NCBI GenBank assembly: GCA_036172245.1
Contig: JAYWIR010000007.1
Coordinates: 2,108,001-2,172,000 of the forward strand
DNA: 64,000 nt
Source of the DNA: Raillietiella orientalis
Taxonomy: Eukaryota
Direction: 5' to 3'
Part shown: piece by piece, positions 1-64,000 of the stretch
Layout: each line of letters opens with the position of its first letter
How positions within the stretch are numbered: the stretch's first letter is position 1
Position numbers and translations under genes: made by a program
Notes under the pieces: model-generated
The model's input: only the letters and a program-made list of their open reading frames with translations
The model's database searches: none
Told to the model about the DNA's origin: nothing

Positions 1-210
1 GGGGTTCCGTGTGGACGTCGGAGGGGGAGGACAGGGGTGGCGAAGTGGGGGAGAAAGAGGCGCGGGGGGAGTCCCTGAAAGTCGCAGCCACCCCTCGGCG
101 TTCTTCACTCGTTTTCGCGGCAGAGCAGGAAGATGTGGTCGAGGAAGGGGGGGGGGAGCATCCCCTCCTTCGTCCGGATTTGCCTCATTGCTCCTTTCTC
201 TCTCTTCCAG

Positions 211-480
211 ATGCGGATGTGCTTCCTGGTGACCTTCCTGGCGCTCTTCTACTGCTGCCTGGCCGTGGACGAGTACAACAAGCGGCTCTACAGGTCGGAC
301 GTGGACCACTACCACGCCGGCGACCGCGCCTACAGCAAGGTCCGACGCAACTACAAGCCCGTCTACGCCAACTACGACGACTACTATCACCAGAAGAAGC
401 CCTACTACGAGCCCGGAGTGTACGAGGACGCGCAGGCCACCGTGGACATCGTCCAGCACCCCGACGGCTTTGAGTACTCG
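211..480 (+). CDS. Exon of a small secreted Tyr/Asp-rich protein (possibly cuticle-associated); downstream exons not resolved
   Basis: Acceptor tctcttccag directly before the ATG at 211; signal-peptide-like MRMCFLVTFLALFYCCLA followed by a Y/D-rich segment (YANYDDYYHQKKPYYEPGVYED); strong C/G third-position bias; donor GTAAGG at 481. Confidence 0.55.
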
Positions 481-3400
481 GTAAGGAGCTCAACCCGAGA
501 GCGCGGGGAGGAAGAAGGGGAGGAGGAGAAAGAGGAGACGGAAGGAAGGAAGAAGGAAAAGGAAGAGGAAGAGGAGGAGGAAGGAAGAAAAAGAAAAAGG
601 AAGAGAAGAAGAGGAGGAGGAAAAGTTTCCTTTTGTCCTGCTTCTGCTTCCGCTTGTCTGGGAGACAGTATTCATTTGCGTGCGCTCCCGCTCCCAACTC
701 TTTTCCCCGTTCCTTCCACGAAGAGCGGTCAGCCGAAGCTCTGAGAGACGCCTCTCTGTTTCCCTTCGTTCCCCAGGACTTTCTGAGCTTCTCCTCAACA
801 TCCCCAGAGGGAAATGGAGGAGGGAGGGACGCACAGCACCCTCTTTCACTGCCGTCCAGGAAGACAGGAGAGGGTATCTAAGCAACCGGAGCTTTTTCTT
901 TCTCTCTCCGTCCCCTTCACTTCCACTGGAGTGTCTCTCCCTTCCGGAACCGCAGGCCGTCGCCCTCCCTTCCCGGAGGAGACGAGATCCCCACGTTCGG
1001 AAGCGTCCTCACAGCCTCCCTGCCAGTTCTCTCGGCGCGCACGACGGACCGCGGGCGCAGTCTGGCGGCACCACTCTCCAATCCTCGGTGGAGTCTGCTT
1101 CCCTCTCCACGATTCGCTAGGAAGAGCAAGGAGGAGCAGGAATAGGAGGTCGGTTTCCCTTCCCCCCCTACCGGGGTAGCAGTGTCCCAGGGGCACTCCC
1201 CCACCGCCTCCGCTGATGCGAAGAAGGTCCTGGTAGTGCGCCAAGCGCCCTCGTCCCCTGCCACCTGCATCCCCCTCGGTCTTTGGCTCCCAGAATGCAT
1301 AGGAGGGGACACAGGAACGCAATTCCGGAACGGGAAGAACAATGAGTTCTCTCTCCATCCCCCCAGAGGCATTCCGTCTCACGCTCCCCCCATTCGAGGC
1401 GGCTACGGTGGGGACGCGCTCGTGGGAACCTTCTAGTCCAGCTGTGGGTCATCTTCAACCTTAGGCCGCCGTCTCCACCTCCACCTGCCGAAGAGTGGGC
1501 ATCTCCTCCCGCGAGAAAAAAGCTACTCCTCTCAAGGGCCTGCGGCGCGATGGTGGGCAACGACGGCCATCCACGTGTCGCGTCGATCCGCGTGTCCGTT
1601 CCACGACGTCTCCTCCTCCTCCCACCTCGCGAGTGGACCGAATATCTTCCATCGGCCTCACGTCCGCTAACGACTTGGATTTTTTGGCTTCCGGAGGGCC
1701 CAATTACTGGCCCTATTCCGAACCGGATGTGAGGCAACCTCGTCTGCGGAACGGATTGCAGCCAACTGGGAGAGGGGGGACTCAGGGGCCGGGGGTGGTT
1801 CGAGGAAGGGAGTGGGCAGGAGAGCGCGCGAAGGAAGGTTCCTTTTGGCTCTTCCAGCGACACGGGGTCTTCGGGAGTCGTGACAGGCAGGCGGGAGCTC
1901 CTTGCGCGACGCGCGTCCCTTTCGCGCGTCCCCGCCGTCGCCATCGCCGGCAGGCAAGAAGCGGCCGCAGGAAGAGCAGGACAGGAGGAGGAGGAAGTGA
2001 ACGTGCACGGCCGGCTCCCTCCGCCGGTCGCTCCGAGGAACCGCGGGCGAAAGCGCAGCTCGCGCGCGAAGGGTGCGAGGTCTCCCGCGCGCGATGCCGG
2101 GCGGACGCGCGCGCGCGCGCGCAGCGTTTCAAAACAAGAAAGGTTGCACCACTGCTAATGGTGCCGCCTCTTACGATCCGCTGCTGCCCAATTTTCGCGT
2201 TGGTCAATCGGCCGGCTGGCCGCCGCCTGGGCTGCTTCCACACCTGAGGTCGGGGTCCTCCTCCCCCCTCCCCCCCCCCAATCGCACTCGTGGCTTTCCC
2301 GTTGCGGGGGTCGGTAAGGAGCGATGCCCAGCGGCGCGGATCCCCGGCTCGCCCGCTTTCCTCCCCGACGGCCCTGCGAAGGCGGGAAACCCGGGAAGGC
2401 CTCGCCCCCCCTCATCCCCGCCTCCCGGGCGTCCGCCTCTCTCCGAGAAAGGGGGGAGCCAGAAACTCGCGGTGAGAAATTGCCGGCTGTTTGGTTTGGA
2501 GCGATTACCGTCGCGAATGCGGCGCGGGCGGCTTCCGCCGTGCGGGCCGCTCCGGAGGCGATTACGCGCTTCTCCAGGCGCTTTGTTCCCGAAGATCTCT
2601 CTCCGGAGGATACCTCGTGTGCGGAAAACTGCGAATTAGCTCGGAACGCTTCACAACAGGAAGCTCAATGATTTCTTTTTCATCACGTTCTAATTGGCAA
2701 TCTTTTTCTTTTTCCTTCTTTATTTATGAAACCATTACACAAGCAAATTGCCCGCTTGTGGTCCTTGAGAGTATTTTTGGAAAGTCTTGTTTTCGTTGCT
2801 TTTGAAGGATGCTGATTTGAAGACTTCGTGCAGGATTAGAAGAAGGAGAAGAAGAAGAAGAAAGCCAGGGAAAAAGAAAACAATCGCCAAGATTGGGCGA
2901 TTGCGACACCTAGGCAACCATTGTTGAAGGAAGGAAGGAGAGGGGGGAGGGGGAGAAGAAGAAGAAGATATTCCTCCTTCAGATGACAGCATTCCACTGA
3001 AGTGTTTTGAAACTGCCAATTAAGGCAGACCGCAAAACTCGCTTTTGATTTGGTTGGGGGGGGGGGGGGAGGGGGGTTACGGCACGTTCACGAGAATGCT
3101 CGAAAGAACGAGCCCGGATCCAAGGAGTGGGCGTGAGAGTCTGCGCACGCCCACTCCTTGGATTACCTTCACTGAGGAATCGGAGTTGTTTGCCTGCTTG
3201 TCGGGATTCATCGGAGCGCCGAACGGCACTCGTCCCCCCCCCCTCTTATAAGGGTCTACAACCCGAGTCTTTCATGACATCACTTCTCGGCCTTTCTTCG
3301 GCGGGGGCTGTTCGATTCGAAGCAGCCGGGGGGTGGGGTGCCGCGAGCCTCTCTCTTCCCCCTCCCCCCCTCTGGCTGCAGCTCCTCCGCCGAGCGAACC

Positions 3401-6400
3401 TTGGACAGCCGCTTGCGGACCGAAAACAGCTGCAGGAGCGGTGTGCGTCCGGGACGGCACACGGCTGTGCAGCTTCCGACGACTTGCTCGGTCCACATCG
3501 CATTCACCCACCCTCTCTTCCATTCCAGGTCGTGAACACCAACAAAGCGGGAGTGTCCACCATCCGCAGGACTCAACAGTTTCTGTCCAAAAACCGCAGC
3601 TACAAATGAAAGACGACGCTTCCTTGCCTTGAATAAAAGAAGGGGGGGAAAAAAAAAAAAGAAACGTTTCTTTTTTTTGTTTGGCTCGCGTGCTACCCTT
3701 GGGCGCTTGGCATTTTTAGGAGACGCGGTCCCGCTCAACTCCAGGGCATCGAGGGCTTCCGTGGCTGGCGCACCGCCTGGGTCACCCGTCACCAGCGGGG
3801 TTACTGCGCTACGCACGCGTTCCGCCGAGCGACCGCTATCTCCCTTTGCGATGGAAATCAGATGGTTTTGCCTGCCAAGTGCGTAACCAGTGGATGCAGG
3901 CGTCGAGCACATCAAGCTCGAAACATCCCATCATCATGTGTCTTAAACCTTTCCGAGAAGGATCAACGCGACGTTGCTACGCAACGATCTACTTGAAGCA
4001 CGTCGCAGAGGCGTGTGAACTTTCCGGCTTCATGGTTTCGGCTAAATTTGTGGTCCATGCGTCTAACGGTCGAGATCCTCCTCGCGGTTTCCGCATAAAG
4101 CGATCCGATTCGTTATTGGTGCTCATGCTTTTTTCCCATGTTTGTCGGAAGCTAGAGGCAGGAACGCAGATCATGTGGTAAGCGTAGGATTTGTCCTTTC
4201 CCTGCCATCTAGCGTTCGACTCGACAAGTCGATTTTTCCGATTTATATGAAAGCACGCGAAGCTTGCGGTGAAGTATTCCACTTTTTCGATGCAACTCGA
4301 GCTGTTCACTACGTGCGTGCATGCAAACACGACGGAATCGAATTGCATGGATTGCCCCCCCCCCCCCATCCGTCCTTTCACCCCTTCTTCAGAAACGGAT
4401 TCCCTTTCACGGAAGAGATGAACTAATTTGATTCCCCTGCCCACGCTAAGCAAATCTTTGCCTACCGAGGTGCGGATCCGCGCTCCTGCTCGCGGAAACC
4501 TTGGGTCACTTGCTCGAGTTGCCCGACAGCAGTGGTCCCCGGAACGCCATTTTCACTTGATGGGAGGTCTCTGCTTCGTCTGCTAGAGTGCTGCTGACCG
4601 GATTTCCCGGAGCGGCCGCCCTCGTCCAGCAGCCCAGCAGGCACCCAGGGCTGCAGGCCGCCTTTCGCTTCGGTCTGGTGCACTTCGGAAGTGCCGAATC
4701 AAGATGCCCGGTGTCAAAGGCAGGCGCGGTTTACTGGGAACGAGCTACCGTTAACCACGTGGGCTTCGATGACAGGATCCGTTCCTCCTTTCGGTTCCCT
4801 TTTTTTTCCCCGGCTTTTTCTTCCTCCACCGCCAACTGCTTTTCCGCACGCGGCCCCCATCGGGCACCCAGCTGCCAGGGTGCGCTGGAGCCGCCCGGCG
4901 CCGGAAACTTTCCGCGCTTCTCCGTCGCCAAGTGAGACGGCTCGGAGACCGAGCACGTGGGGTTCACCTTTCCGGCTCCGCCTGACGCTGCAGGGTGGTC
5001 GCGGTGCCAACCACCCTGCCAGCGGACCTGGCCCGCCGCAACGAAGCGGGGAGGGCAGCCTCCTGCTCGCCCCGGATCTCTGGAAGACGGGAAGGTTCTC
5101 CTCGAGCGCATAAGCATTCCCTAAGGCGCCTTCGCGAGGTGGGACGGCCACTGGTCGTCTCCCGCAGGGAAAAAAAGAATCGCCTGTGGCAGTTACCTTC
5201 CCTGGGTCCGAGCACCACCCGGACCAGCTGCGGGGTGGATTCTCTCCTCCCCCCACTCCCCTCGCCTCCTCTCCGTTGGTCAGCAGGCACCCTCGGGATT
5301 CCTTAACAGCTGGATCTCCAAAAGTTCCCACCCGCTCCACGAGGAGTCACGCAGGCGGGAGACACCAGGAAGCTCCGAAGCTGCTGCCACTCCCACAAGA
5401 ACTCTTGGAGGGGACGCGCGACCCCTGCGCCATGGGACGGGCGCGCGGCCTCGTTCCCGCCAGACGAAGGTCCCGTAATGAAGGTGAAAGAACTCGCCTG
5501 GGAAGAAGGGAGGAAGTCCGGGAAGAATCTCCACCTCCTCCCCCGCCGGGCCTCTCGAGCCACGTCGAAACGGTCGAAGGAACGGTGCGATAAACCGGCG
5601 ACCCGGGTCACGTGGTCTCTTACTCGGGAGCTCTGGGAGCCGGCCGCAGCCCATCCCTGGAGCACGCCGGATGCAGTGCTCCGGAGCCAGTATGGAGACT
5701 TGGGGGGGGGGATAATCACAGTGGACATCGAGCGCCCCTTGGGGCACGCGCGAGAACGGAGCTGAGAGGGACGAGGCCGGAAATGGCGAGGGAGGAGCGG
5801 CTTTCCGCCTCCTCCGAAGGTGAGGAAAGGATGTCTCCTCCTTCCAGGATCCTCGACATCTTCGGACCCAGAAGGAGGAGAGGCGGTGGGTTCGGATGTT
5901 TCCAGCATTTCCGGGATCTGCGCGGAGAAGCGTGGACCGGAAGTTCCGGCATTCCCCTAGCAGGGTTCGGGGGCTTGGTCGCGAGCTCCCGGACCCCGCG
6001 GTCAGGGAACAGCTGTCCGGCAGCCGCAGGCACGGCAGGGAATCCCTCCTTCGCCTCCCTCCTTTGAAGGTGCGGCCTCCGAGGAAGCGCCTGTGGGAGA
6101 TCGGTGGCGCACGTGCGGCGGTGGCGGCGTCCCAGCACGAGCACCGCCAGCCGACGGGCGCACCAGCATTTTTTTTTTTTCTCCGCCTTCGCGCGGAAGC
6201 GGGCAGGAGGACGGAAGGGGGGAAGGGGGGGAAGATCACCAGTACCAATTACCCCTCGACGGGAGTCCCTTTTCCATCTGCGGAGGAAAGAAGTAGGGTG
6301 GCGGATTCTCCTGACGGGAGAGAAAGGGTGGAAGGAACGTGGAGTCAACCGAAGAGGCGATCTCTGGCGGCAGCGACTCCGCGCGGAAGAGGCGAAGAAG

Positions 6401-9400
6401 CCTCTTCGGCCTTTCCCATCCTGAGTCTTTCCCGGGACCTCCCGGGAAGGACATTTCCTCCGGAAGAGGAGCAGGGAGAAGAAGAGGTGCCGCACGGCTT
6501 CCGGACGAGTGCCCTTCCGAGGTCGGGATCGGGACTCGGACGTGAGGACGGAGGAGCAAGCGCTTGACGCGTCGCAGTCCGTGTCAAAGGTGAGCAGCGC
6601 GAGGAGACGGAAGCAGCGGAGGGAGGGGAACCAGAGGGCCGACCTCCCTCTGTTCCCAGCTAAACCAAGACGCAAAAGCGAGAGGCGAGCCATATACGTC
6701 ATCCCCCCTCCCCCTCGGGGCTTTTTCCTTTGGCGCGGTGCCTTGCAGGACCGGCGACTGCGAGCGAGAGAGCGGACGGGCGGAAGCGAAGGCGGACTCG
6801 TGAAGTCAGGCCGCGCCGTCTGGGACGAAGGGGCCGACCGACTCGGGGTGCGCGCGCGCCCCGTGGTTCCCGCCTGCGCTTCGTCCCAACTCCTCGGAGA
6901 ACCCCGGCCTCCGTTCCCCGCGCGCGCCTCCACCCCCACCCATCCCTGCCCGTCGCCAAAGCGCGTGCTTTCGTGTTCCTCCACCTGCGTCACGAGGAGG
7001 GCGGAGCGTCTCCCGGGACTCCGCCTCCAAGGACGGACCACGCCTTCAGGAAGGTCGGGGGAGACCTTTCCACGCGGTATCCGCCCTCCTTTCCGGGAGC
7101 GGGCTCAAAGAGCGCGTGAGCCGAGCCGATCGGTTGCAGGGGGCAATACCGCCCCCGCGCCCGGCTACCATGCTCCGGAAACGACTCGGTGCCGGCGCTT
7201 CCCTCTGCCGCGCATCCCCACCCGCACAGGGGGAGCGGCGGTCCCCGATCGCGCTTGCCCCCTCCTCCTCCTTCCTTCCCCGTCTTCCCGAAGTTCCGTC
7301 CGCCTTTTCGTCTCCATGGCCTCCAAGCTCGCGTTTGGAACGGCACCAGTCCCTGATGGAGTCCCCAGGATGTCCGTCACACAGCATCATCCACTGGGAT
7401 GGAATGTCCACCAGCACGCCGACTGCGTTCCAGGCGATCAACCCCGCAGTCCTGGTTCCGTGTTTTCTTTTCGGTTCCTCTCACCGTCCAGGGGGTGCAA
7501 CGGAAAGAGGAGGGGAATGTGCAGGGTGCCACGGAAACCCGCCACCGAGTATTCTCTCGCTTCCACCTGTGCTTCCGGGTGTATCTTTTTTTCGCCTTAC
7601 GCTTCTCCGTTCCACTTCGAGATCACGGAGAGCATATCGGGCGCACCTGGGTCGAAAGTGACCTCCTTCTCGTAGCTGGCTCCCCCTCCCCTCCATCCGT
7701 CGGGGTGTGTCTAATTGATGGGAACCAGCCTTGAAGTCCGCTTCGGAATTTCGCCGCCTTTCAGTCCCCAAAAACGACCTTTCCACGGCCCCGATCCTTA
7801 AGCGAACGCCCCCTCCCCAGCACGGCAAGCGTCCCCCAGGAACACGCCCACGAGCGTTCCTGGAAAGGCACCACCGCGTGCTCAGGCATGTGGTGATGCG
7901 GGCGTGCGCCTCATGGTTCGCAGTACCGCGCGCCGCTTTCGGAGTCCAGTGCGAGCAGCGTGACCGTCCCAACCCCACCTTCGACCCCCTCCCTTGTGCT
8001 CCTCTGGAGGACGATGGACGAGCGCCTCGGTTGACGAAAACTGCTGCTGGGGAACTCTTCTGGAACTATAGGCTGGTGGCGCGGCTTCACCTGCCCCCCT
8101 TACTCCCCCTCCCTCCTCTATCCATGTACATACTCTTTCCTCTCGCTTCCCAGGGTCCTCCCCATCGTATCTCCATCGACAGGAGCAGAATTTTCCTTCG
8201 TCTTCTAAGGAGGATCCACCACTGCCGCGCTTTCTTGCCTGTGCTCTCGCAAGATCGCGGTCCGCAAGCAGGAAGACGAAGAGCCGCAGGAGCCGTTTGT
8301 CCCGGCTCCTCAGCTTCGGCAAAGGTTATCATTTCGCGCTCCCTTTCTTCTCCCTGTTTCTCCCTTCCACCTCCTTCCCTTGGAGCCAGGTGCCGGATCA
8401 GCCTCCCACCCCCTCCCTTATTGGTCCGTTTTCCGATCTTCGAAGATCGTCTGACGGTTCTGCATCTTCTCCGTCCACAGTGTAGTAGCTCTTGGAACTC
8501 ATTGAAGCCGATAGCCTACGTGATGGGACCTCCCCCCCCCCCCTCTCTCTCTTTCTTTACAGAAAAGAACGTCGGCAAGGAAACGAAGAGAAGCGCCGCT
8601 CCTGCTTTCTCCCCATGTCTTTGTGTTTTCGTGGCGTAGGTTTCCCGGGAAAAACTCGGCACGTTTCGTCATGCACGAAGGAGGGCACGCGAGAGAGACC
8701 TGGACTCGAGCAGCGGGATGGGATGCCAGGAAAGACTTTCTTAAGTCCCCTCGTGCAAATGCTTCTGCTTTCCGTGCGATGAGTCCAAGAGAGTTGGTCT
8801 GCAGGAAGGAAACTTTCCAGAGGGTCAGACGGAGGACACGTCGAGAGATTTCCAATGATGGAAAGGAAAAAAAAAAAAGAGAAGCAGAGTTCTTCTTTTG
8901 GTTGGGTGGTAACAACTCGATGGGATGAGCTGAGATGCATTCTTAGGCTCCCAGAAGACATTCGGGGTGCTCGATGCCAAAGGACCCAAGACGGCTTTCG
9001 AAACTTTCTGGGGTAGAGCAGAGAATCGTCGATGGCACGAAAAGGAACCGAAAGGGTCCGCCCTTTGGGAGATCGCCCTTCTGCAGCAACAACTGGGTAT
9101 TCGACTGGAGCAGAGTCCAAGGTTGATGATGGGAAAAGTGAGAATTCGCATGATAGTGAGAGTCCTTCCGAGTGTCTGAAATGAACTCATTAGAAGTCAT
9201 GTGTAATTTGATATCATTATGGATTCATTTGATGCGACAGCTGATTGCGAATCCATGCTCCTTGTGCGTGAAAGTCCTTTCTTCCATTACGACTCAAACT
9301 ATCACATCAGGTTTTTTTTTTTTTTTTTTTCCAGCGGATCAACCTGATATTGCGCGATGGATTCATCTGTAATGCAGAATGGTATAAGCACCTACGCACA

Positions 9401-10636
9401 ATAAAGCACATTGGGAAAGCCACTGCAAAATACCGTACGAAGAGAAGCGTACCTCGGAAAATAACGTCCACCTTGTTGGTATGCTTAGTGGCATTAAAAA
9501 TGCTGGTGCTCATGATGAACAAACCGTTCTGTCAACAGATATGCTATGTTATGGTTTCAAGTTCTCAATGATGCTTCGAGCTTTTTTACAGGTGATCTTT
9601 CAAGCACTTCATGTTCAAAGCATGCAAAATTATGACCGTTTCTACATCGTTAAGTTGTTTCCCAAATATCGATTTCTGATTTGGAACAGAAAAAGAGTCA
9701 CCCGTTTTGCTTTGACTCGTAAATGAACAAGGGACATCTTGTATTTGCAATCATGTTTCATACCCGAACATTCATGTAAGGGCATACTACATAACAGTTT
9801 TGGATCGGCTAAATCATCTATTTTCAATACACGTGAAATTCATTGTATCCTTTATTTTTTTTCCTTTTCTAAACAAGATTTGCTTGTCTCTAAAACTTCC
9901 TTTTGTACTGAAGCAAAAAGGAACCTAAGCTTTGCAGATGTCACATCATAAATCGCCGCATTTCATAATGGTCCTAAATGCATCCTGCGGTAGAAATCCT
10001 TTTGTTTCTAATTCACCAAGGACTCTTCCGTCATTCGGTGACAGAAAGAGTTTATTTACGTGTGCATTAAAATTGGATGAAAAAACTCATTTTATGCGTA
10101 TCCAGAAAGATGGTTACTATGAATTCGAAAACAAACAAACAGCAACATTCCCATGAGGATTCCACTGCTATGGTTATGTTTCGATCGATATTCTTTGATA
10201 CGTAGTATTTAGAAGAAGAGGAAAAAATCCGGCGTAGAGTCTTTTTGCAATACTGAATACAGCACGGATATGAGTGTAGAATATCAAATGGAATACCAAC
10301 ACGTGTAGTTTGGCAATTCTGACTTGTCAGAATGTGGAAGGATCCGAGCGTATTTCGGGGGAGGAGGAGGAGGAGCGGGGGGGAGGGGGACGACAGCCTC
10401 GAGAAATCGATGTCATCAACCGAGAATGCGTGTGACTACCAGATTACATACATGCTGCGCCAGCATCATGCACTGTGTTATTTCAACCCGCACTTCCTCT
10501 GCCGGTCCATTGTTAATGATTCGTCTTCGCACTTTCACGTTTACGCATTACTGCACGCGCTGTGTTTCCATCAGCAAAGCATCGCGCGGTCGATGCGCAA
10601 AGCGAGCGCCTGCGTGCAGTGGCTACGCGCGGCACG

Positions 10637-11173
10637 ATGTGTGTGGAAAAATGTTCCACGAATGAAGTGGCCAATGCCGAAGTCACTCCCGTGATCTATG
10701 AGAATATCGCAGATTACGAAAGCGATGATAACTCGAACCAAGTACGGAGTCTAGATGAAAGAAATCTAGATGGATACATGCCTTTGCGTTCGGAGGAAAC
10801 GGATATAAATGAAGTGATCGACAACTCGAACGAAGCGGAGGTAAATGAGGCGACGAAACGAAACTATTTGTACTTAAAAAGAGTTGTGAAATAGCTTTAT
10901 AGTGAGGGCATTTTGAAATTCTCTGATTTTTTTGCCTTTTTTTTTTTTTAATGAAACGTACATTCACATGTTTTAATTGCAATTTTTGGTCATTTTCAGA
11001 CACCCCAAGATGATCAGTTAAAGCTTGATACCATGAAGATCGAGGTAATAAAAAATTGCATGGCGAATTTTACTTTACCATCTTCATCATTTCCTAAATG
11101 GGCAAATGAAGTTCCGGAGGAAATTTGGAAAACCTATTTATTAGAAAACTTGAATAACCTGAAGAATTCATAG
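10637..11173 (+). CDS. MEA1: Male-enhanced antigen 1 family protein, two exons (10637-10840, 11000-11173)
   Basis: Acidic N-terminus with GYMPL; phase-0 GT..AG intron; C-terminal block KIEVIKNCMANFTLPSSSFPKWANEVPEEIW matches the MEA1 motif pattern; AATAAA at 11175-11180. Confidence 0.75.
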
Positions 11174-11280
11174 CAATAAAATGGAAAAACATATTAACAG
11201 TTTCCTTATGGAGACAGTGGAATTATCACAGATTTCATTTCATATCACAAAATCCAAGGGATTGTCAGGAAAATAACTTC

Positions 11281-14200
11281 TTAAACTTCCCCTAAGTGAA
11301 CCACATGTATGCTGTTTTCTTGATTTTGATTCTCATCATCACTTTGATCTGTGCATAGATTTAGTGATGATATATCTCTTGTTACCTGGCGAGCATCGGA
11401 TATTTCATGCTGATAAGCTACATACATGGTCGTTTATTTTTTTCATTTTTTAAGAATTTACTAACCTTGGTCAAAATGACTAGTTGTAGCAATGCTTGCA
11501 GCATGGGAAATCCAGCCATTTGTCAAAAGAGTATTATTGTTTGCGAATTTGCCATAAAATTCTCGTTTCTTTTCTTTTAAATGATTCATATCCTTATGAG
11601 AAGAATCAATTTCATCATTTGCAGTCATTTGTGTCAGCTGTTCAAATTCTGTTTTTGCAGCTGCAGCCAGTTCAAAATGTCCGTGTTTCTGTGCAAAAAT
11701 GCTCAGAATCAAAAACAATTCAGGATCCTGGATATCCACGGCAAGTTGAAAGGCCTTATCCATCAGATTTTCCCTACTTGAAATGAGTGCCTCTGTACTA
11801 CAACACACTAACCTCAAGCACAGATAAAAATAACGCTTCATCAGCTGCTCCACTGAATTTTCACATAAGTCTAAAACGTGTTTGCTGTGAGGAGTGGGTG
11901 GAAGATAGAAAACACCCAAAGCATCTTCAATGTTAGCTGGAATGTGTAAAATGAATATCTTGATTCATGATTCCTGTGTGCACTTACCTTGAACTGATGA
12001 ATCCATTGGGTGAATAAGGAACAATTGATGGACTAGAAGAACAAGGCAACCACAGGCAACAGCAGTGCATGATTCCCATGGCAAACAGGATAGCAGGCCA
12101 ACAGCACTTTGCCATTCTGCATTCATACAATATTGCTTTGTGAGATCCAGAGGACTTAATTGTGGAGAATAAAAAGGATTCAACTTTAATCTGAAGGCTA
12201 CTAGAGGACCATGGTGAAACGCAATAACAGCCATTAAATTTGTGGAATGTGGTGAACCTGTACAAACTATGCTGCATGAACTAGGCCAGTTTATGGATTG
12301 TAGAACTGGCTGACAACTACAAGAATAACAATATGCAGAATAGCAATTCTTGAAGTGTTTTCATACCAGAAATGTGCAGATAAATCATAGCAATAAACAG
12401 AATTGTTACATATATCCACTTTCAGCTTTTGAGGTTCTAAGGACAAATTGAACAACTCAATATGCCCTTTTTGACTACCTGACATGAGAAGAGCACCATC
12501 TGGATGCCAACACAAAGAACTAGGTACCTATGTATCATTTCAAAGTGGCATATGTGACATCTTTATAACACTACCTGTTGTAAGGAAGCCTTCAAGGTCA
12601 AATCATTGCTTTGACAGTACACTAATAAGTCTCCGTTTTCACAACCAAGTGCTAATCTTTCCTGATTAGGACTAAAGCAAATGCAGATAACGGGAGCTTG
12701 CAACAAAATTATGACTACACAAGTCTGATGAACTTGAGACACGTCCTCTGTAAACAAAGACCATTCCCAGTAGTACAGTTTAATTGTTCCCTAAATGATA
12801 CCACAATGCTGTACATTACATCATGCCACTCACTGTACTACACAGCTTTTGCTCTAGAAGAACTAAAGTATCAGAATTCTTTTGACGAAAAACAACATGC
12901 AGCAAGCATGGGCCAGTGGACAAACTATGATCTAACTGAAGACTGCTACTGATATATTATTTCATGCAATTATTTGAATTGCATAGTCACTATTTTTCAC
13001 CTTCGCCAGCTGTAAACCAATACGTTAGCTGAATCATGGTCTTGAAGTGTAGGGCTCCAACACATTACTTCTTTTGTAGCTTCCCACCATATCACCACCT
13101 TGCCTACATGAAAATCAATTCCTACATCCACTGAAAAGTACCTGATTGCCTGCAGGACTGACAGAAAGATTTTTTTTAACCCTCTTAGTGCTAGGTCCAG
13201 GGAATACAGCAGCATGCAATACTGAATCTGAAATTGACAGCTTTTCGGCTGAAAGCTGTGTCAGCTTGTTTTTTTGTAACTTAAAACCAAACAGCTTGGG
13301 CTCATAGTTGCAAGAGAAAATGAAGTTCTCTGTTATGATGCCTATAAAATAAAGCCTTCTGAATTTTGCAGTTATTGGCTTTCACAGTGATAAGTTCCAA
13401 TTAAATATGGATTATCAAACAAAAAAAAGAAATTAATTACCAAATAATTTTCTCAAATGATTTTCCAGTTCACATGGTTCTTAAGGTCCATTCACACATG
13501 CATGTTTACTACAAATAACAAATACCAACCACACTAAAGCGAAGTTAGCTAGGTGTTAGGAAAGAATTTGTCAGTAAGCAAGCCAAAATAGTGCTCTCAT
13601 CAAACTGCAGATGCGTATCAGTTATTCTCAAACAATTACTCACAGTCAGTGAGAGGTCCTGGGATTTTCAATTGAAGACACTTCTCAAAGTGAATTTTTT
13701 CAATATCTCCCACTTCACAATTTACTTTTATTATAACTATAAGTCCTGAGCTCAGTACACATTGAAACACATCAGGCTGCTTAAAACTGCATGTAATTAT
13801 TGTGCTGGTATTAAGCTGTTCCTATTTCAGCGAAAACATTAATTGCACTGCTGTCAGACGTAGACTATCAGTATAAATATTAAAAACTTAAAAGGATTCT
13901 CATTTGGCCAAGATTTAGTTACGTCCTAAGATATTTCCCAGTGTTTGGAATGAAAGTTTTCAACGCACATGTATTACGTAGGTCTAGCAAACCAAAAGAA
14001 ATTACCTCTAGTTCAATAAGATTGTCTTTTAATCTATTAGACCACTTGTTTTTCGGAGACCACAGAATCCCTTTCTTTTCACAGTATTCTTTTTTTGCTG
14101 CGTAAATAGAATTTTCAGGAACATCTTGCTTCTCATAGTACCTAAAATTGGGAACCAGGTGATCCATATACTCCAAACAAACAAACAGTGTGGTGAGCAC

Positions 14201-14562
14201 AAAAAGCTGCTGATCATTATGTCAGTCTGAGTGTCAGTAGTGTCCGTAAACAAGAGCTTAGAAATAGTCACTAATTTGTGGTCAAATCGCAAGCTTTTGG
14301 GTTGTGGTGCGAAAATGAAATCAATGAATAATAAATAACACTACTATTGCTTACGCATATACGACCTCATGTTGCAAACATTTACTGATAAGCTGAGCAA
14401 ACAAAATGAACATCCACCAAACATTCAATTTTTTGAGTGGGGGAGGTTTACCCCAAACAGTTTAAAAACTTCACGTGTTTACCTATAAATGTTACTCGCT
14501 CCTCCGGTCTTAATCGCTTTCTCTAAAGTCCAAAAGTGGAATTCAAGGGTGAAATATGACAT
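11281..14562 (-). CDS. WDPCP: WD repeat-containing planar cell polarity effector (fritz), multi-exon
   Basis: First exon 14483-14562 MSYFTLEFHFWTL; next exon YYEK..KKEYCEKKGILWSPKNK..RLKDNLIELE; CWHPDGALLMSGSQKGHIELFNLSL; LGVFYLP; KAFQLAVDI; C-terminus HVVHLGEV-stop. All are characteristic of fritz/WDPCP. Internal exon boundaries not all resolved. Confidence 0.88.
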
Positions 14563-17500
14563 AACGAGTTTTCGAGTTCATCATCATTGCTGACCCTTAT
14601 CCAGTTCTGCTTGGATAAACAACGTTTCCCAGGTGAATTACCAGTCGCTCACCGCATTTCCGATTTGCGCACTCGGACGCGGTTTCACGCTAAACGTGAG
14701 GGTAAGATCACGCATACATTCTAGCAAGAGGGGCGGGGGGGGGGTAAGGCCAAAATTTTAGAATGGTGTTTCGTTCATAATCATTTTTTAAGGGTATTTT
14801 TGCCGTTAAGGTGTTTTTGTGTGGTAAGCGCTCCGCCATTCTCGAATTTTGTTCGCGGTTTGGTTAACAAACGCTTCCTGTGAAACCCATGTTTTTTTTT
14901 TTTTCATTTTTTAAATACCACACACACACACACAAATGATCATGAGGAATTCACTCAGCCGTAATAAGCTTTTCTAGAACTTTGATGTTAAATTCTGAGA
15001 ATTGAGTGGAGGATTCTTCGGGATCTTTGCACAACTTCGTGAAATTTCGCCTTTTCAAGCACCACTGACTATGATTACGACATGAATTATCGTACCGTAC
15101 GATTTCAATAATAAACCTATTACAATAATATACTTAGCACTGTGACTACATAGCTTGAGTTTTTATGGTTCATTCGAAGTCGAAAAGACAAGTTCATAAA
15201 ATGAAACAAATCGAAAGCACAAAGAAGCTACAAAGAGAAAACAAAGAACGAATTATCAGATCAGTCATGAAGACATGAAGGACCAGGGAGAGGAAGACAG
15301 AAAGACTTGAATCAACATGTGAGAACTAAACATATATCCAATGCCAAACTGCGATTGCTGCTTGATGTTTAGGATTACGAAAGCATCTTTATAAAATGGA
15401 ATAGCCTTCATAGAATGGCAGATTCACAAATGATCCTGCAGATCAGACAGTCGGAAAACAGAAAAGCATTGTAATGTACCATATTTGACACCATGAGCAA
15501 GGCCGAGATTGAAGGATCGATACCAGCATATACATTATTCAGAACAACGTCGATGATTTACGGAAGGCGATTAGAACAGCGTACTTGGACGTAATGAGCT
15601 CAAATTAATGTACATCAGTTTCAATAGTGTCCGAATTTCGACTCTTGCATTGGAAATTCGAATCCAGGCAGCAAACTAATGCCTAACAAGAAAAGAAAAG
15701 GGCTTAATGAGTATTCGTAATCGGTAGAAAAATTATCATATAATTATATCAGGCTTATGTGACAGGTCACGAGTGTGAAGAACGGCAACAACTCTAGAAT
15801 ATTATTAATACCATGATGTTATGATTCTGATAAAATTAGTTTCGTTTGCTTTTGTAACAAGACATAAACATTTGCAAATCAGAAATTCCATTATTTTAAA
15901 AACGAAGTGTCAGTTTACTGTCATCAAAGTTTTACGTGATGAACTCTTAGAAGTGTGTGCTCCATGATAACGTGGTCTACTCAGATTTTGCTCCAGAGGA
16001 GGCTTTACCTCCGGTTATCAAGTAACCCAAGAACTTGTACCTTCTACCATAGAAAAATTTGCCTATTGTTCAGAGAAATAGGTGAACACGCTACCTAGAT
16101 CGTGACAAATTAAATGAGCTCAGTTTGCTACATCGTGGGATGCAACAAACTGAACCAGCAATTCTTCTTCTTGGTTCTCACCGCAAGTCATGAGTCACCA
16201 TCAGAATAGGCGAACCGGCACTCTGTTGAATCCTATTTTCATTTTCGCCAAGATGCCCAAAGCGGACGCCAATATGTCCACAGCTCTTTCGGGAATCGCT
16301 TCTAGTTATCCTTTGCAATCTCTCTAAATATCTTACGCCACGTGAACATTTCTTGAATCTCCATAACGTAACTCAAGGATTTTTCTTTACTGGAGATCAG
16401 ATTGACTTTCTGCTGCAGGGTTTACACCCACGAACACTCGCATTTCACATATCTTCATGAGTAAAATAAATTTTCCGAAGGTACAAATGCCATATGGATT
16501 CTGCTAGTGTTATGAAATAAAAGCATCTGATGCTGCTGTTCGGCACAGTTCTTCGTTAGAAACGGTAACGCAGTTCCCATTGGTGAGGTCAGTGAGATGA
16601 ACTCTCTAAGCAACCAAATGGCATGAAGAGACGTAGTACTAACAGGCATTTTTGTAGGCCACCGTCACGCAATCCCTACCAAATGATTACTTCTTATCGA
16701 ATAGGGTATTAACAAATAATGATGAAATATTCGTGTATGCATGCCTATACAGGAAGCAATCGGAGCGGAAGAGAGCATTTTTTTTGTTTCCAATTTACAC
16801 TTTGTAAAAGCAAATTACGGTTTGGGACGTGCGTTTCCAGGAGCATAATTTAAATCCGTTGGAAATGTTTCTATCAGGGCAGTAACAACTGGTGATGCAA
16901 CGATTGTTCTCTCTCGGATACACAGAGGGAAAGAATGATGCCTGCAAGATTATGGGCTGCTGCCTGAGGTTGCTAATCTTCCGACTGCTTGGGGACATTG
17001 ATTCCTTCTCGGATCCTGAAATTACCTGCAAGAAAAACACGCAGTGAAGATTTCTGAGCCAAGGAACTCGGCGGCCAGCACGAGGACTCGGGCGTTTCCT
17101 CGACTTCCGCTTTACGGCGTTTCACGACGACACCCCTCGCATCTTTCCAGTGACCGATGTCCTGGGAGCCCGGACACGTTATTCGATCCTGACGACCACG
17201 TGCTGATCCACTTGATTCTCACGTGCATTACCCACGGATTCATCTAGAAACAGATTATGATGATCTGTATCGCAAGCTGTTAAGAATACGTGTGAGAGCT
17301 GAGTCACTCCCAGCGAGTCGGCCTTCTACTTTCCGTCTGATACATGCTAAACACGGTGATGTGGATTTTCGGTTCTTTCAGGAGCTGAAAACTCGGATGA
17401 GCAACTGCGAACGGACGAAAGCAACACCGACCATCGTGCTTGCCAACTGCTGCTTATCGGGATCCCCTCAGCACACTTCCTCACAACAGGCAGCAGTAAT

Positions 17501-20500
17501 CGCAGCACTGTACGGCTTGTCGTGGCTGCAATCCGCCGACAGCGGCACCCGCACCTTCCCCTCTTAAGCAACGACTCTGACGCATCAGCATCGACTCCGC
17601 CATCTCGCCGCCTGCGCCAGGGAACGGCTGCAGCACACGAGAGGTGCGACGACGCCAGCAAACGGGTGGGTTGCTGCGGAGCCACTGGCGTGCCTTTCCG
17701 CTCGTTCCTCCGCCGAAGAGATTCGGGCGGCGTTCGCGCCAGGCATTTCGCCACTCCCCACTGCAGCAGCAGCAGCAGCGAGTTCTTCCCAGGGATATTC
17801 GACCACGCGTCCACAGCACGGAGCTGTGGAGGGCCCGTGCCCTCCCAGCACGCGTACGAAGCCGGAACGGCTGCGGCTGCGGGATTTCCACAGAGTTACG
17901 ACCGCTCGCCCCCACCGAAATCCTGGAACGCACCAAACCTCGACCGCGTGTGTTGTGCGCGCTTGGATTGGCTGTTGGGATTCGAAAGTCCCGGGCGAGC
18001 TCCGGTTCCGAGCTCCGAGGAAGATTCGAGAGCCGAGGCGGGCTGTCGGCGCTCTGCAGCCCCTTTTCGCGAGAACACGCTGCCGATCCTTCCACGTGCA
18101 TGAAATGCGAAGTAAGACATCAGCCTCGCTTCCTGCGCAGCATCTGTTTCCATGTGCCACCGAGTGAAGAACGACTTTCGCGAGGCGTTGAGCGCGCACT
18201 CATAAGTATGCGGACGCTGTGCTCACCCAAGGGTGCGCACCGGCGGGGTTTCCCCCCACGGGCTTTACGCATGCCCGCCTGTTTCTAATCAGGCTGCAGA
18301 GACAACCAAAAGGAGCTTCGGAAGCTGCGCGTTTCTCTTGCAAGTGATCTTAGGAATACTGCAAGCCCCATTTTTCACTTTCAGAGAGTTAGAAGCAGAC
18401 CTCGTTTCCAGCCAGGGGGAGAGGGAGAAGACACATTTCTTTTTTCCCTCCCCTTTCCCCCCGCCCCCACTTATTTACATTCATTTAGAGCGGGAGGAAT
18501 TCTTGCCGTGGCAAGCAGACACGGTGAATCCGATGACGCGACTCGAAAAATCTCTGCCGTTCGAACGTCAGCAATGTGGAAATCGAGCCTGGGACCTCCT
18601 GCTTCGAGGCGGTACCGCTTCAACCAGCCCGAGTCTAACACCAGCCTGCATCCTTAAACGGATAAGGACTTTTCGGGTCTGGGGAAGATCATACATTTAC
18701 GATCCGGTCGTCCACGGGAAGAGAAAAAGCTTCCCTTTCGCTGGCGACCTCGGATCACCCATCAAGAAGAGATGGGAAGAAAAAGGCAGAGTCCATTCAG
18801 CACCGAGACTTTCCTTTTCCTCCGAATGAAAGAACAGACCTTCTTACTCCGCTGTCAGTAGCCGAGAAGAACATTTCTTGAGCTCGCTTCTCGGGTCCCC
18901 CCCCTTACTGCTATTGTAAGCTCGGTGGTGACTTTCAGACATTGGAGATTGGGGAGAATATCTGTCACCTTTTATGGAGCATCCATTCGCAAACAGGCGG
19001 TCCTCGATTACAGGTGCAACCTTCTCGAATCCAGCTATCCTCTACCACTGGACACTGACTTGCTATTTCGTCCTAAGGGAATTCCTTCCCCCCCTTCCCC
19101 TTTCGCCTTTTCCCGTCACCGGTCCCATCCTCGGACCTCGGCAGATGCTGCAGGAGCTCCGGAGCTCCCTCGATGGCACGTACGGATGCGAGCTCACGGC
19201 ACGCACGCGGCTCGCATCGGAGCAGCAAAAGGCGAAATCACCGAGTCACGTTTTCCGGCTGAAACTGGTCCTCTGGAAGGTCAAAAGGACTTTTGGCGAC
19301 TTTGGTTGAGATCTCGGTGGAGCGATTCTCACTTCCTTCGCTTTGTTGACTGTTTTCGCGGTTTGTCTTGGAAAAGCACGAATGATTTGCAGAAGGAAGC
19401 AGCGCTACTCCCGTTTCGTTTTTTTTTTTTTTTTTTCTTGCAGTTTTCGCGTTTGCTGACCCTAAAACGAGCGCCGTCGAACTTTCTTGTTCTTCCTTCC
19501 GTAAATCGTCTGGCAGATTGTACGACCACAGTTCAGCGCAGGAAATTTAGAAAAGCAGGAAATGGAGCTGCCCCGTTGTACAGTCAGGAACCCCGAGTCG
19601 GCGTACGCCGAAGGCTCCTGACGTCTATGATCACTCGCGAGAACTAAACTGAGAAAAGCCGCGGCCGGCAGGTGGCACCAAAGACGACAGAGGCGAGGAA
19701 CGCGTCACGTTGGAACGCACGAAGAACTCCCAAAGACGCCCAGGCGCGGAGAGGCACGGTTCGTGCGTCGTGACACGACTCCCACCGCACTGGTCACAGG
19801 CAGTCAGGAACACAGCAAGCGGGGGCTGCCCCCACCTCTCGCAGACGCGCCTTCTTTGGCTTCGAAGTCGCGGAGACGGGACCCGGTCGCGTTCCCGTTA
19901 ACGTCTTGCAGCGCCGCGACGACCCGGCGGATGTAAAGGAAAAAGAGACGAATGCCAAGTTTTCGCAACTGCCAACGAGGAGAGTGCTGGAAATGACGCT
20001 TCAATTCTCATCCTGCAAGGACGAGGAGGGAAACATCCCGGAGGCATAGAAACCTCCTCCGTCAGGGAGCCTTCCGTGGTGCCGGGGGAGAAAGGGAGGG
20101 AGGGGAAGCGGTAAAGAGGAAGTTTTTCTGGGCCACTTGGGAAAGCCAGCCCGCCTGCCTCCTCCTCCTTCCCCGACGAATGAACGGCAGTCGCCCGGCA
20201 GAAAGTCTTCTGGATGAGCACTAAGGGCAAGGGAGGAACCCGCCCTCCCTCCTGCCACCACCAGAACGCGAATCAACGGAGGATGAGGGGGGGAGCTCCC
20301 TTCCTCGTTTTCTTATCTTCCGTCGCGGTGGTCGGTGTGCTGCCGCCGCCAGGGGCGGTGAGATGCAACCTTCCTTCCCGGAGCTAAGCTCCCAGAAGGG
20401 AAGTGGGCACTGCCCTCCAGGTACGCGGAGCGTGAGTGGACGAGGCCGATGCGGTCGGTGGGCTAAGAAGGACCGGAGAATCCGGAAGAGGGCGTTTCTA

Positions 20501-21055
20501 CCCGCCTCTTGAAGTTCGGGTCGTCGTGGCCAAGCCTTCCTGCCCCCAGGGAAGGAAGGAGACGTCAGCGATCTGGGGAGGAGAGTGCTCGCGCAGCGGC
20601 GGACACGGTGGGAAGCGGCACTGGTGGACGCGGTGGTGCAACTTGGCCAGCGACCCAACCCCTCGACTTTTCCCGGCCGCCTCGCCTTAGGAGAGCGAGG
20701 TGACGTAGCCGCCACCTCGCTTCCCTTCACCCCGTGCTGGAGGAGGGGTGTCTGCCCCCAAGTCCAAAACTTCGAGCCGAGGGGTTCCAGCACCGGCGGT
20801 GGGGTGAGCAAAAGCCGTGAGAAAACCCCACCCCGTTCGCTCCCTCCCCTTCTTCGCCTCCCCCAGGACTGGAGTCCAAGACCAGAGGAGAGTGGGTGAG
20901 GAAGGTGGTGCGATTTTGAGGGACGTGCGTCTTTCCTTTAGGGGCGGGGTCCTCCTCCTCCCTCCTTCCCTCTTTTCCTACCCGCTCTCGCTTCCCCGGG
21001 CGAGCGGCCCGCCAGTCCGGGGATGCTGCGGAAGACGACCGGGGAGATGTCTGTG

Positions 21056-21061
21056 TTTATT
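21056..21061 (-). promoter_or_regulatory. Candidate Dscam polyadenylation signal AATAAA
   Basis: tttatt on the + strand about 210 nt downstream of the Dscam stop codon. Confidence 0.4.
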
Positions 21062-21269
21062 TCTGACGTAACGACTCCAATGCAACGAACACGAAAGCGG
21101 GGACGAAGCGGATGGGCGCGGGGAAGCCAGCGGGGCGCGCCCGGAAGCGGGGAACAGTGTAACGGTGGGCGGGATGGGGTTCCACGAGGATAAAGGGGGG
21201 AAGAGCAGGAGGGAGTGGCGGCGGAGCGGAAGGGGTGTCCTCCTTTCCCTCCGAGTCCCTTCCTTCTTC

Positions 21270-21339
21270 TCACACAGCGACCGTGTCGTACGCAGTCAGG
21301 GGTCCTTTCGCGCTGGGGATGACGCAGCCGCCTTCCTTC
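21270..21339 (-). CDS. Dscam1: Dscam last coding exon (KEGGCVIPSAKGPLTAYDTVAV*)
   Basis: catag acceptor; C-terminal YDTVAV resembles the YDTMAV end of insect Dscam1. Confidence 0.88.
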
Positions 21340-24300
21340 CTATGGCGGGAGAGACAAAAAAGAAACGGGGAAGACGGAAGCAGGGCAGAAAGGGAGAGGG
21401 GGAGGTGCGGCGGGGAACAGAGGCCTCCCTCGGGAGGGGGAGAAAGAAGAGGAAAGGGGGGGGGGGGGAAGCGCGCGCCAGCGCTGGCGTCTGCTCACTT
21501 GTCCAGCAGCTTGCGCGTCTCTTCGCTTCCGTTCTCTCCCAGGATGACGTCGCCTTCAGCAGCTGGAAAGCAGAAGGGTCGTCGCACCGATGCCGCGCCC
21601 GATCCCCTCCCCCACAAGCACCTACCTCGGGCCATGTCCTGGTCGCACTCAGTTGCCGAAGACTCAAAGTGGTCCTGCACGTCGCCGTCCGACATCCGCG
21701 GCGGCGGGAGGGGAGCTTCCGGGCTGTTCATCAGGCTATCCGGGGGAGCAGGCAGGGACGTTTCCTGGGACCACTGGGGCGGCGGCGGAGGCTTTCCGTA
21801 GTACTCGGCCTCGTCGTAATACTCGTGGGTGGGGTCGTCGTACTCGGGAGAAAAGGTGGATGCCGCCACGCTTCCGTTGTACACCCGGGTGTAGCGCCCG
21901 TCCACAGGCCGGGGTTGGTGCTATCAGGAAGGGGGAGGAGAGGAAAGGGATGCGTCAGGGTCGTCAGTGCCCAGCGGGACGAGCGTGGGAGGAGCGCCCC
22001 TCCCCTCAAGCTTACGTTGGCCGGGTGCGCCGGATGGTGCAGGTGCCCTCCGTGGGAGAAGTTCGTGCATCCGGGACACTGCGAAGGGTCCATCTCTTCA
22101 CGGAATCCCAAAAGGTGGAAGGTCGCGTACGGACAGATGTCTTCGTCGGGTCCACCTGGAGTGGAGGAAGAAAAAAAAAAAGAGTGGATGAAAAGGAAGG
22201 ATCGGATGGGACTCATCGTTGGGCACGCTGGTGCCGTCGCGACCTCCCCAGGAAGAAGGGAGAGGTCCATCCTCCTAGGGAAGAAGAAAAGGGAAGGAAA
22301 AGAGCCTGCCAGAGTCCTGGCTCCTTCTCCTCTCCCTCCCAGTCACGGCACGCTTGAGCATCTTGGCTCGGCCCGCTGCACCTCCCGGACGCGCGCACGC
22401 ACGTGACGGGGCGGCAGGCGCCCAGTGGCAGAGGCGGCGACCCTGAAGTGCTAACCGGCAGAGATGCAGAGAAGAGGAAGAGCACCACCATGAGGCCGGC
22501 CGGTGTCCGCACCAGGGAGCCTGCGCGGTGACGCCCTGCTTGCCCTCCCTTTTTACCTTTGCAGTAGCACCCCTCGCCGACCGTGTCGTAGTAGCCGTGC
22601 TCGGAAGGGGGTGGCCGCCCGGACTTGCACGTGATCTTCATGCTGCCCTTGCGCGGGTCCCATGTCGCGTGACTGTATCCGACCTTACACCCTAAATCCA
22701 GCAAACAGAAGCAGCTACAGAGGTGGGATCGGCACACCGAAAAGGAGAGGGAAGGGGGGTACGCAGGAACAACTACGATGGCGGCAGCAACGACAACAAA
22801 AAAAAAAAAAGGCACAAGGAAGGGAAAGAGAAGGAAGAAGAGGGGGAAAGCGGGAAAGGAGGAGGAGGACGAAGGGAGGAAGGGAGGGGGGTTACACATG
22901 ACGTCACGACAACATCATAACAGAAAAACTGATGCTGGCAACAGATCGTGCAACCCTCCGGGGGGACCGACTGACCTCTCTTCGCCCTGTCGCAGGTCCC
23001 GTAGTTCATACCGGGAACGGGAGGAAGCTTGCGGTTCGGGGGTGGGATGTAGCCCAGTTCGTCCCGGAGATTGAGGTTCCGCTTCTCGAGGGTCGCCGCC
23101 ACAGTGGAGTGGTTGTAGACGGGATCTTCTGGACGGAACGGAGAGAGGGTTAGTCAGAGCAAGAGAGAGATAGAGAGAGGAGAAGGGGGAGGAGAAATCG
23201 CGGGGCGGGCTCCCCACTCTGGCGGCTCAACGCCTCCCAGGAGTGGCTACCTCTCAGGCGGGAAGAGGAGATGCCGTGACCCCTCCGGGTCACGGCCACG
23301 TAGACCACTGCGATGCCGACTAGGAGCACCACGGTCGTGGCGACCACCGGCACGATGATGTTGAGGTCGAACCACGAGGTCATGGTCGCCAGCCCGCCGC
23401 CGCCTCCGACGTCCCTCTCCCGCGTGGGGGCCACCGTTCCTTGGAGGAGGAGAAAAACGAAGAGGAGGAGGAGGCTCTCACCTTTCTCGCGAGCCATTCT
23501 TCCGCGCAACACGCACACCACCACCAGCGCCACCACAATGACCAGGAGGGCTGCCGCGACGGGCACCACCATGTTCAGGTTCATGTAGAACGGCAGCCTG
23601 TCGCCCTCGCCGCCGCCCACGATGCCCACCACGCCCCTCTCGCGGGCGGAGGACACGGTGCCTGCAAGCAACCAAGCGCCTTTCTGCATGAACCGTGAAC
23701 CACGGCGGGGGGAAGGGGAGGTTGGACGGGGAGGAGCGGGAAGAGAGGGGCGTAGGAAAAGGGAGGAGGGGCGCATGTCGCTGCCAACGACCCGTCCACT
23801 TACCTCCCAGGACCGTGAGAGTGGCGAACTCGAAGTTTCCCACCGCCGAGCCGGCCTTGTTGTGGGCGGTCACCCTCAGGTCGTACCAGGTGGCTGGGAG
23901 CAAATCCAGGACCACGAAGTTGCCTCCTGGTTTCACGTTGCTCGACACAATCGTCCACTCCTGGGTCATCCTGGAATAATAAAACCGGAGGGGAGGAAAG
24001 GAGGCCGGTGACGACTGGGAGGTCGGGGGGAGAGTGAAAACGCCCTCTCGTACTTGGACTTGTACTCGACGATGAAGTAGGACATGGGGCAGCCGCCGTC
24101 AGACCAGGCGCTCAGGTGCAAGGTCACGCTATTGGAGGAGGCCTCAATGAAGTGGTGTGCCTCGGGCAGAGATGGGGGGTCGCCTTTCGTTTTGGTGTTC
24201 TGCACCTCGGACTCCTCGCCGTGACCAATGCTGAAAGAGAAGGGAGGTGGGTGGGGAGGGGAGAAAAAGGCCGAGATGCGAGGATCCGCAGGAGGGAGGA

Positions 24301-27300
24301 GGGGTGAGGCCGTGCGCAGGAGACTCATCCTCCCACCCCCACTCCCACCCCTAAGCGCGTCCGGCACTCGCGAGCGCCAACCAACTTGTTGTAGGCCAGG
24401 ACAGCCACCTGGTAGCGGGTGCCGCACCACAGCCCTTCGAGGGAGTACTCCTGGGTCCCATACGGCAGGCGCTCCTGCTCCCAATCCACGAAGTATTCCG
24501 GCTTGTACTTGAGCACGAAACCGTGGATGGGCGTGGACGCATCCGTGTATGGCTTCAGCTTGATGTGGATCGCGTCCGTCGTGGTGCTGGTGACGAAGAT
24601 CTGAGGCGGGTACGGGGGCGCTGCGGGAGTAACAAGAAGAGAAAGGGAGAGGTGGCTCTCTTTCGACCACATTCCATCCCCCCACCCCCACCCCCCGCCG
24701 GTAGCTGGAGGTCGGCGGAGGGCACTCACAGAGAATGGTCAGGCGGTGGGTCACGGAGTCTTGGCCCAGCAGGTTCTCCGCCTCACAGCGGTACTCCCCG
24801 GCGTCGTCGCGAGTGACTTCGTTCAGCTGCAGGGAACCGTCGGGTAGCACCTTCTTCCTCTCGGACGGGACGAAGGACTTTTGGTTGATGTACCACTTGA
24901 TGTGGGGGTTGCCCACGGCCTGGCACGGGAGCTGGAAGTCCCTGCCGAAGATGGCGGTGAAGGACTGGTCGAAGGAGGCGATTTTGGCGGGAACTGGAAA
25001 GGGGGGGGGGGGAAACCGAGAGATTGAGCGAACGGCGGGGTGGGGTGAGAAGGGTGCGAGCGGGGCAGCGCACCTCGGTTGCTGGTCTGCTGCAAGATGA
25101 CCCTGGACGGCTCCCCTTCTCCCACAGAGCTCGAGGCGGTGACCCAGAACTCGTAACGCGTCCTCTTGGGGAGGCCCGTGACCTGATAGAAGCTCTCGTT
25201 CGATGCCACGCGGACGTTCTGCAAGTTCTGCGGAGGGAGAGGAAAAAAGTGGGAGCAAGGGATGTCCACCCTGCTGACGTCCCTCCCCCCTCCTCCTCAC
25301 CTCCTTCGCCCCCTTCGCTTCCTGGTAGTAAACCTTGTAGTGCGTGATGACTCCGTTGGGGTGCTCTGGGGGCCGCCAGCTCACGAGGATCGAGTCGGCG
25401 GAGAGGACGAGGGCCTTGATCTCGGCCGGCGAGTCCGGAACTGCAAGGAGAGCGGGAAGGTTCGCGGGGCGAGGTGGGGGGGAGGCGAAGGAGGGCAGAG
25501 CGGCGGCGACGGCGGCCGAAAGGGAAGAATCCCCGGGAAGCCGCCGCAGCAGCAGACCCCAGGAGCTGGGCCCTGCCTACCGTCCTGCTCGGTGGTGCAC
25601 ACGATCGTGTCGCTGCGCCGCCCGTCACCGCTGCCGGTGTACGCGAGCACTTCGATGCTGTAGTTGGTGAATTTCTTGAGGCCCTGCAGGATGGCATCGG
25701 TAGTCTGCACATCCAAGACGTCCTTCTGCTTCTCATCTGGGGAGAGGGAAGAGAACAGAGTGGGGGCGCGAAGGTGGGGTGGGAGGCAGCACCCCGCCCT
25801 TCCCCCTTGAGGCCGGGGACGCGTACCATAGGCGACCTCCGAGGGGCTGTAGAAGATCTTGTACCCTCGAATCTCGCCGTTGATGGAGGTCAGGGGCGGA
25901 GAGGCGAACGTGATGCGGAGCGAGTGGGAGGTCAGCACGGTGCAGCTGACGCCTTGGGGGGGCTCCTTGGGGATGCCCTCGGCGGTGAAGACCCTCTTTT
26001 CCTCGGACAGCGGGCCCGGGCCGACCTTGTTGAAGGCCTGCAGGACGATGGCGTACTCCGTGTAGACGCTGCAAGGAGGAAGGAGAATCCGGGGTGCAAA
26101 CGGGGTCCGGGAGGAAGAGGCGCCGCTGCCTGCGCCCCTTTCCCCGCGCGCGCGCGCGCCTCACTTGAGATTGGTGAGCGTCAGCGAGTGCTCCCGGCCG
26201 CTCTCCTTCCGGAACTCTACCGTCTCGAAGAAGTAGTTGTCGCTGCTGCCGGCCTGCTTGTACCCCACGTAGTAGCCCTGGATGTCCCCATTCCAGTCCT
26301 CGCGGGCGGGAGGCTGCCAGAAGACGCGCACGCTGTGCTGGTCCACGGTCTCCAGCCGGATGTCTCGCGGGATGCCTCCGGGAGCTGGGGGGTCGGCCCT
26401 CCTGCGTGATAGCGGCTCCGCGGCTTTACCTTCGCGGCGCGCGCGCTCGTGTCACCTTCGTCCGAGGTGATGATGGTGACCACGTCGGAGGGGTCGCTGG
26501 CGCCGATCTCGTTCGTGGCGACGATGCGGAGGTGGTAGGTGGTCGAGGGCTTCAAGTTGAATACGGTGGCAGCGGACTGCTCCCCCAGGATGGGCACCCT
26601 ATTGCCATCCGCCTCCCACGTCCCTTTGGCGGTCTTGTACTCGATGATGTAGTGCCTCAGCATGGAGTTCCCGTCGTACGGTGCGTTCCAGGACAGCTGG
26701 ACAGAGCGCCCGTTCTTGTTGAGCACTTTGATGCCATAGGGGACCTCGGGGGGTTCTGGAAGTAGAGGCAGCGCTTACGAGGTGTGGAAGAAAAAGTGGG
26801 CAGGGGTCAAGGGGGTGCGAGGAGCTGCGGCGTGCCACCCATGCCCATTCGGCGGAGGAAGGCAAGCAACACGCATCCGCGCGAGGGAGATGGCGGGGGA
26901 GCCGAAGGGAGGGGGGGGGGAGAAAAGGAAACCGGAAGGAAGGGAGGAGGAGGAGGAGGGAGAAGAGGGGGATGACAAGGGGAGGGAGAAGAGGTGGAAG
27001 AGGAGTGCACACCTTGCACGATGAGATTGATGCTGGTGTTGTCACTGCCGAAGGCGTTGGTGGCCACGCACGAGTACACGGCCGAGTCCTCGCGCTCCGC
27101 GTGCTTTATGTTCAGACTGGAGACGACCCTGCTGATCTGGATCTCCTCCCGTATGGTGTTCCTGCAAAGACGACCGGGGTTCGCGGAGTCCCGTTCCGGG
27201 GCGAACCCACCTGAGCTTCATCTCGGCGTCGATCCTCTTGTTGTTCTTGTTCCACAGGATCCCTATGGGGGCCTCCCCCTTGGCATCGCAGACGAGCACC

Positions 27301-30300
27301 GTCGAGTCGCCCCTCTTCACCGTCTGGTTCCGGAACTTGATCTCAAACTGGGGGGGCGCTGTTGCGCCGGCGGCGCGCGTCAGCGAGGAGGGGCGCGAAG
27401 GCAATGCCTCACCTTGGACGGTCACCATGACCACCGCGCTGAGCCCTGCTCCTATGCCGTTCGTCGCCTCGCACAGGTAGTAGCCCTCGTGGGACTTCTG
27501 GATGTTGTAGATCAGGAGGGTACCGTCCTCCTGTATCTTCACGCTGCGCTCGTCGGTCTTGAGCTCCCGGTAGTCGGTGGGCGTCGATCCTGTCCCGGGA
27601 AAAAAATGGGGGAGTGGGGGAGGGGAGAAAAACTCCTTCCAGAGTAAGGGCGGGGGTGCCAACTCACCGAAGGCTTTCTTCCAGCTGATGGAAGGCTTCG
27701 GGAAGCCGTCGGCCTTGCACTCGATCTTCGCTTCCTTGCCCACGCCGTAGGCAGAGTCCTTGGGCTCGATCACCCAGCGGGGAGGAACTACGAAACGACG
27801 GCACCCGGTTAGCAAAGCGAGCAGCGACTCTGGGAGCAGGCAGAGGAGAGGGCGATGGAAGATCATGCAAGAGGAAGAAGGAGAAAGCCATGCAAAAAGA
27901 GGAGAAGGAGGAAAAGCCATGTGAGGAGGTCGTGCATTTCCTCCTCCGTCAAGCAGCAGAGGCTCCAACCAGCTCCTCCTCTGCGCATTCTAGAAGAGTG
28001 GAGGCGGAAGAGGGGCCTACCACACTGCGCATGCTCTTTTTCGGAGCGCTCCGAGACGGTGAGCGGCTGCCACCAAGGGGACAGGCGGGGGGCAGCCCCT
28101 CTCCCTTTCACCTTCATCCGTCTCGGAACTCTCCTGCCGAAGGAGGCACATGCAGACAGGAGAGATGCTGGCATGCAAGCGGCGTGCATGGGAGGGAAGG
28201 GGTTGGGGGTGGGATAACTCGACGAGGAGCGCTGGATGGTGGCGGGGAAAAAAGGGGAAGGAGGAGGAAGGTTGGTGGACGACGAGATCCCTAGAAACGG
28301 CGCTCTGCAGCTTTCCCGGAGCAGCCGCCACCTTTCCCTACATCCTTGGACGGCGACTTGCACGCGCGTGCCACTTCCTTACCAACGCCGATTCGCCACT
28401 CGCAGACCCCCGCGTCGCTGTAAGCACTCCTCCATCCTCCACCCCGGGACGGCAGCAGCTTTGCGCGCTGCTCGCAGGTACGGCACGAGGACCGAGGGAG
28501 GAAGAGAGGAGTGCGTCCCCCCCCCCCCCCGACAGAGGACGGAGGATGCGTCGTTGGGACACGAAAGCGCCTCGAGATTTCTGGGAACCTGTTCTGGAGA
28601 GCTCGGGACGCAGCCCTGCCAATCGCAAGGGCAGGAGGAAGGGCGCATCCGCCTTCCGTGCTTTTTTGCTTTCGCTGGCTGGGGTTCCGGAAGGGAGGGA
28701 GTTTGTGTCCGTCCCGAATGGCAGCGGAGATCCCGGGATGCAGGAAAACTCGGCACGGCGAAGGCCGACAGGTGGCAAGAGGGTCACACGTTTTGCTTAC
28801 GGGGTTCTGCAGGGAGCCTCTGCTCGTGGCAAAGAAAAAACGGCCGAAGGTAGGGAGTCCACCCATCCTCCCTTCCCATCACCCCTGAGCTCCAAACCAA
28901 GCAGCCTGCGACAGGAAAAAGGGAACGTTCCTGCTATTAGGGGGCTTGCCGCCATTTCATCCCCGAGATCACGCACGATGCTCCGTCCCCTTCACCCTGG
29001 CGGACCTCCCAGCTCTGGGAAAGCGCCCGTCGGACATCGCACATCCTCCCTCTCTCTGCCCAGATCCCAACCCCATCCTCCTCTTCCCTGTTTGGTCTTT
29101 TCACGAAAGAACCTTCCCAACTCTATCATTCTCCTAAAAGACTCACACCACACAAAGGAAGCCGCGAGAAGTGCGGGAGGAAACCACATGGAAACTGCCC
29201 CGAATGAGAACCAACCGGGAAGGAGAAAGGGAGGAAGAAGGAAGGGGAAAGGAGAAGGAAAGAGGACAAAAGCAAGAAGAGGTGGTAGCAGTGAAGGAAA
29301 GATAGAGGATAAAGAAGAGAAGCAAGAAGGTGAAAAGAAAGGGAGGAGAGAGGGAAGAAGAGGACAACCAGGACGAGAAGGAAAAAAAAAAAGGGCGAAC
29401 AGGAAGAGTACCAGAAGAGAAGGAAACGCCTTTCTCAGAAGGGCTTGTCCGGTCCGGTATTGGGGGCAGCATTCCTCCGCGACTCCCTGCATCCGCCGCG
29501 CCAGTGGGTGAAGGGCAAAAGAAGCAGCGACACGGGTAGGGCGAGCAGGCAGCTCCCGAGGGAGTGGCGGGACGGGAGGGAGGGAGAGAGGTCCCGATAA
29601 CGCCGGCGTACCGTGGACCAGCAGCTCCGTGGAGAAGGATGTTTCCCCAGCCTCGTTCCTGGCGGAGCACGTGTACAGCCCGCTGTGCCCCAGACCGACG
29701 CTGTCCAGGACGAGCGTGCTGCTCCTCTTACTGGTCCTGCTCGTGTGGATTCCCATCTGCGTCGACACATTCTCTCCGTGGAAAGTCCAGGATATCGAAA
29801 GGGGCAGGTCGCCTTCCGGGATCAGGCAGGTGAGCTGGGCGAAACTTCCCGGGGTCCAGAGCGCTTCACCGAAGGTGAAGGGGATAATCTTCGGAGGAAC
29901 TAGGCACAACGGTTTCCGTTAGTTCCCGGGACCTCGGAGGGAGGAGACCAAAAGACGGGGAGGGGAAGAAAAAAAAAAAAAAGCAAACGGAGGGAGGGGG
30001 AGAACTCGGTATCGCGTCCGTTCGCGGCGTGCGCCGGCCACCCTGCTCTCTCCCAGTTGCTCTCTCGTCTCGCAAGGACGGGAAGGAGGGGGGAAGGAGG
30101 AAGTATCGAGGCGACCCTTCGCGAGGGGGTGACGGGGTGCAAGAGGGGGAAGGGGCGGGGCTCCTGCAGACCGTTCACTCGCAGCTCGGCCGTGTAGTTG
30201 CTCGACCCGGCGGTGTTCTCCGCGGCGCACGTGTAGTTGCCGGCGTGAAAGGAGGCCACGTCCTCGATGCTGAGTATGGTGATGCCGCTGCCGATCCTGT

Positions 30301-33300
30301 GGGTCTTCACTCCTCGCTGGGCGCTGAGCTCCTTCCCGTGGAATGTCCACCACAGCTTCAAGGGGGGGTCCCCCGTCACGGTCACACACTGCAGGCTTGC
30401 GAGCGCCCCCTCCAGGAGGGGCTGCGGGCCGAAGGAGAAGGGCAGGATTTTGGGAGGAACTGAAAATCAAGACGCCCAACGTGACCCTCAGCCGGTCTGC
30501 CGCCGCTGCATCCCGCGCGCGCGCCTCTTCCGAAGAACTCCCTCCTGCGTCCAGCTCCGAGTCTCTTCTTCCTCGCTCCGGATGCTTGCCCGGGAGTCGC
30601 GGGTGAACGGCACGCCCTCTTCCTTCCCTCCCCTCCCCCACTTTCCTCACGCCCCAATTATCAACGTTCTGAGCTCCGGGAAGGTTTTCCTCGAGAGGGA
30701 GAAACAGGGATCAGATCGTGGCACGCACACACACAGGAAGGGAGGGGGAAGCGCACGCATCCCCCCATTCAGGAGGGGACGCCAGGTACCGTTCACGACC
30801 AGCCGCGCGGTGTACTCGGCTGTTCCCGCGCCGTTGGCGGCCGTGCACGTGTAGTTCCCCGAGTGCTCCGGGCGCACGGCGTCTATGGAGAGGGCGCTTA
30901 TCCGAGATCCGTGTTTCGCAGTGGAGACGCCCCGGTTCGACTGCGGCCCCACGCTGTGGAACGTCCAGGACATCTGCAAGGGGAGGTCTCCCAGGGCGAC
31001 CACGCACTGCAGGCTGGCGAGGGCTCCTTCCAGGAGCGGCTCCGCCCCGAACGTGAAGGGCAGGATCTCCGGAGGCACTACGGGAGGAAGACCAGGAGGA
31101 AGGGTAGGAAGGCGCCGGCTGAAGGAGGAGGCGAGTTGACTGGCGCCGATCTCCTTCCGGCTCTCCTCCGAGGAAGACGGGAGGGATGCCGCTAGGGTTC
31201 CCTTCTCCTTACATCTCCCCCTTTCCTCAGCTCTGGAGAGCGGCTCTCTAGAAACCGAAAGGGAGGCAGAAGAACTGCCGAGACAACCAGGACGGAGATG
31301 CTCCCCAAGGGCCGAAGAGGAGAAAGAGACGCAGGAGGGAGCGCTTGCACGCTTTCGGGAGGGGAAGGAGCAATCGTTCCACCTTCTCCGGTCCCAATGG
31401 CCAGAGTCCCCCGTTTGTCGAGGGAGCGTCCGGTCCCCTCCACGCAGCCAGGGAAGCGGGAAGGACAGGGGGAGGGGTGTTGAAGAGGAGGAGGCAGGAA
31501 AGCAGGAGAACACGAGGGACGGTGAGAGGGTGGGTCGAAGCAGGCGGGGGACATTTTCAGGACACGGGAGAGGGGAGGGGGAGGAGTAGAAGGAAGGGAG
31601 GGCGTGGTGGGGGTGGAGGGGTTACCGTTGATGATGAGCTCCGCCGTCCGGTTGGCGGCGCCGAAGCGGTTGCGCGCCAGGCAGGTGTAATTCCCCGCGT
31701 GGAAGGGCTTCAGGTAGTCGATGACCAGTAGGCTGGCCCTGCTCCCGAACTTTTGGGTCGACACGCCCGAGCTGGACGAAATGTTTTCCCCGTGCAGGCT
31801 CCAGGTGATCTGGACCGGCAGGTCTCCTTTGGAGACGACACACTGGACCTGCACGAAGGCCCCGACGTTCTCCTGCTTCCCGAAAGAGAACGGCACGATT
31901 TCGGGAACATCTGGAAGCAGCAGCACCGCCCAACGCTTTTTTTTTTGCTTTTCTTTTTCTTTCCCCTTCCTGGAAGAAACGCGCACGCGCCGGCGGCAGC
32001 GAAAAAGAAAGGAGGCGACCCGTTCGCCACGCGCACCCTTTTCGAACCTTGAGAGGTGGTGGCGGTGGTGGTGGTCGTTGGACGGCGAGGAAGGGGGGGA
32101 AGGGGAAGGAAAGGCGAGGAAAGGGCACTGCCGGAAGGGAGGGAGGGAGGAGAAAGGTCAGCTGTGGCTGGCACCGGCACGGGTTACCGTTGACCGTGAG
32201 CTCCGCCGTGTGGTTCGCCGACCCCACGGAGTTGCGGGCGACGCACGTGTAGTTCCCCGTGTGGGTGGATTCGAGCCTGTCGATGGACAGGATGCTGGAC
32301 CGGTCGCCGAGTCTGGTCACGCGGATGCCGGGATCCGACGCCACCTCCCTCCCGTGCACCGTCCAACTGACGACCAGGGGCAGGTCGCCCTTGGGGACGA
32401 TGCACTGCACCTGGGCCAGGATGCCCACGTCGAGGGCGTGGTTCCCGAAGCTGAACGGGGTGATCTGCGGCAGGTCTAAAAAAAGGTCACCAGCGCGGTT
32501 CGTGAAGAGCGTCCGATGAACCCTCCGCCGCTGCTCGTGGAGGCAGCGAGGATGAGACTGCGGCGGAGATCCCGGAACGACATCCGCTCGCACGCGCCCC
32601 GGGCGCATCTCAGAGGAAGAGAAGAAAGGGAGGGAGAGACGCAGGACGCCTCGACTCCCCTCCTGGGTCTTTCGAGCAGGCGGGAAGAAAAGGAATATGG
32701 CTGTTCGCACCGCCCCTCCCTCCTCCCCAGCCAAATTGCAATGCCCGCCGGCTCCAACGGTACGCGCTGCCTCCCTCCTCCTCCTCCTCCATCGTCGCCT
32801 TCCTCTTTTCTTTCCCTTCCGATCAACCACTGGTGCTGCCTCGACCGCGCAGGGGGACTGAACAAGCCCGAGGGAGGAGAGGAAGGGGAAGGGCAGGCCC
32901 ACGGAGGGAAAGAGAGCGGGGAGCAGGAGCGGGGGGAAGATGCGAAAGAAGCAGGAGCGGGGCTGGGCAGCCGTTTACTTGTAACCGTGAGCTCGGCAGA
33001 AAAGTTGGCCGTGCCGAAGCCGTTGGTCGCCGTGCACGTGTACACCCCGGCGTTGGAGAGCTGCACGTGATCGATCAGCAGCAGGCTGGTCCTGATGCCG
33101 GCCTTCATGGTCTTCGTGCCGGCGTACGAGGCGGAGTTCTGTCCGTAGAAAGACCAGCGGATCTCGATGGGCACGTCTCCCTTGGGGACGTGGCAGGTGA
33201 CCTGCGTGCTGTCTCCGGAATGCACGGGAACGTCGAACGAAAAGGGAGCGATGTGCGGAGGAACTTGCCATGAAATGAGAGGCGAGGTGAGCCTGGAGGC

Positions 33301-36300
33301 AGGTCACGTGAGCGACCTTTCCGGGAGACCCACGGTCTCTCGCAGCGGAGACGGCAGAAGAGCGACGACGGGCCGCCTTTCCGCCTGCGCACCTCCGTCC
33401 CTCCCCTCCCCGAAACCCTCCAGATACCGAATGACTTCTTCCTGCGGAGGACGGCAGCAGGCAGAGGAGGAAGAGGAGGAGGAAGAGGAATGCACACCGG
33501 AACGGTGGCAACACGAGAGGAGGAAGGCCAGCACAAGAATGCCGAAGGGTGCGAAGGACCAAAGCGCCGTGCACGCACGGAAAAACCTGGGCAGGAAGAC
33601 GCGCAGCGAGAGAGCGCCTCGGATACCGTTCACGGTGACCTCGGCGACTTGCTCCGCCTTGCCAGCATGGTTGATGGCGGTGCACGTGTAGACGCCGCTG
33701 TGCTCCTGACGCGCGGAAAGGATCGTCAGCAAACTGCTCCGATTTCCTATTTTCATCGTGGTTATCCCGACGGTGGAAACGCTGTTCCCGGAAAACGTCC
33801 ACCTTATCTCTAGTGGCTCGTCGCCTTTTGTCACGAAACAGTTCATCTGGATGTTCGTTCCAGCATCGATAGGGCCGTCCACAAAGAATGGTAGGATAGC
33901 AGGAGGAACTACGGAAAGCTGCCGTAAAGCTTTTTTTTTTATGCCATCACCCCTAGAAACACGAACGCAGGCGAGGAAAAAAAAAAAAAAGGAAAAAGGC
34001 CTTCGGCACTTTGAGGAACAAGTGGTTGAAGGAGCGTGGGTGACTCTTTTTCCAACTAGCACAAAGCCATCTCTGGAAGTACCGTTCACCACCAGCTCGA
34101 TGCTTTCCTGGGCGACACCGGCGCCGTTGGAGGCCGTGCACGTGTACGTTCCGCTGTGATAGAACTTGATCTGATCGATGTTGAGCAAACTCGTCCTCGT
34201 TCCAAAGCGGACGGTGGAAATGCCGTGCTGCCCGACTAGTTCTTCTCCGTGGAAGTTCCACGAGATGGAGAGCGGAAGGTCTCCTTTCGACACAATGCAG
34301 TTCAGCTGGACGATGTCTCCTTCGTAGACGGGGTCATCGAACTTGAACGCATTTATAGAAGGAGCAACTAAAAACGTAGCAGTCTCGTTCTCTTGTCTTT
34401 TTTTTCCTTTCGATCGTTCCTTTTTTTTTTTTTTTGCTTTTTGTTTCGTTTTAAGGAATTTCCGGAAGGTCTTTGTTGCGGTGTCGAAAAGTGCTGACAT
34501 CTAGTTAACGTTTTCAAGAAAAAAGCCGCGCGCGGAGGTGACGTAACGATCCAACGGTAATGTTTGTTTTTGGGAAAAACAAACTAACATTAGTGTCGAA
34601 CGTGACAACAAAACAAAAACAAAACAAGAACGGCGAAAGACGGTAACGACCGTCGTTAGGACGAGGACATTGTTGCCGAAAAAACAAGAAACAAAAATGA
34701 TTAGCTAAAACAAACATGGAACAACTTTAGGAGCCTGCAACAATGGACTGAAGGCTGTGACGTGCACGTTGCCCCTGGAAACGGGTAACTCACCTTCGAC
34801 GAACTGCTACGGGTAAAGCGGCGCGAACACGGAAGAGGAAAAAAGAAGCGGCAAAAGAGAGGTAAAAACAAAAAGAATAACAGAGTCCCGTGAAGAAAAA
34901 ATGGAGAGAGCTCGCAAGAGAAGAAGAAAAAAAAAAAAAAAGAGAAAAAGCTTGCAACAGGAACACGAAGAAGGAATGCGATGACCTACGGAAAAGGAGA
35001 GAGAGAGCGGAAAAAAAAGAAAGGAAAAAAGGACGACGAGTCGAGAGAGTATCACGCACGGATCTGCGAGCCAATCCTCGTGGGGACCATCAGCGGCAGC
35101 AAGAAGGCAGCAGCCAATTTTCGGATCTGGAGACTGTCTGCCTAGCTTAGCTAACACGTCCAGTGTGCGGTCGGTAGCTACGTGAGCCATGTCGCGGGAG
35201 ACGGGGAGCGCGCGTGCGAGGCGCCAGTGCGGCGTCACCTTACCCATGACTTCCACTTCCACGTTCGCCCTTGAGGAGTACCCTTGCGCGTTCTTCACGA
35301 CGCAGGTGTAGGTGTTCTGGTCCACGTTCCTCTGCACGTTCTCGATGAAGAGGGTCCCGTTAGGGAACACCTTCTGCTTCTTGTTCACCGGTAGCACGCG
35401 TCCGTCTGGAAGGAGCACCGGTCAGAAAGAACACAAAGGTGAGGCTCAGGAGGGATGGTGAACATGGCGAACGGCGAGTGGCAGAAGGGAAAAAAATCAA
35501 AACAAACACTAAGAAGAAAACAACATCAGTAGCAACCATCGCGGGGGCAGCCGTGTGTTTCCGCCACGGCTGCCATATTTCCGGCATCCATTCCGGAAGG
35601 TCGGGTCATCCTTCCGGTTCCTACTGGAAGAGCCCAGAGATGTAAAGGGCGATGGGGTGGGTAGGTAAGAGATAAATGATAAGTGGGCAGCTGGGGGAGA
35701 AAGGGCGTCCCCTGTGAACTTACTTGCTTCCCAGATGATGGTGGAGATAGGGTAGCCTGCTGCGGGGCAATGGATCGCCAGGCTCTCGCCGGCCACCACC
35801 ATCCTCTTCCTCATCGGTCGCACGTAAGGAAGGCCGAAGACGTCCAGTCGCTGAGAGTGTTCCACCTGCCCCACCTTCGACGTCGCAAGGCACTTGTAGC
35901 TGCCCCCGTCGTGGGTGTGCACGCGGGTGATGTTCAGCTGGGACATCACGTCTCCCCCCGAGGTCAGATGTTGGCTTATGGACAAGCTGAGAGAACAAGG
36001 GAAAACCGGTGTAGGTGTGGACAAGACTCCCTTTTTTTCTTTTTTTGCGTGTGCGTGAGCGAGTGCTCGAAAGGCAGAGGAGGAGGAGGAGGGTGGGTGC
36101 GAAACGCTGCTCTTTCTTACCGCTCCGAAGGTTCGATCTTGTTCCCATCCAGCTGCCAGGTGATTTCAGGAACCGGGTTGCCCGTGGCGGAGCACTGCAG
36201 CATGACGTCGGATTCCGGGTGGAGAATCTTCTTCTCGAATTTGAAGATGAATTCCGGAGGAACATCTGCGGGATTAAAAGTCGCCGTTGTAACAAAAAGA

Positions 36301-39300
36301 AGGGTCCAACATCCGCGGGAGGGAAGGGTGAGGGGAGAGGAGAAAGGAAAGGGGAAGCACTCACAGCGTCCGCCCAGTTTGAGCTCGGAAGTGCCCTGGG
36401 CACTCTCGTGGTCGTTCTCCACGAAGCACTGGTACATCCCTTTGCTCTCCTTCTGCACTGCCTCGATGAACAGCACCCGGTCGAAGATGTTGAGGGGAAC
36501 CCCATCCTTGAGCCACTTCACCCCCTTGATGGGGTTGCCCGAAACGGAGCAGGTGAGGGTGGCCGAGCGGCCAAATTCGACCACCTGGGTCTGGGGTTCC
36601 ACGGTTGCGGTCAGGGGAGCTGCAGAAGGGTGGAAACCAACGTGGTGTCCCTCCTCTCTCTCTCTCTCTCGCGCGCGCGCGCCATTCAACCTGTGACGGT
36701 CAGCACCGTCTCCACGCTCTCCCCGCCGACGGAGTTGTTGGCAACGCAGATATACTTCCCGGAGTCCTCGACCCTCGCTTCCTTGATGATGAGGATGCCG
36801 CTGATCATCTTGATGCGATCCTCGGGACGCATGAGGATTTTCTTCCCGCTGTTCTCGTCGACGCGATACCATCTGACGCCGAAGAAGAAGGAAAGAGAAA
36901 AAAAAAAAAAACGTTTCAGCAGAAGACAGAAACATCCTTGGAAAGGAAGGCGCGGATAAGCGGGAGACAGGAAGAAGGAACGGGGCTGGGGGAGGGGAAG
37001 GGGAAGATAGGAAAGGGGAGGGGAAAAACCCGTCCGGTGCGGAGGACCACGCGCTGCGGCCGGGGAGCCGCTGCCGCCGAAGAGGGAGACGAGGTGGTCC
37101 ACACATATCCCGCACGCGAGCTGCGGGTAACGATGCTTCTGGAAAGGTCACCCGGCAGATGCGGAAACTCGGGAGGCTGCAGAAACAGTGATGGAACTTC
37201 TCCGCCCGCGTAGGGGACGCCGTGCGTTGCCGAGGGAAAGGAGAGACGCTTCGCGAGGAGGAGGAACAGAGAGGGGGGGGGGGAATAAAAAGAGGGTCAG
37301 TCCGGGAGACGAGTCGACGTAGGAGTCCTCCCCCGAGGCACTCGCGCCTCGACGAGGATAATTGCCTCCATTGTTGCACGGCCTGCATTCGCGCCTCGAT
37401 CGCCCCTACCGAACTTCCCCGGGAGCCCCGAACCACTGGAAAGGTCTCCTCCCTTTCTAGGCCAAAAGCGAACCGGAAGGTTCCGCATTCTTCTGGCAGG
37501 CGGGCAGCTGCCGTGGACGCTGCCACCTGGAGACGTCGGCACGGTCGCTACGTGCGTGCGTGCGTGCGTGTGTAGGAGGTCATGCGGTCCGGAGCCTACC
37601 CGGAGCCTTTCGGCGACTCCAGCCCGAATCAGAATCTCTCCCTCTCGGAGACGCGCCAGTAAGTGGGAAGAAGGCCGAGATCCAAAGAGGACGAAGAAGA
37701 GGCAAACAGGAGGTGGCGCCGCACTCGTCGTCCTTGATGCCGCGATGAAGAGAAGGCGAGACAAGGGAGGAGGAAGATGGTTCCCGCGGTCCCAGGAGCT
37801 AAAAGCGCCGAGGTGCCAGACTATCGAGGCGAGGCGGCTCCTCGACCTGAGCGCGGTTCCATCTGTGCCGGCGTCGCGGCAGCTTTGCACCCGACCGGCG
37901 CGGCACGGAAAAAAAAAGGGGGAAGGGAAGGGGGGAGAAATGGGTGTCCTCCGGCCCGCGTGGCAGCATGAAGCGGGCCGAGTGGGATGGAGCACCGCCT
38001 AAATCGAGCACCTGGCCCATCCCACTGCTGCTGCTGCTGCTGCTACTCGCGTCACGCGCCCCTGCTGTTCCGTGGTGGAACCTCGCGTGCAAGGAGAGGC
38101 AGCCCAGGTCCGGAGGACCCTCTTGCCTCTGCACCACGAGAACCCCCCGAGGAACGCTCGCTCCGGAGGCAGGGCACGCGCGGGTGAGGGGAGGTGCCCG
38201 CCGCGGACGCAAAGGCCAGCACGATGCGTCTCGTGCGCGGCTGTGACGCCACGCAGAAATGATCGACGGCGGCTCCCTCTGACAACTCGCGAGAAACCAC
38301 CGCTCGGCGCCTCCCCTCTTGCGAGTTCCGAGGAGTCGACAACGAATGAGACGTCTCTTTCTTTCCTTCTTCCCTTTTTCCGTTTTTTTTTTTTTTCATT
38401 TTTCATTTTTCATTTTTTCCCCCGTTCTTTGGGGCTGGGGTGCGCGGCGGCTCATAAGTGCGCGCGCTACCTAGAAACCCGCCCACGACACACCGCCCAT
38501 TTCTCGGAAAACTGCAGGGTCTTTGCTTCAGTATTGCTGCAGTTTTCAAACAACCGAAGAAGAGCAAGCAGGGTGGAGGAGGAGGAGGAAGACGGGGGGG
38601 GGGGGGGAGAAGGAAGAAAACCTGACGAACAAATGTTAAAACGGCAATTCCCATGCGCCGCTCCACCCAGATTTATTGGGAACAAATAGCACAAGTAGGC
38701 CTCATCATTCGTCAGTCGCTAGGCAACCACACGAAGAGAGCCCTAGCGAGATCCTGGCACCCTGCATTAACACAAAATAGATCATGTCTCCGAACACGTC
38801 GGATTCCTGCGATAACAAGCGCTCAACACGAAGGGCTCAGGGGGGAGCGAAACAGTACCGGCGACATCCGGTAGATGCCGCGGCGCGTCCGGCAGCAAGC
38901 AGCCTTGGAGCAAGGAGCGAAAGAGGAAAAGACGAGCTCGACCTGAAAAACGCCTTCCCACTCGGGGGGGAGGGAAGCCCCGGAAACCGCAGGTGGGCAC
39001 CAGCAGCGGAAGGACGGAGCAGCTTTCTTCGGGGGCTGGAAAACGAGCCACCTCTGCCGAAGGCAGGGTTCCGCTGGGGCCTCGGCGTCTTTCGGGGAAA
39101 CCGCTCTCCTCTGGCTGCGGGACCGATCGAAGGGCGGCGAAAGTTTCCGGTGGACAGAAGCCGCTTCCACCGCTGATGCCTCTACCGTTTCCTGCCTCGA
39201 GGAGCGGCTGAAAAAGGAAGGACCAGCGAGGAAGCCGCCGCGCCGGTAGCGAACGGCGGCAACGTCGTTTCCCGGCGATTCGAAGAGACGCGCGCAGCTG

Positions 39301-42300
39301 CGTGGGCAGTGTCAGCGCACGCGTCTTCGAGCGCTCTCCCTCTCTCTTTCTCTCCCCCTCCGAGAAACGGGCGGGGGTCGTGTGGCGGGGAGAACGTGTG
39401 CCCCGCAACAATTGCATGGGGGCTGGCGGCGGACCCCGGAAGGTCGCATTCCTTCTCGGGGTCGCGTTTCCTGGTATTTCCTGCGGGAGCGCGCGCGTCG
39501 CGGAGATGACGAATCGACGCATGCGCTAAGAGTCCGAGCCGCCTTCGTCGTCCTGCTCGGAGTCGAAAGGAACGGCTCTCCTCCATCCATCCAACCCGAC
39601 GTCTCCCGCTGCTGAAGGGGTGCGGGGGGAGGGGAGGGCAAAAACTGGCAGCCCTGCCTGCGATGATGTCTTCCCGCCACAACGGTTTCCTGTAAGCTGG
39701 GGCGAAGACTGGCCGAAGACGTGCAAAGCTCGAGTCCAGGAAGGGGATATAGGATGTTTTGGAGAGGGAAAAGGGGAGAACAGGACTGTCTGATTCTTGA
39801 AATTCCCTTTTTTGTTTTTCTCGTTGGAGAATACTCACAGGAAGGCAGGGGCCGGGTAGCCATGAGCGTGGCACACGAGTTGCGCCGCGCCTCCCTTACA
39901 GAACTCACGGAAAAGAAAGCTCTCCCCACTTACGAGTGGACTCACCCTTCCAGCTGGCTCTACAGAAGGGAACGGACATGAAAAATGAACGTGGTGGTAA
40001 GAGGAGGGGGAAGGGGAGGGGGGGCACTGCCAAGCAGCGTGCCAAGCAGATCATTCCGGCATCCTTCCGAAGACACTCAAGAGATGGCGCTACGGGAGCT
40101 GTACCTAGTCGAAGGTCTCGGGTTCGCTTGGATATCGCACACGAGGGAAACATCTTTGGATTTCTCTGCCCGGGACCGGGACAGATCACTTCCCGTGATT
40201 GCGGGAGCCGTCTCGATTTTAGATTCTGGCGGAGAAGCAAAGAAAAGGTTGTTGTTGGTTCTGCTGTTGGAATCTGCCACAGACTCGAGGCGAGCCTGAC
40301 TGCTGGGACGCGCACGTGTGCTCGCGACGGGTTTCCCGCGCGCACACCAATCCGGAAGAGGGGGGAGGGACACTTCCGGTGTCCGGTGCGGATGCTTAGC
40401 TCTCGAGCTAGGGACGAGCAAACGGAGCAGCAGCAGCAGCAGCAGCAGCCAGCTACACGCCCTCCTTCTCCCCCCTTCCCCCTCCAAACTTGGACCGCAG
40501 GAATGTAAGAGCGACTTCTCGCAGCTGCCCGAATCTCGACCTTCCATTATCATCGAAAAGGGTTCTTAATTTCCAGAAGAACGGCAGGGATGGCTCTTGC
40601 GCCGAGGTCAGTCAAAGCTCCTACCACGGACGGAAAGCACGGAGGGATGCACGAACGCTGTGAATACGGAGGCTGCGCAGCACACTGCTGCCACCGCGCA
40701 CAAAAAAGATGCAGAATCCTCTTTCATCATAGCATCGGTGTGCATCTTTAATTCCACATGTGCGATGGCAGAAACTGGGCCGAGTGGCGGAGAATAAAGG
40801 GGTGGGAGGGAATTCCTTGTCAGTTTGCATGCATGCAATTGCTCCAAGTCTCCCACAAACCCACCTGCACGCTGCTCGTTCGGTCGCATGGCAGCAGCAG
40901 CGAGCGCCCGGTGGCACCCCACGCGCCGCATGACCGGGGATCTGGCAGCCTCGCGTGACACGCCGCTCACCCGGGTTTTCCAGAAAGCCCCCACCTACGA
41001 TTTGGCGGCGGGGCGTCCTTCAAGATTTACGCAAACCCGCGCTCGCTCTGTGAGAGAGCGCCATCTCCGAGCAGGCGCACGAAGTAAGACTCGCCCGCTC
41101 GGGACCGCGGCCTCTCCCTGATTCCTCCTCCACCCTAGCGAGACTGTCGACATCGTCGCTTCGATCCCACGCGACGGTCATCGGGTTACAGCCTCCGCCC
41201 CCAACTGAGGGGACGGGGGAAGGAGAGAAGGAGGAGGGAAATCGCGCCTTCGCAGGTCTGCCTCCCCCAGCAGGTTCCCCCGTTCCCGTTCGGACGCTGC
41301 CGGGATCGAACGATTCCTTCTCCTGAAAAGCCAAGGGGCGGACGACCTGATTCCCGGATCGTTCGACAGCGGGAACGAACAGCGCGACGACACATGGGGC
41401 GGGGATCGAATGGGAACGATAGCGCCTACCCAAGAGGGAATTCAGGCTCAACGAACTCTCCAGAGCGAGGGAGTAGCGGCGGCTGCGTGCCGGCAAGAAG
41501 CTTCCCCGGACGACGCGCATGCGCGCGCGCGGAAGGGACGGGGGTTTTTCCGAACAGCGAATCACCACCCCCTGCGACCCTCATCCTCCTGCACGCGCCC
41601 CGACTCTTCCCGCAGGCGACCGCAACCTCCCCCCTCTCCCGTGTCGCAAACGGCCGATGGCGCGCGCTGCTGTACTTCGCAGGAGGGACTCCGGCGCGCA
41701 CACGGGAGAGAAGAGGGGAGCGCCGTGTCCGGGAGATTCCAGGCGGCTGCCGAGGACAGAGGTGCGGGGGGGGGGGGGAAGTTCGCCTCCCCACGTGATT
41801 GCTCTCCGGACGGGAAGGGAGCGGGCGCCGAGAAGAGAAAGGTCGGGGGCGGAGGGGTCAGCTGAGCTCGCTCTGAACCCCTCCCCCCTTTTCCTCGAGC
41901 AACGTCCGAGGCAACGGGGGTGAAAGGTGGGGGGTGAGTGGCGGCGAACCACCAACAACTGACAGCGCCGCCTGCATCGCCCTCTTCAGCGGCGGCGTTG
42001 GCCTGGCGAGGTAAGGAGGGGGGTCAAGTGGATAGGAGAGAAGCGAGGACGGCCAGCCATCTCCGGTGGCGACTCCTCACTCCGAATGGGAGGAAAGAGT
42101 GGGGGTGAGACTGCGGAAACTCCCCTCCCCTCCCCCTTCCTTTTCCGCTGTCCGCTCCGGAAGCAGCTGTGGGTACCTAGACGCCGGCGGCGGGAAGCCT
42201 GTGACGTCACACAGCATCGTCGAGGCTCCGCCGTGGCCCGTGTGCACGATCCGGCCGCCCTCAAACCGGTCCCCAGAGCGCCTCGGAGGGACGTCGCCCA

Positions 42301-45300
42301 CGGGAACTGGAAATCAAAGTGCACACCCATCACCAGTAGCACCACCCCCTCGGGTTTACCTGAATGTCGGGACGGGGGACCCGCTCACGGCGCACGAGAG
42401 GCACGCGACGGACCTCTCCCCGGCGGCAACGATCTCACCTCCGTGATAACGCTTGCCGGGGGACCTCGGTGCTACGCTCGACCCCGGGTCTGCAATTCAG
42501 TGGGAACATAGTTGCGGTTGCTCTCGGAAAAGAAGAGCGTCCGCAGGGAGGTGAGAATAGGGGTAGGGGAGGGGGAAGGGGGAGAAACCGTGGAAACCAC
42601 CGACGGCCCGCACGCAAGGAGGAAAAAATAATAATAATAAACGGGCCGGCCAGAAGAGGGGAAAAAAGGAGGAGCAGCGGCGGCGGCGGCGGCGGCGGCA
42701 GAGGCAGCAATGGGTCGGCGCTTTGGAAGGAGGACGGCAGTGGATTCTCCCCCACCCCAGCCCGTCCGCTTCCCTGCGGCGCCAGTTCTTCGAGGTCGAC
42801 AGGGTCCCTCCCGCCTTCCAGCACCGTCCGGGTGGAACGAAGAACCGAATGAAGAGGAGTGGAGCGGACGGGACAGACAGAGAGAGGGAGAGACCTGAAT
42901 GTGGGCGCGGGGAGTCCCGTGACGCCACAGATCAAGTTGGCAGCCTCACGGACGGTGGCCTTGATGAGGATGCCGCCCTCCGCACGCAGCCCGACGTACG
43001 TCGGGGCGACCGTCCCAACGGGCCCTGCAAATGGACACCACAGGTCAGAGGCTCACGAGAGGCGCGGCGGTCAGCGCGGAGGACAGGGGCAGATCCTTGA
43101 TCTCTCCACCCCCCCCCCCTCCCCTCCCCTCCCCTCCCGTCCCGCAAAGCGCCCTCAGGAACAGGAGCAAAAAGGGGGAAGGGACGGGGGCGGGGGAGAG
43201 AGGGAAACTGAGTGGACTTGCGGGTCGGAGGAACCGCGACAGCCAACGACCCACGAGCCGGGAGGTGACGTCCCGGCTGCCAGGGAAGGAAAGGGGGGGG
43301 GAGGAGGAGTGCACGTGACGCGGCAGAGGGGGACACGCTAGCGTGAAATAGGGGCGGGAAAATGGGGATGGAACTGTGTGTCTACGGCAGGCGGTGGCTC
43401 GGCTGGAGTTTTTTGCCCCCCCCTCCCCCCCCCGGCAAACCGAGAGCCCAAAAGCAGGAAGAGGGGGAGCTCTCTCCAAGGGATGCCTCGCGGCCCTCGA
43501 GACCGGAAGATAGGAGGAAGAGGAGGAGACGGCGACGGGAGCCTCCTCCAGACAGAGGGACAGCAGGTGAAGGAGCAGATCGATCTCGCTCTCCCCTCTC
43601 TGGGCCAGCGACTTGCGGACCACCGCCACCAGAGTCAGACTTTCTAGGAGTTGGAAAAGGGCTCGGGAGACGCCTCCGGGGCCAGAGGTCGGCCCCGAAA
43701 CCTGCGAGGTCGGCCCTCGGCAGGAGCTGTCCCGACCGTCCCTCATGAGCAGGTGGTGCGCTCATGTGATCTCGTCTCAGTAAGTCTCGTTCGTCCCCAC
43801 TCCCACCCCTCCCGATGGCTCTTCCCGGATTCGCGACGTATGGGAAAGCCGCCCAACTCGGGGCGAGATCGCGCGTTCCCCTTCATCCCGCCTCCCCAGG
43901 CGTCCGCATGCATCCGAGCTGAGGGCGCGTACGGCAGGAGGGGGAGTAGGCGAGCAGCGATGTGGGCACTCGGGCGGCCGCCCACCCCGGCGAGGCGGGA
44001 GCGCCGGTTCCGGATAATTCCCCGCACGAAGCGCAAGGAAAGGGGGAGGGGCAGGGGTTCCCCCGCCGAAAACGGTCCTCCTGCGAAGGGGGTGAGACCA
44101 CTTCCTCTCCCGAAGCGGCTAGAAGGGGAGGAGAAGGCGGACGGGGGGAGAGAGAGAGCCGCCGGCCCCCATCCCTCCAGGAAGGGCCTCCGTTCCCGAG
44201 ACCCGCGCGCGCGCGCCGCTCCGCCCGCTGCGTTTACCTTTGCTCGGGAACCGGAAAACCCTGCACCTGACACACCAGGGACGCCGGTCGGGTCACCCCC
44301 GCAGTCTTGCGAACGTTCGCAATCTCCACGTCTTTCGACCTTGGGACCACGCTCGACGAGGGCGCTGCGGTGGACAAACTTCAGATGAGCAGGGGCGGAG
44401 AGCGGAGGACGGGGGGAGGACACACGCGCGCGCGCGCATGCCCCGCCCTCCGAGCGCACGCCTAGCGCTTTCGGGAGAACCACCTCTTCTCTCGTTCCTC
44501 CCGATGATCCGGGAGGCATGCAGGACCCTTCCTCCTCTTCCCCCTCTCCTCCTTGCCACTCTCGGCGGCACTCGGCCGCACGGCGCCATCCACCAGGGTC
44601 CGTGCCTCCTGGTGACGGAGTAGGAAACCCACGATTCGGGAGCAGCACTCACGCGCACGTCCGAGCAACGGGAATGGGGCAAGGGGGAGAGGAATGAATC
44701 TTTAGGGTTGGGCGGGGGGTCGACGCGTTGTCGCCCCTCTTTTGCCGTCCTGCGGCCGCGGTCCGGTTCGACTACCAGCGTGGCGCCGCCTCGCTGAACT
44801 CGGTCCAAACCCGACAACGCACGTGGCCCCGGGAACCCTTCGCACAGAAACGGCGGACGGTGTGCGCCAACCCTTCCAGCCGCCACGATCGTCGCGCCCT
44901 CTGACGTCGATTCCCTGGGGCTTCGCCTCCCGGTTGCAAACAGCAGCAACAGCAGCAATACGTTCGGAGGACACGCTTCCGGGAGACCTTGGGTGAGCAC
45001 CGACACAGTTCCACGGTTGCTTCCAACTCCAAACTGCTCCCCTTCCCTTCCCTTTCTCTCACCCTCTTTTCCCCCTTCGTCCCAAAGGGTAAGAAGGGAT
45101 GAAGGTGGGCGGAGTAGCAAAGCCGAAACACGAAAAGGGGCTCCCCGGTGGGGAAGGGCGCGTGCCAACCGCTTTGCTGGCACCCGGCACGCATGCGCGC
45201 CGTCAGCTGCCCCCTCCTCGGCGCAGGGGGTCTCGCCCTTTTTTTTTTTTTCCCCACCTGCGGACGCTCGTTCGTTTTCGGGCGAGTGCCGCACTAACTG

Positions 45301-48300
45301 CGCACGCCCAGCGCTTCCTAGCAACGTGTCTCCTCTCCGCCCACGGCGGCGACCGCGCGCACGTCCGCTTCCTTCGCAACGCCGCGACGAAAGCCCTTGA
45401 TCTCCTCTCACCCCCTTCTCACCCTTCCCCATACCTGGTTTCGGGCACAGGGTACCCCTGAGCCCGGCACACAAGCGCTAAGGAAAGATCAGCACGTGCG
45501 AGGCGACCTTCGATAATCACCCCATCGATCAAGCGGGGAGGAACGGTGCTCATGGGTTCTGCAAAGAAGAGAAGAGATGAAGTGCGACGGACCTGTGGCT
45601 AGGCGCTGGGAAACCGCGGGCAGCACACGGCAGCGCCGCATGGAGCCCTCGCACGGCAGCTGTCCTTTCATACTTTTCGTCCTCGGTCAGACTGGGCGGT
45701 AGCAGCGAGATAGGAACTGAAGAACAGAGAGAGCACGTGGTTGCTTAGGTGTCGGTGGCCGGTGCCTCAAGGGCCGCGACGACCTCCCCCAGAGGAGTTC
45801 GCTTTACGGGATTTCTCGACGGCTGCAAGGAGGTTCCCGTCCGAACCGTCGCGGTTTGAGATGCGCTAACGGGACTCCCGAACAATTCTTCGCCGGGCGC
45901 GAAGGACGCACATCGCGCTGGGACTCTGGACGAAGATCCTCCCTTCCTCCTCCCTTTTCCACCAGCTAGCTGTCCATCCCTTCTCTCTCCCTCGAGCCGC
46001 AATCCGCAACGACGCCACTGAGAACTCGCGCACGGAAAGCTCGTCGGTCGCATTCGCGTTTGCACTCCGGAGTGCTTAGACTCCAGCGGGACGTAGGTGC
46101 CGCTGCTCGCGCCCAAAAACGAGGGGAACGAGCGGATTTCCCAGTGGGCCGCACACATGCGCGCGCCATTCCAGCATCCTGGCCGGCCGCGCGCCGAAGA
46201 CTTCGCTTTCCTCCGCCGTTGTCGTCCTTCTCAGCTCACCTGTCCTTCCTGCATGGAGACGGTCAGGAGATAAGAAAATCGAGGCGGCAGCTTCCGCCTC
46301 GCAACGCCGCCGTCCGCCGCTGCCATCCCCATCCCCACTGCAACAATCGGAAGGAACGAGGAAATCTTAATTGCCGAGTATTTCCGATTGTTTCCCGGAA
46401 TTTTCATTGTTGCGTTTTGGACTTTCAACAATCGCTGATTTTCAACAATGCGCTCCCCCGTGGTCGCGGATTGGCCCGGAAGACTTGCGGTTGCCGCGAC
46501 TTCGCTCTCCCGCTGCTAACCGAGCGAAACCCGCATTTCCGCATCGGCCTTCTTATCTGCGGAACGCATGCTGTTGTGTTTTGTATTTCTTGTTGTTTTG
46601 CTCGCTCTGCACCCCTTCCCGGCATGGACGCATCATCGTCCTGAATAAGCAGAAAGGGAGGGGGAGGGGAGCGGAAACAACGTTTAGAGTCCCACCACGA
46701 CATTCTCTCCCTCGAGCCGCTTCTCGCACTGTCGGCGGAGTTCCAGCCTCGCCTCCATAGAGATTCGCGGAGCAAATTTATACAGAGTACGCTACTTGCA
46801 ATCCACTTCTGCTTCCGTACAGTCCATGCCCACCCCTCGTTATCTATCGCTTCGTACGTCTGACTCACGTGTGTGTAATTACGGTACTGCATCCTACATC
46901 TTGCATCCTCGGTTTCCTCGCGTACCTACGTAGGTGTGTACCAGTGCGAACAAGTCCGTTTAGTCAACACGAATTTCACAGTACAACAACAACAACAAGA
47001 AGAAGAAAACACGCGAAAGAAGCGGGAAGAATTTTTTCTTGCGGCGAGGGGTTGCTACGTAATTTCTTCCTTCAGGAATTCCGGGTTCCTTCAGGAATAA
47101 ACCTGGAATTCGCAAAAGGGCCCGAACCTCTACCTACGCTGTAAAACTGGTTGCTAGGGACGCAAAGCGTGGTGGTAATTGGGGGGGGGGGGGAACAGTG
47201 AGCCGAAAGGGAGAGGGGAAAAAAAGTGGGGGTCGTCGCGAAGACCGCGATGAAAGTGGAAAGTACTGGCACCGTGGGACGAACGGAGAGAGAGAGTGAG
47301 AAGAACGCGTCAAGAGGGATGCGCGAATCGCTGTTATGGCGACGGGTCCGGATGCGCGCCCGTCTCGACAGGAGCCGCCCCTCTCGGAATGTCGCTGCCG
47401 CCGTCGCCGCCGTTTCACGCACGTGTGCCGTGGCCGTCGTTCGCGCGCGCGCCACTCCCAGCTCGCGCGATCCCACGGCCGGATTTGCGCAAATACTCCC
47501 CAGCCGGGCGCGCGGAGATGCCTTCTGCCACCGTCGCTGCATCCGGGTCCGAGGGGGACGCCGCCACAGTCGCGGGACACGCACGTGCTCGCGAGGGCCC
47601 CCGCCCTCTTCTCGCAGTGGGGGACAAGTGTCGAGTGGCAAGACCCCCTCCTCCCCTCCCGGGCAGCTCGCCCGGGGCGCTCCACAAGGGCTGCCTCCAC
47701 AGCCTCCGAACGAGCGCAGCGGAAGGAGCTGAACTTCCACGGGACTGATGCCCTGCGTCGACGCGAGCGTGCGAGACACGATCGTGGCTCGAGGGCAAAC
47801 GCGAGAGCGAAAGGAAAGATGAGGGCGGGAGAGAGAGAGTTTGTCCGCGGGGGGAGGGGGCCGCAGGACCCTCTGGAGACGACGGCGCGCACATCCTGCA
47901 CCTCGGGATGCCGTAGAGACAAGCACGGGAGGCCCCGGGGCTGCAAGCCGTTCGCTCTGGGGTGGGAGGCCGCAGTGACGGCTAAAAGGCGAGGGCCGAG
48001 ATTAACCGGAGAACACGGTGCGATTGAAGGAGGAGAGAGGAGGGGAGGCTAACCGAGCGTCGTCGTCGTCACCCGGGAAACGGACCGCGGCAGGAAGCGC
48101 ACTCTCCGATAAAGAACGCCGCAGCAGCGAAACGGAAGCTGAGGGGACCTGGTTCGAGGGAAGAGGGGGGGGGGGATGGAAGCGATGAGAAACCGGAACT
48201 TAAGTTTTGGCAGCCCGCGCCCCCTTTTCACTTTCGATCCCTCCCCCCCCCCCTCCTTTTTTGTTTTTTTTTTTCGTTTCCGCTGTTCTTTCTCTTCCGC

Positions 48301-51300
48301 GCGAGATGTAGCGAGCTCTGACGTCATCGAGCACCTCAACTTCATCGCGCGGCGGCGCCACACCACCGGGACGCTCGGGGACGGCAGGCTCCCGAAGCGG
48401 CTTTTTGGAGCTTCGATTATCCGGGATGGCTCGGGAGAGGGAAAACGCAGGAGAGCCCTACATCAACGCTAACCGAGAAGGAGGAGTTCGTGCTTCCTGC
48501 ATCCTGGCAGCAGTGGGGAGGCGCTCTACTCAGGAAGGGAGTGCGTCGTCACGAGGATCTCACCAAGGGCGCGATGGACGAATTCCGTTTGCAATCAGAG
48601 GGGCGAACACGAAGGAGGGGGGAAGAGGGAAGGAAAGGGGGAAGCTCAGCGAGAGGTCGGTTCTCTCACGGGACGCGGTCGCCGATGCTGTCCTCCCGCA
48701 GCTCGAAACCACGCAGCTGCTGCTGGCGCGCCAGGCCGTCGGCCCCCGTCCTTTCCTGCCTTTGGGGTGGGAACGCATCTGCATGGGCACGCCAAACGCG
48801 CCAAAGAGAGGGCGGGAGCGGGGGAGCTGCGCGCACCTTCTCACATCCAGGAAACGACGAGCCCCCCCTCCCGCCCCTCTTTCTCCCCTTCATGGAAAAC
48901 AAACGGCCCAAACAATGGGATGGTCGAGAGGCCCGTCGCCTTTTCCCTTCCCTCCCTCGGCAAAAGAAGCGCGTAAGTCCTCCCCTTCATCCTTCGCGCG
49001 TGCGACCTTCCTTTCCTTTTTTTACCTTGCAGTAGGAGCGGGAAACGCTTGGATATCGCACGTCATGACCGCGGCGTGGGCCGACCTACTGGTCAGTTTG
49101 GTCCCTATGGACGACGTGTCCTTAAGGGCGGGAGGAACGTCTGTTCGGGGCACTGCAAGAAGAGAGCAAAACAGGAAGATTCGGGTCAGCAGGCCGGGGT
49201 CGGCGGAGGAGCCTCGGGGCCTCCGGGTTGGAGCAGGCTGCGGAGCTCATCATAGGACTCCTCACTCCCCCCCTACCGTTCCCTGTTCGAGAGGAATTGG
49301 CAGGTCGGCAGCTCGCTCGCCCGCCTGGGATCAACCCTGCCCCCCCCCCCCCCTCCCTCTTTCCCTCCTGGTGCGGATGTCGGGGAAGCTGGACGATCAG
49401 AGCGAAGTCAAAGGGGCCGTAGGCGGGGAGGCGAGGGAGCGCCAGCAGGAAGGACACGCGGAGGGGGGTGGGGCGGGCGCGTGACCTTTTCCCGTTTTCA
49501 GATACTCGCCGAAACGGGCGATACTAGGTCAGGACCACTCTCGCCGCTAGTCCGCGGGCGCCCCTCCCCCGGTCCCCAGAGCCACGCATGCCCGGGATTC
49601 CCACTTTTCCGAAGAGATGTGTGAGGGTTGGGGGAGGGGAGGAGCAGCCGTGGACACCGGCTTCCTCGTGCACGGTGCCTCAGAACTCCACCATCCCGTA
49701 TTGCCCGGGTAACTCGAAGCGAAGGGGAACGGTCCCCCTCCCTCCCTCCCTCCCTTCAGGGGTGTTCGAACGGCGCGCCCGAGGCGAAAAAAAGGGGAGA
49801 AAGGTAGGGGACGAGGGAGACGCTGGTCCTAGGGCTGCGCTCCCGAGAGGGACGCAGCGGCCCCGCCCCTGGTCTGAAAAAAGGAAGGAGAGCGCAGGCG
49901 TGCGTGTGGTGGGAGAGTACCCCGGTACCTCCTCCTCCCCCCCTCTTCTCTCACTGCCCGAGCCGTCGAGCCAGGAACGGTCGGGGATCGGCAGCATCCG
50001 GGTGCGAGGGAGGACGAGGATGGGGGAAGATCGCGGCCAAACGGTAGCAGCCCTTAAAGCCATCTCCTGGGGGCAGACGGGAGGCGCAGGAGGGGGAGAA
50101 AACGCGGCTGGGAGGAGGGCGCGCCAGCTTTCTGGGATGCGTTGGGAGCGGCTCGTAAAAAGGAAAAAAAAAAAAAAAATAGGTGTGGTACCTACCTAAA
50201 ATAGGGCGCCGGGTGCGCCTGAATTTCGCACAAGATTAGCGCGAGTTCGCCCGAGGTCACATCGATGTACCTCATCACCGCTTCGGGCACTTTGGGGGCG
50301 ACGTCGCTTAGCGGCTCTGGAACACCACAGGCAACCTCAAGGGACGGACGTCCCGCCCCCGGGTCGTCCCGCTCGCTGCGTGGTCCGGGGGACGCGGGCA
50401 GGTCAGGTGGCTGAAGCTCTCTCCGCCCGCCCTTTACCGGGATGGCGCGCATCTCGCGACGGGGGAGGGAGGGACGGGGCGGGCAAGGGCACGTCGTCTT
50501 CGCGGGAGGAGCTCGCTTAGAAACCGGCGGTAGAGGCGGGAAGGAAGAAGGGGAGGGAATGCGCCGCGGACCTCCCCCTCCCCTCCCAGGTTCACCGCGC
50601 GGCGGTCAGGCGGCCGGCCCGTACCTGGATTGGGGCGCGGGATGTCCCTGCGCTCGGCACAGGAGCGCCAAGGAAGGGCCCGCGCGTGCGTAGCGACCCT
50701 CGGAGACCACCCCGTCCAGGAAGCGGGGAGGGACGGTGCTCAGGGGTTCTGCAAAGAACAGAAGAGGTGAACGGGAACGGACCTGCGTCCGGGCGCCGGG
50801 AAAGCGGGCGCCGCGCAGGGCAGCGTCGCGTGGAGTCCTCGCGCGGCCACCATCCTCGCGAACCTCTCGTTCTCGGCCAGCCTGGGCGGCGCGGGCGCCA
50901 GCGGAACTGGGGGGAACACAAGAGGTCACGCCGCCGCCGCAGCGACCGGGGACGGCGAGAAGGCGCTCCCCGCCTTCGACTCGAGGGAGCGAAAGGGAGG
51001 GGAGGAGGACACGCGCGCCTGGGAACGGGAACATATGGGGTCGCGGGCAGCTGACCCTCCCCGCCGCCGCCGCCGCTGCTGCTGCTGCACCCGCTCGCTT
51101 TCGCTGACATCTAGCGGGAGGGGATGGAGGGGCGGGGGTGGTGTGGGGGAAGCGAAGACGGCCGCGTCCCAACATTCAGGCTGATCGTCACTTGTTGCGC
51201 AGGTGCGCGGAGGGGTCACAGCGCACCCCCAGTTGCATGCCTGCGCACGTCGCGCGGTTGCCCGCCGGGCGTTTTTCCCCAGAAGCTACGCCGTGGCGGC

Positions 51301-54300
51301 AGGGATGGGGGGGGGGAGGGGTAAGAGAGACTTCGGGTTGCCCGGGAGGATACATGTGTCCCTGACGGGTCACTTTGCTCCCTCGCCCTTTTTCTCTCCC
51401 CCGCCGGAAATCACCACGGCAACCGATGGCGCACGTTCCGGCGGACGCCCGGCGGCGGCACGCGAGCAAGCACAAAGCAGCGCCCTGGAGTGCGGGTGGC
51501 CGAATTCCCTTCGGTAGTGCGGGAAGGGAAAGGGGAGGAAGAAAAACGGAAGAGTGAGATGCGGCGCCGATCGCCTCTCCCCGGGAGTCCCCCCCCCCCT
51601 TTCCCCTCCTCCTCTTCCTCCTCCTTCATACGCACCTCCCGCCGCCGAGTTCCCGCCACACATCGCCGGCGGGATTCCCGCCGAGATGAGGGGGCGGCAG
51701 GGGCGCGCACGGATCGGGGGAGGGGAGAAGAGCTCGCTCGCCCCTGATCCCTCCTCCCCCTCCCATCCCCGTCTCCCGCACGTCCTGTCTCCCCTCCGAG
51801 AGGGCGGAAAGGGGGACGTTGCTCCCTGTCGCGAAGGTCGCTGCCACCAGGGAGAGAGATCGGGGAAGGGACGAGAGGCCGTTGCCGGGGGTGGGGTGGG
51901 GGAGGAGAAGGAGGCTCAAGCAAACAGCCAAGCAGCCGGGAGCGTCCACGAAAAATGGGACGCAGACAGAGACATTTCTAGGACCTCAGGGCAACCGGGA
52001 AAGCGCTTTCCCCGAAGGGGGCGCGAGCAGCCCCAGGGGCAGCGAAGGAGGCCAGGCGAAGGCGAGGGAGGGCGGAGGAGCTCTTCGGGAGGTGGCCCTG
52101 AAGGGATCCGCTGGGAAGGAGGTTCAGGGCTTTCCAAAGAGGCAGGAAAAGGGCACCAGGAAGGATACGTGTGGAAGGAATGTGGAGGGGGAAGGGTCCC
52201 GAGAAGGGGGACGGGCAGGAGAAAGGGTGCAAAGGGAGGATGAAGGGGAAGTCGTCGCCCGGCATCGCCTCCTGGTCGCCTTCCGCCTGGCGTTCGACAG
52301 GGAGCGGAGGAGCGAACGCTCCTGCGGGGTGTAGTAAAGGGAGGGAAGGGCATGGATTCGCTCCTCCAGGACCCCGAGCCACTGGAGCAGCGGCTCCGGG
52401 AGCCAGAGAAAAACAAGGGGCTGCGCCGAGGTGGGGTGAAGAGGAGGAGGAGAGGTCAGTCCCGAGAACTCCGAGAGCGAGATCAGCCTCCCATGGAGGG
52501 TCTTCGCCTCCCATGGAGGGTCCGGACACCCCCCATCCACTCAGCCCGCCTGCGAAGGGAATTCGGCCATCCGCACGAGAGGAGGCGGAAAAAAAAAAAA
52601 AAAAAAAGAAGGAAGGAAAGGGACGCGTACCTGTGACCACCAGCTTGCCCGCGGTGGCGCTGAGACGGGTCTCCCCGGTCAGCTTGTGCACTGTCCGGCA
52701 CCGGAAGGACTTGTTTCCGTCTTCCAGGGTGACGTCACGTATGTAGAGTTCTCCGGAGGGGAGCACCAGGTACTTGCTGTCTGGAAAAAAAAAAAGAGAC
52801 GTCGATAGGTGTTGACGGACGGCCTCGGAGGAGGACGGGAGGGGGGGGGGAAGGGGGAGGAGAGGGGAAGGGGGAGGGGAGGGAGAAGGAAGCAACATAC
52901 GCACGCACGCACGCACGCACCCTGTCCCGCGCGCTTCTCTTCTCGCTTCTGCACAGACAAGCGTATTCGCATGCGGGCTGTCCCCGGGTCAACGTCCCCC
53001 CCCCCCACCCCCTTTCTTTTTTCCCCTGAGTCTAAAAAGGGGAGGCCACGGAGAAAGGGTGAAAAGGCGGTTGGTTACGGCGGAACGCACGGCCATCACG
53101 AGGAGCGCGAAGGCATCTGAATTGTTTCCGCCGGCCTTCGCCCGTTCTCTGTCGGTCCCCCCCTCCCCCCTCCTCCGGTCGGGAGGATGCGCGCACTCCT
53201 CCATTTGTTCCCCGTTTCCGCCTTCTTCCTTCTCTTCCTCCCGCGCTTCCCTTCCTCCTTGACGGCTGTTGAGCCACCTCCTTGGGGAAGGAGGGAAGGG
53301 GGTGGGTGAGGAAGGACGCGGACGAGCGAGCCCGCGGCGCAACCGCCCCGCGGCCTCGCCTCCGCCCCACGCGCGCAGAGCGCCCTCTTGTGGCCACTGC
53401 AGTCTGTCCACGCGCCGCCGCTATGCCCGGGAAGCAGAGGAGGAGGAGGAGGACGGAAGGGGAGCGAAAGAGACGCGGGGAAGGAGCTACGCACGGACGG
53501 AGTTCCTTCGGGGGCGTGATTTTTCGGTTTGCCCCGTGGCCGGTTCGTCCAGCCGCCACCTCCCTTCCGGGAAGAGGATCCCTGAAGGGAAATTTTCGAG
53601 AGACCCTCTGGAGGAAGGGGGGGGGGGGCGGGCGGGATTGCCGCCGCGCTTCCTCAGGACGACGAGGAAGGGGATCGGAGGGACCGCTCCTAGTGGAACG
53701 GAGAAGTCGGGCGAAGCCTTAAAAAAAAAAAAAAAAAAAAAAAAAGACCGCACGCACGCACGCACGCACAGCATTCATGCCGCCCACGCGAAGTGAGGGG
53801 GGGGGGGGAAGCGGGGCGATGGATGCCGGAAATCTCGGATTCCGAGGTCGCCTTGTCGGATTTCCGCCGCTTCAGGGTGAGTCCCTTCCGGCGCCTCTTC
53901 CAGGTCATCGCGCTCGGGCGCGAGGGCGTCCGGAGGAAGGCGGAGGAGCCCCAGGGCGCGCGGCCGCAAGGTCGGATGTGCGGGGAGGAAGGACCCCGCT
54001 TTCCTCCGGGAGGGAGCCGGCAGCGGCGAGGGGGAGGGGGAGGGGAGACGTCGGCGGCTCTTCCCCTCTCCCGCCATGGGGAAAGGCGCTCCTCACTGGC
54101 GCGCCTCCCCGACCCCTCTCCGCTTTCCCTTTGCTGTCGCGTGCGAGTGGTGCGCACACGACTGCCCTATGCGACGCGGGTGCGGGAGCTGGGCGACGGG
54201 CGGAGCCTCCTTGCCGCGCGTCGCGTCCTTCCTACGATCTGGAGCGGTCCACCCGCCGACACGCGTCTCCCCATCCGCCACCCGTGTACTGTGCATCTCT

Positions 54301-57300
54301 TCCCTTCCCCTCCCCCGGGGACCAACCGCTTCCCCCCTTTCCGCCGCGAGCGGTGCAGCGTGGTCAAGAAGCCAACCAGTCGGTATCTCCTCCTCCTTGG
54401 GTCCGCTCCATTACCGTAGCTAAGGTCCGCATAAATGACCTTTCGGTCGCCCTGCAGCCAAGAGGTGACCCCGGTGAAATCCGACACGAAGCTGGGCACG
54501 TGACACTTGAACACGGCTGCGTTGCCCAGCAGCACGAACTCGTCGAGCACGTTCGGCTGGTAAAACTGCGCAACCACTAGAAACCAAAACGACCATCATC
54601 AGCACAGCACCAGCGCCAGCGCGCGATACTGTCGCCGCAGGGAGGGCGCGGTGCCGCACCCTCCCCCCTTCTGCCGAAGTCGCTCCCGCGGAGAGCCGCC
54701 GGCTTAGAGCCTCCTCCTCCCGCCTCGTCCGACCTTTTCCTGTTTCCGAGGAGGGGAAAGTCGCCTCTCCCCTCCTTGGTACTTCCTGAAGATGCGGAGG
54801 GGTGGGGTGTGTGGGGTAGGGTGGGGATAGGGTGGGTAGGCGACACCGGAGGCGCGCCTCGTCCGAGCTCCCTAGCCTGCCCGTCCGACCTTCCCCCCTA
54901 CCGGTCGGAGAGCGATCTCTTCGCCGGACCGCGGCCGCCGCCGGCGGGGAAGACGACGAGGCTCCCCGTGCGCGCCAACTCACGAGCGGGCTGTGCGGGG
55001 TGCCACTGCGTGCTGCCGCCGTCATTCCTCCCCCTCCCCCCACCCCATGCGCCCTTTGGTGTCAGGAAGGGAAGGCAAGGGATGGAAGAGGGAGGGAGAG
55101 ATCGGGTCGCAACGGCGCAGGCACTCTGCCCTCCTCCCCCCCCTCAACATGAGGGTGTGCATTGGGAGAGGGGGAGGGGGGTCAGTACCGAAATCGGCCC
55201 TCCGGTAAAAGGCCTCTCCGTTGGGAGTCTCCCACGCCTGGACCGCGACGGCGTCTTGAGCAAAGGACGGCAAGATGCAGCGCAGCACGCCGACGTTCCC
55301 TCTGAGCACGAATTCGTCATTGACCCGCGTCTCGTACGATTGGTACACGACTGCAAGTACACAAGAGAGGTGGACTGGGGTGAGTTACCGTGGAAGGACG
55401 CGGGGTAGTAGGTCTCCTGGTCACCATCCACCCAGTCCGTCACGCCGACAAAATCGACTACGAAACTCGGGATCAAGCATTTCAGCAGGGCGGAATTGCC
55501 GGAGAGCACGACCTCGTCAATGACCCTGGTCAGGTAATGCTGGAATACCACTGGAAAGGGAGGAAACCACCAGGTTTGAGAGAGGTGCGGACTGAGCGCA
55601 CAAGACCGGCCTGCCCATCTCTTCTGCCTCGCGAGCGAAGATACAGAACTGAGAGGGGTGGGTAGAGCCTGGCGGGAGACGAGGGGCGAGGGGGGGGGGG
55701 ACCCAGGGGCGCGGCCGCACAGACGAAGCTGAGCAGAGAGAGAGAGGAGGGAAAAGGCAGAAGAAGGTGCAGGGGGCGCCTGGGTGCGTGCGTGGCGCGC
55801 GGGCCTCTCTGCCATCCCTCCTCAACACGACCAATCTTTTACCGTGGTCCTTGGAATCTGGATAATAGAAACCGCCGCTGGAATCTTCCCACGAGTGGAG
55901 GAGCACGAAATCCGCCACGAAGCTGGGAATCTCGCATCTCAGCAAAGCGGCGTTGCCAAGAATGACGAACTCGTTGTCGGCTTCGCTCACGAAATCCTGA
56001 TCGATGACTGGGGAGACACGGGTGGTCGTTTTTTGGGCTGCAGGTGTGAACGATTCGCGCGCGACCTTTCGCCAAAGGGCTTCTGGTGAAGGGGAGGGGG
56101 GCAGGAGAAAGAAGGGAGGGGATGGAGGGCGAGAGAGGACGACAGCATCCGCACAGCAGCAGCGGCGGCAACAACAACAGCGCCACCTTCTTCTCCCTCC
56201 CTCGCCACCGTCCGCTTCCCTCCCTACCTCTCTGCAAGGAGCGAGAGCGCCGCCGCACGACGCGCGCGAGCTGTTCCGCACCACCGCTACCGACAGCCAT
56301 CGCGCCAGAGTGCCGCCGCGCCGCCACATTACCGTGCGCGAGGCCACTGGAGGTGTGGTACGTGCCGCCTGAGCTCGACTGCCACGACTGAACGCGGACG
56401 AGGTCGCTCAGGTACGAAGGGATGCTGCACTTCAGCAAGGCAGCGTTGCCGGACATCACGTACTCCGTCAGCACCTCCGCCTCGTACAACTGGGCCGACA
56501 CTGGAAAGGTGGACGGTCACGTGGTCGGTTGCAAAAGAGGAAAGGGAGCTGAGGCGGCAAGGACAGCTGCTGCTGAAGACCAGAAAGCGCCTCTCCTTCC
56601 TCGCAACACCACGTGCCAACGGCCAAGAAGCAGGTGGGGAGGGGGAAGGGAAGGGGGACCACGTGGGTGGGGAGGCAGCCGAAGAAGGGGGGGGGGGGTG
56701 AGGAAGAGGAGGAGGGAGTTTCGGAAGCCGCGAGGACGGCTCCGTCGCCAGATTTACCGTGGAGGCTCGGGCTGGGATAGAAAGCGCCGTCGGCACTGTG
56801 CCAACTTGACAGTTGGACAAAATCCGCCACGAAACTGGGAACGCTACATTTCAGGACGGCGCTATTCCCCAGGATCACGTGCTCGTTAGCGACCTCCGCC
56901 TGGTAGGACTGGGACACGACTGAAAAGACGAGACAAAACGGGAGGAGAAGGCGGAAGCGGCGGGTGGAGCAGCAGTCCTTTCAGCTTGGTTTCCCTCTCC
57001 TCGTCGTTTTCTTCTTCCTGTCCTCTTCCCCCCCTCCCTCCCCCTCCCCCGAAAGGGACCTGGGCAAACGCGCGCGGAGAGAGCTGCGCGCGCCCGCCGG
57101 ATTCCCAAAGGAGATCGACGGGCAGAGGGAGGAGCAGGGGGGAGGGGAGAAGGAAGGAGGGGAGAGACGTCGACGGAGTGAAGGGATCACCTTGCGTCTC
57201 TCCCATAGTTACCGTAGCCGTTGCTCGCGAAGACCTGTCCTTCCTCGGTTTGCCAGCTGTGCACAGTCACGTGCTCGGCCACGAAGTTGGGGACCTGACA

Positions 57301-60300
57301 CTTTACGAGAACACTATTCCCTACAATGGCGTACTCTTTTAGAGGGTCTACGTCGTACTCCTGGAAGACAACTGCAAGAGGAAGGTGCGAGAGAGTGATC
57401 CAACGGTCCGTCGGGGGCAGGCTCGCGTGGGAGAAGGGTGGGGCGGGGGGCACAGTTTCCCAGCCGAGACGCTGAGCCTCGTGAGACCTCCGCGAAAGAG
57501 ACAGAGGAAGAGAGAAACGGAAGTGGACAGGCACGAAGGACGCGGGGAACCACGTAGCAGGGTGGCAGCGGAGGAGAAACGACGACGCCGGTGGTACTGC
57601 GGGCGAAGACGCGAACGAGGCACCACCACCATACCCCTCCCCGCCCCCCCCCCCATCAAAAAAGAAAAGAAAAGAAAAAAGCGCCTTTGGAAAGAGAGAA
57701 GGACACCGTCGTGAGATGTCCTTCAGAACATTCGCGCTGCTGCATTGCTGTTGTCGTCGCCGCTGCTGCCATCCCTGCTTCTCTCGTCTTCAGGAGAGAA
57801 ACGCGGGGGTCGTCCCAGAAACGACCGGGAAAGGAAAAGCGGGGAACAAGGTCTACTGCTGCATGGAGACCCTCCCTTCCCCCAAGCTGCACGAGAGCAG
57901 GAGGGCGAGAGGCAGCTCGTCGCTGAGGGCCACGCCCATCACGTGGGGACTGGAAGGAGAGTGTGCAGGCTGCGGTGAATGGCCGTCCTTCAGAGCAAGC
58001 AGCACTGCGGGCAGAGGCAGCCGCCGCCCCTCGCTTCCCTGGATAAGGAGGTGCGTGCGGACACGCAGCCACACCACCGGGAAGGAGCCCGCGTGGGAGC
58101 AGGTCCGCACGGCAGTGAAGAGAGCGGAAGTACTTCCGGTGACGGAGCTAGAAGACAAACGTAAGGGAAAGCTGCTGCTGCTGAAGAGCGACGAGGCGAT
58201 CCCCTCCTCGTCCACAAGGCCGGTAGAAAAGGGGCGAAGGCCGCACTCCCCTAGGGTGAGACCTCCCGCGCGCCTCCCCTGAGAATCCTGGGGGGGAGGG
58301 CGTGAGAAAAAGTGGACTGCCATGCGCCTTCCGCAGTCGGAAGTCGGGGACGAAGACAAGGAAGGGGTCGTCCGTGCGGGGCAGAGGAAGCGGCCGCGAC
58401 TCGACTGGAGAAGTCGCCTGCGGCCCGGAAACGAAGAAGAGAGAAGGGGAGGGGGGAGTGGACAGAAGGAAATCCACGCGCTCTTCCGCCTCGTCTTCCT
58501 GAGTCTCCACGTTTTCCGCGGAACTCCTGAAAAGAGGAGGGGCGAAAAGAAACCCGACTGGAAGTGCCGGGCGCACCTTCCAGGCCGGAATGGGCCGCAG
58601 GAAACTACTGGAAGAAAAAAACCCGAGTGCGCGGGCGCGCACGGGCGAATTCCTGAAGGTGAAGTCTCCAACGGTGGCGCCGCTGCTCCACGTTTCTGCT
58701 TCCGGAGCCACTTGGGGTTCTTTAGCTGTTGTCTCGGCGGCGGCAGGGGGGGGGGGGGGAGCGCAAGGAAGCGCGGCCTCACCTGCTCGAACGTGGGTGT
58801 CCCTGGAGTAGATGACGCCCACGGCGTTGGACGCCAGGCAGCGGTAGGTCTGCGCATGCACCTCCTGGCGGTAGTCCTCCGCTCGGAATGGGGGAAAGAT
58901 GAGGGTTCCGTTGGGAAGAACCTGGAATCCGTTTGACCTCGGTGAGCGAGCCGGTAGAGGAAGCTCCGGGTCGGGAAAGAGGACTGCGGCCGGCGTCGTC
59001 AGCAGTCGGTGCGCCGAGCGCGTTGCCGAAGCAACAGCGTTGCGCAAGCCGCCGGCGTCCCGTTGCTCCCATCCCGCTAGAGCGTGAGCGCCGGCCCTCT
59101 CGTGCCGGCCGAGCACCTGGAAGCTCCGAGGGCTTCCAGCGGGAAGAAAGGGGAAAAGGGAGGAGCAGGAGGGAAGGAGAAGACGAGGTCGAGCGACGGT
59201 TTCTCCTGGACGGGCAGATGCGTTCCCACGGATGCGTCCCGGGGGAGACGGCGCACCAGCCGTTGCGTGCTTCCCCTCCTCCTCGGGCGAGCGGTGCCCC
59301 GGCGGCGGGATCGGGGAGCGAAAGAAAAGGAGGAAAGCCAAGCGGCAGCATCCCAGGGATCCAGGAATCTCTCCTTACGCCCGCTCCTCCGCGCGTGGGA
59401 AAGCAAAGTGCGCGCGGGCGAGAGCGATGCGGGGGGCCGGGAGACACCACCACGAAGACGGCCGTCGCCGTCTCCGGGACGCGCAGGTGGCGATGGTTCT
59501 TCCCCTTCGCCATCCCCTCTCTTCCTCATCTCCTGGCCCTCAGTTCCCTCCGATCCTCAAAGGGACGAGCAGGGCGACGGGAAAATGGCTGGGAGGGAGA
59601 GGTCTTTCGATCCCCCCCCTCCCCTCCCAACGACACAAGTCCTCACCGTCCCCTTCCTAGGGTTAGAATAGGGTGGTAGGGCAATGCGACAGAGAGGAGG
59701 GAGGGGTCGTCCCACTTGGGAAAACAGTTCCCTCCTCCTCCCCCCTGCTTCGAGGAGCGCGTCTCCATGGCGACCACTTATGGTGAGAAGATTCGAGGGT
59801 TTCTTTGTGGAAACCACGGGCTTGTAAAACAGAGGGAAGAGGAGGGTGGGAGGAAGAAACAACGAAGTGATAGACAGAAGCGGTGCAAGGAGCCCCCCAC
59901 CAGGTGAGTGAACGGGCGCGAGGCACACGGGATGGTCGCCTCTGACGGCTGCAAGCGGGAGAAACCCTCCCGAATCCCTTGAAGGTAACAACCGGGTACC
60001 CCACCGACCCCGGCACTTCGGAAAATGCCCTCCTCCCCCCCGCTTCCTTCCAGAGTCACCACGGAAACGACCTCTCGGGAACAAGAGGTCGGCTTGGTTG
60101 ATGTCCGTTCCCTGTGGATCTTCCCGGACGGTCCTCCCCCTCCCCTCCCTGATGCCTTTGGCACCCTGGAGCTCGAAAAGAAGGGAGGGAGGGGGGGGGG
60201 GAAGGGGGAAGCAGGCAAGCGAAGTGCTGGTTCCCGCAGTCGGCTCCGAGGAATAGGTCGCAGGTGCTCCTCCCCTCCCCTCAGCCCGACCCTCGCCCTC

Positions 60301-61960
60301 TCGCAGCATTTGGCAGAGCTTGTTCAGGCGTGCCCGTCGTTCCCGCGACGACCATCCAGGGATTCCGGACGACGGCGGGGTTGGATGAGGTGGAGGTCTC
60401 CGTTCCCCCGACCCCCTTCTGGGGAAGAAAGGAAGGCGGGGGAGAGTGCCCCTTCTGCTGGCGGCAGCGACAACCTCCTGATGGCTGAGGGAGCGGGCGG
60501 GGCGGAAGGGGTCGGTGAAGGAAGGAAACGCAAGGGTCGCAGACGCAACGCAAGGTGCCGCTCCTCGCTCCCGCCCGCCGCTCCGCCCCTCCTCCTCGCT
60601 CCGAAGGCGCCCCGTGATGGCGGATGACTTCGCAGCTGCCCTAGCCAGGTGCCAGCGAGTGAGCGTCCGCCCGCGGCTGCTAGGAAACGCAGCGAGAGCG
60701 CTGCCGCGCGCTCCGCGTGGTGCCTGGGCAAGCAGCGCGGATACTCCGGCGGCGATCGCCGTGGCAACCGCCCCGGGACCGAGGCGGAGAAGGGAAAGCA
60801 AAAAAAAAAAAAAGAGCGAAGCGGCCCTCGCCTTCTTTCCCTCTCTTTCCTCCCTCCCTCCCCTCCGAGCGCAGGGACCCAGCCCCGACAGTACCGGGAA
60901 GGATGGAAAGAAACAGGCAGTGAAAAGGAAAGGGGGAAAGGAGCTGCCATCTCCCTCGCGAGCAAGAGGGAGCCTCCACTCACCCACCACCTCTCCTGGA
61001 GCCTCCCGGGAAGGAACGACTAAAAAGGCTGGAGTGGGATGGGAGGGCTGGCGGATGAGGGGAAAGGGTGAAACGAAAATAGCAGTGGGGAACCCGAACG
61101 TTTTCCTATCCCACCCTTTCCGTTCGCTCCAGAAATAGGCGAGCTCTTCCTGATGCGCCTTCTCCGCCTTCGCTTGGATCGCCGGGATCCTCGAGACTTC
61201 GTCGTTGCCATGGACGCGGATTGAGCAAGCGGGTCTCGGAGCGGTCGCCGTCCCCCGAAGGAAGCGCGGAAAAGACCTCCAGGAAAATGGAAAAAAAAAA
61301 AAAAAAAACAGGGGGAAGAGGGGAAAGGAAGGGAGGTCATACAGCGCGGGCTGAGCCATCGACTCGCGCACCCGAGCGAATGAGGCGACAAAAAAAAAAA
61401 AAAAAAAAAGTCCTCGGGCGATCCTGCCCGTCGCTGGCCGGCCGGAAGGAAAGCGCGCGCGAGCGCGAGCGCCTGTGGAGGAGCGGAGCCGTCTTCCCCC
61501 CTTCTCCGCCCCGGTCGAGCGAGGGTGCACGCAAGCGGAACCGGGGGAAATCGCTCGCCGGTCCGCACGCACTGAAAGAGCCACGGCGGCTTCCCCCGAG
61601 CGGCGACGAGCACGCCGCCAAGCCGAGCGGAAATCCGCGCATGGAGAGTTAGGGAAGGGGGAGCCGCGCTGCGCGAGGGGCCGCCGCGAGGTCGGCAGGA
61701 CCTTGCCCTCAACCCCCTCCCTCGCGGAGGGAGGGCGGAGAGCGCGGGGCGCCATCGATCCCTCACTCCCAGCAGTACCTGGCGCAGCCCGGGCACGTCT
61801 CCCACGGCGGTTCCATCCGCGGCGACCACCCAGACGATCTGTGGCTCTGGGTTTCCTCTGGCGGAACAGTCGATGACGGCGCCGGTGGAGTTGGAGAAGT
61901 CCTTCTTGTTAGGAGGCTCGCTCAGGAACAGGGGCCCGTACGAGTCGTCATCAGCAAGGG
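21270..61960 (-). CDS. Dscam1: Hypervariable Down syndrome cell adhesion molecule (Dscam1/Dscam-hv), 5'-incomplete gene span
   Basis: Ordered GT-AG exons with compatible phases encoding Ig1-Ig9, FN1-4, Ig10, FN5-6, TM and a cytoplasmic tail; tandem alternative exons at Ig2, Ig3, Ig7 and TM. Confidence 0.98.
21499..21562 (-). CDS. Dscam1: Dscam cytoplasmic exon (AEGDVILGENGSEETRKLLDK)
   Basis: tttccag acceptor, gtgagc donor, phase-compatible; SEExRKL motif. Confidence 0.75.
21626..21920 (-). CDS. Dscam1: Dscam cytoplasmic exon (YTRV..SPEYDDP..SPEAPLPPPR..TECD)
   Basis: Conserved PEYDDP and SPExPxPPPR motifs; GT-AG bounded. Confidence 0.85.
22016..22155 (-). CDS. Dscam1: Dscam cytoplasmic exon (DEDICPYATFHLLGFREEMDP)
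   Basis: Highly conserved ICPYATFHLLGFREE motif; GT-AG bounded. Confidence 0.92.
22557..22691 (-). CDS. Dscam1: Dscam cytoplasmic exon (SHATWDPRK..)
   Basis: HxTWDPR motif; 135 nt, symmetric phase 1-1. Confidence 0.75.
22976..23128 (-). CDS. Dscam1: Dscam juxtamembrane cytoplasmic exon (RDELGYIPPPNRKLPPVPG..CDR)
   Basis: Conserved RDELGY and PPNRKLPPVPG motifs. Confidence 0.92.
23251..23439 (-). CDS. Dscam1: Dscam alternative transmembrane exon TM2
   Basis: GTVAP..SWFDLNIIVPVVATTVVLLVGIAVVYVAVTRR; phase 1-1. Confidence 0.9.
23482..23661 (-). CDS. Dscam1: Dscam alternative transmembrane exon TM1
   Basis: GTVSS..LPFYMNLNMVVPVAAALLVIVVALVVVCVLRGR; phase 1-1. Confidence 0.9.
23804..23970 (-). 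CDS. Dscam1: Dscam FN6 C-terminal exon
   Basis: EWTIVSSNVKPGGNFVVLDLLPATWYDLRVTAHNKAG..EFATLT. Confidence 0.93.
24054..24230 (-). CDS. Dscam1: Dscam FN5/FN6 exon
   Basis: IGHGEES..FIEASSNSVTLHLSAWSDGGCPMSYFIVEYK. Confidence 0.93.
24386..24620 (-). CDS. Dscam1: Dscam FN5 exon
   Basis: PPYPPQI..PIHGFVLKYKPE..LWCGTRYQV..AYN. Confidence 0.93.
24730..24993 (-). CDS. Dscam1: Dscam Ig10 exon
   Basis: VPAKIASFD..LPCQAVG..DAGEYRCEAENLLGQDSVTHRL. Confidence 0.93.
25074..25227 (-). CDS. Dscam1: Dscam FN4 C-terminal exon
   Basis: YEFWVTASSSVGEG. Confidence 0.92.
25301..25440 (-). CDS. Dscam1: Dscam FN4 N-terminal exon
   Basis: VPDSPAEIKALVLSADSILVSWRPPEHPNGVITHYKVY. Confidence 0.92.
25581..25736 (-). 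CDS. Dscam1: Dscam FN3 C-terminal exon
   Basis: LQGLKKFTNYSIEVLAYTGSGDG..CTTEQD. Confidence 0.92.
25827..26068 (-). CDS. Dscam1: Dscam FN2/FN3 exon
   Basis: YAIVLQAFNKVGPGPLS..TAEGIP..SCTVLTS..NGEIRGYKIFY. Confidence 0.92.
26165..26384 (-). CDS. Dscam1: Dscam FN2 N-terminal exon
   Basis: WQPPAREDWNGDIQGYYVGYK..FETVEF. Confidence 0.92.
26456..26755 (-). CDS. Dscam1: Dscam FN1 exon
   Basis: EVPYGIKVLNKNGRSVQLSWNAPYDGNS..YHLRIVATNEIGASDPSD. Confidence 0.94.
27013..27161 (-). CDS. Dscam1: Dscam Ig9 C-terminal exon
   Basis: TIREEI..REDSAVYSCVATNAFGSDNTSINLIVQ. Confidence 0.93.
27211..27358 (-). CDS. Dscam1: Dscam Ig9 N-terminal exon
   Basis: APPQFEIKFRNQTVKRGDSTVLVCDAKGEAPIGILWN. Confidence 0.93.
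27413..27589 (-). CDS. Dscam1: Dscam Ig8 C-terminal exon
   Basis: DGTLLIYNIQKSHEGYYLCEATNGIGAGLSAV. Confidence 0.93.
27668..27787 (-). CDS. Dscam1: Dscam Ig8 N-terminal exon
   Basis: VPPRWVIEPKD..IECKADGFPKPSISWKKA. Confidence 0.93.
29612..29899 (-). CDS. Dscam1: Dscam Ig7 variable exon 9.8
   Basis: VPPKIIPFTF..LTCLIPEGDLPLSISW..SGLYTCSARNEAG..LLVH; 288 nt, phase 1-1. Confidence 0.93.
30172..30459 (-). CDS. Dscam1: Dscam Ig7 variable exon 9.7
   Basis: VPPKILPFSF..LQCVTVTGDPPLKLWW..AGNYTCAAEN..LRVN; 288 nt. Confidence 0.93.
30790..31077 (-). CDS. Dscam1: Dscam Ig7 variable exon 9.6
   Basis: VPPEILPFTF..LQCVVALGDLPLQMSW..SGNYTCTAAN..LVVN; 288 nt. Confidence 0.93.
31626..31910 (-). CDS. Dscam1: Dscam Ig7 variable exon 9.5
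   Basis: DVPEIVPFSF..VQCVVSKGDLPVQITW..AGNYTCLARN..LIIN; 285 nt. Confidence 0.93.
32188..32475 (-). CDS. Dscam1: Dscam Ig7 variable exon 9.4
   Basis: DLPQITPFSF..VQCIVPKGDLPLVVSW..TGNYTCVARN..LTVN; 288 nt. Confidence 0.93.
32979..33263 (-). CDS. Dscam1: Dscam Ig7 variable exon 9.3
   Basis: VPPHIAPFSF..VTCHVPKGDVPIEIRW..AGVYTCTATN..LTVT; 285 nt; weaker AAG acceptor. Confidence 0.9.
33627..33908 (-). CDS. Dscam1: Dscam Ig7 variable exon 9.2
   Basis: VPPAILPF..MNCFVTKGDEPLEIRW..SGVYTCTAIN..VTVN; 282 nt. Confidence 0.93.
34083..34367 (-). CDS. Dscam1: Dscam Ig7 variable exon 9.1
   Basis: VAPSINAFKF..LNCIVSKGDLPLSISW..SGTYTCTASN..LVVN; 285 nt. Confidence 0.93.
35244..35405 (-). CDS. Dscam1: Dscam Ig6 C-terminal exon
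   Basis: GRVLPVNKKQKVFPNGTLFIENVQR..YTCVVKNAQGYS..VEVM. Confidence 0.94.
35724..35986 (-). CDS. Dscam1: Dscam Ig5/Ig6 exon
   Basis: GDVMSQLNIT..DGGSYKCLATSKVG..GLPYVRPM..CPAAGYPI. Confidence 0.93.
36121..36265 (-). CDS. Dscam1: Dscam Ig5 N-terminal exon
   Basis: LQCSATGNPVPEITWQLDG. Confidence 0.92.
36365..36619 (-). CDS. Dscam1: Dscam Ig4 exon
   Basis: APLTATVEPQTQVVEFGR..KGMYQCFVEND..ELKLGGR. Confidence 0.94.
36691..36872 (-). CDS. Dscam1: Dscam Ig3 constant C-terminal exon
   Basis: WYR..SGILIIKEARVEDSGKYICVANNSVGGESVETVLTVT; accepts phase-2 exon-6 variants. Confidence 0.94.
39839..39959 (-). CDS. Dscam1: Dscam Ig3 variable exon 6.12
   Basis: EPAGRVSPLVSGESFLFREFCKGGAAQLVCHAHGYPAPAF; 121 nt, tag/gtgagt, phase 1-2. 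Confidence 0.85.
40105..40225 (-). CDS. Dscam1: Dscam Ig3 variable exon 6.11
   Basis: ESKIETAPAITGSDLSRSRAEKSKDVSLVCDIQANPRPSTR; 121 nt. Confidence 0.85.
42177..42306 (-). CDS. Dscam1: Dscam Ig3 variable exon 6.10
   Basis: VPVGDVPPRRSGDRFEGGRIVHTGHGGASTMLCDVTGFPPPASR; 130 nt. Confidence 0.88.
42360..42489 (-). CDS. Dscam1: Dscam Ig3 variable exon 6.9
   Basis: DPGSSVAPRSPGKRYHGGEIVAAGERSVACLSCAVSGSPVPTFR; 130 nt. Confidence 0.88.
42895..43024 (-). CDS. Dscam1: Dscam Ig3 variable exon 6.8
   Basis: GPVGTVAPTYVGLRAEGGILIKATVREAANLICGVTGLPAPTFR; 130 nt. Confidence 0.88.
44238..44364 (-). CDS. Dscam1: Dscam Ig3 variable exon 6.7
   Basis: APSSSVVPRSKDVEIANVRKTAGVTRPASLVCQVQGFPVPEQR; 127 nt. Confidence 0.88.
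45435..45558 (-). CDS. Dscam1: Dscam Ig3 variable exon 6.6
   Basis: EPMSTVPPRLIDGVIIEGRLARADLSLALVCRAQGYPVPETR; 124 nt. Confidence 0.92.
45593..45716 (-). CDS. Dscam1: Dscam Ig3 variable exon 6.5
   Basis: VPISLLPPSLTEDEKYERTAAVRGLHAALPCAARGFPAPSHR; 124 nt. Confidence 0.88.
49026..49152 (-). CDS. Dscam1: Dscam Ig3 variable exon 6.4
   Basis: VPRTDVPPALKDTSSIGTKLTSRSAHAAVMTCDIQAFPAPTAR; 127 nt. Confidence 0.9.
50196..50316 (-). CDS. Dscam1: Dscam Ig3 variable exon 6.3
   Basis: EPLSDVAPKVPEAVMRYIDVTSGELALILCEIQAHPAPYFR; 121 nt. Confidence 0.92.
50625..50748 (-). CDS. Dscam1: Dscam Ig3 variable exon 6.2
   Basis: EPLSTVPPRFLDGVVSEGRYARAGPSLALLCRAQGHPAPQSR; 124 nt. Confidence 0.92.
50783..50906 (-). 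CDS. Dscam1: Dscam Ig3 variable exon 6.1
   Basis: VPLAPAPPRLAENERFARMVAARGLHATLPCAAPAFPAPGRR; 124 nt. Confidence 0.87.
51161..51186 (-). promoter_or_regulatory. Exon-6 cluster docking site (splicing regulatory RNA element)
   Basis: Transcript strand reads ATCAGCCTGAATGTTGGGACGCGGC, between exon 5 and the first exon-6 variant; the core GCCTGAATGTTGGGA matches my recollection of the insect Dscam1 docking core; complementary elements occur within the cluster. Confidence 0.85.
51490..52576. repeat. Long-range inverted repeat (51490-51513 / 52553-52576), LCR-like RNA stem
   Basis: gtgcgggtggccgaattcccttcg versus the reverse complement of cgaagggaattcggccatccgcac: 23 of 24 positions identical. 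Confidence 0.85.
52631..52780 (-). CDS. Dscam1: Dscam Ig2 constant C-terminal exon (exon 5)
   Basis: SKYLVLPSGELYIRDVTLEDG..FRCRTVHKLTGETRLSATAGKLVVT; 150 nt. Confidence 0.96.
54415..54576 (-). CDS. Dscam1: Dscam Ig2 variable exon 4.7
   Basis: VVAQFYQPNVLDEFVLLGNAAVFKCHVPSFVSDFTGVTSW; 162 nt, phase 1-1. Confidence 0.94.
55189..55350 (-). CDS. Dscam1: Dscam Ig2 variable exon 4.6
   Basis: VVYQSYETRVNDEFVLRGNVGVLRCILPSFAQDAVAVQAW; 162 nt. Confidence 0.94.
55389..55550 (-). CDS. Dscam1: Dscam Ig2 variable exon 4.5
   Basis: VVFQHYLTRVIDEVVLSGNSALLKCLIPSFVVDFVGVTDW; 162 nt. Confidence 0.94.
55843..56007 (-). CDS. Dscam1: Dscam Ig2 variable exon 4.4
   Basis: VIDQDFVSEADNEFVILGNAALLRCEIPSFVADFVLLHSW; 165 nt. 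Confidence 0.94.
56333..56500 (-). CDS. Dscam1: Dscam Ig2 variable exon 4.3
   Basis: VSAQLYEAEVLTEYVMSGNAALLKCSIPSYLSDLVRVQSW; 168 nt. Confidence 0.94.
56758..56919 (-). CDS. Dscam1: Dscam Ig2 variable exon 4.2
   Basis: VVSQSYQAEVANEHVILGNSAVLKCSVPSFVADFVQLSSW; 162 nt. Confidence 0.94.
57213..57371 (-). CDS. Dscam1: Dscam Ig2 variable exon 4.1
   Basis: VVFQEYDVDPLKEYAIVGNSVLVKCQVPNFVAEHVTVHSW; 159 nt. Confidence 0.94.
58783..58921 (-). CDS. Dscam1: Dscam Ig1 C-terminal exon
   Basis: VLPNGTLIFPPFRAEDYRQEVHAQTYRCLASNAVGVIYSRDTHVRA. Confidence 0.96.
61779..61960 (-). CDS. Dscam1: Dscam Ig1 N-terminal exon
   Basis: GPLFLSEPPNKKDFSNSTGAVIDCSARGNPEPQIVW..DGTAVGDVPGLRQ. Confidence 0.96.
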
Positions 61961-64000
61961 CTGCAAGGCAACAAGACAACGGCTCTAGGGGCGCGAAGAA
62001 AACCACGCGGAGGGAGGGAGGGGGTAAGGAATTGAGCCCTTCCTTACTGCGGACGCGCACGACTACTCCCCTCGCCATCGGACCGGAAACACGTCTCCAA
62101 AGCTCTGCCCTTGAAGCAGCCAGGGGTGCCTTCGCAGTCGCGGCCGTGAAAACGGCGCTTTCCCACGGTAGTCGCAGCCATGGTAACGCCCGCTCGTCCG
62201 ACCGACCGACCGCTGTCGTCTCGCTACGGAAACAACCCGCCAACAACTCCCAGTCCTTACGTTAGGCCCCCCCCTCCCCCTCAACTATCATCGTAAGAAT
62301 GGCATCCCGCGTCCTCGTCTCTTGCCCGCCCTCATCGCGGGCGTCCACCCATCACGCAAGCGCGTCTGCTCTGCTCAGGAAGGACACCAAATCCGAGGTT
62401 CACAGCAAGGTCAGAAGAGGGCCACGTCTCCCGGCTCCGTGCCCGGACTCACGCGTTCCGACTTTGCCGGGCTCCCCGCGCGCCACCCGCCGCTGCTCGA
62501 AATCCTCTGGGTGCCGCCGGAGCCGCGGGCTGCCACCCATCCCGTGCTATGGCAGACCGAGGCAGCGTAGTGGAGAGGGACGAACGAACCGAGCCCTCGC
62601 GCACCACGTGCCGATGACCCCATCCGCGCGAAGGATGGACCCGTCGTGTCTTCTCCCACGGGAAACGGTGAGACGCGAGGCGCTCGGTGGCCGCCATCCT
62701 GGAGGAAGGAGAGCAGCCGCAGATCATGGGGAGGAGGAGGGAAGGTCACAGCACGAACCACGCGCGCACAATCCTCCTCCTCTTCCACCTCTACTGCTGC
62801 GTCCCCCTCCCTTCCCCCCGCTGCGCCTGTGACTCGGAAAGTGGCGCACACGCGGCGGGTTGTTTCGAAGCCAGCAGGGTGCGCGGAGCACACGCTCCAG
62901 AGGTGTTGTCTTGCGGCGAAGAGCGCCTCCGAGGAAGATGCCCTCTCTGTTCCCTTTCACGTCTCTGCCAAACAAAACCATCCGAATGCTGAGTGACCTC
63001 CAGGCTCGCCCCCTCCCCCCCCCCCCACTCGCACCCCGAGCTTCCCATCCCAGCCGAGGCGCAAGGGCCTTTCTGAGCTTCCTCCAAGAGACGGCGACCG
63101 CTCCGAGACCCGCTCACTCAAGCCGCGTCCATAGCAACGGCGAAGTCCCGAGGATCCCCGCGATCCAAGCATCAAAGAGAGCTCAGGTGGCGCCTTTCCC
63201 AGGACAAACTTTGCGCGGGGGTGGAAGGGGGTGGAGAGCCAGGCGTCCGCTGCCCGCCCTTCCGAGGGTCCACGTACAGAGTCCTCCAGGTCGGCGACGG
63301 TCGCGCCAGCCGGGTCGGCGCCAGGTCGCGCGGACAGTGCGGGGGGCAGAGGGAGCGAGGCGGCAGCTCGAAGTCTGCAGAGCCCGCGGCGGAGCTTGCG
63401 CGCGTGCGAGTGGGCCGATCCATGTCTCTCCGGTCTGGTCGAGGGAGGAAGAGGGCGGAGGGGATATAGGGAAGCCGGCCGTGGGGGCGACGAAGAGCAG
63501 AGAGCAGACCGGCCGCTGCAGACCTGCGGAGGGCCATGCCCGCTCGGGCACGAAGCTCATGCGTGCGCGCCTAGATCCGAGACGCGAGACAGCGCCGTTC
63601 CTCTCCCGCCGCCGCGGAGGTACCAGGCCGCGACCCGGGAGGTCACCGTCCGAAGAGAAACGTGCGAGAGATGCCTCCACACCGAGGACGAGACGGCCCG
63701 GTCACCTCCACCCCCACCTAGCCTCGCACACTTCTCTCAGCCAGGAGGAAGGGGGGAGCAGGAAGAAGCCCGAGGGCAAAAGAGGATCGGACAGGGATGG
63801 TCCGACGGAGGCGACTTTGCTCGCCTCTCCTCCCACGACGGCGCGCGCAGAGCAGAAGGGCGCGCCTTTCTGCGACAGAGCGCGAGAGGGAGCGGCGGAC
63901 GGCGCCCAGCGACGGGCTGACGACGACACGGAGAGAGGTCGGCATGGCCGCAGCAGGCGGAACCTGGGGGCGGAAGGCCTTCGGCGCCCCTCCCGGCAAC

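Follow-up and report, generated by a model that had tools for sequence, protein, structure and literature searches.

The Dscam1 gene of Drosophila melanogaster is quoted in a recent survey as combining 12 x 48 x 33 x 2 alternative exons into 38,016 isoforms (PMC12431208). This survey, which appeared in 2025 and covers 178 species, reports 7-30 variants of exon 4, 12-102 of exon 6 and 9-53 of exon 9, with ectodomain numbers that extend from 2,106 in Pediculus humanus (9/18/13) up to 74,646 (PMC12431208). Among the 91 species rows of its Figure 1B the next smallest are Eulimnadia texana with 7/20/16 (2,240) and Clunio marinus with 10/15/20; copepods fall at 15-20/19-35/13-18, and the accompanying S1 Data give 12 Ig3 exons for Belgica antarctica (PMC12431208). 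At least 13/20/13 variants are described for Parhyale, where cDNA clones reveal that the arrays are mutually exclusive (PMC5111886), and a 2026 paper describes a docking site of exon 6 whose conservation extends to almost all insects and crustaceans (PMC12962786). The Dscams of myriapods and chelicerates, as described, comprise many paralogues whose arrays are either confined to Ig7 or consist of 5' cassettes with alternative promoters (PMC3364881, PMC4835542, PMC5775551).

The number of isoforms that a nervous system needs and the driver of repertoire expansion are both disputed questions. The authors of the survey propose that approximately 2,000 isoforms are needed for neuronal self/non-self discrimination, with the excess reflecting fitness and immunity, and they report this level as being sufficient in flies and as being met by all 178 species (PMC12431208).

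The Dscam1-type gene of Raillietiella orientalis described here is complete within the window, which is the whole 64-kb stretch of DNA that was analysed and is free of N. It occupies 41 kb of the minus strand, from approximately 62078 down to 21270, and consists of 57 exons, of which 28 are constant and 29 are variable and arranged in four tandem arrays. We read it, with a probability of roughly 85%, as the orthologue of the pancrustacean hypervariable Dscam1, a single-pass surface receptor predicted to include one exon per array and so to exist in 672 ectodomain and 1,344 full-length forms. The original prediction had recognized a Dscam1 architecture at this locus, and that recognition is borne out by colinearity with Periplaneta Dscam1, by matches to Ig, FN3 and DSCAM families, by matches to structures in the PDB and by a rooted tree. 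By analogy with Drosophila, the variable Ig2, Ig3 and Ig7 segments would set isoform-specific homophilic binding, which would serve neuronal self-recognition and perhaps immunity, while the two transmembrane (TM) forms would set the subcellular destination of the protein.

The gene shares with Drosophila melanogaster Dscam1 its domain order, the four variable positions (half of Ig2, half of Ig3, Ig7 and TM) and the presence of two TM alternatives. It differs in its 7/12/8/2 exons, which give 28 times fewer isoforms, in having some variants merely 34-42 nt apart, and in that docking or selector pairing does not rise above controls in de novo scans. Daphnia Dscam has a full-length identity of 56-58% to the Raillietiella protein, but it has 8/24-27/16-17 variants, with Ig3 and Ig7 arrays two to three times as large, and it groups with insects, away from the Raillietiella gene (support 96). 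Reduced arrays within a canonical layout are also found in Pediculus humanus and Eulimnadia texana, the latter likewise having seven Ig2 exons. Set against the smallest published values, however, all three ectodomain arrays of Raillietiella are at or below the minimum at once, with eight Ig7 exons falling below the minimum of nine, and the lowest published ectodomain number is about three times as high as 672. The suggestion made in the original prediction that this would be a much smaller repertoire therefore holds against the values of at least 2,106 given for the 178 surveyed species (PMC12431208). It is notable that this is the smallest Dscam1 repertoire that we have found described, lying below the range of that survey. 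A literature search on Dscam1 in barnacles, ostracods and springtails contained no Dscam1 paper among the matches listed.

The orientation of the gene follows from the distribution of protein families between the strands. Seventeen of the 128 open reading frames (ORFs) of at least 140 aa on both strands between 21 and 62 kb have Pfam matches; the minus strand carries every one of them, and the families matched are all Ig, fn3 or DSCAM (I-set, Ig_3, fn3 and FN3_DSCAM-DSCAML_C, the last scoring 60 bits against a cut-off of 39). Seven of these ORFs hold the eight Ig7 exons. No transposon or nested gene was seen in this Pfam scan of ORFs of at least 140 aa. The plus strand from 20.2 to 43.3 kb contains 110 ORFs with 70 aa or more, none of which matches an Ig or FN3 family in Pfam, and the paralogous ORFs present there match each other in several frames simultaneously, as the antisense of a coding repeat would. 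At the same places the minus strand is clean Ig and FN3 sequence, which places the gene on that strand, from about 62 kb down to 21 kb. A plus-strand reading was rejected on the same count of 0/110, with just two of the 110 ORFs giving weak, unrelated matches below cut-off. The arrays lie within the span given in the original prediction, and to it can be added the strand, which had been left unstated. The GC content over the gene is 60-68% in 2-kb windows.

The constant part of the gene was modelled on Periplaneta Dscam1, which in a tblastn search against the window aligns in colinear fashion over reference residues 13-1943. Exon junctions were refined by testing donor and acceptor pairs against this reference, while the last exons were read by eye. 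The resulting model is 1,954 aa in length, and its residues 41-1954 align to residues 20-1986 of the 1,986-aa Periplaneta protein with 54.4% identity; all 27 internal constant junctions have AG/GT sites. The order of domains is that of known Dscam1, with nine Ig, four FN3, one Ig and two FN3 domains followed by the TM segment and a cytoplasmic tail.

The first coding exon (61779..62078, as with all exons on the minus strand) encodes the signal peptide and the first half of Ig1, is aligned by tblastn to Periplaneta residues 13-80 and has its donor CAG/GT at 61779. Its first in-frame ATG is at 62078, although whether this is the true start, or whether a small intron lies there, is uncertain. A possible short intron (GTAAGG ... 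CTAG) can be seen at 61980-62078 on the minus strand, between this ATG and the Ig1 sequence. The second half of Ig1 is encoded at 58783..58921, with 77% identity to reference residues 78-124, and the second half of Ig2 ("exon 5") at 52631..52780, with 76% identity to residues 182-231, both exons having AG/GT borders. The second half of Ig3 ("exon 7") is at 36691..36872, as located by tblastn and Pfam. Four constant exons identified by tblastn and Pfam encode Ig4-Ig6 (35244..36619), at 36619-36365, 36265-36121, 35986-35724 and 35405-35244.

Fourteen constant exons between 23804 and 27787 encode Ig8, Ig9, FN3 1-4, Ig10 and FN3 5-6, with Pfam matches to I-set, fn3 and FN3_DSCAM-DSCAML_C. The first five are at 27787-27668, 27589-27413, 27358-27211, 27161-27013 and 26755-26456, the next five at 26384-26165, 26068-25827, 25736-25581, 25440-25301 and 25227-25074, and the final four at 24993-24730, 24620-24386, 24230-24054 and 23970-23804. 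The cytoplasmic tail is divided between six exons (21270..23128), at 23128-22976, 22691-22557, 22155-22016, 21920-21626, 21562-21499 and 21339-21270, with the first two junctions assigned least securely, and it ends at a TGA stop codon at 21272-21270. The Dscam_C family (PF12355) was not matched at E<=1e-4 in the tail ORFs scanned, but the tail can still be aligned to that of Periplaneta, and the C-terminus (...AYDTVAV, from the exon at 21270-21339) conserves a motif present as ...PYDTVAV in Periplaneta and ...AYDTVNV in Daphnia.

The seven predicted Ig2 exons each encode the first half of Ig2, are 159-168 nt in length and are all 0 mod 3. They share AG/GT borders and a common phase, beginning with two codon-completing bases and ending in ..G/GTA. 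In the direction of transcription they are found at 57213..57371 (variant 1, 159 nt), 56758..56919 (variant 2, 162 nt), 56333..56500 (variant 3, 168 nt), 55843..56007 (variant 4, 165 nt), 55389..55550 (variant 5, 162 nt), 55189..55350 (variant 6, 162 nt) and 54415..54576 (variant 7, 162 nt), with variant 5 only 38 nt upstream of variant 6. When variant 2 is compared with the PDB, 12 of 12 matches are to Drosophila Dscam structures, at Ig2 residues ~107-154.

The Ig3 array contains 12 exons of 121-130 nt, again as predicted, which encode the first half of Ig3 and are all 1 mod 3. Variants 1 (50783..50906, 124 nt, donor GTCCGT) and 2 (50625..50748, 124 nt) are separated by 34 nt and are followed by variants 3 (50196..50316, 121 nt) and 4 (49026..49152, 127 nt). 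A second pair with a spacer of 34 nt is formed by variants 5 (45593..45716, 124 nt, donor GTCCGT) and 6 (45435..45558, 124 nt), after which come variants 7 (44238..44364, 127 nt) and 8 (42895..43024, 130 nt, donor GTCTCT). Variant 9 (42360..42489, 130 nt) is 53 nt upstream of variant 10 (42177..42306, 130 nt). Variant 11 (40105..40225, 121 nt) is the most divergent, with 18-26% aa identity to other Ig3 variants, and variant 12 (39839..39959, 121 nt) is the exception to the ..AG/GT ending of these exons, its border being ..CT/GTGAGT. Two further tblastn candidates, at 49663 and 38203, were rejected as having neither splice sites nor a profile match. The two pairs with 34-nt spacers are copies of one block, 50625-50906 and 45435-45716 on the minus strand, that consists of a variant, the spacer and a second variant. 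Variants 1 and 5 are 55% and variants 2 and 6 are 68% identical at the amino acid level, the spacer retains 28 of 34 positions by our own count on the alignment, and similarity fades outside the block; this two-exon duplication is the one recent event among the arrays.

Each of the eight Ig7 exons that had been predicted encodes a whole Ig domain in 282-288 nt and lies within an ORF that matches Ig families in Pfam. They are located at 34083..34367 (variant 1, 285 nt), 33627..33908 (variant 2, 282 nt), 32979..33263 (variant 3, 285 nt, with the weak acceptor context ..ggcaag), 32188..32475 (variant 4, 288 nt), 31626..31910 (variant 5, 285 nt), 30790..31077 (variant 6, 288 nt), 30172..30459 (variant 7, 288 nt, donor GTCTGC) and 29612..29899 (variant 8, 288 nt). 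The best PDB match of variant 6 is to residues 619-709 of Dscam 1.30.30, which is Ig7, with an E value of 2.9e-28. The two TM exons of the original prediction are likewise present and share a phase, with variant a at 23482..23661 (180 nt) and variant b at 23251..23439 (189 nt), 42 nt apart. Variant a is of the class of the hymenopteran and Daphnia isoforms compared and variant b of the class of the Periplaneta and Bacillus isoforms compared; of 124 reference isoforms, 87 lie closer to TMa and 37 to TMb. Judged by sequence, TMa and TMb thus each appear to match one of the two insect TM classes, and this one-to-one match implies that the TM pair is older than the divergence between this lineage and the insects.

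Profile searches of the kind suggested with the original prediction confirm its exon counts. The array profiles were built from their own members, which therefore match by construction, so that it is further matches that constitute the test. Among 1,764 six-frame pieces the Ig2 protein HMM gives seven matches at E<=1e-25 before the next at E=0.42, the Ig3 HMM gives 12 at E<=3e-14 before a constant Ig exon at 8e-6, and the Ig7 HMM gives eight at E<=1e-40 before a constant Ig exon at 2.6e-7; no further Ig2, Ig3 or Ig7 variant was found. With nhmmer DNA profiles no extra copies or pseudo-exons were detected in the window, the counts again being 7, 12, 8 and 2. The AG/GT borders and the phase common to each cluster hold for 29 of 29 variable exons, and the arithmetic that gave 672 ectodomains and 1,344 isoforms is right: all 1,344 combinations read from M to stop, are distinct from one another and are 1,947-1,958 aa in length. 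The description of the repertoire as highly divergent also agrees with mean pairwise aa identities of 40%, 30% and 45% among the Ig2, Ig3 and Ig7 variants, respectively. The closest pair is 68% identical, and on these sequence comparisons the 29 variants are old.

Homology with the described arrays makes it most likely that one exon per array is used in each mRNA, and each transcript would then take one exon from each of the four arrays (7, 12, 8, 2) to generate 672 ectodomains and 1,344 proteins. Part of this exclusion could be built into the gene. The adjacent exons of Ig3 v1/v2, Ig3 v5/v6, Ig2 v5/v6 and TMa/b are separated on the minus strand by spacers at 50749-50782 (34 nt), 45559-45592 (34 nt), 55351-55388 (38 nt) and 23440-23481 (42 nt), and in all four pairs the donor of the upstream exon falls within the pyrimidine tract of the downstream acceptor. 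No constant intron of the gene is shorter than 49 nt, and the next shortest has 54 nt, so the members of these pairs are probably not spliceable to each other. Because every Ig3 exon has a length of 1 mod 3, the reading frame is shifted when two of them are included together, and this property and the short spacers would help to enforce mutual exclusion. The frame alone would permit the inclusion of two exons of the Ig2, Ig7 or TM array, whose lengths are 0 mod 3; for the other exons we assume an insect-like mechanism of competing RNA structures or a repressor. Several variable exons have weak sites, with donors GTCCGT (twice), GTCTCT and GTCTGC and acceptors ..caag (twice), and usage may be low for some of them.

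Docking sites were sought by de novo pairing scans, to which the GC-rich, low-complexity introns give a high background. The best candidates paired with 4/9 Ig3 spacers against 3-5 in reversed-sequence controls, with 3/5 Ig2 spacers against 2, and with 3/7 Ig7 spacers against 3, while an RNAduplex scan for docking sites picked GC-rich low-complexity windows only. The k-mers common to introns of the Ig3 cluster (36873-52630) are likewise only low-complexity words of the CCCTCCCC and GGAGGGGG type, the pyrimidine word CCCTCCCC being present in 9 of 13 introns and the complementary purine word GGAGGGGG in 8 of 13. These words can pair with each other anywhere, which raises the background of pairing.

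The position of the gene within the Dscam family was assessed through searches with single exons and through a tree. The FN3-1 exon (26460-26756, minus strand) matched 607 proteins, the best 120 of which are all insect Dscam with 67-71% identity, headed by Periplaneta americana Dscam1 isoform X19; against protein representatives the same exon brings up giant multi-FN3 proteins, which are ranked by summed repeats. The Ig10 exon gave eight matches, with the five named ones all from Daphnia (53-56%), and the Ig5/6 exon gave five, including Spodoptera (59%) and Apis (52%). No relative closer than 71% is among the matches listed for these three exon searches. A maximum likelihood tree was built under LG+G4 from 1,651 of 2,257 columns, using 12 sequences selected from ~130 available with near-duplicate isoforms left out, and was rooted on the non-hypervariable Dscam paralogue of Apis. 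The Raillietiella gene falls inside the hypervariable Dscam clade in this tree, on a long branch (0.40) at the base of the clade, and its sister group is formed by insects plus Daphnia (support 96). Since the branch is long and the 12 sequences include no copepod, decapod, myriapod or chelicerate, the basal placement may owe something to long-branch attraction. The small repertoire may be either an ancestral state or a secondary reduction. Identity to the Dscam1 proteins of insects and Daphnia is 57-61%, compared with 64-69% among the latter, and falls to 38-39% for the Apis paralogue.

Both the long basal branch of 0.40 and an identity that is below the range of 64-69% would fit a history in which another Dscam-family gene, and not the Dscam1 orthologue, independently gained similar arrays in the manner of the myriapod and chelicerate Dscams, which belong to the same Ig-superfamily Dscam family and, as described, are also diversified by exon duplication. 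We consider such an independent gain highly improbable, because the four arrays occupy the four positions of Dscam1 and encode the same halves of domains, each TM exon has its counterpart in one of the two insect TM classes, the C-terminal motif and blocks of the tail are shared with Periplaneta and Daphnia, and the non-hypervariable paralogue of Apis is only 38-39% identical. The Raillietiella gene also differs from the myriapod and chelicerate Dscams in having Ig2, Ig3 and Ig7 arrays plus a TM pair; those Dscams are not known to combine internal Ig2, Ig3 and Ig7 arrays in one gene. If the gene is taken as Dscam1, its arrays might still not all be mutually exclusive; variants that are dead or hardly ever used, or Ig7 exons joined in series within one mRNA, would then make the working repertoire depart from 7 x 12 x 8 x 2. 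An Ig7 exon, as a whole Ig domain with symmetric phase, would be suited to such joining, the Ig7, Ig2 and TM exons are all 0 mod 3, some splice sites are weak and the scans gave no docking or selector signal. We nevertheless regard non-exclusive use as decidedly unlikely: open frames and framework residues (Cys, Trp, and the GN..L.C and Y.C motifs) are preserved in all 29 variable exons, which suggests selection on each exon, tandem Ig2 or Ig3 half-domains would not fold as an Ig domain, and the frame is shifted whenever a second Ig3 exon is included. Mutual exclusion of the arrays is, moreover, what is described for every species tested, such as Parhyale (PMC5111886).

A somewhat less remote concern, though still an unlikely one, is that this is a real Dscam1 for which 672 is an undercount, either because a second hypervariable locus exists elsewhere or because the assembler collapsed near-identical copies of exons. 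The recent duplication of two Ig3 exons reveals that the array is still duplicating, and 672 is an outlier that needs care, since all 178 surveyed species are given at least 2,106 ectodomains (PMC12431208). Collapse is opposed by the age of the 29 variants, whose mean identities of 30-45% and closest pair of 68% place them so far apart that they are not the type of repeat that assemblers collapse. The window also has no N, and within it the gene is complete, with arrays flanked by constant exons and no pseudo-exon remnants between. More tentatively, we propose a fuller version of the Dscam1 reading that we hold as possible but would not yet favour, in which this gene would be the sole hypervariable Dscam of its genome and self-recognition would operate on 672 ectodomains, roughly a third of the ~2,000 put forward as sufficient in flies, with exclusion enforced partly by unspliceable spacers and without an exon-6 docking site, in a lineage outside insects plus branchiopods.

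Should these 672 ectodomains be the whole repertoire of the animal, it would be an exception to the floor of ~2,000, and it would become testable whether the shortfall is compensated by a small nervous system, by a lower number of isoforms expressed in each cell or by other genes. The compact 41-kb gene is also well suited to the study of mutual exclusion, as some neighbouring exons are closer than the shortest intron and a canonical docking site is not evident.

Around the gene, none of the 85 ORFs of at least 110 aa in the flanks (1-9.5 kb, 16.5-21.3 kb and beyond 62 kb) matches a Pfam family, and neither tRNA nor Rfam families were detected in the whole 64-kb window. Long ORFs that are empty are common on both strands because the GC-rich, strand-skewed composition makes stop codons rare. 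One of 783 aa within intron 1 (59560-61908, minus strand) was rejected as a gene, its translation being of low complexity, rich in R/G/P/S and without a Pfam match. An AT-rich block at 10001-16000, with 37-39% GC, lies between stretches of 58-65% GC.

Follow-up and report, generated by a model that had tools for sequence, protein, structure and literature searches.

The closest described counterparts of the arrangement reported here are found in the Dscam exon-6 clusters of insects, in which selector sequences compete for pairing with a single docking site. In Drosophila, selectors lie on average 60-70 nt from the acceptor that they serve, and a few binding sites reach into the upstream exon (Anastassiou et al. 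2006, PMC1431710); 41 of the 48 selectors of D. melanogaster are purely intronic and seven lie at a boundary (as cited in PMC8042237). Three exons of Drosophila yakuba that follow introns of 27-47 nt are without binding sites and apparently non-functional (PMC1431710). In Coleoptera, more than 45% of the introns in the exon-6 cluster are shorter than 50 bp, and owing to these short introns the selectors are predicted to lie mostly partly or wholly in variable exons: 26 of 28 in T. castaneum, and 11 of 25 in D. ponderosae (three of 25 wholly exonic and eight of 25 at a boundary) (Dong et al. 2021, PMC8042237).

Two further bodies of work are relevant. Balancer pairings shift the bias of exon usage and do not select the next exon (Dong et al. 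2022, PMC8791459; Dong et al. 2026, PMC12962786). Ivanov and Pervouchine (2018, PMC6071210) regard selectors as copies of a single stem arm, multiplied when the exons duplicated.

Here we analyze a 64,000-nucleotide stretch of Raillietiella orientalis DNA (the window) in which the end of one exon-6 variant, exon 6.9, pairs with the docking site. The locus resembles that of Coleoptera in its conserved docking site and in short introns that would place the selector in the preceding variable exon, the assignments being predictions in both; it differs in that the gene is very GC-rich, that 3 of the 11 inter-exon introns of the cluster are short, that most exons are without a clear selector, and that identity to insect Dscam1 is about 70% (for one constitutive exon, among the best matches listed). 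With the anchor-selector system of Drosophila it shares the same 15-nt docking core and the competition of several partners for one site; the candidate selector, however, consists wholly of exon plus GU, whereas most Drosophila selectors are purely intronic, and the docking flanks differ. With balancers it shares a long-range pairing that joins exonic sequence in the cluster to an element in the exon 5-6.1 intron, but the published balancers employ a separate upstream element and bias usage, whereas in the present gene the docking core itself would be engaged. The duplication model, as given in PMC6071210, assumes an intronic stem arm; in the present gene, by contrast, the duplicated arm would consist of the 3' end and donor of the exon itself. 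A preliminary description of the window had considered the arrangement undescribed, but an exon-end selector is already known, with precedents in Drosophila (PMC1431710, 2006) and Coleoptera (PMC8042237, 2021). The passages of PMC8042237 consulted make no mention of donor masking or of an antisense relation between docking site and exon end.

Results

The gene and its exon-6 cluster

The minus strand of the window carries a pancrustacean Dscam1-type gene, in which 12 exon-6-like exons of 121-130 nt stand in tandem between constitutive exons 5 and 7 (Table 1), with exon-4-like and exon-9-like arrays on either side of the cluster. The variants were delimited by a motif scan and a tblastn survey built from coordinates, and this survey found no exon-6 variants beyond the 12. 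Their numbering is identical to that of the preliminary description. In exon 6.10 the reading frame is open, and the Ig3 cysteine, the G-x-P-x-P motif and AG/GT borders are preserved. One constitutive FN3 exon matched 607 proteins at E<=0.001 among 677 candidates; the best 120 of the 607 are insect proteins, mostly labelled Dscam1 or Dscam2, with identities of at most 71%. On sequence similarity the assignment to the Dscam gene family is therefore certain, but the gene has no close relative in the protein database searched.

Table 1. Positions of exons, docking site and docking partners in the window
Feature	Position	Strand	Length and remarks
Exon 5, constitutive, coding part	52775-52632	minus	75-81% identity to exon 5 in 10 related loci
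Extended docking region for duplex predictions	51188-51158	minus	31 nt
Docking core, 17-mer	51181-51165	minus	in exon 5-6.1 intron; 0 mismatches
Exon 6.1	50906-50783	minus	124 nt
Exon 6.2	50748-50625	minus	124 nt
Exon 6.3	50316-50196	minus	121 nt
Exon 6.4	49152-49026	minus	127 nt
Exon 6.5	45716-45593	minus	124 nt
Exon 6.6	45558-45435	minus	124 nt
Exon 6.7	44364-44238	minus	127 nt
Exon 6.8	43024-42895	minus	130 nt
Scan partner inside exon 6.8, 5' part	43014-42983	minus	-39.6 kcal/mol, about 27 pairs; better than all 2276 background windows
Exon 6.8 3' end (APTFR) plus GU	42909-42893	minus	3 mismatches; 14/17 in register; -21.2 kcal/mol alone, -34.1 with flanks
Exon 6.9	42489-42360	minus	130 nt; open frame (...SPVPTF), Ig3 motifs, AG/GT borders
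Scan partner, exon-6.9 end	42385-42357	minus	-39.0 kcal/mol; spans 6.9 donor
Candidate selector	42374-42358	minus	3'-terminal 15 nt of exon 6.9 (V-P-T-F-R codons) with donor GU
Intron 6.9-6.10	42359-42307	minus	53 nt
Exon 6.10	42306-42177	minus	130 nt; exon that the candidate selector would activate
Scan partner, intronic	40318-40285	minus	-42.2 kcal/mol; 59 nt before exon 6.11
Intronic selector of exon 6.11, classical type	40312-40294	minus	19 nt, one mismatch; -34.2 kcal/mol alone, -42.2 with flanks
Exon 6.11	40225-40105	minus	121 nt
Exon 6.12	39959-39839	minus	121 nt
Exon 7 start	36872	minus	

The docking site

The first 15 nt of the docking core are the core of the Drosophila anchor sequence as given in a figure legend of PMC1431710. 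For comparison, 13 related loci were obtained as arthropod metagenome contigs fetched with the exon-5 peptide; among them are contigs that combine exon 5 with the docking core and portions of the exon-6 cluster. Exons in these loci were identified from AG...GT borders, reading frame and motifs, a simple rule under which errors are possible. The docking core is present, with at most three mismatches, in 7 of the 13. Five of the other six are contigs that extend no more than about 1.8 kb beyond exon 5 or stop at the exon-5 match, while in the sixth, L003, the core was not found in the available 1556 nt. Because the 15-nt core equals the Drosophila anchor and the same core recurs in related loci, the identity of the docking site is secure. 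The flanks of the extended docking region are species-specific and differ from those of the other loci.

Pairing of the exon-6.9 end with the docking core

The end of exon 6.9 and its donor read ...CCC GTC CCG ACA TTC AG/GTAAAC on the minus strand (42377-42354, the slash marking the junction). Compared position by position, 42374-42358 and 51181-51165 form 17 of 17 contiguous pairs, including two G-U pairs (51181 with 42358, and 51171 with 42368). This helix is the longest ungapped one between 51260-51100 and 51099-34000, the runner-up having 14 pairs; its energy is -30.4 kcal/mol alone and -39.0 to -40.2 kcal/mol with flanks (here and below, energies are from RNAduplex at 37 C, which ignores competing local structure). 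A 17-nt run was reached in none of 200 mononucleotide shuffles of the 11,068-nt cluster (the maximum was 16, once). Matches with at most three mismatches numbered three, against 0.16 and 0.18 expected, a count that none of 100 shuffles attained.

Relative to the exon 6.9 donor the helix extends from -15 to +2, so the donor is necessarily covered, and the duplex ends 51 nt from the exon 6.10 acceptor. A local fold of 42420-42280 leaves the donor region mostly unpaired, an observation that carries little weight. No better partner was found in the 53-nt intron: its best docking duplex reaches -17.9 kcal/mol, against -40.2 kcal/mol when the exon end is included, and the second scoring, that of the pooled-loci comparison below, gives -34.9 for the exon-6.9 end and -11.3 for the intron. 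The 3' end of exon 6.10 itself pairs poorly with the docking core (-14.3 kcal/mol). The exon thus stands behind a short intron and has its best docking partner across the end of the preceding exon, as in exon-located selectors. In all of this the preliminary description was borne out: it had given the 17-nt pairing with two G-U pairs, the 53-nt length of the intron to exon 6.10 (42359-42307), an intron (42307-42359) with little room for a selector of its own, and a single duplex spanning the exon 6.9 donor, of which the GU does form part of the helix.

Other docking partners in the cluster

Between 51100 and 36000, windows of 36 nt taken in steps of 3 nt were each paired with the 31-nt docking region. 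The scan yielded three partners with energies below -39 kcal/mol (Table 1), the background minimum being -34.3 kcal/mol over 2276 windows elsewhere in the window. One is the exon-6.9 end. Another contains an intronic selector of the classical type, 59-68 nt upstream of the exon 6.11 acceptor, which served as an internal positive control, and the third lies within exon 6.8. All three pair with the same 51181-51165, so that their use of the docking site overlaps. The 3' end of exon 6.8 pairs as well, and is followed by a 405-nt intron. Exons 6.8 and 6.9 are identical at 65 of 130 positions and have a common last 10 nt that encodes the same residues; this likeness of the two ends is not significant alone.

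When the 200 nt upstream of each of the 12 acceptors were compared with 267 background windows, those of exon 6.10 (-40.2 kcal/mol) and exon 6.11 (-42.2 kcal/mol) alone beat every background window, and no above-background selector was found within 200 nt upstream of the other ten exons (11 to 267 of the 267 background windows being as good). Because 10 of the 12 exons are without such a selector, the docking-selector system is not demonstrably general in this gene. Six candidates for exons 6.1-6.9 and 6.12 (41113-41087, 45193-45160, 48740-48707, 50155-50121, 43982-43950 and 49562-49532) had energies of -31 to -35.5 kcal/mol, at or near the background tail (minima -34.3 and -36.0), and were not accepted. 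A decayed pseudo-exon at the exon 6.11 selector was likewise rejected: 40470-40270 holds a weak C-A-R-G-K-P-like stretch in another frame, and a tblastn match with E = 1.6 is too little.

Synonymous sites at exon ends

The preliminary description had suggested that the pairing could act as a dual-coding switch and proposed a check for excess synonymous conservation in related species. The codon-aware analysis covered 54 exon ends in 7 loci (the window and six relatives), each scored, in the same register as the exon-6.9 helix, by how many of its positions pair with the docking 17-mer of its own locus; the null consisted of synonymous codons resampled from each cluster's own usage. Over all 54 ends the observed mean was 12.46 pairs against 12.59 expected (z = -0.96), and over the 18 ends that precede introns of at most 100 nt it was 13.56 against 13.76 (z = -0.91). 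No excess of complementarity at synonymous sites was found in these paralogous exon ends, and the idea of silent sites selected for pairing is accordingly not upheld. Exon 6.9 itself has 17 of 17 pairs, where 15.07 are expected given PVPTF and the AG/GT junction, and 6.5% of resamplings reach 17 of 17 (P = 0.065). The match is clear against raw chance and weaker against the codon-constrained null.

Because observed pairing does not exceed the synonymous-resampling expectation, the complementarity is carried by the peptide (PxPxFR) and the AG/GU junction, without extra tuning at silent sites. It needs no special codon choice, since it follows from the conserved exon-end peptide and donor and comes nearly free with them. 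The null result weakens the dual-coding switch as an evolved property, and is silent on whether the helix forms.

Exon ends and intron length across loci

L001 has 19 variants separated by introns of 55-331 nt, and for 14 of its 18 downstream exons the best docking partner spans the preceding exon end and donor, intronic selectors serving three. An exon of L001 that ends in P-V-P-A-F and is followed by a 70-nt intron forms 16 of 17 pairs; in L004, an exon that ends in the same P-V-P-T-F codons as exon 6.9 and is followed by a 44-nt intron forms 15 of 17.

With the window, L001, L002, L004, L006 and L011 pooled, the preceding exon end surpassed the intron as a docking partner in all 14 cases with an intron of at most 70 nt (from the window, L001, L004 and L006), in 8 of 14 with an intron of 71-150 nt, and in 7 of 19 with an intron longer than 150 nt. 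This trend arises partly because a short intron leaves less room in which a partner could be found. Compared within loci, exon ends that precede introns of at most 70 nt pair 4.8 kcal/mol better than the rest, with 20 of 5000 stratified permutations as extreme (38 of the 47 rows entered this test, the nine L011 rows being left out as L011 is without a short intron); because paralogous exons are not independent, this figure overstates significance, and the better pairing before short introns is suggestive only.

The docking core as an antisense image of exon-6 ends

Every 17-mer of the exon 5-6.1 intron was scored for its mean complementarity to the exon-6 ends of the same locus. In 6 of 7 loci the top rank among the 455 to 4798 candidates belongs to the docking core in its exact register, with G-U pairs counted or not; in L010, where there is only one exon, the core comes fifth of 1821. 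As the loci are homologous, this counts as one conserved pattern and not as seven independent ones. Other 17-mers of the intron average 5.9-6.6 pairs with exon ends, against the docking core mean of 12.46 of 17. Read in antisense in the exon frame, the core spells V-P-T-F-R in the window, I-P-T-F-R in L001, L002, L004 and L006, V-P-A-F-R in L009 and L010, and L-P-T-F-R in L011, and ends in GC five times and in GT three times. Because of the intron-wide ranking and this in-frame reading, the docking core is, as far as its sequence goes, a mirror of the consensus exon-6 end and donor.

The suggestion of the preliminary description that the docking core may be an inverted copy of an exon-6 end is compatible with this strong cross-species pattern, in which either of the two may have arisen first. 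The mirror relation would fit an origin by inverted copying; it would fit equally a docking site that evolved to pair with what was, while introns were short, the sole constrained sequence at hand. We found no statement of this antisense-of-exon-end relation in the passages of the literature consulted.

Discussion

We favor, with a probability of roughly 0.55, the reading in which the end of exon 6.9 is the selector for exon 6.10 and also masks the donor of exon 6.9. The docking site would pair with the exon-6.9 end and its GU donor, looping out exons 6.1-6.9; the exon 6.9 donor would be buried in a 17-bp helix, and the exon 6.10 acceptor, 51 nt downstream, would be brought beside exon 5. The selector would be exon-located and of the boundary type, forced into that position by the 53-nt intron. 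Our inference is that this helix exists in vivo and that it alters the relative usage of exons 6.9 and 6.10. The reading draws on the unbroken run of 17 pairs; on the standing of exons 6.10 and 6.11 as the two whose upstream regions exceed all background windows; on the weak pairing of the intron alone; on a spacing of 51 nt to the acceptor, against 59 nt for the exon 6.11 selector and the 60-70 nt average of Drosophila; on the preference for exon ends before short introns in related loci; and on the precedents in Drosophila and Coleoptera. Less favorable to it are the ten exons that lack an above-background selector, the pairing of the exon-6.8 end in spite of its 405-nt intron, and the D. 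yakuba exons behind introns of 27-47 nt (PMC1431710).

The selector role is weakened because the pairing could be a by-product of coding, there being no synonymous excess. The exon-6.9 end would then match the docking core only through its Ig3 end peptide, P-V-P-T-F-R, and the GU, with no evolved role in the choice of exon 6.10, for which other signals may be responsible. Given nothing but the peptide and the donor, 15.07 of the 17 pairs are expected, the 54 exon ends carry no synonymous excess, and exon ends in general pair with the core far above the level of other intron 17-mers, all of which this explanation accommodates. It is harder to reconcile with the energetics, as a 17-bp helix of -30 kcal/mol with a competitively pairing element would be hard to keep without effect; with the position of the helix, at the canonical distance before exon 6.10, which has no other selector; and with the stronger pairing, within loci, of exon ends before short introns than of those before long ones. 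We consider it somewhat unlikely, though a serious contender.

A different outcome of the same pairing would be masking of the donor only: docking would silence exon 6.9, or act much like a balancer by titrating the docking site, without activating exon 6.10, which is perhaps rarely used or decaying. The span of the helix over the exon 6.9 donor suits this proposal, as do the second strong exonic partner inside exon 6.8, the known intron-exon balancer pairings that modulate exon-6 choice (PMC12962786, PMC8791459) and the D. yakuba exons behind 27-47-nt introns that look non-functional (PMC1431710). Against it, exon 6.10 retains its frame, motifs and splice borders, and balancers, in what is published of them there, use a separate upstream element and not the docking core; we judge this explanation improbable. 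A chance match unrelated to the docking system, for which one might invoke the many long helices (runs of 14) that a very GC-rich genome yields with G-U pairs, is effectively refuted by the shuffles, by three matches where 0.16-0.18 are expected, and by the recurrence of the same register in six other loci.

A possible and frankly tentative extension concerns the history of the system. Across pancrustaceans, the ultra-conserved docking site may be the antisense image of the consensus exon-6 3' end and donor, its complement spelling (V/I/L)-P-(T/A)-F-R followed by G[C/U] in the frame of the exon; an ancestral switch might have paired with, and masked, the donor of the preceding exon, the intronic selectors of the Drosophila type having come later, and exons 6.9-6.10 would then be a survival of the original mode.

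By itself, the case of exon 6.9 is one more predicted exon-embedded selector, in a lineage outside beetles and flies, and is ordinary. The cross-species result is weightier: the pairing of exon-6 ends with the docking core is a consequence of their coding content, and a codon-aware null is needed before exon-end complementarity is taken to show selection on RNA structure. That the docking core is the best antisense match in the upstream intron in 6 of 7 loci provides a testable idea of how the system started. It points, too, to a way in which the exon preceding the chosen one might have its donor silenced, the step on the side of the downstream intron that the standard model, as presented in PMC6071210, leaves unexplained.

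Predicted pairing inside exon 6.8 and at other exon-6 variants

The extended docking region, which lies in the intron between exons 5 and 6.1 of the Dscam1-type gene, could form a helix of ~27 bp (-39.6 kcal/mol) with codons close to the start of exon 6.8, one of the 12 alternative exon-6 variants, and this partner begins 10 nt past the exon 6.8 acceptor. When 36-nt background windows from elsewhere in the window were scored by RNAduplex, 2276/2276 were weaker. The internal partner could serve as a selector for exon 6.9, as a repressor of exon 6.8 itself, or as an element resembling the balancer, the published intron-exon pairing that modulates exon-6 choice.

Of all exon-6 variants, exon 6.12 has the weakest docking partner (-18.2). 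It ends in CT before its GT donor, so that the codon at its junction with exon 7 would encode Leu where Arg is usual, and it is possibly an atypical variant or one that is decaying.

The exon-intron-exon blocks 6.1/6.2 and 6.5/6.6 are duplicates, identical at 209/282 nt overall and at 28/34 nt within the intron, and both introns are probably too short for splicing. At -22.3 and -24.0, pairing of the docking core with the upstream exon ends of these two pairs is only moderate.

Coordinates of the features described
Feature	Position	Strand	Detail
Predicted docking partner within exon 6.8	42983-43014	minus	helix with 51188-51158
End of exon 6.12	39839-39845	minus	...TTC CT/GTGAGT in place of ...AG/GT
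Intron 6.1-6.2	50749-50782	minus	34 nt
Intron 6.5-6.6	45559-45592	minus	34 nt
Docking-core variant	L009 1350-1366		two changed positions
Docking-core variant	L010 11063-11079		two changed positions
Exon-4-like array	window 54170-56980	minus	at least 5 variants
Exon-9-like array	window 29800-32500	minus	several variants

Likeness of pairing elements to exon ends

Within 40270-40470 of the window (minus strand), the intronic selector for exon 6.11, read in one frame, gives V-P-A-V-R followed by GC, and immediately upstream, in a different frame, lies a weak C-A-R-G-K-P-like stretch (tblastn E = 1.6). On the basis of these two sequence features, which hint at such an origin without showing it, the selector might be what is left of the end of a dead exon. 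In two related arthropod loci that carry exon 5 and a variant docking core (L009 and L010), V-P-A-F-R, the reading of the variant's antisense, remains plausible as an exon end and is closed by a perfect GT donor.

Sequence and exon arrays around exon 6

The ORF listing (window 1-20000 compared with 20000-64000) suggests that the very GC-rich body of the Dscam gene gives way to more AT-rich sequence below ~17 kb. Both the exon-4-like and the exon-9-like arrays look small, and the number of isoforms from this gene would therefore fall far below that of Drosophila Dscam1.
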